Of a stretch of 64,000 nt of DNA, positions 1 through 64,000 are shown piece by piece (within the stretch, counting starts at the first letter, position 1; each line of letters opens with the position of its first letter). The DNA is taken from NCBI RefSeq assembly GCF_004010195.1, contig NC_057749.1, positions 7,275,416 through 7,339,415 on the forward strand, given 5' to 3'. A program made the position numbers and the translations under genes. The notes below the pieces were generated by a model. The model was not told the DNA's origin, searched no databases, and saw only the letters and a program-made list of their open reading frames with translations. This DNA is from Chiloscyllium plagiosum (taxonomy: Eukaryota).

Positions 1-509
1 TTTTCACTTCATATAATGGTCTTACCAACACCTTTTACAACTGTTTCATTTTTCTTGTTCTGCAGTTATTGAAAACCTTAACAACTGATGCCTTGGCAAC
101 ACACTAAGACAAGAAAAACACAATGGAAACATGGTGTTGTATTTTCCAAAATCAAACAAGCCTTTGGGTGTTTGTTTTATAATTTTGAAGCTGCAGAATG
201 AACAGCAAAGAAATAAGCCATTCAGTCAACGCCACTGCCTCTGCTCCATACAAGTCCCTTCTCATCCATTGGATGCAATGTCCTCCCCGTGGGAGCAGTG
301 AATACAGTAAGGAGGACAAATAATCGTGCACAGTGATCCTGGAGAGATACCATCTCAATTTACATCACTTCATCAATCAGCAAGAAGGTCCACAGGGGTC
401 TTTTTCAACTCATCCACGGTTAAGACCCTTAAGCCATCGATTAATGATCACTTAAAGATGCTAACTCATCACATCCCAATGTCATCCCTTCTTGGTAGTG
501 CGAGTTGAG

Positions 510-750
510 CCATAGAGTCATACAGCACTGAAACAGACCCTTCGGTCCCAATTCGTCCATGCTGACCAAGTTTCCCAAACTAAACTAGTCCCACCCGTGT
601 CTGTGTTTGGTCCATATCCCTCTAAACCTTTCCTAAACACCTATGTACCTGTCCAAAGGTCATAGACTCATAGAGTCATAGAGATGTACAGCTCAGAAAC
701 ATACCCTTCGGTCCATCTCGTTCACTGTACCTGCACCTACCACTTCCTAT
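510..750 (-). mobile_element. Two tandem 3' tail fragments of HER1/CR1 LINE
   Basis: catagagtcata tail repeats followed by gaaacagacccttcggtcca, the reverse complement of the CR1 3' end seen at 3140-3185 and 52119-52200. Confidence 0.8.
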
Positions 751-1318
751 GATTAAAAAAAGACTACCAGAAGCTGATAAGCCATCTTCTCAAAGAAAAT
801 AATAACAATGGCTAGCAATGCCTATAAATAGACTTTTCGTTCTACAGAACTTGAATATTGCAGTAGAAAAGACACATTCTACCAAAACGTTTTGTCAGCG
901 TGACCTGCTCGTCAGCTTTGGGGGTTCATTTGCCCCACTCAGTGACAGGGATGGAGGGGAAAATGTGCAGATGCTGAAAGCTATGGCCTGTTCTTGCCTC
1001 CCAATTCACTGACCCCCTCCCTCAGACTCACAGGCCATGATACCTGAAAGAAAACAGCATCGTGGTGTTGGTTCTCCTAAAGACTTGGCTTCCGGTGATT
1101 TCTACCACTCAGAAGCTGCGGGCTTTCCATTGTTCAGCAATTGTTGAGTGAGACAGGACATCAGAGGCGAGGCCTGTGATTGACCTCGAAATTCACTGTC
1201 AGTTCTTACTTGCTGTCCATGAGGGTGAAGGAGAGAGGGGAGAGTTGACACCTCCTGGCCCCCGACACTTAGACTGCAACATGGAAATGTGTATGTTCAT
1301 CTAGCTTCCTCTAAAATG

Positions 1319-1503
1319 TTAAAAATTCATACAACATCAGATTATAGTCCAACAGGTTTATTTGGAAGCACTAGCTTTCAGAGCGCCGCTCCTTCATCAG
1401 CTGGTTGAACTAATGTTTCCAATTAAACCTGTTGGACTATAATCTGGTGTTGTGTGATTTTTAACTTTGTACACCCCAGTCCAACACCTGTTCCTCCACA
1501 TCA
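1319..1503. mobile_element. Short fold-back Penelope-like insertion (family P2) with hammerhead core
   Basis: Arms 1319-1375 and 1410-1466 are inverted copies; flanked by near-TSD ttcctc(t/g)aaaatg at 1306-1318 and 1504-1516; minus-strand CTGATGA-A-GGAGC-ggc-GCTCT-GAAA-GCTA-GTG at 1369-1403. Confidence 0.75.
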
Positions 1504-1794
1504 TTCCTCGAAAATGCATCTACACTGCCTGCCTCAACTACTCCACCATTTGCATTCTAACCTCTGCCTCAGTAAAGACATTTCTTCTGAATTCCCTACT
1601 TGCTTTTTACTTGATTTTTTTTAAGAATACCAGAACTGTTACCGTGCAGCAGTCCATTCAGTCCATTGTCTCTGCTACTTCATGTCAATCTCCTGCCTTT
1701 CACCCATACCTCTGCACACCATTTTGATTGAAATAATCATCCCATGCCTCTCTTAACTGTCTCAATTGAACATGCCTCCAGTGTGCATTTCCTG

Positions 1795-2545
1795 TCCTAA
1801 CTGGCACAGTGGGCTGGGGGTTGGCTTGTGAAGCAGTGTGATGCCAACAGCATGGGTTCAATTCCTACACTAGCTCAGACTGCCATGTAGGACACTCCTC
1901 CTTAACGTTTCCTGAGGTATGGTGACCCTCAGGCTAAACTCACCATCCTATTTACCAGCACTTGGCCATATCCCTTCCTATTTATATATCCATGCACATG
2001 CCTTTTGAATGTTGTAATGGTACCAGCCTCCACCACTTCCTCTGGCAGCTCATTCCATACATGCACCACCCTCTGTGTGAAAAAGTTGCCCTAAGTTCCC
2101 TTTTAAATTTTTCCCCTCTCACCAATAACCTATGCCCTCTAGTTCTGGACTCCCCACCCAAAGGAAAAGACCTTATCTATTTATTATATCCATGCTACAC
2201 ATAATTTTATAAACCTTTATAAGGTCACCCCGCAGCCTTGGACACTCCAGAGAAAACAGCCCTAGCCTATTCAGCCTCTCCCTATAGCTCAAATCCTCCA
2301 ACCCTGGCAACATCATTGTAAATCTTTTCTGAATCCTTTCAAGTTTCACAACATTCTTCGGAGACCAGAACTGCATGCAATATTCCAAAAGTGGACCAGT
2401 CAACACTATATTAGTTTAAGATATCTGGTCAGCATGGATGAGTTGACGGTGCTGTACATCTCTATGACTCAGCGACTTTATCAGTCATTCCTCTCTAATG
2501 AGAAAGCGGCCTTAAGGTCTCATAAGACAATGGTGATGCAATACT
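1795..2545 (+). mobile_element. tRNA-headed SINE (family C) split by a CR1 insertion
   Basis: 1795-1946 and 2480-2545 together match the contiguous copy at 56737-56950 (gccaacagcatgggttcaattcc ... gaccctcaggttaaactcacc ... ctctctaatgagag). Confidence 0.7.
1947..2470. mobile_element. HER1/CR1 LINE 3' fragment with 5' inversion
   Basis: 1947-2404 minus strand encodes CR1 RT C-terminus (PLLEYCMQFWSP...LERIQKRFT...RLRGDLI); 2405-2470 is the missing 3' tail on the plus strand. Confidence 0.85.
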
Positions 2546-2624
2546 TGCTGCATGAAAAACAATATTTCACATCTTCTCTGCTTTGTCTACACATCACTTT
2601 AAATATCGTAAAGTTTTAGAACCA

Positions 2625-3185
2625 TTGGTGGTCCTCTTTGGAATACTATGTACAGTTCTGGTCTACCCTGTTATAGGAAGAGTATCATTTAACTGGAGAG
2701 GATCCAGAAAAGATTTACCAGGATGTTGCTGGAATGGAGGGTTTGAGATGTAAAAATAGGCTGGATAGGCTGGGATTTTTTTCACTGGAGCAAAGGATGC
2801 TGAGGAGTGTCCTTATAGGGGTTTATAAAATCATGAGAGGCATGGATAAGGTGGATAGCAAAGATTTGTATTTCCCCAGTGTGGGGGAGTTCAAAACGAG
2901 GGGGCACATCTTTAAGGTGAGAGGAGAAAGATTTTAAAAAGACATGGGGGGGGGGGCAACTTTTTTTTACACAGAGAGTGATTTGTGTGTGGAATGAACT
3001 GCCAGAGGAAGTGGTGGACTTAGGCACAGTTACAATGTTTAAAGGATGTTTGGCTAAGATCTTGAATAGGAAAGGTTTGGAGGGATATGGGCCAAGCACA
3101 GGCAGGTAGGATTAGTTTAATTTGTAAACATGGTTGGCGTGGAATGATCGGACCAAAGGGTCTGTTTCTGTGCTGTATGACTCTA
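2625..3185 (+). mobile_element. HER1/CR1 LINE 3' fragment
   Basis: Decayed RLDRLGFFSLEQR...VYKIMRGMDKVD...TRGH motif and tail ctgtttctgtgctgtatgactcta. Confidence 0.9.
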
Positions 3186-4010
3186 AGATTTTCTGAAACA
3201 CCTTGCATTTATGTTGCCTAGTTTTTGTCAACCTGACACACAGAAACATCTTCTCCACATCTACCATACTGATACATTTTGTAATCTTGAAAGATGGCTT
3301 TCAGGTCATCCTGACCGACAGTTGGCAGCTTGCATCTTGGTCAATTTTGGTCCAGAGGACCTTGTCCATTAATCCCAATGATTCACTCCCTCATTTCTGT
3401 TCTTGTAGACCTCAAACAGTACGGATACAGTGCCTGATGAAGCCAGTCTTAATTGCTGGCTTGCAAAACTGCTTATCACCGTGGTCCAGTGCTGCATCTG
3501 CGTCAATTTGACATCCTAAACAGGTTACGAATATTGAAACAACCACCCAGTTGAGTGTAATGTAAAAATCATTCAGCTGGATCTTGAGAGGATGAGATGC
3601 CACCCATCATTCCCACCTACAGCTCTCGTTGTAATTTTCCACCTTTTGACAGCCCATGCTGGAACCAGTAAAAAATCGGTGGGCATTAGGGAACATTCTC
3701 CTCACACCACATCACATAAAGAACAAGGAACAGGCTAGGGAAGGTTCGAAGGCAAAATGTATTGGATGGACATTTACTAGCATAATGTATCTGCACTGGT
3801 AATAATGAGGTTGTGATTCATAATAGGGCCTTCATTTTGTTCACCATGATAATATTTTATAATACAATTACTGCAGTTTTAAAATTGCCTCCTGCATCAT
3901 AATTGCTCTCGAATGACAATTGTCTGCACTGATTCAGTTTTCATATTGCACTGATCAATGATTTTTATGCAGTCAAAAAAAAGCTCCCAATTGTCTTCAT
4001 TAGAATTTCA

Positions 4011-4302
4011 TAGAATCCTTACACTGTGGAAGGAGGCTATTCAGCCCATCAACCATCTTCTGGAAAACTTCCCACTTAGCCTTACCCTTCTACTTCCCAT
4101 GGCTAACCCAGCTAGACTGCACGTCCCTTGGACACTATGCGCAATTTAACATGACCAATCCACTTAACCTGCACTGTGGGAGGAAACCCACACAGACACG
4201 GGGAGAATGTGCAAACTCCACACAGTCATCTAAGGTGAGAATTGAACTAAGATCGCTGGTGCTGTGAGGTAGCAGTGCTAATCACTGACCCACCATACTG
4301 CC
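4011..4302 (-). mobile_element. HE1-type (V-domain) SINE
   Basis: Reverse complement of tRNA-like head, gtgtggagtttgcacattctcccc core and ttccacagtgtaagg tail. Confidence 0.85.
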
Positions 4303-4422
4303 ATCCTATCATGTGTACATTAGCATCCACAGCCAAACTGATTTCACACTTCGAGATACATAGCTTCTAAACTTCAACAACTGGGGCTGGTGCTGAACGC
4401 TCAGTGACCTCATCTGACAAGA

Positions 4423-4765
4423 TGGTTGTAGAATGGCTATGTCCCTGGGATAGCAGCCCAGAAGCTTTTGGGGTTGTGGGTTCAAAACGCACTGTAGTAG
4501 CTGGTGGAATTTAAATTAAATTAACAAATCTGGAATATAAAGTAAGTCTCAGTAATGGTGACCATGACAACCATCATCAGTTGTGGTAAAAGAAATGTTA
4601 TCCTTTTCACTAGAACTCTTTAGGGAAAGAAATCAGCCGTCCTTACCTGGTCTGGCTTCTATGTAACTCCAAACCCACAGCAATTTGGTTGAATTGAGTG
4701 AATTCAAGTGTAATTAGGGGTGAGCATGAAATATAGATCTTGCCAATGATATACACAAAAGAATA
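4423..4765 (+). mobile_element. tRNA-headed SINE (family B)
   Basis: ggttcaaa...ggtggaattta...ctttagggaaagaaatc...ccttacctggtctggc...cccacagcaat; same family at 22765, 23718, 35990, 38878, 41432, 62395. Confidence 0.75.
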
Positions 4766-4839
4766 ATAGTTAACAGCACCAGTGAGCTATTTACAGCAGC
4801 ATGACATGGAAGGGTCTGACATTATTAGACTCTGGGTAC

Positions 4840-5350
4840 TGATGTCAAGTTATAGCAAAGATATTATCAAGCTGGAGAGGCTTCAGAAAAGATATCACAG
4901 AATGTTTCCGGGAATGGAGGGTTTGAGTTATAATGTGAGGCTGGATAGACTAGGACATTTTTTACTGGAGCGTAGGAGGTTGAGGGGTGACCTTACAGAG
5001 GAATATAAAATCAAGAGGGGCATAGTTAAGGTGAATGGCAGATGTCTTTTCCCAAGTTTGAAGGCTTTCAAGACTTGGGGGCATATTTTTAAGGTGAGAG
5101 GAGAAAGACTTTAAAAAGATGAGGGGCATTTTTTTTAACACAGAGAGTGTGGTTCGTCTGTGGAATGAACATCCTGAGGAAGTGGTGGATGTGAGTACAG
5201 TTACAGCATTTAAAAGATATTGAGATAAGTACATGAATGAGAAATATTTGGAGGGATATGGGCCAAATGCAGAGACTAGTTGAGTTTGGGATTATGGTGG
5301 GCATGGACTAGTTGGACCGAAGAGTCTGTTTCCATGCTGTATGACACTGT
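4840..5350 (+). mobile_element. HER1/CR1 LINE 3' fragment
   Basis: KDIIKLERLQKR...RRRLRGDL...YKI motif plus CR1 tail. Confidence 0.9.
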
Positions 5351-7299
5351 GACATGGTGAGGACGGTGTTCACCTTTGCCTTGTGGCTGGGGAAGCAAAG
5401 TCTGACAGGATCATATGTCTAGTCACTGCCCAGTTGCCCACTCTTGGAAATGCATGAGAATATGCACTTTTCACTGAAATGCTATTGAACAATGCTCAGT
5501 GCAAAGTTTCACACATCGGCCATGGAAATTTGCCTGAAGTAGCAGAGAGCACCTACAGAGCTACACAGCTGAACCGAGACTTTGGGAGAGGGAAGAAAGT
5601 TAGGTGGGAAAATGGGCAAAATCAAAAGGTTGCATTGGAATCACGATGTTTTCATTCTTAGTTTGCCAGCACGACTGGTCTTTAGTTTAATCCTAACCCT
5701 CACCCTAAAACTGTCTTTACTGATGGTCTTATACTGAGGTCTCTAGGAGAGCTAGTGCCACCAGCGTGCTGGTCTAATGTAGGCAATTGCATTGTGAGTC
5801 TGGCAGAATCCACAAAATACAGACTCTCCTTTATTTTTGAACGTCTGAAAGATTGAACAGCGACCTGGATGCTTGCATGCAGTATGTTCCAATGTACATA
5901 TATGTGTTGCACTATTGCAAAAGATTCCAGAAAGACGGTGTATCTCTAAGACAGTGAAACAATATCACTATATGTGATATTCTAGTGCATGGGTTCTCAC
6001 CTCATCTTCAGCAGTGCAATGCAGTCAGTGCAGTGTGTAGTCTGTTAGTCATGTATATTGTTCTTGCCATGTTTTTTAGCTGTAATATCAGTAAGCATAG
6101 AAACTAGACTATGAGTAACTCTGCAATCTCATAACAGTGTAAATAGTTAGTGTTGCTAGTAACCTTCAAGCCATCTGTCTCAACTAGATCTGTTTCTTTG
6201 TGGTCTTGTTAAAGTAAAGATACACACTCAGTTTACATCGTGCTAGCAGTGGTGTTTAACTCAAGAAATCGCATGTTTGACACAAGTAATTTTCATTTGA
6301 TATAAACTCATTATAGGAACTTGCACTGCACAGGAATGGGCCATTCATGCCATCAAGTGTGTAATATCCAGATAAGGCTCTTCTTACTGCACCACATCCC
6401 TCCAATATGCTTCTAATTCTTTCTTCTTGATGTACCATCTAGTTTCCCCTTAAATATCTGTGTGCTATTTGCCATCGCCACTTTGAATGTTCTGCAATCT
6501 CATTGGTGGAATGAATCCAGACTACGAAATCTATGTTTCTCTGAGTCCAGTGTTTATTACCCTTAAAAAGCAGCCAATGTGGGTATTACATCAACAGGAG
6601 CTAAATCTTCTTATAATTTCATACACAATAACTTGTACTCCTATGGTTCCAAGTTTATTTTGACAAAAGAACCACTTTATGTGAAAGAGGGACATTTCCT
6701 CTCTAGCAGCCTCATTTCTTTCACACTTAATCAATTTTTTTGACATCCCAGCATCGTTGACCCACTCCATTAAAACCCTACACATATGGGGTGGCAATAC
6801 ATAAGTACAATGCTTAGTTTTCCATTGAATATTTATTCCTCTATTATGAAAGAGGGATGTAAAATTAACTCTGTTAATGCATTAGTAATGAATAGCTCAA
6901 ATATTCACTGATCAATAAGTTCTTCTCGTGACGCATATTAGACGTGTCCCATAAGGGAATTAGGCAATCTACAATCTAATTTCATCGAATCCTTTTTATC
7001 CCAAACATGCACAGATCATATTTTTTTATTATCTCCTTTTAGCATAGGTCCTGCCCCAAACCATAAGGCCCCATCGTGACCATTCTCCACTGTATGGATT
7101 AATTGGGCAACACATCCTAATTCCCTTAATAGAAACAAACTCACAAACCTCTCATTTGACACCATCACTCCACGGCATTCTATGGTTTGAGAAGGGAGCC
7201 CATCAATACAATCTCCCGGATAAGTTAGGAGAGACAATAAATGCAACAAGACCCACATTTTCATGACTGGAACACATAATGGTGTATGACAACGAGACA

Positions 7300-7610
7300 T
7301 CCGGTAGCCTGGCAGGACTCTAGCAGATAGTGGCATTGCAGCATTATTGAGGTCCGGAGTGGTCGATGGTGAGATGGCAGGGTGGAGGAGAGTTTGAGCC
7401 CTCATGGGGACAGTCCAGCATGAAGCGTCTGCAGACTCACGGCTAACGAAGAACTATAATGTTGAACTTGTAACCTCTTGCTTTATTTTCTACTTTGTAC
7501 CAAGGATTTTGTATCTAGCTTTGTACCTAAGATGGTGCAGGGAATGGTGACATTATAAACTGAGTCCACGTGACAATAAAACCCAATTCTAATTCTAAAT
7601 TCTAATTCGA
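7300..7610 (+). mobile_element. Non-autonomous retroposon with Rex1/Babar-like 3' tail (family R)
   Basis: Ends cacgtgacaataaa plus (aattct)n; body aligns with the reverse complement of 30020-30315 and with 47104-47247. Confidence 0.6.
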
Positions 7611-7664
7611 ATGATTCCCTTCTCTATTGTAATTCAATGGAATACTCTATTGTTGGATCAGTGG

Positions 7665-8110
7665 AATATAGAAATTGGATTAAGCCATTCAGCCCATTGA
7701 ATCTGCTCTAACATGTAATATGACCATGGATGATCATCCATTTCAAAGCCATTTCCCACATTATCTCCATATCATTTTAGATCATTGCCATTTATAAACC
7801 TATAAATCTTTAAACGTACACAGTTAATGAGCATATACAGCCCCCTGGGACACAGAATTTCAAATATTCACTCTCCCTGAGCAAACAAAAATAATCACAG
7901 CATCTCAATCGCCAGTGGCTTCCCCTTATTTTCAAATTGTGTATTCTGCTTCTAGACTCCCCAGTCAGGGGAGTCAGCTTATCTGCGCCTACCCTCTCTA
8001 CCCCTTTAAGCATTTTGTTGGTTTCAGTGGGATCACCTCTCATTCTTTGAAAAACAAGAGAATACTGGGCCGTTTTCCCACTTTCTCTTCATAGGTCAGT
8101 CCCACCATTT
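7665..8110 (-). mobile_element. Older CR1 LINE 3' fragment
   Basis: MRGDPTETNKMLKG...GESRSRIHNLKIRG motif; tail gccattcagcccattga. Confidence 0.8.
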
Positions 8111-8461
8111 CAGATTCACATTCAACATTGGCACCACATGTGGATTTCTTTCTAACCTCTTCTATTTCATGGGCCATTCTCATGCAATTATCTGATCTAA
8201 ACGCAATGTTTTAATACCACAAATGGTGGCCATTGCTCCAAGGACCGTGTATTATAATCAATTGTCCGGTGCACAGTTGAACATGTTACACAATTCAGCT
8301 TCACTCCTTCCTGTTCATACTCACAAACAAAATCCTTTTCATGTTATTTTGATCAGATATGAGCATCACTAGCAAGGCCAACACTTGTTGCCCATCCCCA
8401 TTTGAACTGAGTGGGTTTACTGGGCCATTTCAGAAGCCAGTTAGGAGTCAACCATAATGCC

Positions 8462-8632
8462 ACACCAACAGCTTGAGTTCAATTCCTGCATCTGCTGAGG
8501 TTACTGTGAAGGATTCTCCTTCTCAAACTCTCCCCTCTGCTTAGCTTAAACTACCACCAGTTCTCTCTCTCTCTCTCTCTCTCTAATGAGAGAGCAGCCT
8601 ATAGTTTGGTAAGACAATGGTGACTTTGCCTT
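8462..8632 (+). mobile_element. SINE family C with (CT)n expansion at 8562-8584
   Basis: Matches 56737-56950; the internal ctctctaatgag motif is expanded into a CT microsatellite. Confidence 0.7.
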
Positions 8633-9270
8633 CTTAATTGCAATAACTGCTGGCCCAACCAGTGACACCTTCATCCTGTTAATGAATTAATCCAGTCCCA
8701 GTTGCCAGCATTTGGCCCCTATCCCTCTGACCCCTTCCTATTTATCCAGGTGCCTGACAATTTAATTGTAAGGCAACATAGATCAGAAACAGGAAGATAA
8801 CTAGTTGCCCAAGCTGCTTGCTTCTGAGTAAGATCCACCAATGGAAAATGTGTGAGGATTTTTCCCTGGAAGCAGTGTCTCTTTAAAAGAAGGTATTTTC
8901 AAAGCACCCTCCAGTGCAACCAGTCTTTTGAACAGTTTCTATAATAAGTCTCACTCTTTACAAGGTGTCTTGATTTCATACTAGACAACTCAGTTAATCC
9001 GAAAAGCTTATTTACAATAGATTCCTCTTGGGAACCCTGAAGCACAGCAGAGCAGGCACAGTATATTCAAGATGGCACATTCTGTGATATATCTCATTAT
9101 TTGGTTTGTGACACTTGTCATTTTACAATAAAGCTGAATTTCCTGCAGCACTTATCTAGCGGTGTCTCAGCGAGTAGCAGAAAGCCAGAGGCAACATTGC
9201 CTCGAATGGTTTCTTGTGGGTGAGGTGCTTGGGTGATGTATTGAAGTGCAAGGCTCCTTTAAAAATCAAG

Positions 9271-9590
9271 TGCTACACTGAGGGAATGCCACATTGTTAC
9301 TGGTGCTGCTTTTCAGAGGGGACGTTGAACTGAGAACTCATGCACTTGTTTGGGTGCATATAAAAGGGTCACAAGGCACTGCTTTGAGATGCAGGAGGAG
9401 AGCTATCACTGATCTGCTGGTCAATATATACTCCACAATCCACATCAAATCACAGCAGAATATCTGGTTATTATCACATGGCTATTTGTGGGAGCCTTCT
9501 GTGCACAAATTGAGTGATGTATTTTCTTCATTATAACAGTGACTACACTACAAAGGTACTTTGTGAGCTGTTGATTGTCTGAGATGTCCA
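9271..9590 (+). mobile_element. Deu-domain SINE (SacSINE1/AmnSINE-like)
   Basis: ctgagggaatgccacattg...atctggttattatcacat...gtgggagcctt.ctgtgcacaaattg...acagtgactacact. Confidence 0.75.
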
Positions 9591-9699
9591 ACAGTCATTG
9601 ACAATGCGACAGACTTGTGTCTGGGTCTTTGGGTTGCAGGGCAGTTCCACAGCTTTGAGGGAACAAAGTCCAGTTTGTGAGAGTTTCTCCCACCCCCAG

Positions 9700-9990
9700 A
9701 AACTGGACCTGAGATGGTGTCTCTTTCTCGGATGGGATGTTAAACCATGATCCCCTCAGGTGGAAGAGTCGACTTAGAGGAAGAACAGAGCAGTCCACTT
9801 CAATTTCCCGACCAGTGCTCATATATCGGGTCAGATAGCAGATTAACAGATCCCAATCATGTTGCTGCTTGTGAGATCATGCTGTGCACAAACTGAACAC
9901 TATTATCTGCATTGCAACAGCCATGCCCTTTACACGGTATCTCATTGACTGTAAAATTCTTTGGAATGTTCTATAAAGGGTGAAAAACAT
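9700..9990 (+). mobile_element. Second, more decayed Deu-domain SINE
   Basis: ggatgggatgttaaacc...ttgctgcttgtgagatcatgctgtgcacaaactg...cattgactgtaaa...gtgaaa. Confidence 0.6.
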
Positions 9991-9991
9991 T

Positions 9992-10421
9992 TGAAATAAC
10001 TCAATGGTATCCCATCATTGAGTCACCCTTTATTTACACATGCGTGGTACAGTACATGGATACTGACCAGCAAGCTCAGAGCCAGTCCCTAGATAGAGGA
10101 GAATCTATGAGACTCCTGTTTATATCTGTCAGCCAGGGCTTCCTGATTGGCCCAAGTTAACAGCAGGTCAGGCAGCATCCGAAGAGCAGGAGAGTTGACG
10201 TTTCAGGCATAAGCCCTTTATCAAGAATGAAGGGCTTATGCCCGAAACATCGATCCCCCTGCTGCTCGGATGCTGCCCAACCAGCTGTGCTTTTCCAGCG
10301 CTACACTTTTTGACTCTGATCTCCAGCATCTGCAGTCCTCCCTTTTTCCAGGTTATCAGCCCCAATCAGGGATCTCATACTCAATGAGATCCATCTGGCC
10401 TACCTCGTTCCAGTCACTACA
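9992..10421 (-). mobile_element. Solo LTR (probably Gypsy-type) containing a nested PLE fragment
   Basis: TG...CA termini; on the minus strand a CCAAT box (ccaatcag), TATA-like gatataaa and AATAAA occur in promoter-to-polyA order; flanks acatt/gtatt match only partly. Confidence 0.6.
10165..10347. mobile_element. Short fold-back PLE insertion (family P1)
   Basis: Inverted arms around 10222; near-TSD cca(a/g)gtta(a/t)cagc at 10152-10164 and 10348-10360; sequence matches the 3' end of the PLE at 62926-64000. Confidence 0.85.
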
Positions 10422-11367
10422 GTATTATAGAGGAGCCCTAAGAAAATCACTATGATATAATGAACCCACATATGAAAAAAAAACGCTGGTCTAGGCCATT
10501 CAAGTTCCTTGAGCCTGTTCCACCGTACAATGAGATCATGGTTTATCTGTTTGTTACCTCCAATCAGCACTCCCACTGAGCCCTGATAACCTTTCCCATC
10601 CCCAATCCACTCCCTCCCCTCCCATCTCACTTAACATGAATCTATCTCTGATTAAAATTACTCAAGGACTCTGCTTCCAACACCTTTTCAGCAACAGAAA
10701 TACAAAGTTTTATGATAGCAACAGAAAAAAAAACAACTCATCTCTGTTTCAAATGGGTAATCGAGGCATTTCAATTTGTTCAAGGAGAAGGCATCAGCAC
10801 TTCACTTTCTCTTTTTCTTCTTATGCAGTTGAATACGAGCCACATTCTGGAGGATGCATGGGAGCTCAGGCTATTTATCCTTGACTTTGCTGAAACATGG
10901 CCTTCACTCCACCTGCACACTGATGTACACACACATTACTCTATCATGTCACTGACTCGCTGTACACAATTTCTACAGGAGGCAATTCAGTTCATTATAC
11001 CTGTGCTAGCCCTTCGAAGGTGCAATTCAATTAGTCCTCTCACTCTTTCCCCATAGCCTTGAACTTTCAAGTATGTTTGAGGCAATCCATTTTTGGCAGA
11101 AGAACACAGAGACATTACAGGCTCAATGGCACAACTTTGAGAGGAATACAGGGATAGAAGGACCTCGGGGTTCGTGTGCATACTTCTCCGGAGGCGACCA
11201 GGTAATTTGAAACAGTTGTTAAGAAGGCATATAGGATCCTTGAGTTTTTAAATACAGGCACAGTGTGTAAAAGCAAAGAAGTGATGCTACATCTCTACAA
11301 ATCATTGGTCAGATCACATTTAGAGTATTGTGTACAGTTCTGGGCACCATAATTTAAGGGAAAATAA

Positions 11368-11795
11368 GACCATAAGGCATAGGAGCAGAAATTAGGCCAT
11401 TCAGCCCATTGAGTCTGCTCAAACATGACTGATAAGTTTCTCAAAACCATTCTTCTTCTTTCTCCCCATAACCCATGATCCCCTTGATACTCAAGAACCT
11501 AGCTGTCTCAGTCTTGAATATACTCAATGACCTGGCCTCCACAGCCTTCTGTGGCAATGAATTCCATATATTCACCACTTTCTGGCTGAAGACGTTTCTC
11601 CCTATCTCCATTCTATAAGGTCTTCCCTTTACTCTAAGGCTGTGCCCTCAATTCCTAGTCTCTCCTACCAATGGAAACATCTTCCCAACATCTACTTTGG
11701 ACAGGCCATTTAGTATTCTGTAGATCCTCCCTTCAACCTTCTAAACTCCATCAAGTACAGACCCAGAGTCCTCAACGTTCCTCATATGTTAAGCT
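11368..11795 (-). mobile_element. CR1 3' fragment nested in the older CR1
   Basis: cataaggcataggagcagaaattaggccattcagccc tail (reverse) and CR1 3' coding remnant. Confidence 0.8.
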
Positions 11796-11929
11796 TATAA
11801 TGTTAAATTGTTAAAGGCCTGGAGAGAGGTCAAAGGAGATTTTTTGAGAATGACACTCGGAATAAAGGATTTTAGATACAAGGAAAGATGAGAGCAATTG
11901 GGCTTCTTCTCTTTGGAGGAGAGAAGAGC

Positions 11930-12190
11930 TTGAATACATGCTCCAAAAGGTGTAGGAACAGCTTCTTCCCAGCTGTTATTGGATTGATAAATGGACTCTC
12001 TAATAATGCTGACCTTGCTAATGTTAATCTTGCCTAGTGTACACCCAGTGCGATATAACCTGTACACCTCTCAGATTTTCTTTTTCACCTTATGATCTAT
12101 TTCTCCTTCCTTACAATGATCTGCCCGTACTGCTTGTAAACAAAGCTTTTCACTGTACTTAGGTACATGTGACAATAAGTCAATCAATCA
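11930..12190 (+). mobile_element. Rex1/Babar LINE 3' fragment
   Basis: aacagcttcttccc (NSFFP) then cttttcactgtacttaggtacatgtgacaataa plus (tcaa)n tail. Confidence 0.75.
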
Positions 12191-13644
12191 ACTTTATCAA
12201 GGAGTGAAAAATTTGGACAGAGTCAAGAAGGATATTCTATTTCCGCAAGTTGCTATGTCAGTAACTCAGGGTTACAATTTCAAGATTGTCAGCAAGAGAG
12301 GTAGAACGAGAAGAGGAGAAACTTCCTCACTCAGAGAGGCGTTAGGATTTGTAATGCATCGCCTGGGAGAGTGGTGGAGACAGAAGCTAAAGAGAGCTGG
12401 AGACATATTTGAAAGTGATGAATTTCGAGAGCTACGGAGATAGGGCTGGAGATTGGGTCTAGCTGGGTAGCTCTTTTGGGAGCCGGTATAGACATGATGG
12501 GTTGAATGGCCTCCTTCTGTGTTGTCAAAATCTATGATTCTGTATTTCCAACTCCCTTTTGAACAACTGAAACCTCTTCCACCATCCTTTCAAGCAGTGT
12601 ATACCAGATTGTAACAGCTTCCTGTTCAAAAAACAACAAATTCTCCTTATTTCCTCATTAGGAGCATTTATTTTGAGGGTTGCAGCTGATGCTTGAGAGA
12701 TTCACATGCCTCTATTCAGCAACTCCTGTCTAATTTTAAAGATCTGTAGGATTTCTTTGTGAATGAATAGCTCCCTGAGAGAGAGATATTAAGTGCAGTA
12801 TGAGTAAAAAGTAACCAAGCAAAATTGTTGACAAGAAATGGCCTTTAGATAAATGCATGCTATATCGAATTCTGCCTTAAGGGGAGTAAATCATGCCAAT
12901 ATGTCACTGAAAAAAAACACACACACCAAGCATTCACTTAAAATGTTTCAAAATTATTCATCTGCAATGTGAAAATTTGAGTCTCTGCACAATTTAGGCT
13001 CTTTTCATGAGTTGTGACACATACCAGTGATCCATGAAGCATCACCACCATCAACAACAACAACTTGTATTTATACGGCACCTTTTATGCAGCCTAAGGC
13101 ACTTCACTGAGACATAATCAAAAAATTGGCCATCGTACAAATGCATCTGCTTCTAGAAATGCCAGTGAAAACACACAAAGTTAATCTGAAATACATCAGA
13201 AACTATGCCAAAACAAATTAATAACACTTCGATTTTTTTTAAAGTAAAGACTAGTGGATTGGAAATCGATTTAGGAATTGGATGGAAAGGTGTATTTCTT
13301 TTTATTGTGTTTCTTGTTTTTACTTGGATGAGAGATTCCACAATGTCTGGTCTTAAATGCAAATCCTTAGGATCTGGGCCTGTATTCTATTCCAGAGGAC
13401 AATTAAGAATCAACTACACTGCTGTGGCCTCTGCATACTGAAGACCAAGGGCAGCAGATAAATGGAAACACCTCCACCTGTAAGTTCCTTTCTATGCCAA
13501 ATACTGAACTTTATATTATTCCTTGGCTGTCACTGGGCCAAAATCCTCGAACTGCCTTCTGAAAAGCACTGTACATGTCCCATCTCTCCATGTCCTGCGG
13601 TGGTTGAAGAAGGCACCTCACCATTACCTTCTCGAGGACAATTA

Positions 13645-13896
13645 GAGTCATACAGTCATACAGTCATACAGCATGTAAACAGACCCCTTGGTCCAACTTG
13701 TCCATGCCGACCAGCTATCCTAAATTAATCTAGTCCCATTGCCAGCATTTTTCATATATCCCTCTTAAACCCATCCTATTCATATACCCATCCTTTTAAG
13801 TATTGTAATTGTACCAGCCTCCACCACTCCCCTGGCAGCTCATTCCATAGACACACCACCCTCTCGCCTTAAAGGGGAAAGATTTAAAAGGGACCA
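13645..13896 (-). mobile_element. HER1/CR1 3' fragment with short inverted 5' piece
   Basis: (agtcatac)n tail at 13645; 13871-13896 aaaggggaaagatttaaaagggacc is upstream CR1 sequence in the opposite orientation. Confidence 0.75.
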
Positions 13897-14256
13897 AACA
13901 GGTAATGGAAAAAGTGCTGGCCTTATCAGCAACACCCATATCCCGTGAGCAAATATATCAAAAGATTTCCCAGTATCTTCAATGGAAGCAAACATTAACA
14001 TTGATACATAGAACATAAGACGGGAGGAGGCCATTCAGCCTTTTGATCCTGCTCCATCATTGAACATGATCATGGCTGATCATCCAACTCAGTCGCCTGT
14101 TCCCACTTTCTCCTCAAAACCTTCAGAACCCTTTAGAACTCCATCTAACTCCTTCTTGAAAACGTTCAATGATTGGGCCTCAATTGCTTTGTGGCAGAGA
14201 ATTTCACAGGCTCACCACTGGGTGAAGGAATGTCTCCTCATCTCAATCCAAAATGG

Positions 14257-14423
14257 GTGAAAGTGAGGACTGCAGATGCTGGAGATTAGAATCAAGATTA
14301 GAGTGGTGCTGGTAATGCACAGCAGGTCAGGCAGCATCCGAGAAGCAGGAAAATCGACGTTTCGGGCAGGAGCCCTTCATCAGGAATGCCTGACCTGCTG
14401 TGCATTTCCAGCACCACTCTAAC
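14257..14423 (-). mobile_element. Short PLE insertion (family P1) with partial inversion
   Basis: 15-bp near-TSD ctcaatcc(a/t)aaatgg at 14242-14256 and 14424-14438. Confidence 0.85.
14352..14387 (-). ncRNA. Minimal type I hammerhead ribozyme motif (core intact)
   Basis: Minus strand attc-CTGATGA-A-GGGC-tcct-GCCC-GAAA-CGTC-gatt; stem I imperfect. Confidence 0.65.
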
Positions 14424-15077
14424 CTCAATCCTAAATGGCTTAGCCCGTATCCTTACACTGTGACCCCTGTCTCCGGAGAAGTGCAACAAACACTGCACCC
14501 GATTCCTTCTGTTCTCTGAAGGAGTGAGTGAATTTACAAACAGGCCAATTTAGTTTCACGCCTGTAGCTACACCTTTGGATTTTACTACAAAATTAAAAA
14601 TAATATATCTTGAAACAAGGAACTTAAGTGTTGTTCCTTCGTGAAATTTTTGTCAGAGGCAAAGATCGCTAGTCGATTACCAAAATGGCTGCTGATCCTG
14701 ATGTTTTCAATTCTAACGTAGAAATCGAAAGAAAAAAAAACGCTGACCTTTTCTTTGTATAAATGTTGGCTGACCTGCTGTGTAATTCTCAGCATTTACT
14801 TTTTCTTCTTGTTTCACTTCCATCTTCTGGTTGCCTTGGTGACCAGCCTCGATTGCCTGACTCTCCTTGCAAACAGCAATCTGCTCACTTCCGTTATAAA
14901 AACGCTTCAAGTGAACCTCACACATTCTGTCTGGTGGGTGGCTGACAATAGACATTTTGTACCCCACAGAAAAGAAAAAGTCTTGTGTGTAGAGCCATAC
15001 TCAGTCAATGAAGCAATGATATCTCGTGTGGAGATCAAAAGGAGACTGGAAATATGTTTCAATAGTCACAGCCACCT

Positions 15078-15136
15078 GATTTTCCTGCTCCTCGGATGCT
15101 GCCTGACCTGCTGTCCTTTTCCAGCACCACACTCTC
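15078..15136 (+). mobile_element. Very short P1 PLE fragment
   Basis: gattttcctgctcctcggatgctgcctgacctgctg...ccagcaccacactc. Confidence 0.75.
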
Positions 15137-15552
15137 ATCACTACAATGAGCCAGCACCAGACTAGAACAGGAAGGTGAAACCAGAACCAAGTGTGACGCT
15201 GCTTCTCCTCATCCTTGACATTTTCCACTTCCTTCGCCTTATGGTGGGCAGTCCATGCAGTTTACATCAGTGATTTATTAATTTTATATCTTGTCCCTAA
15301 AGATCTAATCAAAGTCAGATGGCAATTCAACATTTTAATGGCAGTGTCTGTACATGCAGTGTGTGCGCCCCCTGCAGTTGCATTGGCAGCAAGCACAGGG
15401 GTGGGGGAGACTTAACCAAGAGTCACCCCTCATCTTTACAAGTGTTGTTGGGGTCGAGCGATTAAGGTGGTGGATCAGAAATCAGTCGTAGAAATCTCTG
15501 TGTATGCTTGAACCCTGCTGACTATGGTCCATATCTCTATCATTATAAGACC

Positions 15553-15660
15553 ATTGTGGTGCAGTGGTAGTGTCCCTACCTCTGAGCTAGGATGGGCAGT
15601 TTCAAGTCCCACCTACTCCAGCAGTGTGTCATCTGGACAGATTGATTAGAAAATATCTAT
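15553..15660 (+). mobile_element. Short tRNA-derived SINE (family D)
   Basis: gtggtgcagtggtagtgtccctacctctgag...ttcaagtccc...ttgattag; related copies at 20948-21050(-), 25697-25800, 39360-39440. Confidence 0.65.
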
Positions 15661-16059
15661 AAACTCATCTTGACCTATGCTTGAATCAGAGGTCTTCACT
15701 CAAGTATGAACTCATCAAAACGTGGAGCAAACAGAGAAGCTTTTGGTCCTTCAGATGCAGTTAGTTGAAGGTCTTCCATTTTCTAAACAAGATGTCACAA
15801 AAGGTCATGTCTTTTTGTTGTTGTAACTGTGTCTGAGTAATTTAGGGAGCAATAGGTTAAGAGTTCCTCTGTCACCCTGAAGCTTTGATGTGTTAGAAGA
15901 CTTCAAGAATGATTCAAGATTAGACCAAGACACGAGGCAATACTCCACCACAGGTCTCTCATGTAATATTTACAGGTACTGTATTTTTGAAGGAAAATAA
16001 AGTAAGCTTCCTTTTAACAGAAACAAAGACCACATTTTCATAGGAGCAAGAAATAAAGG

Positions 16060-16456
16060 TTTGCATTTATATAGTGTCTTTCATGACCTCATGACTCCAA
16101 CGTGCTTTGCAGCCAATGAAGTCCAGACACAGACAAGGAAGAAATACTGCCCTCAGTTTGTACACTGTAAGATCCCACAACTGTGACAAGCAATGTAATA
16201 ATCACCAGTTAATCTAGTTTTAGTGGTATTGGTTAAAGGATAAATATTAGGTGGAACATCAGGAATAACATCCCTGTTTGTCGTCAAGATGGTGTGATAC
16301 GATCTTTTACGTCTGTCTGAGAGAGACAGACAGGGTCTTGAGTTCAACATCTCATTTGAAAGGAGACAGCTTCCAACTGTGCAGGACTCCCTCAGCACGG
16401 CACAGACCTTCATCTTGAATTCTCTGGAATGGGATTTGAGCCCTTTCCTCCTGACT
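16060..16456 (-). mobile_element. Near full-length Deu-domain SINE
   Basis: Reverse complement of tRNA-like head, Deu core and L2-like tail (ttgcatttatatagtgtctttca). Confidence 0.8.
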
Positions 16457-17119
16457 CAAGTCCTGTTGAGCTCACCATCGCCACCTGCTGCTGGAGACCC
16501 GGTGACACTAACAAAACCCAAGCACTCCCAATAACCTGAAAGATTAGCCCAAACCCAATAATATTTCAGAGCAAGTGAAAGAACCAAGCTTAAACAATAC
16601 ACTTTTTTTATTTGCCTGAAGGGGGATAGTTAATACAACAGAATTCAACCAACAAGAGTAAAATCTGCATGTGCACTTTTCTGTATTGAAGTAATTCATG
16701 AATGATGGAGCCAAGCAGGGAGCGAGAGCACACTGTTCATTAAACGAAGGCCCATATTTCCATGACAATGCTACGTTTCCTTTGCATATGTTCACCAGCA
16801 ACAGCTGTGCAGGATATTTTATTGTCACTCACGCTGCTGTCTGCCACCCTCAGCCATCTGAACATAGACCCATTAAGCATTAAATAGCTTTTAATGCGCA
16901 ATCTGCAACAGCAGATACAAATGATCAGACAGTTAAATAAAGATTATCTGAGAAACATTTCCTCCCAAAGTGCCGAACGCAAAAACGCCTGGAAAATAAT
17001 AAAGTGTTGTTTCAGAAGCAGAATGTGGAGACTTTAATTTAATCCAGTTCTGGAACAAGAAATTTGTTTTTATTATTCAAGTATTTGGATGTACTGTGAA
17101 CTGTGCTGAGAAGTGAGGT

Positions 17120-17240
17120 GCATTGCCAAAGCTTTTTCTGTCTTACACTCATCAGGACCATTGCAAGAATGCTAAATTTCAAATGATAGCGACAATTTGT
17201 ACTGCTAGAGAAATGGGTGCTGATAGGCCAAGGCATTAGA
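17120..17240 (-). mobile_element. PLE-like terminal fragment (family P4) with decayed hammerhead
   Basis: Minus strand gtcCTGATGAgtgtaagacaGAAAaagctttggc; related copies at 37625-37800 and 58220-58410. Confidence 0.55.
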
Positions 17241-17700
17241 ATTGTTAAGTGAAGATTATTTGAGTACATTAAAAGAGAATAGAAAATAAGAGTGTACAAT
17301 TCTAAAGGGGGTATAAGGAGCTGGGTGACTCAAAGTATTATATGCACATTAAAGGTGACCAGAGAGATGGAGAGCAGTTCATAAAGCAGACAATGTTCTC
17401 AGATAGAGTAGAGAGGGAGAAACTGTTCATTCTCATTCAAGAGAAAGGAACAAGAGGGCATAGATTTAAAGCGATGAAGCAAGTGTGGTGTAAGAAAAGA
17501 ATTTTTTCACGTGCTGAGTGCACTTCCTGGAAGCATGCTGGAGATAGATTCAATTGAGGCACATAAAAGGCCAATGGACAATTATTTGATAGAAATAACG
17601 TGCAGGGATATGGAGAAAAAGTGAGAATGGCACTAGTTGATAGAATTGGCACATGGCATGATGGTCTGAATGGCCTGCTGCTACTCCATAACAAGTCTGT
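17240..17700 (+). mobile_element. Decayed CR1 fragments
   Basis: DRVEREKLF...TRGHRFK remnant and tail tgaatggcctgctgctactcc. Confidence 0.65.
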
Positions 17701-18277
17701 GATGAACATGGAGAAGCATCGGGGAGCACTAGGCTTCCTGAGCTCCTTGACAATTCAACAATAAGAATGCAAGACTTGAGCATATTAGAGAGTCAGAGGC
17801 ATATTCCTTTTGTTTGCAGAGTGCACATTCTTGCATCTGACTTAATATCTCTTCTAGCAAGTGTAAATTTGCCACATAACAACCTGAACTAAATTGGTTG
17901 TTAGTGCACCTGGAACACTCAGAGTCGAGTTGCCAACTGTAACTATTCCTTCTGTAGTATTAATTATTGTGACCATTTGAAATTCAGCATTCTTGCATTG
18001 ACAAACCAATGAAATATGATCAGAAGGAGACCAGTCAGCTCCTCAAACCTGTTCCAGCATCAATGAGATCATGATGAATCATGTTGCATTTCAAATTCCA
18101 CATTCCCAATTGGTTGAAAAATTGACTGACATATGTCTCTCCTCAGCAATATTGAAATTCTATTTTAAAAAACAGAACATAAATCTATTTTTCTCATGAG
18201 CTACCTGATTGTTTTTATTCACTGGTGAGGTCAGTATTTATTGTCTGTCCTTCATTGCCCTTAAGAGGTGGTGGTGA

Positions 18278-18442
18278 TGTTGTGGAGGTGCCAGTTTTGG
18301 ACTGGGATGAACAAGGTCAGAAGTGACACTACACCAGGTTATAGTCCTTCAGGTAACTTCATCTGCCGAAGGGGCAGTGCTTAGAAAGCTTGTGATTTCA
18401 AATCAACCTCTTGGACTATAACCTGGTGTCAACTGACTTCTG
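18278..18442. mobile_element. Fold-back PLE insertion (family P2 variant)
   Basis: tcagaagtgacactacaccaggttatagtcc versus ggactataacctggtgtcaactgacttctga inverted arms; decayed ctgccgaaggggcagtgcttagaaagc core. Confidence 0.7.
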
Positions 18443-20499
18443 AAGGTAGTATTGAGTTACGAATGGGCATTAAATGCTGCCCCCAGCCTGCAACACCCAC
18501 ACCCCACAAGTGAATTTGAAAAAACAATTGCCAACCACTCTCCAGAATTGGCCTGAAGCCTCGAAAGACTGAAGGTTAGTCACCAGGATACATTTGTGAG
18601 CGATCCCAGAAAAATAAAATGGGTTATAAAAGGTTTGCTTCTTAAATTGTCCATGAGCGCTTCAATTTAGCAATTATAAACAAAATGGTTCAGGTTACAA
18701 AGATTTCTGTTGCTTTCCATTTGGCACATGGGAGGGTCAGGCATTGACAGGGTTGAAAGGTTGGATGAGACTGGGGAATGGACAATTGGAGGTCATGAGA
18801 TGACGCCTGCCCAGAGTAGGCTGAGGGTTAATGGACTTTTGTTTGAGGGATTGGCTAGATGGAACATTGTGCTTTTCTCTTCAACACCAGCTGTGTACTT
18901 GGCAACGTTTAGCTGCTCGTCTTATTTAGTTTATGAAACCCATTGATCAGGTGGTGAAACTGTCCAGCTGAGTTCTCTGCTAAATTACTAATTATTATTA
19001 TAACCATTGTTATAGCTCTTCGCTTCTCTAGATTGACCCCTGTTTCTTATTCTCCCCATACCCTCTCTGGGTTGTGTCAAAATCCAAATGCTTCAATTTC
19101 TCTCTCTTTCTATATTTATTTCTTTAAGTCTGCTAGCTGTGTTGTTGCTGTTGGATACACAGTGTGATATCCGGAGGATGTAGACGTAACTCATTTGTAA
19201 GACTTTCTGCTACACACTCGGATGGTTGATGTTTTAAGTTCAAGTCTAACTCGCACACAATGTCTGTTGACACATCAGTGCAGCGCAGCAGGGATGCTAC
19301 ATGATTAGAGGTGCCAGCTTCCAAGTGGCATGTTGAGCTGCTAGTGCAACCAATCTCTCTTGCATAGTTCAAAGAAGTGCTTCCCAACATTCCACCCTCA
19401 CAACCAATGGATTCGGCCCCATTAGTGTTTGCCAGGATGAAAATGGCAACTGCACTTCACCAAGCGAATTTCGTTGTATCTGGTTTGACATGACTGGCAA
19501 AAAAAGTGATGACACAAGGAAGAACATTTTGCCAGATAAGATCTCAAGTGCACAGCTTGATGGGTTTGTGATTGCAAACTCTACGGTAATCTTCAGAAGG
19601 GAAGTAGATTAATACTTGAAGGAGAGAGACTTGCACACATTTGAGAAACAAGCAAAACAGTAGGACATATTTGGTGCAGGTAGAGTTACAACATTTAAAT
19701 ATTTGGGCAATACATGAGTACAAAATGTTTGGAGGGACTTAGGCCAAGCACAAACAGGCGGGGCTAGTTTAGTTTGGGATTATGATCAGAATGGACCAAT
19801 TGGACTGAGGGGTCTATTTCAATGACTAACTAGATCACTCAATAAAGTTACTGGCATAAACTCAAAAAGTTTCTTTAAGTGCTAAAGAACCCAATGCTTC
19901 CAAGATGTAAAGGTTATTCATAATAAAGAAATAGATGATAATTCATTGCCATAAAATCCAAATACAGTTAAAGTAACGGAGCTTGATTATCGTTGGCAAC
20001 ATTAAATAATGGTAGTCACCTTCTGATGGACATTTCTTTTAGATTTTAAAGGCATCAGCGATGTAAGGGAAAAGCAAGAATATGGCATTGAAGGACCGAA
20101 TGCCCTACTCCTGCTACTAGCTTCTATGTTTACTCAAGAGGTGTTGGCCCACATACATATATCCCATTTAATTTAGAAAACACATGATTAAACATAATTT
20201 ATTTCCACTTAAAATTGGCATTTTCATTTGCCAGAGGAAACTTGCCGTGTAAAATTACAGTTAGCCTGATAACTGTATGTGGTATGTGTGACAATTAGTG
20301 GGGGTCATTGATGGATATCATGGTGACAAACCACTTGTCCCAACAGTAGGAATTTAGAAATTCTCTTTCACATGGCGCGCGTGCCTCTGATCAGACTTGT
20401 AGATGAAAGGTTAAGTCAAGATTTGTTGGAGCGTAAGAAAAGATGCACTTTGGTTTTCCGACTGTGGTTTTTGCCATTCCTTAGTGGGTATCCATTTTA

Positions 20500-20880
20500 C
20501 CGATCAGTCAAGTCCCCCACCACAGGCATGAGTACAAGATCTAGGCTAACGCTCTACTGGAAGAGTGCTGCACTGCCAGAGGCACTGGTTTGATGAGACG
20601 AGATTTAATACCAAGGTCCTGTCTCCCACTTCAGGGGTCTGCAAAAATTCCCATGGCTCCATTTTGAAGAGGGCATTTTTCCCATGACCCCAGCCAACTG
20701 TCATCTCCCCATCTCCTCCACTAAAGCAAAACAGATCATCTGGTTATTGTTTCTATGGGAACTTACTGTTCACAATGCGGTGGCTGCGTTTTCTGCACTA
20801 CAACAGCGGCAATACCTTTAAAAGGTAATTCATTGCTTAGAAAGTGACTTGGGCTATTCTGTTGTTGAGAAAGGTGTTGC
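20500..20880 (+). mobile_element. Deu-domain SINE
   Basis: gagtgctgcactgccagagg...atcccatggc-like...agatcatctggttatt...ctacaacag. Confidence 0.7.
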
Positions 20881-21050
20881 AGAAGCAAAAACTGGCAAGT
20901 AGAAGATGAGGTTGAGTGCTGCCACCAATACTGTATTCTAAATTATCCTTAATCAATTTGCTCAGACACGCTAGGACATATCTCCATGGCAGAGGAGACT
21001 TGAACATTGACTTTGTGGCTCAAAGGAAAGGCACTACCAGTGTGCCACAA

Positions 21051-21239
21051 TAATTTGGAGATGCCGATGTTGGACTGGGGTGTACAAAGTTAAAAATCAC
21101 ACAACACCAGGTTATAGTCCAACAGGTTTATTTGGAAGCACTAGCTTTTGGAAATCACCTGCTGAAGGTGCAGCGCTCCGAAAGCTAGTGCTTCCAAATA
21201 AACCTGTTGGACTATAACCTGGTGTTGTGTGAATTTTAA
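21051..21239. mobile_element. Fold-back PLE insertion (family P2) nested in SINE D
   Basis: ~60-bp near-perfect inverted arms 21090-21150 and 21180-21240; TSD cagtgtgcc(c)acaa at 21038-21050 and 21240-21253; hammerhead-like core at 21156-21190. Confidence 0.85.
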
Positions 21240-21629
21240 CAGTGTGCCCACAAGACCCCCATGAGTCTAAGGGCATATTGGTTAGCAGTGGGAGAGGATG
21301 AACTACTCCCGAGTCCTAATGAAAAGAGGAACTTAACAGGATGCAATATCTTTTGGTGCATGATAGCAACAGGTACTACAAATGACATTGGCTGAGTTCG
21401 ACAGAAAAACTAAAACCATCAGGAGAGACAAATGATATGTCTGCTCATTGGAATCTGAAGTGGAACTCCTCTTTTCACCAATGAAGATGGCATTATGTAA
21501 TCAGATCAGGTCAAACTACTGCAGTCCCAACATGAACCCAAAAAAGGCACTATATCAATGCAAGCTCTTCTTTCCAAATTCAGCACAGAGCACGGACTGA
21601 ATCTGGGATCCTCATGTTCTGTATCCATG

Positions 21630-21872
21630 GATAGACCATTTAGGACAGAGATAAGAACCTGGGGAATTCTCTGTCACAGAAAGTGGTTGAGGCCACAACA
21701 TTGAATGTTTCCCAGAAGGAGTTAAATATAATTCTTCGGGCTAAAGAGATTAAAGATAGAGAGAGAGAAAACTGGAACAGGGGACTGGTTGGTCGATCAG
21801 CCACGGTCATACTGAATAGCAGAGCAAGCTCAAAGGGCCAAATGGCCTACTCTTCCTCCAATTTTCTATGTT
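21630..21872 (+). mobile_element. CR1 3' fragment
   Basis: cagaaagtggttgaggcc...aagggccaaatggcctactc...tctatgtt. Confidence 0.7.
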
Positions 21873-22764
21873 TAAAACATACAATGCTTTTCCCAACTAA
21901 TGCCGTCTCGTTGCTTCCTCATCAATTTTCAGAAGGAACTTATTCATGACCACAAAAAATTGGCACACACTGGTGACACTGCCCCTGATTAGTCCTGATA
22001 TGGAGCAGGGAGGGAAGGTACGAAGTGGTACCTCAGCTGTTCGAGACAGTGACCCTGCAATGCAGCGTGAGTGACAGCGCAAGAGCGCTGTGCAGTAAAT
22101 GAGTTGAGGTAACTACTGTCAACAGAAGGTAACATCTCTATGAGAGACATCATTCCTCTAACCTGGTTTACAGCACCCATCTCTTTACACAGCTATCAGT
22201 CACAAATCAGTCATCCTTATGTCACACAAACACTCTGCTCGACATTCAACATGCTTCTGAGGCCTTTGATGAGTTGGTATTTTAAATTATCTTCCACCCA
22301 GGATCCAATTTGTCAGAACCCTGGGTGATTTATTGTTAATTTAACAAGTTCTGCTTGAGTTCATGTTTCCAGAAAAAAGCCAAGGCCAGGAGCCGTGAGG
22401 AATTTTACAGCTTTCATTTAAAGTAAATAGGTTCTGTTCCAACTAAAAAACTAAACCTCCGAAATAATTCACATTGAAAGCGAGAGAAAGAAACAAGGTG
22501 GAAGAATGGGAAGAGTTCCTGGCTGAATGGGAGAGCAGCTTTTACTTTGGCCCTGTTTTAATATGCCTTTAATTGAAAAGAAAATATGAAGGACACAAAA
22601 TGCAACTCTGAATATCGTTCAAGGGTCAGGAAATCACCGAGAGCATCAATGTAATCAGATTCACAAGGACAATATTTTACAGGATTAGATATTGCAGTTG
22701 CAAGTCTTGTCTAGGAACAGAGCAAAATACTACACTTTGTGGCTGATAGTTGAACAGAGAAGGG

Positions 22765-23095
22765 AGATGGTGACATTGTGATGGAGTCACTGAACTCATA
22801 ATCTAGAGGACCAAGGATAAAGTCCTGGGGATGTGGGTTCGAATACCATCATAGCAACTGGTGGAATTTAAATTCAATTCATAACATTTGGAATGGAAAA
22901 GCTAGTCTTGGTAAAGGCTGCCGTCAGTTATTGTAAAAGCCCCCATTCTGGTTTGCCAATGTCCTTTAGGGAAGGCAATCTACAATCTTTACCCAGTCCA
23001 GTTGACATGTGACTCCAGGCCCACAGCTAGACTCTTCGCTGCCCTCTGAAATGGCTGAGGGAACCATTCAATTCAGGTGTAATGAGGGATGCTGG
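22765..23095 (+). mobile_element. SINE family B
   Basis: gggttcgaatacc...ggtggaatttaaattcaa...gtcctttagggaagg...gactccagg. Confidence 0.75.
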
Positions 23096-23372
23096 GCCAT
23101 TTCAGATTCAGATGTGGAGAAATTATTTCTACTCAGAGAGTGGTGAGTCTGTGGAATGCTCTACCACAGAAAGTGGTTGAGGCACGAACATTGAATACTG
23201 AATGAGTTCAATAAGGATTCAGATACAGTTCTAGAGCTACAGGGATCAAAGGGCACGGGGAGAAAGTGGGAACAGCTTACTGAGTTTGGTGATCAGCCAT
23301 GATCATATACATGTTGAATTATTTACTATATTGAATGATGAAGAAGGCCCAAAGGCCAAATGGTTCCTATTC
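23095..23372 (+). mobile_element. CR1 3' fragment
   Basis: tctactcagagagtggtgagtctgtggaatgctctacc (FSTQRVVSLWNALP). Confidence 0.75.
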
Positions 23373-23587
23373 ATACATCTCTATTAACAGGGAAATACTA
23401 TTTAAGAGTAATAATATTGTATTAAACTTATATAACCTTGCTAGCTACAGCTAAGTAATGATTGACAACCAACAGGTAATTTGCACAAGAGAGTTGGTCA
23501 AAGATTACATCCCGTTAGGATATGCCCAATAGCACAGCACTAGACCTTCAAGTAATGCTGCGAGCATCTCACTGTTTTCACACTGGA

Positions 23588-24288
23588 GATTGGTTAGCTC
23601 AGTTGACTGGACTGCTGGTTTGTGATACAGAATAATGTCAACAGCATGCGTTCAATTCCAATGCCAATTTCGGTAACTTTGAAGGACTCTCCTTCTTAAC
23701 CTTCACCATTGATTAAGGGGAGGCAGTGCTCTAGTTGTATTATCACTGCACTATCAATCCAAAGACATGGGGGTATGGAGACCTGGGCTTGAATCCTGTC
23801 ATAGTAGAAAGTGAATTATGTATAAAACTCAGCTGCACCACAAAAGCTACTAACAGGCAGTGACCTTGTGGTACTGTTTCTGGACTAACAATCCAGAATC
23901 CCAGACTAAAGCTTGGGAACATGGATTCATAATCCTACCAGGGCACTAAGTATCTTTTTTTTTAAATTAGCATTGTGGGGGGCAAAAAGCTAGCCTAATG
24001 GTGACCATTGTTGCTTGTCCATTTGGTTCACTAATATCCTTTAGGGAAGGAAATCTGCCATCCTTAACTGGTCTGACCTACATATGACTCCAGACCTACA
24101 ACAACGTGGCTAACTCTCAATACGGACAATAAGGGATGAGCAATAAATGATGGCCTAGCAAACAATGGCGTCATTCCATGACTAAATAAAAAGTGGTGAG
24201 GTGACCCTGAGGTTCAATCACCACCCATTGCTTCTCTCTAAGTAGAGAGAAGCCCTTTAGTCCAGTAGGGCGATGGCAACTTTACTTT
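23588..24288 (+). mobile_element. SINE C interrupted by SINE B (23718-24192, head duplicated)
   Basis: SINE C head 23588-23715 resumes at 24193 with gtgaccctgaggtt; the insert has two head-like segments and a family B body and tail. Confidence 0.65.
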
Positions 24289-25349
24289 TATTTTAAGTCG
24301 TTAGGAATGCCAACCATGTTTGAGTGTACCCCTGGAGGTTTCATCACATGACACACCAGCCCTTAGTCAGCCAACACATCTATCCTTGAGATGTGCTGCC
24401 AATTTGAAACGAACGTGACTCATTCCCCAATTGGATAATGCTTGACTTTCAGCCAAGTAGCAATTTACTTTTCCCACATTTTCAAACTCTTTGCAGGTAA
24501 ATGATATAAAAATTATCACATGCTTTTTTTGATGTGCCTCCTTTTGTTTCATCCAGAGGTTGATCAAGGAGTCCCTACAGTGTGGAAGCCGGGTATTTGT
24601 CCCATTGAGTCCACACGGACCCTCCAAAGAGCCACCTCTTGATCTCTGGCCTTTCGTTTCCATCATACAACAATGACCTTGTCACCGTACTAGAATTCGC
24701 ACAAGCAAGGAGAGCTTACATTTGTTGAAAAGTTTGGAAAATGCAAGATGCTCAATTCGGAACGAGATCCATCAGCACGCTTAGATCAATCAAGGCAACT
24801 CGAAATGTGAACTAAATTCAAGCCATTAGGATGGAGAATGGAAAGGGACTGACGTCACCTTACTTCTTATATGTTACGGACCCTGAATGAAGCATTTTAA
24901 CAATGAAGTCTATATGTACTCTGAAGAAGTTGTAATGTAGAAATGATGCATTGGCTTATAATTTCAATATAATTTTCATTCAATATTCTTTCCTTTTTAA
25001 TATCCCATTCGCCACTTACCTTTAACCTGCTGAATTTTACTATTTTTATTCCTGTATGCTTGGCATACATTTCCAAGTTTTTAACTTGACTCCGCGTATT
25101 CAATCTTTTCAATATAACTCACACTTCAGCCCTCAGGCTGCAAGCATGTTACCTGGATGAAGTACCATTAGTATTATTTTCCACTTGGCCTGGTCCTGAT
25201 ATAAGTTGCATCTCCCTGATTGTGTCTCCCACCAAGTACTGGTGAGAAAATTGAAGATCCCTCAGAACTTGAGCCTGCATCCCAACTACTGGGGCATTCC
25301 AGGTTTTAAGAGCAGCAACATCAAAAAGGTTGATAACAAGAGATACTTG

Positions 25350-25449
25350 GAGAAAGTGAGGACTGCAGATGCTGGAGATTAGAGTCGAGAGTGTGGTGCT
25401 GGAAAAGCACAGCAGGTCAGGCAGCATCCGAGGAGCAGGAGAATCGACG
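25350..25449 (-). mobile_element. Short P1 PLE insertion
   Basis: Perfect 8-bp TSD gatacttg at 25342-25349 and 25450-25457. Confidence 0.85.
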
Positions 25450-25952
25450 GATACTTGTCAAGTTTGATCTGGATGTGCTGCCTGAAAGGATGAAGGAAGC
25501 AGAAGGAATAGCAGCTTGAAAGAGAAATATTCTGCAGGATTTGGAGAAAGGCCAAGCAAACCAGACCATAGGATAGCTCTCTCAAAGGAGACTGAATGGC
25601 CTCCTTCTGTGGCATGTATTTCTAAGATTCACAGTAATGACACTGAGCTACTTAATCAGATCCCAGTCATTCGCTTTATTCCAAAGGCTTTTGCACTACA
25701 GTGGTAGTGTCCCTGCCTCTCAGCCTAAAGACTAGCTTCAAGTCCTACCTGTTCCACAGGTGTGTAATAATGTATCTAAAGAAATTGATTAAGGAATATT
25801 TATAAATACACTGCTGTTACACGCTGCCTTCTCTAAATGATCTTTACTTTTTTTTTCTCAGTCTATGTCCATTAGGTATCTCACTTCTCTTCAGTCAATG
25901 TTGAAGGGGAGACAGACCTGTAGTATAGTGCTCATTGGGTGAGTAATGTTAA

Positions 25953-26242
25953 GGGGTGGCACGGTGGCTCAGTGGTTAGCACTACTGCCTCACAGTGCCA
26001 GGGACCCAGGTTTGATTCCAGCCTCGGATGACTGTCTGTGTGGAGTTTGCATATTCTACCCGTGTCTGCCTAAGTTTCCTCTGGGTGCTCTTGTTTTCTG
26101 CCACAGTCCAAAGCTGTGCAGGTCATGTGAGTTGGCCATGCTAAATTGCCCATCATGTTATGTGCATTAGTCAGAGGCAAATGGGTCAGTGTGGACTTGT
26201 TGGGCCGATGGGCCTGTTTACACACTGTAGGGAATCTAATCT
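25953..26242 (+). mobile_element. Full-length HE1 SINE
   Basis: A box gtggctcagtgg, B box ggtttgattcc, V-domain core, tail cacactgtaggg(aatct)n. Confidence 0.9.
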
Positions 26243-26289
26243 GACAAGGATACATGGTGAATTTGAAATCCCAATCCAGTAGCTGGTGA

Positions 26290-26570
26290 AGCACAGTGGC
26301 TCAGTTGCTAGCACTGCTGTGTCACAGCACTTGGGACACAAATTTGATTCCACCCTCAGGTCATAACTGTCTGTGTAGAGCTTGCACATTCTCCCCGTAT
26401 CTGCATGGGTTTCCTCCCACAGTCCAAAGATGGACCAGTTAAGTAAATTGACCATGCTACAGTGCCCAGTGATGTGTGGTTAAGCCTTAGGAAATATCAG
26501 GGATGGGGTGGGATGTTATTCTGGACTCGATGGGCTGATTGGCTTGCTTCCACACTGTAGGGATTCTGTG
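26290..26570 (+). mobile_element. HE1 SINE (diverged, tandem to previous)
   Basis: Same head, core and tail motifs. Confidence 0.85.
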
Positions 26571-26684
26571 GACTTTAGACTTGAAATTTGGGATTGATAG
26601 TTAACTTTATGGTCCCCATGACTGAGGATTTCAAAGTAAAGACCCATTTGATTCATTGATTCCTCTATTGTTAATAGCAAGTTT

Positions 26685-26850
26685 AAAAACATTAGGACAT
26701 CCTATGACACTTGCCAAGCAATGTAATATTTCTGAAGTATTATCACTCTTGTAGATAACCTGCTCGCTGATGGATAAACATTGGCCCAGGAAACTGGGGA
26801 CTAATCCTCCCTTGCTCTTCTTCAAAGGAGGGATCATTTAGATTTACTTG
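26685..26850 (-). mobile_element. Deu-domain SINE fragment
   Basis: ggataaacattggcccagga...ttgctcttcttcaaa...gggatc. Confidence 0.6.
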
Positions 26851-27149
26851 AAGACAGAAGCACTCTTTCATACGAATATGAGAACTAGGGGCAGGACTAG
26901 ACGATCTAGCCGATCGAGTCTGCTCCACCATCCAATAAGATCATGGCTGATCTTTTTATGGCCTCAGCACCACTTAACTCTTCTGCTCACCATAACCCTT
27001 AATTCCTTTGCAGTTCAAAAAATTATCTATCTTCGCTTTAAAAACATTTACTGAGTGAATGTAAAACATTTACTGAGTAAAAACTTGAGTGAAATCAACA
27101 TTGGTAAATGTATGAGAATTAGTCAGTAATTTTTGAATATGACGAGTTT

Positions 27150-27448
27150 TAGATTAGATTACTTACAGTGTGGAAACAGGCCCTTCGGCCCAACAAGTCC
27201 ACACCGACCCGCCGAAGCGTAACCCACCCATTGCCGTACATTTACCCCTTTACCTAACACTACGGGCAATTTAGCATGGCCAATTCACCTGACCTGCACA
27301 TCTTTGTGACTGTGGGAGGAAACCGGAGCACCCGGAGGAAACCCACGCAGACACCGGGAGAACGTGCAAACTCCACACAGTCAGTCGCCTGAGGCGGGAA
27401 TTGAACCCAGGTCTCTGGCGCTGTGAGGCAGCAGTGCTAACCACTGTG
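27150..27448 (-). mobile_element. Young HE1 SINE (CpG-rich)
   Basis: Retains many CpGs; B box gggttcaattcc on the minus strand; (tagat)n tail. Confidence 0.92.
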
Positions 27449-28211
27449 AGTTGATTTGTAGTATTTAACTTAGGGGTTTGCCTGCCAAGTAATTGCTTAC
27501 CTTTTTTAAAAGCCAACATCCACCTCATGTGTTTCTACAGAAGCTCATCTTTGTTAAGTGTATAATAACACAAGTCACTTTCTGTTAAGTGGGTAGAGTT
27601 CGAACTCCCACCCTCATTCTTAACATTGCAAAATGCAAATCTGTTAATAGTTCATAGTTCCCAAAGTTGAATCAATTTAAATATGCTGCGAGCTCTTCAC
27701 ACTTCTAACTATCTATTAGCATGTGATTATGGATAACCATCTGCATTGGCCTGAGGTGATGAGGGTAGGCAGGTTTGATCAGAAGGACACGACCATGGTT
27801 TGACATGTTCTAACAGCAAGATTCGGTGGTTCCAAGGGAATAAAGGGCAAAGATTTAATGTTACCATTCTCCAGCTAAAGGGCCCTCTCCACCTTTGTCA
27901 GGTCAAGGAGGAGAACGTGATCCCAAAACCGAAGGGTTTCTGCAACAAGGTACAGGTGAAAGAGCTCGACGCGGTCATTCTGAATATTCGGCCCATTCAA
28001 AAGCTGCACTGATATTTTACCCACATTCCACCCCCAACTCCCCCAACCCACTGAACACCCTCAAAGTGGGGAACAAAGAGTCAACACTTCATGTTTTATT
28101 TCCCAAAAGAAATTCCTTTCATAAACTTTACGAGAATACATTATCCGGCCGTTCAAAGTTGACATCACATATGGTGAAAAATGAAGTCAGTTTGTGACAA
28201 GTGCTCACAAA

Positions 28212-28465
28212 GAGAATCCCTACAGTGTGGAAGAAGGCCATTCAGTCCAAGGAGCACCCCACCCAGACCCATTCCCTGTAACCCTGCATTAACCATGGCT
28301 AATTCACTTCACCAGCACAGCTTTGGTCTGAGGGAATAAAGCAGAGCATCCAGAGGAAACCCACACAGACACAGGGAGTATGTACAAACTCCACACAGAT
28401 AGTAGAATTGAATCCAGGATGGTCATATGGTAAGACAGCAGTGCTAACCACTGAGCCACCATGCC
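28212..28465 (-). mobile_element. HE1 SINE
   Basis: gaatccctacagtgtggaag ... gcagtgctaaccactgagccacc. Confidence 0.85.
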
Positions 28466-29576
28466 ATCTTTGATAAGCAATGCAATACAAAGTTCAATGG
28501 TGATTTTCAGGAGCAATTTGGCTACAGGGAGAATTTTCGATGTAACCTCACCGATGCGTCAGCTGACATCCTCACTGTCCAGCACCAGGTGAGGATCCCG
28601 GCACTACCACCTCACTAGTTCTGGTACCACATGCAATGTCCTCAAAGGCACCCCCAGCAGAGATCAGACAACTCACCACTGACTGGGCATCAAGTGGAAT
28701 ATGCATGATTCAATCCCCAATCCCACACTCACCTGTGCATTCCTCAACTGGGGCAAGATTCATTGCAACTTGCAGAAACACCGTTGCTCATGGGAGGTTC
28801 AGGGAAAGGTTTTTATTGCACAGAGAAAGGCAGCGCATGTGTAGACAAACGGGCAGGGGGTGAGAGTCCACACAATCAAAGTATGGCTAGGGTATGGAGG
28901 ACACCATCTAGCTGTCAATTCTGAGCTTGTCACAAGAGCGACTCAGTTCATCCGATTCCTGCTTCTTCCCCTTAACCCTGAAAATCCTCTCCCTTCAGGT
29001 AACTAGCTCTTTTGAAAGTCTCACATTGTGTGCAGTCAGGAGATACAGTGTGTTCTGGACCCTGGCCATTAGTTACTGAAAATTGTTTTTAGAAATGGCC
29101 AACTATTCTATCTCCGCGCTCAGGCCAATGAAAGAACAAAGTTAACACAGAGTGCCCAATTCAAGCTAATGAACTGATGATGGTTCCTTGCCAAGATTCA
29201 GGTTCAACGTTGCCACTGAAGGAACCTGACATTGCACTCCTGTACTTGCTTGGTTAACCTGTTGCATAGTTATAGTCCTGTTATGAAATGCAAAGTTAAA
29301 ATGATCCACTCTAAAGCACTGCAAATCCTCAGAGTAATGACTTCAAACATGCAATCAATTCCGTTTAGTCCATGATTTAATCAATTAATTGGCTGTTGGT
29401 ATTGCTGCTGCTCTACTAAATCTTTGCTTTCATTTCTACCCATGTCTACACTCACCGGCCTCCCCTCCTTTATTGCAAGGTGGATTCCAAACATTGCAAT
29501 GCTCACAGTTCCCAATCTACTGGGGGCTGCTGCTGGTATTTATCCCACTGAGTCCTCAGGTAGAGAATAAACTCAT

Positions 29577-29787
29577 CTAGGAGAAAGTGAGGACTGCAGA
29601 TGCTGGAGATCAGAGCTGAAAAGGTGTTGCTGGAAAAGCGCAGTAGGTCAGGCAGCATCCAAGGAGCAGGAGAATCTACGTTGCGGGCATGATTCCTGAA
29701 GAAGGGCTCATGCCGGAAACGTCGATTCTCCTGTTCCTTAGATGCTGCCTGACCTGCTGTGCTTTTCCAGCAACACATTTTCAGCGC
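29577..29787. mobile_element. Fold-back P1 PLE insertion
   Basis: Perfect 13-bp TSD agaataaactcat at 29564-29576 and 29788-29800; inverted arms; plus-strand CTGAAGA-A-gggctcatgccg-GAAA-CGTC. Confidence 0.9.
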
Positions 29788-30009
29788 AGAATAAACTCAT
29801 GCCAAACATGGGAATAATAGTGGTGGGGTCAATATAGTTCCTTCTGGGAGGGGTGAGATAACACAGTCTTGGTGGGCCGAAAATTCACCCTCTGTGCCAG
29901 AAGGATTGTGTTTCCACTTTAAAACCTTGAGCTGACTGAAATCTTTCACAATTTACTTCATCTTACACCAATACAGGCCTTCCAGCTGAAAAAGGCTGTG
30001 TGAGTGTAC

Positions 30010-30357
30010 GATTTTGATTTTGACTTTATTGTCATGTATACTCAAGTACTAAAATACAGGAGTCGAATGAAAAGCGTATAATGTCGCCGTGCAAGAAACC
30101 ATCTTGGATACAAGTACCGAGGTACAGAATCGTAAGAACAAGGTAGAAAGAAAGAATAAAGTTAAAAGTTATACTTTGCAGTAATTATAGTATAAAGCAT
30201 ACAAAGTAAGGTTAAAAGTTTCACACTGCAGATCTTCTTAGTTTTAAGTAGAAAATAAATGAAATAAAGCTGTAAGTTCAAACATTACAGTCTTTCGAAA
30301 GTGTTTAGCCATGGTGGGACCACACTTCAAGGACTCACCTTGTGACTAGACATCCAA
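30010..30357 (-). mobile_element. 3' half of family R retroposon
   Basis: (tttga)n tail, tttattgtcatgta, tgaaaag; reverse complement aligns with 7438-7585. Confidence 0.65.
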
Positions 30358-31366
30358 GCTGAGGCCATGCCAGGCTGAGAGACCACCATGATGAGTCATT
30401 GAGAGACCGTCATGCTGGGTCATTGAGAGACCGCCATGCTGGGCCAAAAGACCACCATGTTAGGCCAAGAGACCACCATGCTGGGCTGAGAGACTGCCAT
30501 GCTAGGCAAAGTGATCACCATACTGTGCTGAGAGACCACCATGCTGCACTGAGAGACCACCATGCTGAGCTGAGAGACCAACGTGCTGTGCTGAGAGACC
30601 AACGCGCGGGTCCAAGAGACTGCCATGCTGCACTGAGAGGCCACCATGCTGGGCTGAAAGACCACTATGCTGCACTGAGAGATGACTATGCTGCGCTGAG
30701 AGACCAATGTGCGGAGCCAAGAGACCACCATGTTGTGCTGAGAGACCACCATGCTGAGCTGAGAGACGACCATGCTGGGCTTAGAGACCATAATGCTGGG
30801 CTGAGAGACCACCATGCTGGGGCCACAGAGAGACCGCCATGCTGGGCTGAGACACTGCCATATTGGGCTGAGAGACTGCCATGCTGGGTCACAGAGAGAC
30901 CACCATGCCTGGCCAAAAGGCTGCCATGCTGGGCTAAGAGACCACCATGCCAGGCTGAGAGACCACCATGCTGGGCCTAGAGATTGCCATGCTGGGCCGA
31001 GAGACTGCCATCCTGTGTCGAGAGACTGCCATGCTGGCTCACTAAGAGACCACCATGCCAGACTGAGAGAACAACATGGTGGAGCAAGAGACCATATGCT
31101 GGGCTGAGGGTCCACCATGGCGGAGCAAGAGATCACATGTTAGGCTGAGAGACCAGCATGCTGGAGCAAGAGACCACCATGCTAGGCTGAGAGACCACCA
31201 TGCTGAGTCACTGAGAGACCGCCATGTTGGGCCGAGAGACCACCATGCTGGGCTGAGAGACCGCCATGTTGGGCCTAGAGACCATCATGCTGAGTCACTG
31301 AGAGACCGCCATGTTGGGCCGAGAGACCACCATGCTGAGTCACTGAGAGACCGTCATGTTGGGCCG
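30358..31366. repeat. Minisatellite/VNTR, 21-bp unit gctgggctgagagaccaccat with 24-bp variants, roughly 45 units
   Basis: Directly visible tandem array; alternating 24+21 bp higher-order unit at 31200-31366. Confidence 0.95.
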
Positions 31367-32251
31367 AATGTTCCATTTACGACTTCTCGCACTCTTCTCT
31401 CTCATGTTTATCGAGCTGCCCCCATTTACATCTTCACTTACCTTCTATAGTGATATGGTGGCCTTTACATTTCCCAATAGTAATAATTCTTTCCTTCTAA
31501 TAAAAGTGCTTTGCTAAAAATAAATGTTACATCTGTACTTAAGGATCACAGAGAATGCTGTCCAAGAAGCAGTAACACTGAGACAATTCAGGTTCCTTGA
31601 CATGGGCATTCAAATCAGATGCCCATGAAGGCATGACATTTTGCCAATGGGATCGGCAATCCTGCTCCAGCAAATATTAATATGTGGAATCACCACACAC
31701 GCTTCAGTCTCTTCTTCCCTGCTCTTTAATAAATCCCTTCTTTTTAATTCCTGAAGGCGTCAGAAAGCAGAGTGCTGATTCACATGAGGCTCTCAACAAT
31801 GTTCTATCATTCACTTAGAAATTGCTCCTTTTGATGTAGGTAGCTCAGAACAGAGGCAGCAATCTGGGAATCCAACCTTTATTCCAACGGAACAACCTAA
31901 TCAGAACTGAGGAGGCACAAGTCGGATGGGAGATGGGAAGGACACCACTTTTCACTCACACCCTTCAGGAAAAATTGTGGGGAGAAAAATCCCTGTGAAG
32001 AAAATCAATGCAATATTATCAAATAAAGTTTAAAAATGGGAAGTTATAGCCTAAGAGTAGAAGGTGGAACCTTGCAATGATTGAATGCCTGTGTATGAGG
32101 CACAGCTTACCTTTCTGAGCCAACTGGTACACTTAAGATATTTCTGCTTGTAGTGCTCAGGCAATTTTCTTTGAAAGCTGTGAACACTAGCTGAATATTT
32201 GAGATCATTCTTTGAGCATCTGATGATGCAATGAACACTTTCCGAGCTACC

Positions 32252-32352
32252 ATCAGCTCTGAGGAAGGGTCACTGAACCTGAAACGTTAACTCTGATTTC
32301 TCTGCACAGATGCTGCCAGACCTGCCGTCTTTTTCCAACAACTCCTATTTTT
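32252..32352 (+). mobile_element. PLE terminal fragment (family P3) with hammerhead-like core
   Basis: gct-CTGAGGA-A-gggtcactgaacct-GAAA-CGTT-aac followed by cacagatgctgccagacctg; also at 43807-43905. Confidence 0.7.
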
Positions 32353-32542
32353 GAGATGTGATTCTATGCTGTGCTTTACGATCAAGTTTAGTCCAAAGGC
32401 CGTGTTTCTTTGCATGCATGGGAATTTAAAATATGCATCTTTGTCCTTAATTTGGATTGGCAAAAATAATTCTACAACATGTTCCCCTTCACCCTTCCCA
32501 ATCCCTTTGATTTCCTCTATAACATCTGAACATCTGAACATC

Positions 32543-32844
32543 AGCACGGTGGCTCAGTGGTTAGCACTGCTGCCTCACAGCACAACGGTCCCAGGTTCGA
32601 TTCCAGCCTTGTCTGTGTGGAGTTTGCACATTCTCCCTGTGTCTGGGTTTCCTCTGGGTGCTCAAGTTTCCTCCCACAGTCCAAAGATGTGCAGGTCAGG
32701 TGAATTGGCCATGCTAAATTGCCCATAGCGATAGGTGCATTAGTCAGAGGGGAGTGGGTCTGGGTGGGTTACTCTTCGGAGGGTCGGTGTGGACTGGTTG
32801 CGCCAAAGGGTCTGTTTCCACATTGTAGGGAATCTAATCTAATC
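32543..32844 (+). mobile_element. Full-length HE1 SINE
   Basis: A/B boxes (gtggctcagtgg; ggttcgattcc), core, (aatct)3 tail. Confidence 0.92.
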
Positions 32845-33059
32845 TGCAAGCCACAAACTGTCTTTTTTAACTTTTGTTTAAAAGGGTAATATCCATTAGG
32901 TTCGGAAATCTGCTCTTCTTACCTAACCTGGAATATATAGGACTCTAAGACCACGCAGGTGACAGCTGCTTGCTGCAATTGTCTCGTGAGGCATTTAGTT
33001 TCAAGGATAATTCACGAAAGGCAACAAATGGTGGCCTGGCCAATGATGTCCACATAAAG

Positions 33060-33415
33060 AAGGTTATAAAATCATGAGTGGTATAGATAAAGTTAATGAT
33101 AGGTACCCTTTCCCTCAGGTGGAAAATTTCAAGATGAGATAGAATATTTTTAAGGTGAGAGGAGAGAGATTCTAAAAAGACATGAGGGGCTTTTTTTTAG
33201 ACAGAGAATAATTCATGTGTGGAATGAACTTCCTAAGGAAGTAGTGGAGGTGGGCACAGTTACAATATTTAAAAGACATTTGGATAAGTCCATGAATAAG
33301 AAATGTTTGAAGGGATATGAGCCAGGAACAGGCAGGTGGGATTAGTTTAGATTGAGATTATGTTCGGCATGGACTGGTTGGACCAAAGGGTCTGTTTCCA
33401 TCTTGTATGACTCTT
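33060..33415 (+). mobile_element. HER1/CR1 3' fragment
   Basis: ttataaaatcatgag...tttaaggtgagaggagagagatt...gggtctgtttccat. Confidence 0.85.
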
Positions 33416-34952
33416 TGCTGAGTTATAAGTCTCTCTTGGAGAAACACATGCTTGCGTTGGGAACCCAAGAACACAATGGAAGCAAATTGAAAAATCAAAT
33501 GTCTGCAGAATTTGACATTCTTGCCCGCTTATTCTTCCTGTGCAGTGCAGCCACAGTAAAATGCCAGCACTGGTCTGTATAGTATTCTGCACTTTTATTT
33601 TTAATTCCCCACATCTCTTAATTAATGACTTTGTAGTCAAACAGGAGGTCAGAATCCCGTGTAAAGTAAAAGATTACAATTCCCTCCACATGTATTAAAA
33701 AAACCTTTTCTAATTGGTTTTTGCTTCTATTTAATGGAAAATACAAAGGTATCGGCCGAGGCAAAGAATTCTAATTGACTGAGATTGCGCACAATTTAAT
33801 AATTAGTGCCTTTTGCTCTATTCAGTGCAGAAAATGCAAAGTTCCAGAAATGCAATCAAATAATAAAGCGATGCTTGATAGTAAGAATGTATTAATTATG
33901 TATGGCTTCATTTTATTAACTGCAATGTAGGAAAAATGTACTGTAAATCCTTGTAAAGTTACCTAGTTACATATCAGGATTACAGAAAGAGGGAAAGTAA
34001 TTAATGATTCTCAAATGTGCACTGGGTGAAGGGTGGTGGTGCTTCATTCCTGCTAATTCAGTGTATATCCCGATCGATACAATCAATGGAGGCCTGTCAT
34101 TGCCTCTCAATTATCTGTTACATCCCCACCTTCTGTTGTAATACTTCCTGGTGTTGAACGTACAGTCCTACTCATCAAGAAGGAAAAAACAGGAAAACTT
34201 ATGAACGACGCAGACTGGTCTGGCCTGACGTATGTACCTCAAAGTGCAGCCTCTGTGCAACCAACTTGTTTTCCTTTGTATTCCCTTTTGGGCTTTGCTC
34301 CCAGTGCATTAAAAAATTCTGTGTGTCCTTGCGCTCTTCCAATTCCTCTGTAATCCGCAAGCTTTTACTTGCAAAGAATTCATCTTAATTTGCTGAGGGG
34401 GATATGAGCAAAGGTGAGTAAATAGAACCAAGGTACAGATCAGCCATGACTTTAATTGAATGAACAAGCTCAAGGACCTACTCATGTTCCATGTTAATAT
34501 GTAATTCAAATTGGTGTCACCTAATCATTCCTCGCCTCTTGAGTCTTTGGAATGTGAGCGAGTGTTGTGCTGAAGCTTTGGCCTTTCACCTCAGTCTTCT
34601 CAATCAAATAAATAATTGCCAATTATTTGTTAGCACTCATTCTGAATGCAGCCAGTCCTCTACATATAAATTAGAGATGGGATTGTGTTTGAAGATGATG
34701 AATTGACTTGTTTCCCCTTCCAATGTTCTCTCCTGCAAATGTTGGCTTTTTAAAAAATTCTTTTGCGGGGATGTGGGCGTCGCTTGCTGGCCAGCATTTA
34801 TTGCCCTTCTCTAGTTGCCCTTGAGAAGATGGTCACAATGCCATGCATGCCATTTGCACCCCATCTGAGTACTCTGCTCAGGAGGGTGTGGGAGTGTGAG
34901 TGTGTGTATTGTGTATGTCTGTGTTCTGTGTCTCAGGGTCTAAGGGGAAATA

Positions 34953-35032
34953 CGTGTGTGTGTGTGCGCACATGTGTGTGAGAGTGTGCGTGTGCGTGCG
35001 TGTGTGTGTGTGAGAGTGTGTGTGTGTGTGTG
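34953..35032. repeat. Imperfect (TG)n microsatellite
   Basis: Direct inspection. Confidence 0.95.
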
Positions 35033-35989
35033 TAAGATCCTCATCCAGAATTGGAATCTTTGAGGGATGGCTGATGAGGATGACAAAAGGCAAGAAATGC
35101 CAACCCATGTCCTACCACAGAGTCCTGATATTGATCTCCTTGTAACCTAACATCCGTCAACTGCCTTGTGCACAACATTGTGTGAATAGAAAATTGACAG
35201 AAAACATGACTATTTCTCGGAGGCTGGAAAAGAAAAGAAATGAATACATTTCTTAAGCCCAGGGAAGATTAAAATTGATTTTATCTGTTTGTATTACCTC
35301 TCCTCTGGCTACAGACAAAAGCTCTCTCGCAAAGCATAATACCCTGTTGCTACATAACTACAGTGATAAGTCCAGTCAGGTACCAGCCATGCTCTGCAAG
35401 CCTCCTTAATGGTCTGTATACCACAGTGGAAGTATGCTATCATCCTATTTGTACCTGCCCTTCATCAGGCCAGAAGCTGTGTCACAATCCTTCACATAGC
35501 CAGGATTAGTAACTCAGTTCACATTTCATTAACATTGATCCCGAAACAATAATAAACACATGGTGTGAAGGTATCATAATCGCACTGAACCTAAAAGTTC
35601 CCTATAGGTTCAATAATCCCACTCAGTTCACCCAGCCCTCCGCATCCTCCATCTCTCTTGCCCGTGCCCCTTGTTCTAAGTCAGAATGGAATTTCACTGA
35701 ACGAGGCTGAGAATGGATTAGAATTTGATCCCAGGATTTATCTTCTGACTTTGCGTCATGAGGAGTTTGTTGCTGGAGGTAACGTTAAGGGCAATCGGAA
35801 TTCCCAAATCAAACCAGGAGAAATCGAGTCACTGCTAATTTGGATGACGCTTATTCAAGAGAAAGAACTCATGTTTATGTGGCAGTCCCTGGAGCATGTT
35901 ACAGTCAATTAAGCACTTTTTGATATGTTGTCACCGATTTACAGACATATATGTAATTTGTTTGAATTACATCAATCGAGGGCTGAAGG

Positions 35990-36335
35990 CATAGCTGTGA
36001 AGTCAATAGACTCGTGAGTTAGAGAATAATTTCAGGCAAATGTTCTGGGGATATGGGTTCAAATCCCATCATGACAGATAGTGAAATTTGATTTCAATTT
36101 TAAAAAATAAGGAAAAAAGAGCTGGCCTAATAACAACTACGTAATCTCTGTCTAATGTCGTAGAAACCTATGTGGTTCACTAATGTCCTTCGCTGTCCTT
36201 AACTGCTCTGATCAAAATGTGACTCCAGACCCACAGCAGCGTAGCTGACTCTTAAATGCCCTCTGGACAATTAGGAACCAGTAATACATGCAGATCTGGC
36301 CTGCAAGTCACACATTCCATGAACAAACAAATAAA
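35990..36335 (+). mobile_element. SINE family B
   Basis: gggttcaaatcccatcatg...ggttcactaatgtcctt...gtgactccagacccacagc. Confidence 0.75.
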
Positions 36336-36414
36336 GAGAATACTTTGGCTTTGACACAAAGAAACTGTGACACTTTGATACCCTCTTTGAATTACAGGCA
36401 CTGTTGAAATTTAG

Positions 36415-37600
36415 TTATCATGATCCCTTCAGAGACCAATAGCTTTTGAAAAGACATTCAAACTTCCAGTTAATCGCTGAAAGGATGACAGAAGATTTCA
36501 TGTTTTAAGAACTTTACTGCAACAAAAGACTAAAAGCACTGGTACTAAATATTACCTTTTTATGCAACTTATATTTCAAACTACAAAACAAAACATTCTC
36601 CTTTTCCTTTTAGCACAACGGAAAAGCACTTCACAGATATACTTTACATAGTTCTTTAAGTAGACATTCAATTCTTATGTAAACAGTCTCAAGTGATTCT
36701 TAACTGCTAAGGATTTGCTTCTTTGTTTTCCCATCCTCAGTTCTGGGTCGTTTAATCTCAGAACTGTCATTTGTAGTGAGCTGTTTCCCCTCTTTCCCCC
36801 AGAGATCCTACCTCTAGAAAATATAAAGCAAATATTTCAGCCTTATTTTAATACCTCACAAATTCAGCTTTTTATCTATACACAGCTTCCACCCACAATC
36901 CTGCACGGTGTGCCACAGAACCTGACGATTATAGTTGTTTTCCCTCTCCCAGCTCTAGGCAGACTAACCCACTTGGAGAGAATTAAGGGAAACCATGGAC
37001 CTTACCCCTCTCAAAGCCATCGCCACGCCAACATGAATCACATGGGCCTTGTAGTCAGGTAATAAAATGCTGATTAGCTACTCTTGAGGCCCCATTGGAA
37101 TGCAAGAGCACACTACAAAGACCAATTGCTTATAACCTAACATTTTCTACAGATTTCTGCAATTCTGGAGCCTCTCCCACAATCCTGACGAAATGCTTCT
37201 GCTCGAAACATTAACTCTCCTGCTCCTCAGATGTTGCCTGCGCTTTTCTAGCACCACACTTTTTGACTGGAGACTCTCAGTTTAAGCATTGTTAGCATAA
37301 GGCTGCTGTCATTGTCTCTCAGCTTGAACATCATGCTCTTGTTTCCCAGTAAAACAAATAAAACAAAAAACAATGTTTGTCCCTTTTTTTCACTCTGAAC
37401 CAAAGCAGCTGTGCATGCTATTTCTTTTCCTGCATTCTTCTGATCAGCTCTTTATTTTCCCTTAAATTAAGAACATAGTTCAAAAATATAACACCCTTGT
37501 AAAGAGCACAGTTATGACTCCAGGAAACCAGCAGCAGCAAAATGAATGCAAAACACAACCTACAATATGGCAATAAGCAAGTTTTAAAAATTCTTGTCAC
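36415..37600. mobile_element. Possible decayed long solo LTR
   Basis: Begins tatcatga and ends ttgtcac (degenerate TGTCA-type termini); no TSD found; weak call. Confidence 0.25.
37177..37266 (+). mobile_element. Short P1 PLE insertion
   Basis: Near-TSD ctggag(c/a)ctctc at 37165-37176 and 37267-37278; core cCTGACGAaatgcttctgctcGAAAc. Confidence 0.75.
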
Positions 37601-37624
37601 TTAGTACTATAGATTTTGAATACT

Positions 37625-37800
37625 GCTGGAAAAAGACATATTGCTATAGCTTTTCATCTTGCACTCATCAGGACAATTTGCAAGAATACAAATTTAAGAG
37701 GGTTAAAAAAATATTTATGCCAACATGATTGTTGAATGCTTTGGCATGGACCCTGGTTAGCATAGGTGTTGTCATGCAGAATGTACCAGTTAATGATGAT
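37625..37800 (-). mobile_element. PLE-like terminal fragment (family P4)
   Basis: Minus strand gtc-CTGATGA-GTgcaagAT-GAAA-AGCT at 37643-37674. Confidence 0.55.
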
Positions 37801-37824
37801 TGTCAGTTAACTGCCAGGCTCTCC

Positions 37825-38050
37825 TGAACAATGCTGACTGAAGGATAAATAATGGCAAGGACATTAAGGGGGATTCCCTTGCTATGGAATCTCTCTGTAC
37901 CTACCTTAGAGGGCAGAGGAGCTCTTTGCAGTCAACAGATTCCTCTGACATTGTCGCTCACCCTCTCAGTGCTACACTAAAGTGTCAGCCTGGGTCACAT
38001 GCCTGAATCCCTGGAGTGGGGACAGACCCTGCAAATTTTTGTTTCAGAGA
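37825..38050 (-). mobile_element. Deu-domain SINE fragment
   Basis: ctgaaggataaataatggc...ctctgaca...ctcagtgctacact...gtcagcct. Confidence 0.6.
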
Positions 38051-38264
38051 CAAGAATATGATCATAAAATATTGAGTCGTCCCTTTAAAAAGCAAAGTAA
38101 TTTCAAGTCAGTTTTAAGAGGCTAATGATCAGCAATGAGGTGGAATCTGGAATTGCACAAGAGAGGGTCAAATAGTCGAGGCTTTATTTAATATTAAACA
38201 ATGTACTATTCAGCTTTTAAATAAAACATCTCGGATAGGCATTGAGCTTAACAGTGTAGGAATG

Positions 38265-38349
38265 AAGGGCTTTTGCCCGAAACGTCGATTTTGCCTGTCT
38301 TCGGATGCTGCCTGAATTGCTGTGCTCTTCCAGCACCACTGATCCAGAG
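38265..38349 (+). mobile_element. Short P1 PLE insertion
   Basis: Perfect 12-bp TSD agtgtaggaatg at 38253-38264 and 38350-38361. Confidence 0.85.
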
Positions 38350-38387
38350 AGTGTAGGAATGTAACTCATCTGAATCTGTGTTTAGTT

Positions 38388-38855
38388 CATAAGGTATAGG
38401 AGCTGAATTAGGCCATTCGGCCTATCGAGTCTGCTTCACCATGCGATCATGGCTGATATGCTCCTCACCCCCATTTTCCTGCCTTCTCTCCAAATCCCTT
38501 CAACTCATTACCAATTAAAAATCTGTCTAACTCCTCCTTAAATTTACTCACTGTCCCAGCATCCACTGCACTTTGGGGTAGCGAATTCCACAGATTCACA
38601 ACCCTTTGGGAGAAGTAGTTTTTCCTCAACTGTGTTTAAGTTTGCTCCCCCTTATCCTAAGACTATGACCTCTTGTCCTAGAATGCCCCACACGAGGAAG
38701 CATCTGCTCCCTGTTCTATTTTATCCACACCTTTTATCAGCTCGCATTCCTCAATTTGATCTCCCCTCATTCTTCTAAATTCCAGAGAGTATTGACCTAA
38801 ACTGTTCAATCTCTCTTCATATGACAAACCCCTCATCTCTGGGATCAATCTAGTT
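38388..38855 (-). mobile_element. CR1 3' fragment
   Basis: cataaggtataggagctgaattaggccattcggcc tail plus RT C-terminal remnant. Confidence 0.85.
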
Positions 38856-38877
38856 ACTTATCCCAATTGTTTTCTTT

Positions 38878-39240
38878 CTGTTTATTCTTTCACCAGATGT
38901 GGGCATCATTGGCTGTTGCCCATCCTTAATTGCCCTTGCACTGAGTGGTTTGTTTGCCCATTTCACAGGGCAGTTAAGAGTCAACGCAGTGATATGGGTC
39001 CGGAGTCACATGTCGGCCAAACCAGATAAGTGCAGCAGTTTCTGTCCCCTGAAGGACAGCAATGAACCAGATGGGTTCCTACAACCATCAGTGATAGTTG
39101 TCATGGTCACCATGACTGAAATTAGCTTTCTAATAGCACTTTTGTTTATTAGTTGGATTCAAATTCTACCAGCTCCATGAACCCATGTCCCCAGAGCTTT
39201 AGTATTACTCCATAGTAACACTACCAGGATGTTACCATGT
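38878..39240 (-). mobile_element. SINE family B
   Basis: agggcagttaagagtcaac...ggagtcacatgt...tgaaccagatggg. Confidence 0.75.
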
Positions 39241-39732
39241 CCCTATATTGGGAGGACAGATGGACTAAGGGGAGTTAAAGTGCCAAATTGATTTCAGAAC
39301 CATGTAGGGGGGATAGAATAATTAGCAAAAGTGTAGGAATGCCTTTGACAGGAGCCCTCTTGCGGTGCAGTGGTAGTGCTCCTACCTCTGAGCCAGGAGG
39401 CCCAGACTCAACCCCCACATCTCTGACCAGGTTGATTATTAACATGAGGGACAGTCTTGCCTTTCAATCTCTGTCTACTGTCACCTGTTTGCAGGCATGA
39501 ACACAAATGAGTCAAGTGAAAACTGAGTTATGATGCCCTGCACATGCACCAACAGAGCAATTGCTTAATGTAAAGATGAAAGACAATATTTTTTCACCTC
39601 TCCCCATGCAGGGAGACAATGGCATATTGTTACTGGACCATTCCACCAGAGGGCTCAACTAAAGCTCTAGGAAAACTGGGGAAATCTAACCTTAAATAAT
39701 GACAAATTTGAACTGAGAGCTACACTCAGTCA

Positions 39733-40472
39733 TGTTGTATTATGGCAAAATTCTCCCAACCTAAATAGGCCTGTAGCTTTAAGGCAGTTGCAAGACATCA
39801 CAACAGGCCCGACATCGTCTCTTCTTCCTCAGGCAGCTGAGGAAATTTTGCATTACATCAAATACCCTTGCCAACGTTTATGGATGTGTCATCGAGAGCA
39901 TTCTGTCTGGATGTATCACTACCTGGTATGGCAACTGTATCATTTAAGATTGGAGACGGTTACAGAGAGTGGTGAACTTGGCCCGGACAATCACAAAGGC
40001 CTACCTTCCATCTATAGAATCTATCTCCCAGGCCTGCTGAGGAAAGGCCACGAGCATTCTCAAAGATCCATCCCACCTCGGCAACGTTTTTCTATGACCT
40101 CTACCATCAGGGAGAAGGTACAGAAGCCTGAACACACGCACCAGTGAGTTTCATAACAGTTTCTACCCTACTGTCATTGGAATTCTGAATGGACTCACAA
40201 ACCTTTAACATTCGCCTGTATGCTACTTAACTCTGTGATCTGCCTGTATTGCTCACAAGACAATGCTTTTCACTGTGCCTTGGTACACATGACAATAAAT
40301 TCAATTCAAAACACGTGATACTCCCTCGAACCATACCTACCTCAACTCAGTCACCCTCTGAGCTATGGAGTCAGTATAGAGTCTTCAATCAGTTGTGTGT
40401 GTTGTAAATAAACTTGAAGACATTTGACTCAACAAACCCGATCTCTTGTGACATATGGTACATGGACTAACA
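39733..40472 (+). mobile_element. Probable short solo LTR split by the Rex1 insertion
   Basis: tgttgt start, taaca end, AATAAA near 40407; sits between two halves of a family B SINE; no TSD. Confidence 0.4.
39786..40309 (+). mobile_element. Rex1/Babar LINE 3' fragment
   Basis: Frameshifted RLFFLRQLRKF...CVIESILSGCITTWYGNC; tail cttttcactgtgccttggtacacatgacaataaa(ttcaa)n. Confidence 0.85.
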
Positions 40473-40933
40473 TTTGGAAAACCGCAAAGAATTTCAGAAA
40501 TCATCACTGATTATTGTAAGAGCCCATCTGATTCACCAAACTCCTTCAGGGAAGGAAATCTGCCATCCTATTCGGGTCTGGCCTACACGAGAGTCCAAAT
40601 CCACAGCACCGTGTGGATGACTCCAATCTCCCTTCTGAAATGCCCTGTAGGAAATCGGAGATGAGTGGCAAGAACTGAGCTTGCCAACAAAGCCCACATC
40701 CTACGAAAGAATTTAAAAGAAGATTTGGAGTTACTGACTAATCGCAGCAATTATTCTGTAACAGATCCAGTTACAAATCCAGGAAAACCATGACTGCTGG
40801 GGGATTGACAGATCTGAAACCAACTATTCCTCGTGAATATCTCATGGCACCTCATGTCTAAACTTGATCATTTGTCGATTGTAATAGGCTTATATGTAAA
40901 GAATAGTCATATAGCTGTCCAATCTATCTAAAG

Positions 40934-41060
40934 TCTTCACCTGATGAAGGAGCAGTGCTCCAAAAGCTTGTGGTTTCAACTAAACCTGTTGGACTATAAT
41001 CTGGTGTCATCTGACTTCTGATTTTGTCAACTCCAATCCAACACCGGCACCTCCACATCG
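40934..41060 (+). mobile_element. P2 PLE terminal fragment (single arm)
   Basis: cac-CTGATGA-A-GGAGC-agt-GCTCC-aAAA-GCTT-gtg then aaacctgttggactataa. Confidence 0.8.
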
Positions 41061-41431
41061 TAGCCTGTCTAAGACTATTGCAACAGCTCCTGGCTCCCTT
41101 GCAAATTCAATCTCTGTGATGGTCACTTGCTGTAAACTGGCAGCAACACCATCACCCATTTCCCCCCAAATCCAGGCACTGGGTTAAAATCCTATTACCA
41201 CTGTGTATGCATCCTCACCACAAGGACTGCGGTAATCCAGGCAGAGACCGCCCTTATCGGCATTTTAATGTAATCAGACACAGACAATCACTGCAGCACC
41301 AAGAGAATAAATTCAAATTAAACTCAACATTCTCAAGGGTGAAAGCCAAAAAAGAGACAAAAATGAATTTGAGCCGCACATTTCCACTTCAGATGCAAGC
41401 ATATACTGAGAAATTCCAAATTCTCATTTTC

Positions 41432-41760
41432 CTTTTTGCTAATTCATTTACAGGATTGTGTGCATTGCCAGCCAAGTAAGTGTTTATTGCCCATCCCCGA
41501 TAGCCCAGAGGGCAGTTAAGAGTCAACTACATTGCTTTGGGTCTGGAGTCACATGTAAAACAGGTGCAGTAAGGGTGGCTGATTTCCTTCCCTGAAGCAC
41601 ATTAATGTATCAAATGGGATTTTCCCAACAATCACAACATTTTGGGGTCATCACTAACTCCAGATTTTTACTAATTTCAAATTCCACCATCTGCTACGGT
41701 GGGATTCGAACCCAGGTCCCCACAATGCTACCTGGATTAATAGCCTAGTGATAGAGCTCT
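41432..41760 (-). mobile_element. SINE family B
   Basis: tttattgcccatcc...gagggcagttaagagtcaac...gtgggattcgaacccagg. Confidence 0.8.
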
Positions 41761-42708
41761 TACTGGCATCAGATTAACAAGAAGGAAACAGGCCATTCGG
41801 TCCGACTGGTTGAGGCTGATGTTCATACGCCATCCTACTTTGTTAGCATAGCCTTCTACAATTCCTTTCTCTCTTCTCAAATGTCCCCTTAAATAGGTAA
41901 GACTGCAAGAAATAGGAACAGGAGTAGGCAGTTTGGCACCTCAGGATAGCCATTCAATGGGATCAGGATTGACCTAACATTCCTTATATCCACTTTCCTG
42001 TGTTTTCCTCATTACTCTCGATTCCTCTTACTGACTTTTCTATACAAATTATCTGAAATGTTCCTTGTGTAGTTGTTTGCATCTCCTAATCGCTCTCTGG
42101 GTGAAGTAATTTCTCCTGAATTCCCTGTTTGTTTTAGCTGCGACTGCTGTATACTTAACTAAATATATTTTTTCAGGCTTGTGTACAAAGTGTCTGATTT
42201 CTTGGTTCTTCGCAATCAGAGTCTAACCACCCGAGATGTTCTTGCCTTCGTCTCTTAGAAAGCCTCTACCCGGAGACTTCCCGATTACAAATCTAACCTT
42301 TCACCAACTGAAACTCAAACCCTCAAGCACAGCCAAACAAAAAAGCGTGGTGAGGAGCAGAACACAAGCTCTGCCTAACACAGCTGGTCATCTCATTGAC
42401 CTTTCTGCAGGGACTCGCTTCAGAGCTCTCACAGTCCTAAGCTTCGAGACCAAAGCCAGAAACATTCTGTTTGAAACTGCTCTAGCTGTGTGCTCCAAAT
42501 GGGCAGGAGCTTGCAGGTTACTCATTGCCTGCATTAATCCCTTATTCATTGCTGATGGAATATGTACTAAGATGGACAATGCGCAAGACAAAAGGAAAAC
42601 CTTTGAGTTATTTGAGGTAACGGGAGACTTTTATGTGTAATTCTTGTCGCATTTGGCTGTGCTCATGGATACTATGGAAAATGTATGGCACAGAAGGAGG
42701 TCATATGT

Positions 42709-42950
42709 GCAGGGATGTGCAGGGTGGGTGGATTAGCCATGGGAGATGCAGGATTACAAGGATAGGGTAGAGGGGTGGGTCTTGGTGCGATGATCGGTGT
42801 GGACTCAATAAAGGATGGGTGGTTTAGCCTTTGTAAATGCAGGGTTACAGGGATAGGACTTGAGGGATCTGGAAGGGTTGCTATTCAGGATGTCCATGTG
42901 GGCTCAATGGGCCGAATGGCCTGCTTCCACTCTGTCCATTTTCGATTATG
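42709..42950 (+). mobile_element. HE1 SINE 3' part with internal duplication
   Basis: Two copies of ggtggattagcc...atgcagg.ttaca.ggatagg; tail tgggccgaatggcctgcttccac. Confidence 0.75.
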
Positions 42951-42964
42951 TAGGCCAGTAAGTC

Positions 42965-43910
42965 TATGAAAATTAGCAAAGAACTAGCAAAGCTCAGTGG
43001 AAGCTGAAAGAACAGCACCTCCTTTGCCCCTTGGGGGACCCTGCAGCCTTCTGGACTCAATACTGAGTTCAATAACTTTTGGGCTTGAGCTCTCCCATGT
43101 CCTTACCCCCAACCCCCACACACCAGGCTTTGTTATCACACAGTCTACTATTACACACAACCCATTGTTCACCACTAACAGTCCCCATTAATACCTGAAC
43201 ACAACCAATGCTGGAGATCAGAGCGGGTCAAACAGCATCCATGGAGAGATGGCAAACTAACGTTTCGAGTGTGTATGACTCTTCATCAAAGCTGAAGTAA
43301 AGTGTGGAAAGGACAGCAATTCTGCTATGGTTGGGGGTGTGGGTGGTGGTGTCGGGTGCTAGTGGAGAAAAGATGTCGATAGTTTGACTGCCACATCTCT
43401 TCGAGGAATGCCTACCCTGAAGAGGTTTCGATCTTCCCACCCACTATCCCCACACCCCCACCCCACCCCAAACTATAACATAAATGCTGCTCCCTTCACT
43501 CTTCACTTCAGATCTGATGAAGAGTCATCTAGATTTAAAATGTTAGCTTGCTCTCTCTCCATGGATGCTGTCTGACCTGCTGTGATCTCTAGCATTTATT
43601 GTTTTCAGTGCAGATTCCAGCATCTGCAGTCATTTACTACTCCATTAATAGCTGTTCACCCTCCCAGCCAGATCGTTATCCATTCCTTTACCTGTCCATC
43701 TGTTCTTCTCTCTCTTTGGGCTCTATCCCCACCTATCATTTACTTCTTACTCCAGCCCCACCCCCCATCTTCTACATAGAACCTGACATTTTCCTCGCTA
43801 CCATGAGTTCTGAGGAAGGGTCACTCAACTCGAAACATTAACTCTGATTTCTCTGCACAGATTCTGCCAGACCTGCTGTGCTTTTCCAGTAATGTCTGTT
43901 TTTGTTTCTC
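42965..43910. mobile_element. Cluster of Penelope-like fragments (GIY-YIG C-terminus, inverted terminal repeats)
   Basis: 42992-43080 encodes decayed KLKEQHL...LGTLQPSGLNTEFNNF; 43200-43350 and 43450-43605 are inverted copies; three hammerhead-like cores (~43258-43293 minus, ~43510, ~43807). Confidence 0.75.
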
Positions 43911-44032
43911 AAAAAAGCACTACCTAGTAGACAGTAGTGGGATGGAATTGTATAGCTGATGATGTCCCACAGCACTTTATGGATAATTAACTTTGTGCTA
44001 CTGGATATGATCTGCCACCCAATCCAATGGGG

Positions 44033-44100
44033 ATGTGCATGTGTGAGTGTGTGCATGTGTGCGTGTGTGTGTGTGTGTGCGTGTATGTGAGTGTGTGTGT
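44033..44100. repeat. Imperfect (TG)n microsatellite
   Basis: Direct inspection. Confidence 0.95.
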
Positions 44101-44880
44101 ACACAGCTGGGGTGGAGACCTTCAAACTGAAGAACATTCAGTCCCAGTCTGGCCAATACCATTATCAGTGTCAAACTGTATCTGGAGCATCAGATTAAGA
44201 CTGGGCTTTCTTATTCTCTGCCGTAGCTAAGTGTTGTGTAACTAATGAGCAGATAGTTCTCAATCAACAGGGTAGTCACATTGCTGAAAATCACTGCATT
44301 CAGCAAAATTACATTATTCAAAACACATATTCCCATAGAAATGTTTCAGCTATATTCCCAGAAAGCCAAACGAGTACAGCATACAAGCACAAAGTTAGTA
44401 TCAAACACTATTCAGTCCATTGAGCCTGTTCCACCATTCAGTATGATCATGGCTGATCACCACATTCAGCTCCCTGTTCCTGCTTTCTCGTGACACCCTT
44501 CAATTCCTTTAGCTAATTCTTTCTTGAAACCACCCGTTTGCTTTCTGTGGTAGAGATTTCCACAGGCCCACTGTTTTCTGGGTGAAGACATTTCTTTCAT
44601 CCCAGTCCTAAATGCCCACCCCATATCCTTAGACTATGACCCCTGGAATTGAACTCCACGGTCATCAGGAACATCCATCCTGCATTTACCTTGTCTCATC
44701 CTGTTCGAATTTTATAGATTCCTATGAGATCTCCCTTATCCATCCAATCTCCTGTCAATATAGTCCTACCTGACCCAATTCCTCTTCATACATCAGCCCT
44801 GACATCCCAGGAAACAGTCTGGTAAACCTTTGATGCAGTCCCTCTGTAGCCAGTTAAGGACAGGTGGGGTCTCACCAAGC

Positions 44881-45051
44881 TGAAACTTTATTGCTGGAAC
44901 AGCACAGCAGGTCAGGCAGCATCTAGGGACAGAAGATTCGACGTTTCGGGCACATGCCCTTCTTCAGGAAAGAGGCAGAGAGCTTCTTCAAGGAAGGCAT
45001 CCTTGTAAGAGGATTCGCAGTAGGTTGAAATCTTCGAGGAGAAAGTGAGGT
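44881..45051 (-). mobile_element. Young P1 PLE end with tandem terminal-repeat junction
   Basis: P1 terminus followed by new sequence, then ggagaaagtgagg, the start of another terminus copy, running into Ns. Confidence 0.75.
44937..44970 (-). ncRNA. Minimal type I hammerhead ribozyme motif (intact)
   Basis: Minus strand TTC-CTGAAGA-A-GGGC-atgt-GCCC-GAAA-CGTC^GAA; stem I TTC/GAA, stem II GGGC/GCCC. Confidence 0.75.
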
Positions 45052-45083
45052 NNNNNNNNNNNNNNNNNNNNNNNNNNNNNNNN
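45052..45083. other. Assembly gap (32 N)
   Basis: Run of N. Confidence 1.
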
Positions 45084-45367
45084 GCCTTGCACAAATGCAG
45101 CAAGACATCCCGGCTCCTGTATTCAAACCCTCTTGCTATGAAGGTCAACATACTGTGTGCTTTCCTCATCACCTACATGCTCACTTTCAGTTTCTGCACA
45201 GCAAGCTCCCACGAACAGTAATAACAAAGGAGGAGGAAGAGTGGTGCCTCCAATTTCACATGGGCCTGTGCCACGCACCCAAAACTGGTCATTCAGGATT
45301 GAGAAACCAAGAGTCCATTATCCATTGTGCAGGACATCCAGTTTGAAAAAGAAGGGCAACAAGGACA

Positions 45368-45674
45368 GGGCCGCCTGGTAGCTCAGCGGTTAGCACTGCT
45401 GCCTCACAGCACCAGGGACCTGGGTTCGATTCCAGCCTCAGATTACTTTCTGTATCCAGTTTGCATACTCTCCTTGTGTCTGTGTGGGTTTCCTGCAACA
45501 GTCCAAAGATGTGCAGGTTAGGTGGACTGGCCATGCTAAATTGTCCCATAGTGCCCAGGGATGTGTAGGCAAGGTGGATTGGCCATGGGGAATGCAGGGA
45601 TACAGTTTGGGGTGGGATTGTCAGTGTAGACTTGATGGGCCAAATGGCCTGCTACTACACTATAGGGATTCTAT
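45368..45674 (+). mobile_element. HE1 SINE (long variant)
   Basis: A/B boxes, core, tail cacactatagggattct. Confidence 0.9.
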
Positions 45675-46365
45675 GGAGCAAGTGACAGCCTCATCAAATG
45701 TGAAACTGCATTCGTAAAACCAAATTCTGGGGTCTCTGGACTGGAAATTAAATTCTGAATATTTATCGTTAACTATAAGGTAGTTAGGCAATTACTGTTA
45801 CAGAGGAGAGAGACTCTCGGTTGGAAACGGCTAAAGGCTATCCAAATTGTTTGTCTTCTTCCTCTCCTTGGGGTCAGTTTATTAGCACTTTTATTCCTTC
45901 AACATGTTGTTTCTGTTCCTTTTAGCTACTGGGCCTTGTCACAAAAGCCTGCAGAAATCTCGGTAAATACAAGTCCTCACCTGAACTGCAGCGCTCCCCA
46001 GCTGCTCCATGCATCCTCTTAATGGCCAATTAGCTGTACAGCAATGTCATTTGTAAAGCCCTTAACCCCAATACAATACACTTCCTGCCACACATCAAGT
46101 CTGGGGATTTTGTTTTTACAGCCAATTTAAGAGCGGCAACAAGAATAAAACAAAAAAACTGCTGCAAAATAGTGAAGCAGTCAAGCATTTTAATGCAAGG
46201 GAAAGCTAGCCTGTCTTTTGTGTTAACAAATTAAACATTTTTTACAAAAGGAATTTGCATACTGCACCTCAGACACTCACTCTCCGCAGACTGAAAATCA
46301 CGATTGACAGTTACTCACCCCATCCTGTTGAATTGAAATGAAGTGTTGTGAGGGACAGGAAGAAT

Positions 46366-46665
46366 TGAATCCCTACAATGGGGAAACAGGCCCTTTGGCC
46401 CAACAAGTCCACACTGGTCCTCTGAAGAGCATCCCACCTAAACCCATTCCTTTACTTTTACCCCTAACTAACACACCCCTAAAGACAATGGGCAATTTAG
46501 CACAGCGAATCTACCTAACTTGAACATCTTTGGATTGCATGAGGAAACTCACACAGACACGGGGAGAATGTGCAAGCTCCACGCAGACAGTTGTCCAAGA
46601 TAAGAATTGAACCCAGGTCCCTGGTGCTGTGAGGCAGCAATGCTAACCACTGAGCCAATGTGCCG
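46366..46665 (-). mobile_element. HE1 SINE
   Basis: gaatccctacaatggggaaacaggccc ... gctaaccactgagcc. Confidence 0.9.
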
Positions 46666-46964
46666 GTGAGGCCACTAATCTATACTTTTCACAGAAAGAT
46701 GGATGGAAGTGCAGGCTGTGATCCCGAAAACACCAGTTCAGATCCCTGAATCCCAGGTAATAAAAATGGAATTTGGCTTATCTTACCTCTGGTAAGCCCT
46801 CAGTAGTAACGACTAGCCTTGATCTCAGACCCGGCAAGCAGAAATATGCTCCCTTTTTCATTTCTCCGAATTTCATCATGCAAAAATGCCAGTTTTATTC
46901 ACAACGTAAAACATCTAAAATTTTACAACTTCCATTTCTTTTGTCCTTTTATCGGAGTAAAAAG

Positions 46965-47585
46965 TTGCAATAAGGTGCTTCACGGGAGCATAATCAGATA
47001 AAAAATTATCACCAAGACAAATCGAAAAGTATTCAGACAGGTGACTAAAGGCTCTGCCAGAGGGCTAGGTCTTTGAGGACCGTCTGAAAGGTAGAAAGAA
47101 TTTATATTCTTTCTTGCCTTTATATTCTTTGTCTCGGTTTATTTTTCTGTGTTTTAAGATGGCGCTCGGAAAGTGGCGACACTTTGCAACATTTTTCACT
47201 GTATTTTGTAACAAGATGCACGTGACAATGAATAAATCAAACAAATCAGAATTTCAGAGCTTAGACAGCTAAAGGCATGGCCGTGAATAGTAAGGCAAAA
47301 GGAGGAGGAGAATGTGCAAGGGTGCTGATTTAAAGGAATTCTGAGCTCTCAGAGGGGAAGGTTACAGAAATCGGGAGAGAAAGATCTGAATATATGGTTG
47401 AGCACTCTGAAGATCAAAGGGTTGCTAAACAGGGACCCAATGTAGGTCATTGGGTGCAGGCTATAGGCTGAAATTGAATTGGTGCAAGCTAAGATATCAG
47501 CAGCACAGTTTTGGATGAGCTCACTTTAAAGAGTGGAAAATGGGAGGCTGACCAAGAGTGTATTGGAGTAGTCAAACTGGAGATA
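46965..47585 (-). mobile_element. Old L2-type LINE 3' fragment, interrupted
   Basis: aaggtgcttcac...gaatttcagagctt...gcagcacagttttggatgagc...ttggagtagtcaaactggag, typical antisense L2 3' sequence. Confidence 0.6.
47104..47247 (+). mobile_element. Short family R retroposon
   Basis: aagatggcgc...ggcgaca...ttttcactgta...cacgtgacaat; TSD agaattt at 47097-47103 and 47248-47254. Confidence 0.7.
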
Positions 47586-48117
47586 ACTCTATTTCTTTCA
47601 GACAACAACCCTCTACAATGCATTAAATGCGTTTTATTTTAAACTGGTGCATCAAAATGTTATGGGACACACGCACACACAGCTGCATAATGCTATGACT
47701 AAATGGAGCATCGCAAAGTACAGATCTCCCTCTCCCTGATCGCTGAAACCCTAATGCACTGATAGAGATCTGCGTTGACTTGACTGCTGCAAAATTAATT
47801 CTGATTCTGGTAAATTGGTAAAGCCTGAACACCCAAATACCTTGCAATCAACTGGCAATGTCTATATGTCAGTCCATATCACTTTCTCTCGGAGTAGTTC
47901 ATTTCTGTCCACTGTCACAGTCAGGAACCATTGCTGCTTGGAGCCACACTCCAAACTCTACTGTTCCCTCTTCCTTCTGTAACCATGAGCAACACCACGG
48001 GAGATTCAGGAGTATATATTTAAACACTGACTAACAGGTCTTTCCCAATGGTTCTAATTAGTTAGGAGATCTCTGATTCAGTCACTGGGTTCAGGTAAAA
48101 GATAAATCGCATCAGAC

Positions 48118-48302
48118 CATGGGTACTGCTCTCTCTCTCTCTTTCATTAGAGAGAAATGACTGGTGGCTTAACTTGATGGTTCAGTTGAGGGGAGATATT
48201 GAGAAAGAGAGTCCTACATGGTAACCTCAGTCAGCACAGGAACTGAATCCGTGCTAATGATGTCACTCTGCATTGCAACCAGCCAACTGAACTAACAGAC
48301 CC
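48118..48302 (-). mobile_element. SINE family C
   Basis: cattagagagaaatgactggtgg...tcactctgcattgcaaccagccaactgaactaac. Confidence 0.7.
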
Positions 48303-49749
48303 CCTGATGGTAACTTAGCTGACCTCAACTGCAACGTACCTGGACCAGGAAATTGGGGGCAAAGGGAAATCAGCCAATGGCCTCCTCTGGAAAGTGTGTG
48401 CCTCAGCTCAGGTATACATGTCATTGAGTCTGAGCAGATTGCATTGACGTTCTTCCAAAGCAGATGTCTCAAGTGTGGGATGCTGCTTGTCCTTCTGTAC
48501 CTTATTCACGTGGAGATCTTGTGGTACTGTACGTACCCGCTGAGCTCTGAGCTCCAGAGCCACGCAAAGACCTAATGGCCCCAGAAGGCATGTTGGTAAC
48601 ATGGCCAGACAGGTCAATTGCCACCTGTGAATCCTTCCAATATAGGGCAGGTGCTAAGGCCAGGAGTGGATCCCAGTTGGCTGAGGAACGAAAGGAGGAG
48701 TGGAGCCTGCGTAATCACCATGCATAAGAAAACTTGTTGCCACAACAATTCTGACTCCCTGAGTAAACCGTAACAATTCACCAGTTCTCCTACGGCTTTA
48801 TTTGTCACATCTGACTTTACATAATAAGTATTGACAGATCCGTTAACCACGTGACACAAAAATCTGTTTCTATATAAACAAGAACTGGAGTAAACCACGC
48901 AACCCACAAGCCTTTGATGCCATTTAATAAGATCATAATACCATAAAATATCAGTGAAGAATTAGGCCATTTGGCCCATCGAGGCTGCAATGCCTTTCAA
49001 TCGGGGCTGATATGTTTCTCTTATCACGAGACAGCATCGTTGATGCAAGAATATAATGCTTCAAATTCGTCGTTTCAGTCCAAAAAATTAAAAGGTGATC
49101 CACAACTATTGATATGACAATGAATTTCTGACAATAATGTCCTCAAATCTACCAATTATGAAAGGTTAGAAAAATCTTTTGAATACAAAACAATGCTTCA
49201 TTTCAAAATAGAACTCTCTCTCGATTTTCCTGCTCTCTCATGCAGGATTTTTCTTTTGTTTTTGGAAGTGTATTGGTACAAAGTAAATGCAATCTTTCAA
49301 CTGTTAATGAATGAAAGGAAAGATTCCCTCTTCCCAAGTCCAGGAATGAATCCGATTTTGAATTGCAGCAGTCCCACTTGGCTCCAGATATTTCAGTAAA
49401 GAATACACAATCTGGTACCCATAATGCCATGCAGAAGAAAGGCAGGTTTGTATTGACGTTTCCCTCAAGCTGAATTACCAATTGCCTCTCTCTTGAAAAT
49501 ACTTGCCTCTGGTCCTTCATGATCTCTGGCTAATTACCTATCTAGTCAGTACTATATTGTAGGAAAAACAGCAGTCAATCTGCACAGAGCAGTCATCCCT
49601 TTACTACTCCAGTCTACTCCAATCCATGTTTGAAAGTTTGTGTCTCATACCATTAACATTTACCTTACTCCAATTAAGAACTTGAACTTTTATGGAAGGC
49701 TTATCCTTTTCCACAATGATTCTAAAACTTAATAGAACTATGATCACTA

Positions 49750-50230
49750 GTCTGCATGGGTTTCCTCCGGGTGCTCCAGTTTCCTTCTACAGTCCAGAGA
49801 GGTGGCAGGTTAGTGGATTAGCCATGCTAAATTGCCAAATCATACACACATAAGAGCCAGTTTAGTTGGCACTGTGACACAATTGGTTAAAGACTTGACT
49901 TAGAAACAGGAGGTCCTGAATTTGAATCACAACAGTGTCTTAAAGATTGTCTTTGGAGAGTGCAGTCATAGCCCAGCAGTTAAAGCAATGGATTAGGAAT
50001 CCATTGAGGTCCTGTTAAATAGGTATTTAAATTCTGGCCAGGCTTCTCTTCATTGATGAGTTGAATCATGTGCCTAGGCAGGGATGTGCAGGCTAGGTGG
50101 ATTAGCCATTGGAAATGCAGGGTTACAGAGTGAGGGCAGAGGGATGTGTCTGAGTGGGATGCACTTCGGCGGGACAGTATGGAGTCACTGGGCTGAATGG
50201 CCTGCTTCCACACTGTAGGGGAGTTATGAT
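49750..50230 (+). mobile_element. HE1 SINE (headless) split by a 235-bp cassette
   Basis: HE1 core 49750-49836 (ends gctaaattgcc) resumes at 50079 with cagggatgtgcaggctagg. Confidence 0.75.
49868..49940 (+). pseudogene. Degenerate tRNA-Thr-like sequence
   Basis: 73 nt; acceptor stem GGCACTG/CAGTGTC+T pairs; ttggttaaag D-loop and aaacaggaggtcctg resemble vertebrate tRNA-Thr; T arm broken. Confidence 0.6.
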
Positions 50231-50929
50231 TTTATGGTCCCCTACTGACACTTCAGTGACTTGCCCTACCTTATCTCTCAAGAAAAAGTCAATTTTGCTG
50301 CTTCACTATTAGAAACATTTACATATTGATAAAGAAAGTTTTCTTGAACACATTTAGCAAATTCCTCACCATCCAAACCTTTAACACTATGGAAGTCCCA
50401 GTCAATTATAGGAAAATTAAAATCCCCTACTATTACAACCCGATTACTTTTAAATAAATCTGAGATCTCTCCAACTACTTGCTCCTCAATTTACCTCTGA
50501 CTATTGTCCTAGATTTTTTGCTCTGAAGTTGCTTCCCAAGTTTCTAGATGGGGGTCTTGAACCCACAATCTTAACTCGGAGGTAAGAGACTGTGCAATGG
50601 CTAATGCCTAAGGAAACATGCAAGTGATCTTTGATGGCAAGCTGCAAAAAGTCATATTGGATTTGAGACATTGCCTCTGTCTCTTTCTCCAGACTTGCTG
50701 AGTTTCTCCAGCACTTTTTGGTCTCAGTTCACATTTCTAGTCTCTGCAGTATTTTGCTTTAATTCATAAATTTGGTTACAACGGTTAAATTCCAGCCGGA
50801 TACCTGGGGAAAAGTAAGCCTTTCTCTTGACTGTCACAAAGCTATTTAGGTTTATGTAAGTGGGAGTGCCTACTTCTGGGAAAGAGACAGAGACTACACA
50901 GCCATTGTTTTATTCTGGAGATGTTCATT

Positions 50930-51240
50930 CAATCCCTACAGTGTGGAAGCAGGCTATTCAGCCCATTGAGTCCACACCGGCCCTCCAACCAGCATCCTAC
51001 CCACCTAACCTATCCCTACGACCTTGCATTTCCCATGGCTAATCTCCCTCGCCTGCACATCCCTGGACAGTATGGACAAATTAGCATGGCCAACCCACCT
51101 AGCTGGCAATCTTTGCACTGTGGGAGGCAACCAAAGGAACCCCACGGGGAGAAAGTGCAAACTCCACGCCTGAGGTTGGAATCAAACCTGGGTCCCTGGT
51201 CTGTGCAGCAGTAGTGCTGACAGCTGAGCCATTGAGTCAT
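50930..51240 (-). mobile_element. HE1 SINE (left arm of inverted duplication)
   Basis: aatccctacagtgtggaagcagg ... gctgagcc. Confidence 0.85.
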
Positions 51241-51261
51241 CCTCAATGTGCACTCTAAGAT

Positions 51262-51780
51262 TTATTATCCATGGCGTGTGAGCCCTGCACATAGACGGCC
51301 CCTGATACCAACTTGTCACAATGAACTGCAGGGAGTGCCACCATGCCAGGATATATTTGACACCTGATGTTGAGGGTGCTGGTGAGCTGGAGGAGGAGGT
51401 TCGGGCTGGCAAAGGAATTGGGACCCGCTCCTCCCCACAATGGAGTCTGTCGAATAAGCCTTCTCAGTTGCTCTTCCCTCCCTTTACTTGCCCTGCCAGC
51501 CACTCGCCAAATGGCAGTGTATGTGGTGGGGGGTGTGCTGCTCCCAGAACTGGAAGATGATACCCAGGATCCGGGACTGCTGCTGCTCCCGTTTACATGC
51601 CCCCACCCTGGCAGTGTGGAATGATATCGGGTTCCACTTGGTACACATGAGCTCTGTGTAACGCCCCCCACTCCTGCAAAGGTGGTATTTGTTGAATTTG
51701 CAGCCTTGCAATGAGTTTCTATCTGTGCTGTTGGCATAAGGGGCTGTCTATGTGCAGGGCTTAGGAACCATGAATAATAA
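51262..51780. repeat. Segment bounded by 51-bp inverted repeats
   Basis: 51262-51312 ttattatccatggcgtgtgagccctgcacatagacggcccctgataccaac matches the reverse complement of 51730-51780 without gaps. Confidence 0.85.
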
Positions 51781-51798
51781 CTCCTGTATTGAATATTG

Positions 51799-51950
51799 AG
51801 GACGGCACAGTGGCTCAGCGGTTAGCACTGCTGTGTGACAGCGCCAGGAAGCTGGGTTCAATTCCAGCCTCGGACAACTGTCTGTGTGGAGTTTGCACAT
51901 TCTCCCTGTGTCTGCGTGGGTTTCCTCTGGGTGCTCCGGTTTCCTCCCAT
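51799..51950 (+). mobile_element. HE1 SINE 5' half (right arm of inverted duplication)
   Basis: ggcacagtggctcagcggttagc...gggttcaattcc...gtggagtttgcacattctccc. Confidence 0.88.
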
Positions 51951-52118
51951 AATCCAGTTGACCTCATGTTACTCGGAGAAATGTTAGCACACCTCAATAA
52001 GTGGCTGAAGATGGATACAAATGTTTCAGCTTTGTCACAGAATCTAACAATCAGTGCAGAAAGAGGCCATTCAGCCCATCAGGTCTGTACGGCTCTCCAA
52101 ATCAGTATCTTGACTTGA

Positions 52119-53610
52119 TAGAGAGTCATAGAGTCATAGAGTCATAGAGATGTACAGCATGGAAACAGACCCTACGGTCCAACCCATCCATGCCGACCAG
52201 ATAGCCCAACCCAATCTAGTCCCACCTGCCAGCACTCGGTCCATATCCCTCCAAATCCTTCCTATTCATATACCCATCCAAATGCCTTTTAAATGTTGCA
52301 ATTATACCAGCCTCCACCACTTCCTCTGGCCGCTCATTCCATACACGTATCACTCCCCTTAGGTCTCTTTTATATCTTTCACCTCTCACCCTAAACCTAT
52401 GCCCTCTAGTTCTGGACTCCCCCACCCCAGGGAAAAGACTTTGTCTATTTATCCTATCCATGCTTTTCATGATTTTGTAAACCTCTATAAGGTCACCCCT
52501 CAACCTCCAATGCTCCAGGGAAAACAGCCCCAGCCTGTTCAGCCTCTCCCTGTAGCTCAAATCCTCCAACCCTGGTAATATCCTTGTAAATCTTTTCTGA
52601 ACCCTTTCAAGTTTCACAACATCTTTCCAATAGGAATGAGACCAGAATTGCACACAATATTCCAACAGTGGCCTAACCAATGTCCTGTACAGCCGCAACA
52701 TGACCTCCCAACTCCTGTACTCAATACTCTGACCAATAAAGGAAAGCATACCAAACACCTTCTTCACTATCCTATCTACCTGTGACTCCACTTTTAAGGA
52801 GCTATGAACCTGCACTCCAAGGTCTCTTTGTTCAGTAACACTCCCTAAGACCTTACCATTAAGCATATAAGTCCTGCTAAGATTTGCTTTCCCAAAATGC
52901 AGCACCTTGCATCCATCTGCCACTTCTCAGTCCATTGGCCCATTTGGTCAAGATCCTGTTGTAATCTGAGGTAACCTTCTTCGCTGTCCACTACACCTCC
53001 AATTTTGGTGTCATCTGCAAACTTACTAACTGTATCTCTTATGCTCACATCCAAATCCTTTATGTAAATGACAAAAGGTAGTGGACCCAGCATCGATCCT
53101 TGTGGCACTCCACTGGTCACAGGTCTCCAGTCTGAAAAACAACCCTCCACCACCACCCTCTGTCTTCTACCTTTGAGCCAGTTCTGTATCCACATGGCTA
53201 GTTCTCCCTGTATTCAATGAGATCTAACCTTGCTAACCAGTTTCCCATGAGGAACCTTGTCGAACTCCTTACTGAAGTCCATGTAGATCACATCTACCCT
53301 CTGCCTTCATCAATCCTCTTTGTTACTTCTTCAAAAAACTCAATCAAGTTTGTGATCCATGATTTCCCATGCACAAAGCCATGTTGACTATCCCTAATCA
53401 GTCCTTGCCTTTCCAAATACATGTACATTCTGTCCCTTAGAATTCCCTCCAACAACTTATCCACTACCGATGTCAGGCTCACTGGTCTATAGTTCCCTGG
53501 TTTGTCCTTACCACCCTTCTTAAACAGTGGCACCACATTAGCTAACCTCCAGTCTTCTGACAGCTCACCTGTGACAATTGATGATACAAATATTTCAGCA
53601 AGAGGCCCAG
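52119..53610 (-). mobile_element. HER1/CR1 LINE, 5'-truncated 1.5 kb; RT pseudogene
   Basis: ORF pieces DWRLANVVPLFKKG..NYRPVSLTS, SGVPQGS.LGP, KFADD, LEYCVQFWS; broken by stop/frameshifts; (agagtcat)n tail. Confidence 0.95.
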
Positions 53611-53832
53611 CACACATACATAAGAGCCAGTTTATGATACAATTGGGTAAGACTTGGCTTGTAAACGGGAGGTCCTGAATTTGATTCACAGCAGTGCCTT
53701 AAAAATCGTCTTTGGAGTATATAGTCATGGCCCAGCAGTTAAAGTAATGGATTAAAAATCCATTGAGGTCCTCCTGCATAGTATTAAATTCTGGTCATGC
53801 TTCTCTTCAATGATGAGTTGAATCATGTGCCT
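53611..53832 (+). repeat. Second copy of the tRNA-Thr-like cassette at 49841-50075
   Basis: Colinear similarity from cataagagccagttta to gatgagttgaatcatgtgcct; anticodon-loop-like cttgtaa (TGT, Thr). Confidence 0.85.
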
Positions 53833-53871
53833 CAGCAGCTAACCATTGGTGTCTTGGAACAACAAAAATAT

Positions 53872-54650
53872 ATTTGACTTGATCTGATTTATTATAGTCG
53901 CACATACCTAGGTACAGTGAAAAACTTGGTTTTGCATGCAGTGCAGACAGATCATACCACACAAAGTGCATTTGGGTAACAGAACAGATTGAGGAATACA
54001 ATGGTACGACTGCGGAGGAGGTGCACAAACCACGTAACATTAAATTTAAAATTTGAGAGTTCCTTTGAGAAGTTCAATAACGGCAGGGAATAAGCTGTTC
54101 TTGAATCTATTCAACAATGTATACAAACTTTTATATCTTCTGTCTGACAGAGGAAGGTGGAAGAGAATATAACCAGGGTGGGAGGGATCTTTGATCATGT
54201 TGCTTGCTTTCCCAAGGCAGCAGGAAGTATAGATGGAGCATAGATGGCACCATGTGATGGACTAGGCTGTGTTCACGACTCTCTATAGTTTCTTGCGGTG
54301 TTTGGAAGAACAGTTACCAGACCACGCTGTGATACATCCAAATAGGATGCTCTCTGTGGTGCATCTGTCAAAGTTGTTCAGAGTCCTTTTGGACATGCTC
54401 AATTTCCTTAGTCTCCTGAGGAAGTAGAGGCATTGTTGTGCAACCTTGAACACTGCGTTGATACGGGTGGACCAGGACTGATTGTTGGTGATCGTCATTC
54501 TCAACCACCTCCACCTCAGTACCATTGATGCAGACATGATCCACTCCACTTCCCAAAGTCAATGACCAGCTCCTTCTTTTCATTGATGTTGCTGAAGACA
54601 TAAGTTGATGGAGAGTAAGCGTTTCCAGCTGAGAGGAGTTGAGTCTGTGG
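53872..54650 (-). mobile_element. Rex1/Babar LINE 3' fragment
   Basis: KKELVIDF and AQQCLYFLRRLRK...ESILFGCITAWSGNC motifs; tail tttattatagtcgcacatacctaggtacagtgaaaa (reverse). Confidence 0.88.
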
Positions 54651-54694
54651 AAAAGGAAGTAGTCTGCACTTGTGGTGTATGAGGTTTTGTGAAC

Positions 54695-54930
54695 AGGAGA
54701 ATAGAAACATAGTAAATAGGAGAAGGAGTAGACCATTCAGCCCTTTGAACCTGCTGTGACATAATTGTGCTGGTAATCTGACTTAATACGCTATTCCTGC
54801 TTTCTCCTCATACCCTTTGATCCCTTTAGCCCCAAGAACTGTATCTATTTCCTTTTTGAAAACAAGGAATGTTTTGGCCTCAGTCACTTTCTGTAGAAGG
54901 GAATCACTCTCTGGGTGAAGAAACGTCTTC
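54695..54930 (-). mobile_element. CR1 3' fragment
   Basis: atagaaacatag...gaccattcagccc tail. Confidence 0.7.
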
Positions 54931-55974
54931 CTTTTGAACAAAAATAAACCTATGTGGAAGGCAGATTAGTTCTTGCATCTTCCTTTGCCCTACAAATGGA
55001 TGTTTACCAGATGAACCTGTCTTTCACATACAGTCACAGAGCTATACGACATGGAAACAGACCCTTCGGTCCAACTCACCCATACTGACCAGATATCCTA
55101 AGAAGAAATGTGGATTGCTAAAATCAAACTAAACACTGCAAAACTAAAAAGGGTTAAATTATGGGTGTTTCTTGACTCTACAAAAAACAATTTTGCCTGA
55201 AGGTATTTCAAAGAATGATAATGTTATCAATCCAGTTAGTAATTCCTGAGATGGTCAGGCACAGACAGCAAGGCACACATAATCCTACTCTTCCTTTCTT
55301 GATGGCTTTAATATGACAGCATTATTTCAATTTTGTTTTGAATAGATTAGATTTTCCTTCTCTTCATAGGGCTCTCCTTTAAAGAGACTGTATCACATCG
55401 TGACAGCCTACCTCGTTTGTGTCTGCCGACTATCAAAAAATCCAATCTAGAAAAAATACTGATTTACAATGGAATGTTTGAGGCTTGTGAGCACTGTCAA
55501 TACCCCGAGTAATTCCAATCTTCCAGCGGGCTAAAGCGATATCATTTCAAAGTGCATTCAACACTAAGTTCCCATGATTGGTGCAACTGGGGCACATGGG
55601 GAACTAAATAAAGCAAGTCCCAGGCTGTCATCTGGGCTTGTGCTAAAATAATCAGGCGGCTGTGAAGTCACCCCTTTTGGGTTAATGAAGAGCCTCATCA
55701 GGAGGGCATCCAATCTCCTGCATGGGGCCCAGGGGGTTCAGTTACAAAAGGAGGTTGCTGAAACTCAGCTTGTATTCTCTTCAATATGGATCTTGTTGGA
55801 GTGAGTTGATGTTTAAAACGTTTGGAAAGATCAACCCATCTCAAATTTAGAACTGGAGGGAAATCGGGAAACACAAAAAATCGGCAGAAACCAGAATTCT
55901 CACTTCCGAAAGGCTGCCAATGCTGCTCCATTTAAGACTGAGATCTCTGAATTGGAGTTATTTAATTACTTACT

Positions 55975-56518
55975 CAATTTACGGACTGTGGGCGTCGCTG
56001 GCTGGGCCAGTATTTATTGCCCATCCCTAGTTGCTCCTTGAGAAGGTGGTGTTGAGCTGCTTTCTTGAACCGCTGCAGTCCATGTGCTGTTGGTTGACCC
56101 ACATTGCCACTGGGGAGGGAATTTTAGGAATTTGACCCAGTTGACAGTGAAGGAACATCGATATATTTCCAAGTCAGGATGGTGAGGGGAACTTGAAGGA
56201 AATGGTGTTCCCATGTATTTGCTGCCTTTGTCCTTCTAGATGGAAGCAGCTATGGGTTTGGAAGGTGCTGTTTGAAGATCTTTGGTGAATTTTTGCAGTG
56301 CATCTTGGAGATGGTACACACTGCTACTACTGAACGTCGATGGTTGAGGGAATGGATGCTTGTGCATGCAGCGTCAATGAGTCAGGCTGCTTTGTCTTGG
56401 ATGGTTTCAAACTTCTTGAGTGTTGTTGGGGCTGCACTCATCCAGTCAAGTGGGGCATATTCTATCACAGTCTTCACTTGTGCCTTGCAGATAAAGTACA
56501 GGTTTTGGGGAGTCAGTA
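55975..56518 (-). mobile_element. CR1-clade LINE (second lineage) 3' fragment
   Basis: Antisense of YLQGTSEDCDRICPT / KKFETIQDKAA region homologous to 57590-58130; tail shared with SINE B. Confidence 0.8.
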
Positions 56519-56736
56519 GATTGCCCCAGGGTGTCAGGGATTATGGAGCTGAAGCACGCAACTGGAATTGAGAAGTATATCAGGCAAATCTAACCCAAAG
56601 CTAGAATAAGGTCAAGGGGATGAATGGCCTATTCCAGTTCCAATGTCCCTTTTTTTTAGCACTTGGATTCACATGGTGATGCTGAGAACTACTTCACTGC
56701 TCTTACCTACACTATTAAATGCCTCCTTCCATCTAT

Positions 56737-56950
56737 GGTTAGCTCAGCTGCTTGGAGGGCTGATTCGCAATGCAGAGTGACACCAACAGCATCGACTCAA
56801 TTCCCACACTGGTTGTGGTTACTGTGAAGGATCCTCCTTCTCAACCTCTCCCCTCGCCTGAGGCATGACGACCCTCAGGTTAAACTCACCACCAGCTATC
56901 TCTCTAATGAGAGCAGCTTTATGGTCTGGTGGGATCATGAGGATTATACT
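56737..56950 (+). mobile_element. SINE family C, near full length
   Basis: ggttagctcag head, ctcaattccc B-box-like, body and tail as in other copies. Confidence 0.75.
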
Positions 56951-57109
56951 TTTGCATATCAGTATATAAAAATTACAGCGCAGGGGACAGGAATCTTGTA
57001 TAAAGGTAAAGTCTCATTAGTTAGAAAGAGATACCTCAACTGGTGTGGGATTTGAACTCACGTTTCTGGCATCACTCTCCATAGGAAATCAGCTGTGAAA
57101 CCAACTGAA

Positions 57110-58130
57110 GTCATACCTAGCACAAAGCCATGTGGTTCTGCTTGTTGGAGGTCAGTCATCTCAGGCCCAGGACATCACTGCAGAAGTTCCTTGGAGTAGT
57201 GAGCTAGGTACACCCATCTTAAACTATTTTGTCAATCAACTATCCTCCATAAGTTTATAAGCGGGAATATTCGCTGGTAACTATTTCCAACTCAGAGACT
57301 TAAACAGTCCATGTCCAAATGTAGCAAAACCTGGACAATACCCAGGCTTGGGCTAACAAGTGTTGAGCAATATTCAGGCCACACAAGTGCAAGGCAGTGA
57401 CCATCTTCAAGAGAAAATCTAACCATCATCCCTTGGCATTTAATGGCATGATGATTGCTGAATTCTCCCATTCTCAAACTCCCGGGGTTACCATTGACCA
57501 GAAACTGAACTGGACCAGCCTACATGCTGTGGCTGCAGGAATTCTGTCAAAAATAACTCACCTCCTCACACTTCAAAACCTGCCCACCAGCTACACAGGG
57601 GCACAAGTTAGGAGTGTGATGGAATACTCCCCACTTGCCTGGATGGGTGCAGCTCCAACCACATTCAAGAAGCTTAACAGTATCCAAGACAATGTAGCCT
57701 GCTTAACTGGCCCTCCATCTCCCATCTTCAACATTCATTCCCTTCATCACTAATACACAGTGGCAGCTGTCTATACTATATACTAGATGCACTGCAATAA
57801 TTCACCAAGGCTCCTTCAATAGCACCTTTCAAATGTAACAACCCCCATCCTCGAGAAGGACAAGAGCAGCAAATACATGGGAACACCACACCCCATGAAA
57901 ATTCTCTTCCATGCCACTCACTACAATCGCTTGGAAATACACTTCTGTTCTTTCAGTATCATTGGGTCAAAATCCTGGAATTCCCTCCCTAACAGCACTG
58001 TGGATGTCCCTACACCCCAAGGTATGCATGGGTTCAAGCAGCTGACCACCAGCTTCTCCAGGATAACTAGAGATAGACAGCAAATGATATGCTAGGTAGG
58101 GATGCTTATGTCTCATGGAGGAATAAAAGA
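57110..58130 (+). mobile_element. CR1-clade LINE (second lineage) RT 3' fragment
   Basis: GVTIDQKLNWTS...AQVRSVMEYSPLAWMGAAPTTFKKLNSIQD...SLHH, later KSWNSLP. Confidence 0.85.
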
Positions 58131-58219
58131 AAGATATTCAATGGATCGACAGGTTCTGGAAAGGAAGAAATACTATAAGGACATTGGTTTCTTTATTCCT
58201 AAATGTTACTGGAAAGCGG

Positions 58220-58410
58220 GACACTTTGTCAGAGCTCCACCCCTTGCACTCATTAGGCGCAACACAAGATTGCCAAATGGCCTTCTCCATGGCAACTGGA
58301 TTTAACTTGCCACCCCAATCAGTCCCCTTTCTCCTATAGTATACATTGTAGTGATAGTTTGAAATTTGCCATTCTTGTATTTGTCCTGATGAGCTCTGGA
58401 AACCTGTCTA
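58220..58410 (+). mobile_element. PLE-like terminal fragment (family P4)
   Basis: tttgaaatttgccattcttgtatttgtcCTGATGAg matches the reverse complement of 17145-17182 and 37665-37695. Confidence 0.55.
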
Positions 58411-58802
58411 GCTTTTATTTGTTGCGTTAAAGCTGGACTGTCTTTCTGTTCTAATTTGGTGCAATGCCCTAATCACAGCCATTCATCTTCATGAAACACA
58501 AGATCACAGCCAAATCGTACAAGGATTCTAAACTGATTATATTATTCTTGATCATTGAGTTTACAATGCATAATGAAAGCTCTGGTGCCATGCTTCACAA
58601 TCCCAATATGACGACACCAAACTGTGGTTTGCTCCAAACATTTGTGCCAATTCTACTTTCAATATCGACATTCTTTGTGTATTAACATGAAATTACAATG
58701 CATCAAAAGGCACACCGCACAGACTTCAGATGACATGCAGCCAAGAAGATACACTTGTGTTCATCTCAATCTCTCCCAGAAATTCAGATACAATGCCATA
58801 CA

Positions 58803-59110
58803 ATCATAGATATCTACAGCACAGAAAAATGCCCTTCAGCCCATTGTATCTGTACTGGCCAAAAAGAACCAGCTTACCGTTCAAATCCCATTATCCAGCA
58901 CTTGGCCCATAGCCTTGTATGCCTTGTATTTCTTAAATGTTCTGAGGGTTTCTGTCTTGGCCACTCTTATAGGAAGGGAGTTCTAGATTCCTACCACCCT
59001 CTGTGTGAAAATGTTTTTCCTCATCTCCCCTCAAAGCATCCTGCCCTTAATTTAAATCTATGCCCCCCCATGTCATCAATCCCTGCATCAAGGGGAACAG
59101 ATATTTGGTC
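58803..59110 (-). mobile_element. CR1 3' fragment
   Basis: atcatagatatctacagcacagaa...cccttcagcccat tail. Confidence 0.75.
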
Positions 59111-59368
59111 CACTTAAGATATTCAATCACATTCTGATTATGGACAGTGACTAAATCAACATATACATTAGAACTGGGTGAAAGACCTTCTTTATGATGC
59201 TTGCTTAACAAGTGTCCTTCTTCAACAAAACCAAAAATGGTTCTAACACATCACACACTGTTTCCCCAGACAGTCAGGTGCATCAGGCCAAATGCTTTGG
59301 GTAACTCAAACTCCCACATAGGCTAGGCAAGTGGGCAAAGAAGTGGCAGATGGAATACAATATGGGAA

Positions 59369-59796
59369 CGATCCGCATCCATGAACACCAACTAGCCACG
59401 AAACGACACACTATCTTTAGTAGCCACACACGCAGATGACAAGCAACATGAATTCGACTGGGACAACACTACTATTATAGGACAAGCCAAACAGACAACA
59501 GTCAGGGAATTCCTAGAGGCATGGCACTCATCCACAGATTCAATCAATAAGCACATCGACCTGGACCCAATATACCGGCCACTGCAACGGACAGCTGGAA
59601 CTGACAACCGGAAGCAGCAGATTCAAACCACTACAAATGCCGGAGGAAAGATCACAGAAGCGCTTCACAGGAGGCTCCCAAGCACTGAGGATGTCACCTA
59701 GACAGGGGACGAAACGTCTGCAACACAAATTCCCAGCTCGGCGAACAGAACCACAACAACGAGCACCCGAGCTACAAATCTTCTCACAAACTTTGA
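59369..59796 (+). mobile_element. 5'-truncated Penelope/Poseidon-type element (family P5), GIY-YIG C-terminus
   Basis: RIHEHQLATKRH / LSLVATHADDKQHEFDWDNTTIIGQAKQTTVREFLEAWHS; perfect 12-bp TSD acaatatgggaa at 59357-59368 and 59797-59808. Confidence 0.9.
59682..59721 (+). ncRNA. Minimal type I hammerhead ribozyme motif (intact core)
   Basis: GCA-CTGAGGA-T-GTCACCT-agac-AGGGGAC-GAAA-CGTC^TGC; stem I GCA/TGC; predicted cleavage after 59718. Confidence 0.8.
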
Positions 59797-61277
59797 ACAA
59801 TATGGGAAAGTGTGAGGTTATGCATTTTTGGTGAGAAGAATAGAGGCATGTACTATTTTCCAACAGGAAAAGTTTCGGAATTCTGAAGCACAACGGGACT
59901 TGGGAGTCCTGGTTCAAGATTCTCTAAAGGTTAACATGCAGGTTCAGTTGGTGGTTAGGAAGGCAAATACAGTGTTAGCATTCATTTCAAAAGGGCTGCA
60001 ATACAAGAGCAGGGATCTTCTGCTGAGGCTGTAGAAGGCTCTGGTCAGACCCCATTTGGAATATTGCGAACAGTTTTGGGCTCTGAACTAAGGAAGGCAC
60101 TGGAGGGATTCTAGAGGCTGATAGTATGGTCCTAGGGGTCAAGAATGTGGGGGGATCTCATTGAAATTTACAGAATACTGGAAATAGCACTCGTGGAGAA
60201 GATGTTTCCACTAGTAGAAGAGACTAGGACCCGAGGGCACTGCCTCAGAGTAAAGGGACAACCCTTTCGAACTGAAATGAGTTGGTGTTCCTTCAGCTAG
60301 AGGGTGGTGAATCTGTGGAACTCAATGCCAAGGTTGGGGCTAAGTTATTGACCGTTTTTAAGATAGAGATCGAAAGGTTCCAGATAGGTAAGGGGATCAA
60401 GCATTCATGGGGAGAAGGCAGGAGAATGGGGTTGAGAAACAGATCAGCAGTGATCGAATAACAGAGCAGATTTGATTGGCTGAATGACTGAATTCTGCTT
60501 CTATATCTTATGGTCTTATGGAAAACGTACAAATGAGGCTAAATTTGAGTGAAAGCTGAAAACTTTTGTGTAGGCTTAATTGTCTGGTATCAGGTATGGA
60601 ATGTTTTTGTATGCTAGTGTTTTCCCCTATTCCTTAAATAGTGGAAATTTAACACATGGGATCCAAATATTTAAATTGGTTATGGTTAAATTGGAGGGGA
60701 ATGCGCTTACTCATGTCCTGCAGCAGTTCAAAGGTTAAGTCATATACATGGCTGGTCGAGAACTATAGACTCCACGGTTTGTGTGCATGCATTTGAGCTG
60801 CAGCCTGTAAGATTGTGTGTTGGGGATTATAATGAATGAATGAATTTGCTTCTCGAGTTGTACAAATCATTTTGGCTTGACCTTCAGAGCAGCACCGCAG
60901 GGGTGCTGATTAACATGAAAAGCCAGAAACACGATCAAATCACAATACAATCATGCCTTATCAATACTATCACACAACTGAAGCAGAGATAGGCCTGCAT
61001 CACCATGACAACCACTCTTAATAAACATGACCAAAGGCCTGTGTTACACTGAATGCACAGAACATTACTACCACTGCCCAGAGAAAAACTCTATTATCCC
61101 TGTGAAAATGCCACTTTAAAACCTTTCGTCTGCGTGCTAATAGGACATTCAGACTTTAGTTTAATGTTAATCATGTAACTACGTTCCAAGCCAGAGATAT
61201 GTCTGGTGAATATACCATTTTTGCAATGTTACAGCTCAGCACATGGTTAGAAAGTCACTGATTCAAATGATAAAATT

Positions 61278-61812
61278 TACTCAGATGTTGCCGAGGATAG
61301 ATGGTTTGAGTTATAAAGACAGGCCGAAAAGGCTGGGACGTTTTTCCACTGGAGCATAGGAGGTTGAGGGGTGACTTTATTGAGGTTTATAAAATCATGA
61401 GGCATTGAGATAGGATTACTGACAGGTGTCTTTTCCCTAGGATGGGTTCGAGATTAGCAGGTACATGTTTAAGGTAACAGGAGAGAGATTTAAAAAAGAC
61501 ATGAGGGGCATAGTCTTTACACAGAGGGTGGTTCACGTGTGGAATGAACTTCTTAAGGAAGGCGTGGATGTAGGTACAATTACAACCTTTGAAAGACATT
61601 TGGATGAGCACATGTATAGGAAAGGTTTTATGGGATGAGTTTAGATCAGAGTGGTGCTGGAAAAGCACAGCAGGTCAGGCATCATCTGAGGAGCAGGAAA
61701 ATCAATATTTCAGGCAAAAGCCCTTCATCAGGAATAGAGGATATGGGATGAGTTTAGTTTGGAATTATCGTTGGCATGGATTGGTTGGACCAGAGAGTTT
61801 CTGTGCTGTATA
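61278..61812 (+). mobile_element. HER1/CR1 3' fragment
   Basis: gaggttgaggggtgactttattgaggtttataaaatcatgag...gtggaatgaact. Confidence 0.88.
61645..61741 (-). mobile_element. Short P1 PLE insertion in CR1 tail
   Basis: Perfect 16-bp TSD tatgggatgagtttag at 61629-61644 and 61742-61757. Confidence 0.88.
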
Positions 61813-61979
61813 GCTTTCTGACAAGGAGTCACTGCGATATTCATACATAATCCCTCAACTATCACTTTTCACATTTGACCCAACCCTGATAAGAATAACT
61901 CAGATGTATGCAGCATCATAATTGGGTGCCATCTTGTGGATATTAGAGTCTCGCTTTCTCAAGTGGACAGCAAAGGTCT

Positions 61980-62182
61980 TCATGTCCTGGCCAATATTTA
62001 TCCCTCAACACACATCCCTTAAAAGGAATGATCTGGTTGTTATCACATTATTTGTGGAAATCTGCTACGTGCAAATTGGTCATCACACATCCAACATAAC
62101 AACAAGTGGCCATACTTGAAAAGTATTGGTTTGATATAAAGCTTTGGGACATCATGAGGTGTTTAGAATTATATAAACAGAT
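61980..62182 (+). mobile_element. Deu-domain SINE 3' part
   Basis: tgtcctggccaatatttatccctcaac...gatctggttgttatcacatt...gtgcaaattgg. Confidence 0.75.
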
Positions 62183-62394
62183 TGGAAAATTTCAGCCTGT
62201 TCTGCTGAAGAAGAAAGGAAGTTTGCTTAAAGGTCTTAAGTTGTCTAGACAGGTTACATCAAGGAAAATAGATCCCATGAGGAGAAGGATCAAGAGTGAG
62301 AGAGTACATTTTTAAGGTGATTGGCAGAAAGAAGCAATCATGATATTAGGAGAATTTCTTTTCATGCAGCAAGTGGAAAGGATTTGGATTGTGT

Positions 62395-62715
62395 TTTTTT
62401 ATTCATTCATGGGATGAGGGCACCACTAACCAGGCCAGCATTTATTGTCCATCTCTAATTGCCCAGAGGGCAGTTAGAGTCAACCACATTGCTGTGGTCT
62501 GGAGTCACATGTAGGCCAGACCAGGTAAGGATGGCAGTTTCCTTTCCTAAAGGACATTAGTGAACCAGATGGGTTTTTCCCAACAATCAATTAATGGTCA
62601 TCATTTGATTCTTAATTCCAGATATTTATTGAATTCAAATTCCGCCATCTGTCAGGTTCCTAGAACATTAGCTGGGTCTCTGGATTAATAGTTGAGCAAT
62701 AACACCACGAGGCCA
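62395..62715 (-). mobile_element. SINE family B (well preserved)
   Basis: ttttattcattcatgggatg...ggccagcatttattg...ggacattagtgaaccagatggg. Confidence 0.85.
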
Positions 62716-62726
62716 TTCATAGATTT

Positions 62727-62925
62727 ACAGAATCCCTACACTGTGGAAACAGGCCAATTGGCTCAACAAGTCCACACCAACTCTTGAAATAGTATCCCAC
62801 CCAGACCCCTTCCCCTACCCTATTACTTTACATTTCCCCAGACTAATGCACCTAACCTACACATCCCTGAACACTATAGACAGTTTAGCATGGCTAATTC
62901 ACCTAACCTGCACATCTTTGAGCTG
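62727..62925 (-). mobile_element. HE1 SINE 3' part, cut by the following PLE
   Basis: agaatccctacactgtggaaacagg ... cctgcacatctttg. Confidence 0.85.
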
Positions 62926-64000
62926 TGGAGAAAGGTAGGACTGCAGATGCTGGAGGTCAGAGTCAAGAGTGTGGTGCTGGAAAGACACAGGTCAGGCAGC
63001 ATCCGAAGAGCTGGAGAATCGATGTTTTAGGCATCGGCCCTTCATCAGGAATGAGGCTTGTGGGCCGGGGCGCTCAGAGATAAATGTGAGGGGGATGGGG
63101 CTGGGAGGAAGGTAGCTGAGAATGCGATAGATGAATGAAGGTGGGGGAGAAGGTGATAGGTCGGAGAGGAGGGTGGAGCGGATAGATGAGAAAGATGATG
63201 GACAGGTCAAGAGGGCATTGCCAAGTTGGAAGCTTGGGACTGGGATAATGTGGGGGGAGGGGAAATTAGGAAACTGGTGAAATCCATATTAATCCTGTGT
63301 GTTGCAAAGTCCCAAGGCGGAAGATGAGGCATTCTTCCTCCAGGCGTCGGGTGTTTAAGGGTTTGGCGATGGAGGAGGCCCAGAACCTGCATGTCCTCGG
63401 CGGAGCGGGAGGGGGAGTTGAAGTATTCAGCCACGGGGCGATGGGTGCAGGTGTCTCTGAGATGTTCTCTGAAATGATCCGTAAGTAGGCGTCTTGTCTC
63501 CCTGATGTACAGGAGACCAGATCGGGCGCAACAAATGCAATAGTTGACATTTGTGGAAGTCCAGATACATTTCTGTCAGATATGTATCTGGACATATGTA
63601 TTTGGGGCCTTGGTTGGAGATGAGGAGGGAGGTGTGGGCCCAGGTTTTGCACTTCTGCAGTGGCAGGGAAAGGTGCCAAGAGTGGGGGATGGGCTGGTGG
63701 GGGGCGTGGATCTGACAAGATAGTTGCAGAGGAATTGTCTCTCTGGAATGCTGATAGGGGTGGGGAGGGAAATATGTCCCTGGTGGTGGGGTCTGTTTGT
63801 AGGTGGCAGAGGATGATGTGATGTTTACTGAGGTTAGTGGGCTGGAAGATGAAAACCAGTCCTTGTTGCATTGGGCAGGGTGGGGTTCAAGGGGAAGTGG
63901 AGGACATTGCTGGAGATGTGCTGGAGGGTATCATCGACCACATGGGGGGGAAATTGCGATCTTTGAGGAAGGAGGCCATCTGAGATTTTCCAAGATGAAT
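62926..64000 (-). mobile_element. Neptune-type Penelope-like element (source of family P1), decayed; continues past window end
   Basis: Minus strand GTFPCHC..KCKT Zn-knuckle remnant, VNYCICCARSGLLYI (GIY-YIG with CxxC), RRLEEECLIFRLGTLQ; 3' terminus 62926-63055 matches the short P1 insertions. Confidence 0.88.

Follow-up and report, generated by a model that had tools for sequence, protein, structure and literature searches.

Hammerhead motifs and their carriers in the window

The window analyzed here, a 64-kb stretch of a shark-type genome, holds 16 full and 3 partial copies of a hammerhead motif. A sequence-only reading had assigned such motifs to five unrelated Penelope families, P1 to P5, and its letters were present at every coordinate it listed; two further insertions that it missed, a fourth P2 copy and the P6 pair, are included below.

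P1
14256..14434, minus: inverted pair (covariance-model match, 51.8 bits); complete long-form unit from 14387 to 14256, whose hammerhead at 14352-14387 has its core intact (predicted cut between 14356 and 14355), short inverted arm at 14388-14420/34, and ~15-nt target-site duplication read by eye
29580..29786, plus: inverted pair; hammerhead at 29692-29727 in the plus arm (29692-29786); minus arm (29691 to 29580) 5'-truncated inside the motif and bearing the 3' extension; target-site duplication AGAATAAACTCAT
10160..10350: inverted pair; minus arm (10228 to 10160) with a core-mutated hammerhead at 10193-10228; plus arm (10229-10349) with full tail, 5'-truncated at helix II
44879..44971, minus: single copy; hammerhead at 44936-44971, a strict-descriptor match, predicted cut between 44940 and 44939
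61643..61745, minus: single short-form copy; hammerhead at 61700-61735, core letters intact, AUAU palindrome; 18-nt target-site duplication with 1 mismatch
62927..63052, minus: single long-form copy; hammerhead at 63017-63052, G12 to A
37181..37268, plus: decayed copy; 2 of 4 helix II pairs; covariance-model match, 28.1 bits
38262..38340, plus: copy 5'-truncated inside the core; 12-nt target-site duplication
25349..25449, minus: tail-only copy with no ribozyme core; 5' truncation point 2-4 nt short of the predicted cut
15078..15135, plus: copy starting at the exact first nucleotide past the predicted cut (reference positions 33-105)

P2
1312..1505: inverted pair; hammerhead at 1368-1404 (minus), core intact, 5 of 5 helix II pairs, first helix I pair mismatched; 13-nt target-site duplication
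18281..18443: inverted pair (the fourth copy); decayed hammerhead at ~18357-18396 (plus)
21049..21240: inverted pair; hammerhead at 21155-21191 (plus), A6 to C; 12-nt target-site duplication
40937..41059, plus: single long-form copy; hammerhead at 40937-40973, G12 to A

P3 and P6
32235..32353, plus: P3 copy; hammerhead at 32255-32292, core intact, 4 of 4 helix II pairs, ACGU palindrome
43786..43904, plus: P3 copy; hammerhead at 43806-43843, a strict-descriptor match, predicted cut between 43839 and 43840
43198..43641: P6 inverted pair; hammerheads at 43255-43293 (minus, C3 to U) and 43510-43548 (plus, G12 to A); both arms reaching 50 nt or more upstream of the motif, 33-nt 3' extension on the plus arm only; 13-nt target-site duplication

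P5
59369..59796, plus: 5'-truncated Penelope-like element (PLE) copy of 428 bp, recognized by translation, protein matches, and target-site duplication
59681..59722, plus: minimal hammerhead, a strict-descriptor match; core intact, 5 of 6 helix II pairs, ACGU palindrome

P4
17124..17159, minus: P4a, a hammerhead-like word set not accepted as a hammerhead family

The tail 3' of the motif is common to P1, P3, and P6, which rules out P1 and P3 as unrelated families; judged by this tail, the three form one superfamily. The P5 copy comprises the C-terminal part of a GIY-YIG endonuclease reading frame (single frameshift near 59410, stop at 59699-59701), the hammerhead, and a tail of 78 nt. It lies in a LINE-like RT fragment, with a 12-nt target-site duplication, ACAATATGGGAA, on either side (59357-59368 and 59797-59808). 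Its translation is 71-91% identical to shark proteins bearing RVT_1 and HTH_animal, and PF01541 GIY-YIG was also found in a more distant relative. The motif, with a predicted cut between 59718 and 59719, overlaps the last codons of the reading frame, whose stop codon falls within helix II; the hammerhead core encodes the C-terminal residues ...STEDVT, on which the proteins of the shark relatives end as well. P5 is the only motif in the window attached to PLE coding sequence. No PLE reading frame was found in the window adjoining P1, P2, P3, or P6 copies; P1, P2, and P6 bear Penelope-type insertion marks instead.

P4 was examined together with the relatives of P4a at 37643-37674 (minus) and 58315-58393 (plus). 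Any helix II could be drawn in only one of the three copies (3 bp, lacking G10.1-C11.1) and was absent from the other two, the third copy diverges directly after CUGAUGAG, and folding of the P4a segment is poorer than that of its own shuffles (z = +1.8). On these grounds P4 was rejected as a hammerhead family, and it is probably not a hammerhead. The claim of five unrelated families is thus upheld only in part, given the P1/P3/P6 superfamily and the failure of P4; PLE-type insertion anatomy was borne out for P1, P2, and P6.

Motif statistics, pairing, and folding

A descriptor combining CUGANGA, helix II of at least 3 bp, and GAAA gave 8 matches in the 64-kb window, compared with 0.65 ± 0.88 (maximum 4) in 200 dinucleotide-preserving shuffles. 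When A15.1...U16.1, H17, and at least 3 bp of helix I were added (strict descriptor), 4 matches were retained, one each in P1, P3, P4, and P5, against a shuffle mean of 0.062; none of 400 shuffles attained 4. Features outside the descriptor definition were also shared: a single extra nucleotide between A9 and 10.1 was seen in all 16 copies (13 of 25 shuffle matches), 12 of these copies carry a palindrome in the A15.1..U16.1 tetramer, and the 10.1-11.1 pair is G-C or G-U in P1, P2, P3, P5, and P6. With helices that covary, these values agree with the architecture published for minimal type I PLE hammerheads (PMC4209133). Taken together, the hammerhead motifs are non-random and of a published kind.

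For recognizable copies, the earlier count of well over a dozen cores is reasonable. The claim that each family carries an intact ribozyme did not hold, as every core letter is kept in only 9 of the 16 full copies, and about half are mutated in the core. An intact core, full helix II, and at least 3 contiguous helix I pairs were combined in only three copies (44936-44971 minus, 43806-43843 plus, and 59681-59722 plus). Within P2 and within P6 no core defect recurs between copies, so the parental sequences were intact.

For the P1/P3/P6 superfamily, 87.2% of helix cells were paired, compared with 78.0% in shuffles, none of 500 of which reached this value; slid controls were paired at 54% or less. 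Both sides had changed in 5 of 8 pairs. The covariation proposed for the family stems is therefore upheld above shuffles in this superfamily, where the counts represent essentially two lineages (P1 versus P3/P6). Rfam hammerhead models gave no match, whether at the gathering score or with E relaxed to 10, and this held for a 121-nt slice around P5 as well; the type I and type III models share the catalytic core letters with the window motifs but are built for longer helices and a genuine helix III. With a covariance model trained on P1/P3/P6, the best match outside the superfamily was P2b (40937-40973), at only E = 0.24 (15.1 bits), and P2a, P2c, and P5 were missed; the link between families is therefore descriptor-based, not profile-based. 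Monomers folded no better than shuffles (z of -0.03 to -2.4), and in the lowest-energy P1 fold the core letters are paired with the helix III region. RNA of the P1 pair at 29580..29786 is predicted to form a near-perfect hairpin (-145 kcal/mol, z = -16).

Insertion anatomy and comparison with known elements

Each end-module measures about 95-130 nt and is made up of a minimal type I hammerhead and, 3' of it, a tail of 60-100 nt. Seven inverted (head-to-head) structures were counted in the window, and in 5 of these a scripted comparison found a 3' end longer by 33-43 nt on one arm. Target-site duplications of at least 11 nt flank 8 of 18 insertions (null 99th percentile, 10). Head-to-head pairs, the one-arm extension, and target-site duplications are Penelope-type insertion marks, and they were seen on P1, P2, and P6. 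Neither a direct pLTR-type partial tandem nor a tandem array of hammerhead units was seen in the 64 kb.

Minimal hammerheads (min-HHRs) have been described in PLE pseudo-LTRs of fishes, coelacanth, Xenopus, and reptiles, with thousands of mostly solitary copies per genome in other vertebrates and covarying consensus families (PMC4209133; Cervera and de la Pena 2014). The window motifs resemble these in the identical core, the one nucleotide between A9 and 10.1, G10.1-C11.1, a helix III that is short or missing, and the palindromic 15.x-16.x stretch. There are likewise several covarying consensus families per genome, with most copies lying alone at a distance from ORFs and some in close opposite-strand pairs. 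They differ in the host, here a shark-type genome, and in helix length, helix II and helix I measuring 4-6 and only 2-4 bp here, compared with 7-8 and 4-5 bp in schistosome families; the P5 motif, moreover, overlaps the final ORF codons and stop.

Non-LTR retrozymes of animals (Cervera and de la Pena 2020, PMC7229834; preprint of Li, Clavereau and Pollet, 2026) are also short non-coding type I hammerhead units, with probable dimeric action of the hammerhead, sequence links to PLE pseudo-LTRs, and dispersed solitary monomers. They are defined by tandem arrays and circular RNAs, mostly with canonical hammerheads making loop-loop contacts, whereas the units in the window are unarrayed, about 95-130 nt long, and of the minimal motif kind.

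PLE insertions with an inverted 5'-truncated copy and a one-sided 30-40-bp tail are described in PMC8557442 (Craig et al. 2021), and both-strand cleavage and extension with internal initiation in vitro in PMC11167929 (Frangieh et al. 2024). The seven head-to-head pairs, flanked whole by target-site duplications and with a 33-43-nt one-arm extension in 5 of them, fit this anatomy. They differ from it in their small scale, at about 160-440 bp and lacking an ORF, and in that the 5'-complete arm usually begins at hammerhead helix I.

Origin of the end-modules

The twenty or so end-modules are likely 3'-terminal parts of PLEs, or ORF-less derivatives moved by PLE machinery, in an orectolobiform-shark-type genome. 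It is possible, though we would put it below even chances, that P1 and P2 are ORF-less non-autonomous retrozyme-like mini-elements of hammerhead plus tail, with their own short master RNAs and mobilized by PLE proteins in trans. Seven of 13 P1 arms and all four hammerhead-bearing P2 arms begin within a few nucleotides of the helix I 5' strand, which is not as expected from random 5' truncation, and P1 and P2 lack adjoining coding sequence in the window. In preprint 10.64898/2026.07.22.740005, animal retrozymes are argued to be non-autonomous PLE derivatives; it reports them from its one sampled Chondrichthyes species, and finds solitary monomers to be common. Tandem arrays, by which non-LTR retrozymes are defined, are however lacking for these units in the window, and tail ends show no significant similarity to sequence upstream of the motif, although such similarity would be expected from a circular or tandem template. 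Furthermore, P3 and P6 copies reach 20-70 nt upstream of the motif, and the hammerhead is therefore not always the family boundary.

That the module is kept as a structural or recognition element for reverse transcriptase, or as a PLE parasite, with no useful self-cleavage in vivo, seems unlikely. In vitro, cleavage by PLE minimal hammerheads is indeed poor, that of dimers included (PMC4209133), PLE clades lacking canonical hammerheads proliferate well, and the idea has been raised that hammerheads may simply parasitize PLEs (PMC8557442); the very short helix I and unremarkable monomer folds point the same way. Yet conservation falls precisely on the catalytic letters and the helices change in a compensatory manner, a pattern given by selection for the ribozyme fold, and one P1 copy begins exactly at the predicted 5' cleavage product, possibly by chance. 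It is highly improbable that the motifs are hammerhead-like words that arose by chance within unrelated SINE or MITE-like hairpin repeats. Such words would suit the silence of the Rfam models, the position of several copies at the ends of long hairpins, which microRNA models match below threshold, and the P4 repeat, which bears CUGAUGAG without a hammerhead and for which they are the best reading. For P1, P2, P3, P5, and P6 they are largely refuted by the strict-descriptor excess across different families (4 versus 0.06 expected per window), by the extra nucleotide, palindrome, and compensatory changes outside the descriptor, and by P5 occupying the known PLE hammerhead position; the hairpins also have variable junctions and one-sided tails, expected of insertion events and not of a fixed MITE structure.

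Under the preferred PLE origin, a master transcript with two nearby motifs would pair via the palindromic A15.1-N-N-U16.1 into a double hammerhead, which would cut after H17 and so process the element RNA; these ribozyme steps are drawn from the literature, and the insertion marks are directly visible in the sequence. Through target-primed reverse transcription, the element's reverse transcriptase/GIY-YIG endonuclease would then integrate copies. With both nicked strands serving as primers and synthesis beginning internally on the RNA, the target-site duplications, head-to-head inverted pairs, and 30-40-nt one-end extension would result; the inverted pairs would form long hairpins burying the ribozyme.

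The copies in the window are relics, and the very large genome-wide reservoir proposed earlier is an extrapolation from this single window. No description of PLE minimal hammerheads in a shark-type genome was found in the literature searched; a kind of self-cutting motif already described in other animals is here present in such a genome.

Minimal hammerhead motifs in the window

For detection of hammerhead-like motifs, two descriptors were employed. The first sought CUGANGA, GAAA and, between them, a helix II of 3 bp or longer, optionally preceded by one unpaired base; run on the two strands, it returned 8 sites in the window, against 0.65 ± 0.88 (maximum 4) in 200 dinucleotide-preserving shuffles. 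The strict version, in which A15.1...U16.1, any base but G at position 17 and three or more helix I pairs were also required, returned 4 sites, one apiece from the repeat families P1, P3, P4 and P5; the shuffle mean was 0.062, and 4 sites were reached in 0 of 400 shuffles. The ten sites named in the sequence-only reading all hold the letters given for them. A wider list, in which one core mismatch was tolerated and similarity searches were added, contained 16 full-length motif copies and, in addition, three partial P1 motifs. The full-length copies are distributed as follows.

P1: seven full-length copies
P2: four full-length copies, one of them at ~18360, plus strand
P3: two full-length copies
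P5: one full-length copy
P6: two copies, 43255–43293, minus strand, and 43510–43548, plus strand; a variant absent from the sequence-only reading

All core letters, including U16.1 and H17 (not G), are intact in 9 of these 16 copies, and the remaining seven carry one or two core substitutions each. Because each core defect in P2 and P6 is private to a single copy, the parent sequences of these two families had intact cores. A complete helix II, three contiguous helix I pairs and an intact core are combined in three copies only.

44936–44971, minus strand: predicted cut 44940|44939
43806–43843, plus strand: predicted cut 43839|43840
59681–59722, plus strand: predicted cut 59718|59719

Three features that lie outside the demands of the descriptor were then tallied. 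The spacer between A9 and position 10.1 is one nucleotide in 16 of 16 copies versus 13 of 25 shuffle matches, the 10.1–11.1 pair is G-C or G-U in every family except P4, and the A15.1-N-N-U16.1 tetramer is palindromic in 12 of 16 copies (10 taken from the motif table, with the P6 pair and the 18.3-kb copy read from sequence). PMC4209133 cites the same features to argue that the minimal hammerheads found in Penelope-like elements (PLEs) are not chance matches.

Pairing was examined across P1, P3 and P6, where 87.2% of helix cells are paired compared with 78.0% when partners are shuffled (0 of 500 shuffles reach the observed value), both sides have changed in five of eight pairs, and sliding the partner by 1–3 columns leaves at most 54% paired. 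Since in essence two lineages underlie these counts, the covariation is supportive, not strong. Of the helix II cells of this set 97.5% are paired, with two of the four helix II pairs changed on both sides; in P2 the helix comprises 5 bp, and in P5 five of six positions pair. Helix I is short, at just 2–4 pairs; in P1/P3/P6, 76% of its cells are paired, and its first pair changes from C-G in P1 to U-A in P3 and P6.

No match to the Rfam hammerhead models was obtained at gathering score or at E ≤ 10, including with a 121-nt slice around P5. An Rfam match serves detection and is not a definition, and the models expect a helix III, which the minimal variants lack. When P1/P3/P6 were used to build a covariance model, it recovered three further P1 copies and reached the P2 copy at 40937–41059, plus strand (P2b), at E = 0.24 only, while the P2 copies P2a and P2c, P4 and P5 were all missed; such a leave-family-out model is too sequence-specific to judge P2 and P5. 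Single motifs folded no better than their shuffles, the lowest-energy fold of a whole P1 unit paired core letters with the helix III region, and the pairs predicted for the P1 tail (the sequence 3′ of the motif) are invariant, without compensatory change. PMC4209133 and a review (PMC6765202) describe the minimal kind as probably dimeric in action and as a weak cleaver in vitro, and the poor Rfam and fold scores seen here are as reported for minimal PLE-type hammerheads. The assignment of the motifs in the sequence-only reading to minimal type I hammerheads of the PLE kind, with putative self-cleavage after H17, was a correct catch as judged from sequence features.

Relatedness of the families and the Penelope-like frame of P5

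The motifs had been described as belonging to five unrelated families. P1, P3 and P6 have the sequence after the motif in common, their helices covary, and they form one superfamily; the tails of P2 and P5 are unrelated, as had been proposed. On this basis there are three lineages, not five, and the original description was overstated. Nor could P4 be sustained as a hammerhead family: helix II is present in one of its three copies only, as 3 bp without G10.1–C11.1, and the segment that has it folds worse than its shuffles (z = +1.8). The third P4 copy (58315–58393, plus strand) places the conserved part of the repeat upstream of CUGAUGAG. We read P4 as a chance resemblance, or as a motif that may have decayed past recognition.

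P5 was examined for its relation to PLE coding sequence.

59369–59796: P5 insertion, 428 bp, with a 12-nt target-site duplication, inside a LINE-like reverse transcriptase (RT) fragment

An open frame precedes the P5 motif, and its 99-aa end shares 71–91% identity with predicted proteins from Chiloscyllium, Hemiscyllium and Rhincodon; the C-terminal part of the endonuclease is what the window retains. RVT_1 and HTH_animal are present in the longer of these relatives, PF01541 GIY-YIG is added in a more distant one (P0021), and in another (P0002) the letters GIY...YIG...R..EH can be read, with the GIY-YIG domain uncalled by Pfam. The nearest atlas clusters combine RT, HTH_animal and GIY-YIG. The P5 stop codon lies within helix II, and the relatives end in the same terminal residues, encoded by the hammerhead core. 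The link between the P5 hammerhead and PLEs is direct. An RT plus GIY-YIG frame was found for P5 alone, and in part only; no coding sequence adjoins any copy of P1, P2, P3 or P6 in the window, and when 56 aa were translated in frame through a P1 copy, no protein with shared words was retrieved. The only other RT remnants, at 52848–53698, minus strand, were considered as the PLE and rejected, having negligible similarity to P0002 (E = 0.071) and no hammerhead beside them.

Several predicted shark "host" proteins (P0001, P0006, P0014, P0019 and P0020) also end in the PLE endonuclease tail; the tail-bearing proteins are named as 5′-nucleotidase-domain protein isoforms, MAP3K7, CUE domain protein 2, EYA3-like and WBP2-like. 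These tails are probably PLE fragments that were exonised or mis-annotated in gene models.

The frame interrupted by P5 reads ...KKWQMEYNMG before the insertion (59200–59368, plus strand) and ...KCEVMHF after it (59797–59900, plus strand), and resembles the region downstream of a LINE reverse transcriptase. Other repeats of the window were recorded alongside. The decayed RT remnants at 52219–54736 (RVT_1 in two ORF pieces and an ALKBH8_N match at 54286–54558) are unrelated to the PLE relatives, and their 3′ part recurs in the window; they are probably a LINE. The start of a dispersed repeat family looks tRNA-derived, as a putative SINE head; ARAGORN found no tRNA gene in the window.

52219–54736, minus strand: decayed RT remnants
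2152–2359 and 4851–5119: examples of recurrence of their 3′ part
30365–31337: minisatellite, ~45 copies of a 21-nt unit, 72% matches
25959–26024, 26291–26356, 32544–32609, 45373–45438 and 51805–51870: dispersed repeat family

Anatomy of the insertions

Seven head-to-head inverted structures, each made of two arms (one copy apiece), were found in the window.

10.2, 14.3 and 29.6 kb: P1 inverted structures
1.4, 18.3 and 21.1 kb: P2 inverted structures
43.2–43.6 kb: P6 inverted structure

The junction point varies between cases. By script, one arm is 33–43 nt longer than the other at the 3′ end in five of the seven, and the difference is 58 and 13 nt in the other two; read manually, the 21.1-kb case gives 33. 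Target-site duplications enclose whole structures and measure at least 11 nt in 8 of 18 insertions, versus a 99th percentile of 10 for a null of random flank pairs; the duplication of the 14.3-kb case was read by eye. The sequence shows that short modules each entered in one event that left a duplication, in many cases as a pair of inverted twins. According to PMC8557442, PLEs show an adjacent inverted 5′-truncated copy and a 30–40-bp tail at one end only; the anatomy of the P1, P2 and P6 insertions is that described as peculiar to PLEs. PMC11167929 reports that a lizard PLE protein in vitro cleaves and extends both strands and initiates reverse transcription inside the RNA.

Direct partial tandems of the pseudo-LTR type were found for none of the families within the window. 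P6 at 43510–43548 and P3 at 43806–43843, both on the plus strand, come nearest to one but lie 296 nt apart as separate insertions side by side. Their adjacency fits the reported PLE habit of inserting next to existing copies; in the upstream motif G12 is replaced by A.

The head-to-head insertions also yield near-perfect hairpins of ~85 bp or more.

29580–29786: hairpin, −145 kcal/mol, z = −16
21049–21262: hairpin
1312–1505: hairpin
43195–43608: hairpin

Their near-perfect pairing explains the sub-threshold matches to the microRNA precursor models mir-302, mir-2005 and MIR1858, and would leave the ribozyme buried in inverted pairs. If transcribed, the hairpins could feed small-RNA pathways.

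Origin of the modules and distribution in sharks

From the literature, the motif of a master copy would act as a double hammerhead that cuts after H17, and the RT/endonuclease of the element would produce the copies, of which those in the window are relics. Where the copies begin bears on the template. Starts fall within a few nucleotides of helix I in 7 of 13 P1 arms and in 4 of 4 hammerhead-bearing P2 arms, which is not expected from simple 5′ truncation of a 3-kb element. Two readings of the clustered starts are possible: the template RNA itself begins at helix I, or the copies are ORF-less mini-elements related to the non-LTR retrozymes, as these are presented in PMC7229834 and a 2026 preprint (10.64898/2026.07.22.740005). 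Non-LTR retrozymes differ in forming head-to-tail tandem arrays of hammerhead units, whereas no head-to-tail array of units was found in the window, where Tandem Repeats Finder returned only the 21-nt minisatellite and microsatellites. A circular or tandem template would give terminal redundancy, with the tail end repeated upstream of the motif; no upstream-versus-tail alignment exceeded z = 3.5, and most upstream flanks are unrelated from copy to copy. In the P1 copy at 15078–15135, plus strand, the first homologous base is the one that directly follows the predicted cut, which may reflect cDNA of a cleaved RNA, or chance (about 1 in 20 given six truncated arms). A tentative and rather doubtful further reading sees in P1 and P2 SINE-like "mini-Penelopes": RNAs of ~95–130 nt that lack an ORF, consist of nothing but a 5′-terminal minimal hammerhead and a tail for use by the RT, and would have reached very high copy number among orectolobiform sharks by amplification in trans.

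Covarying minimal-hammerhead families, mostly solitary and in thousands per genome, are described for fishes, the coelacanth, amphibians and reptiles in PMC4209133, and PMC8455134 lists Penelope elements among whale shark repeats. Full-text searches gave no account of PLE hammerheads in sharks; the 2026 preprint has one chondrichthyan sampled for retrozymes, and its supplements may hold related families. Public metagenome contigs and viral contigs were searched with the P1 motif pattern, with 0 matches in either set. The motifs are of a kind already known, now seen in a new host; the published pattern is extended to one more vertebrate lineage, and no concept is changed.

If the mini-Penelope reading were true, the density in the window, one motif in every 4 kb, would extrapolate to ~10^5–10^6 copies, far above the 4,000–9,000 reported for the coelacanth and Xenopus. 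The head-to-head pairs and their one-sided tails would then document, in nature and in vivo, both-strand priming and internal initiation, whose only demonstration so far is in vitro, with the lizard PLE. Miniature inverted insertions with one-sided tails could be mined in thousands for reverse transcription starts and strand use. Should the density of the window prove typical of the genome, shark genomes would rank with the richest stores of hammerhead motifs known, and sharks would then be a good system for the role of the hammerhead in the PLE life cycle.
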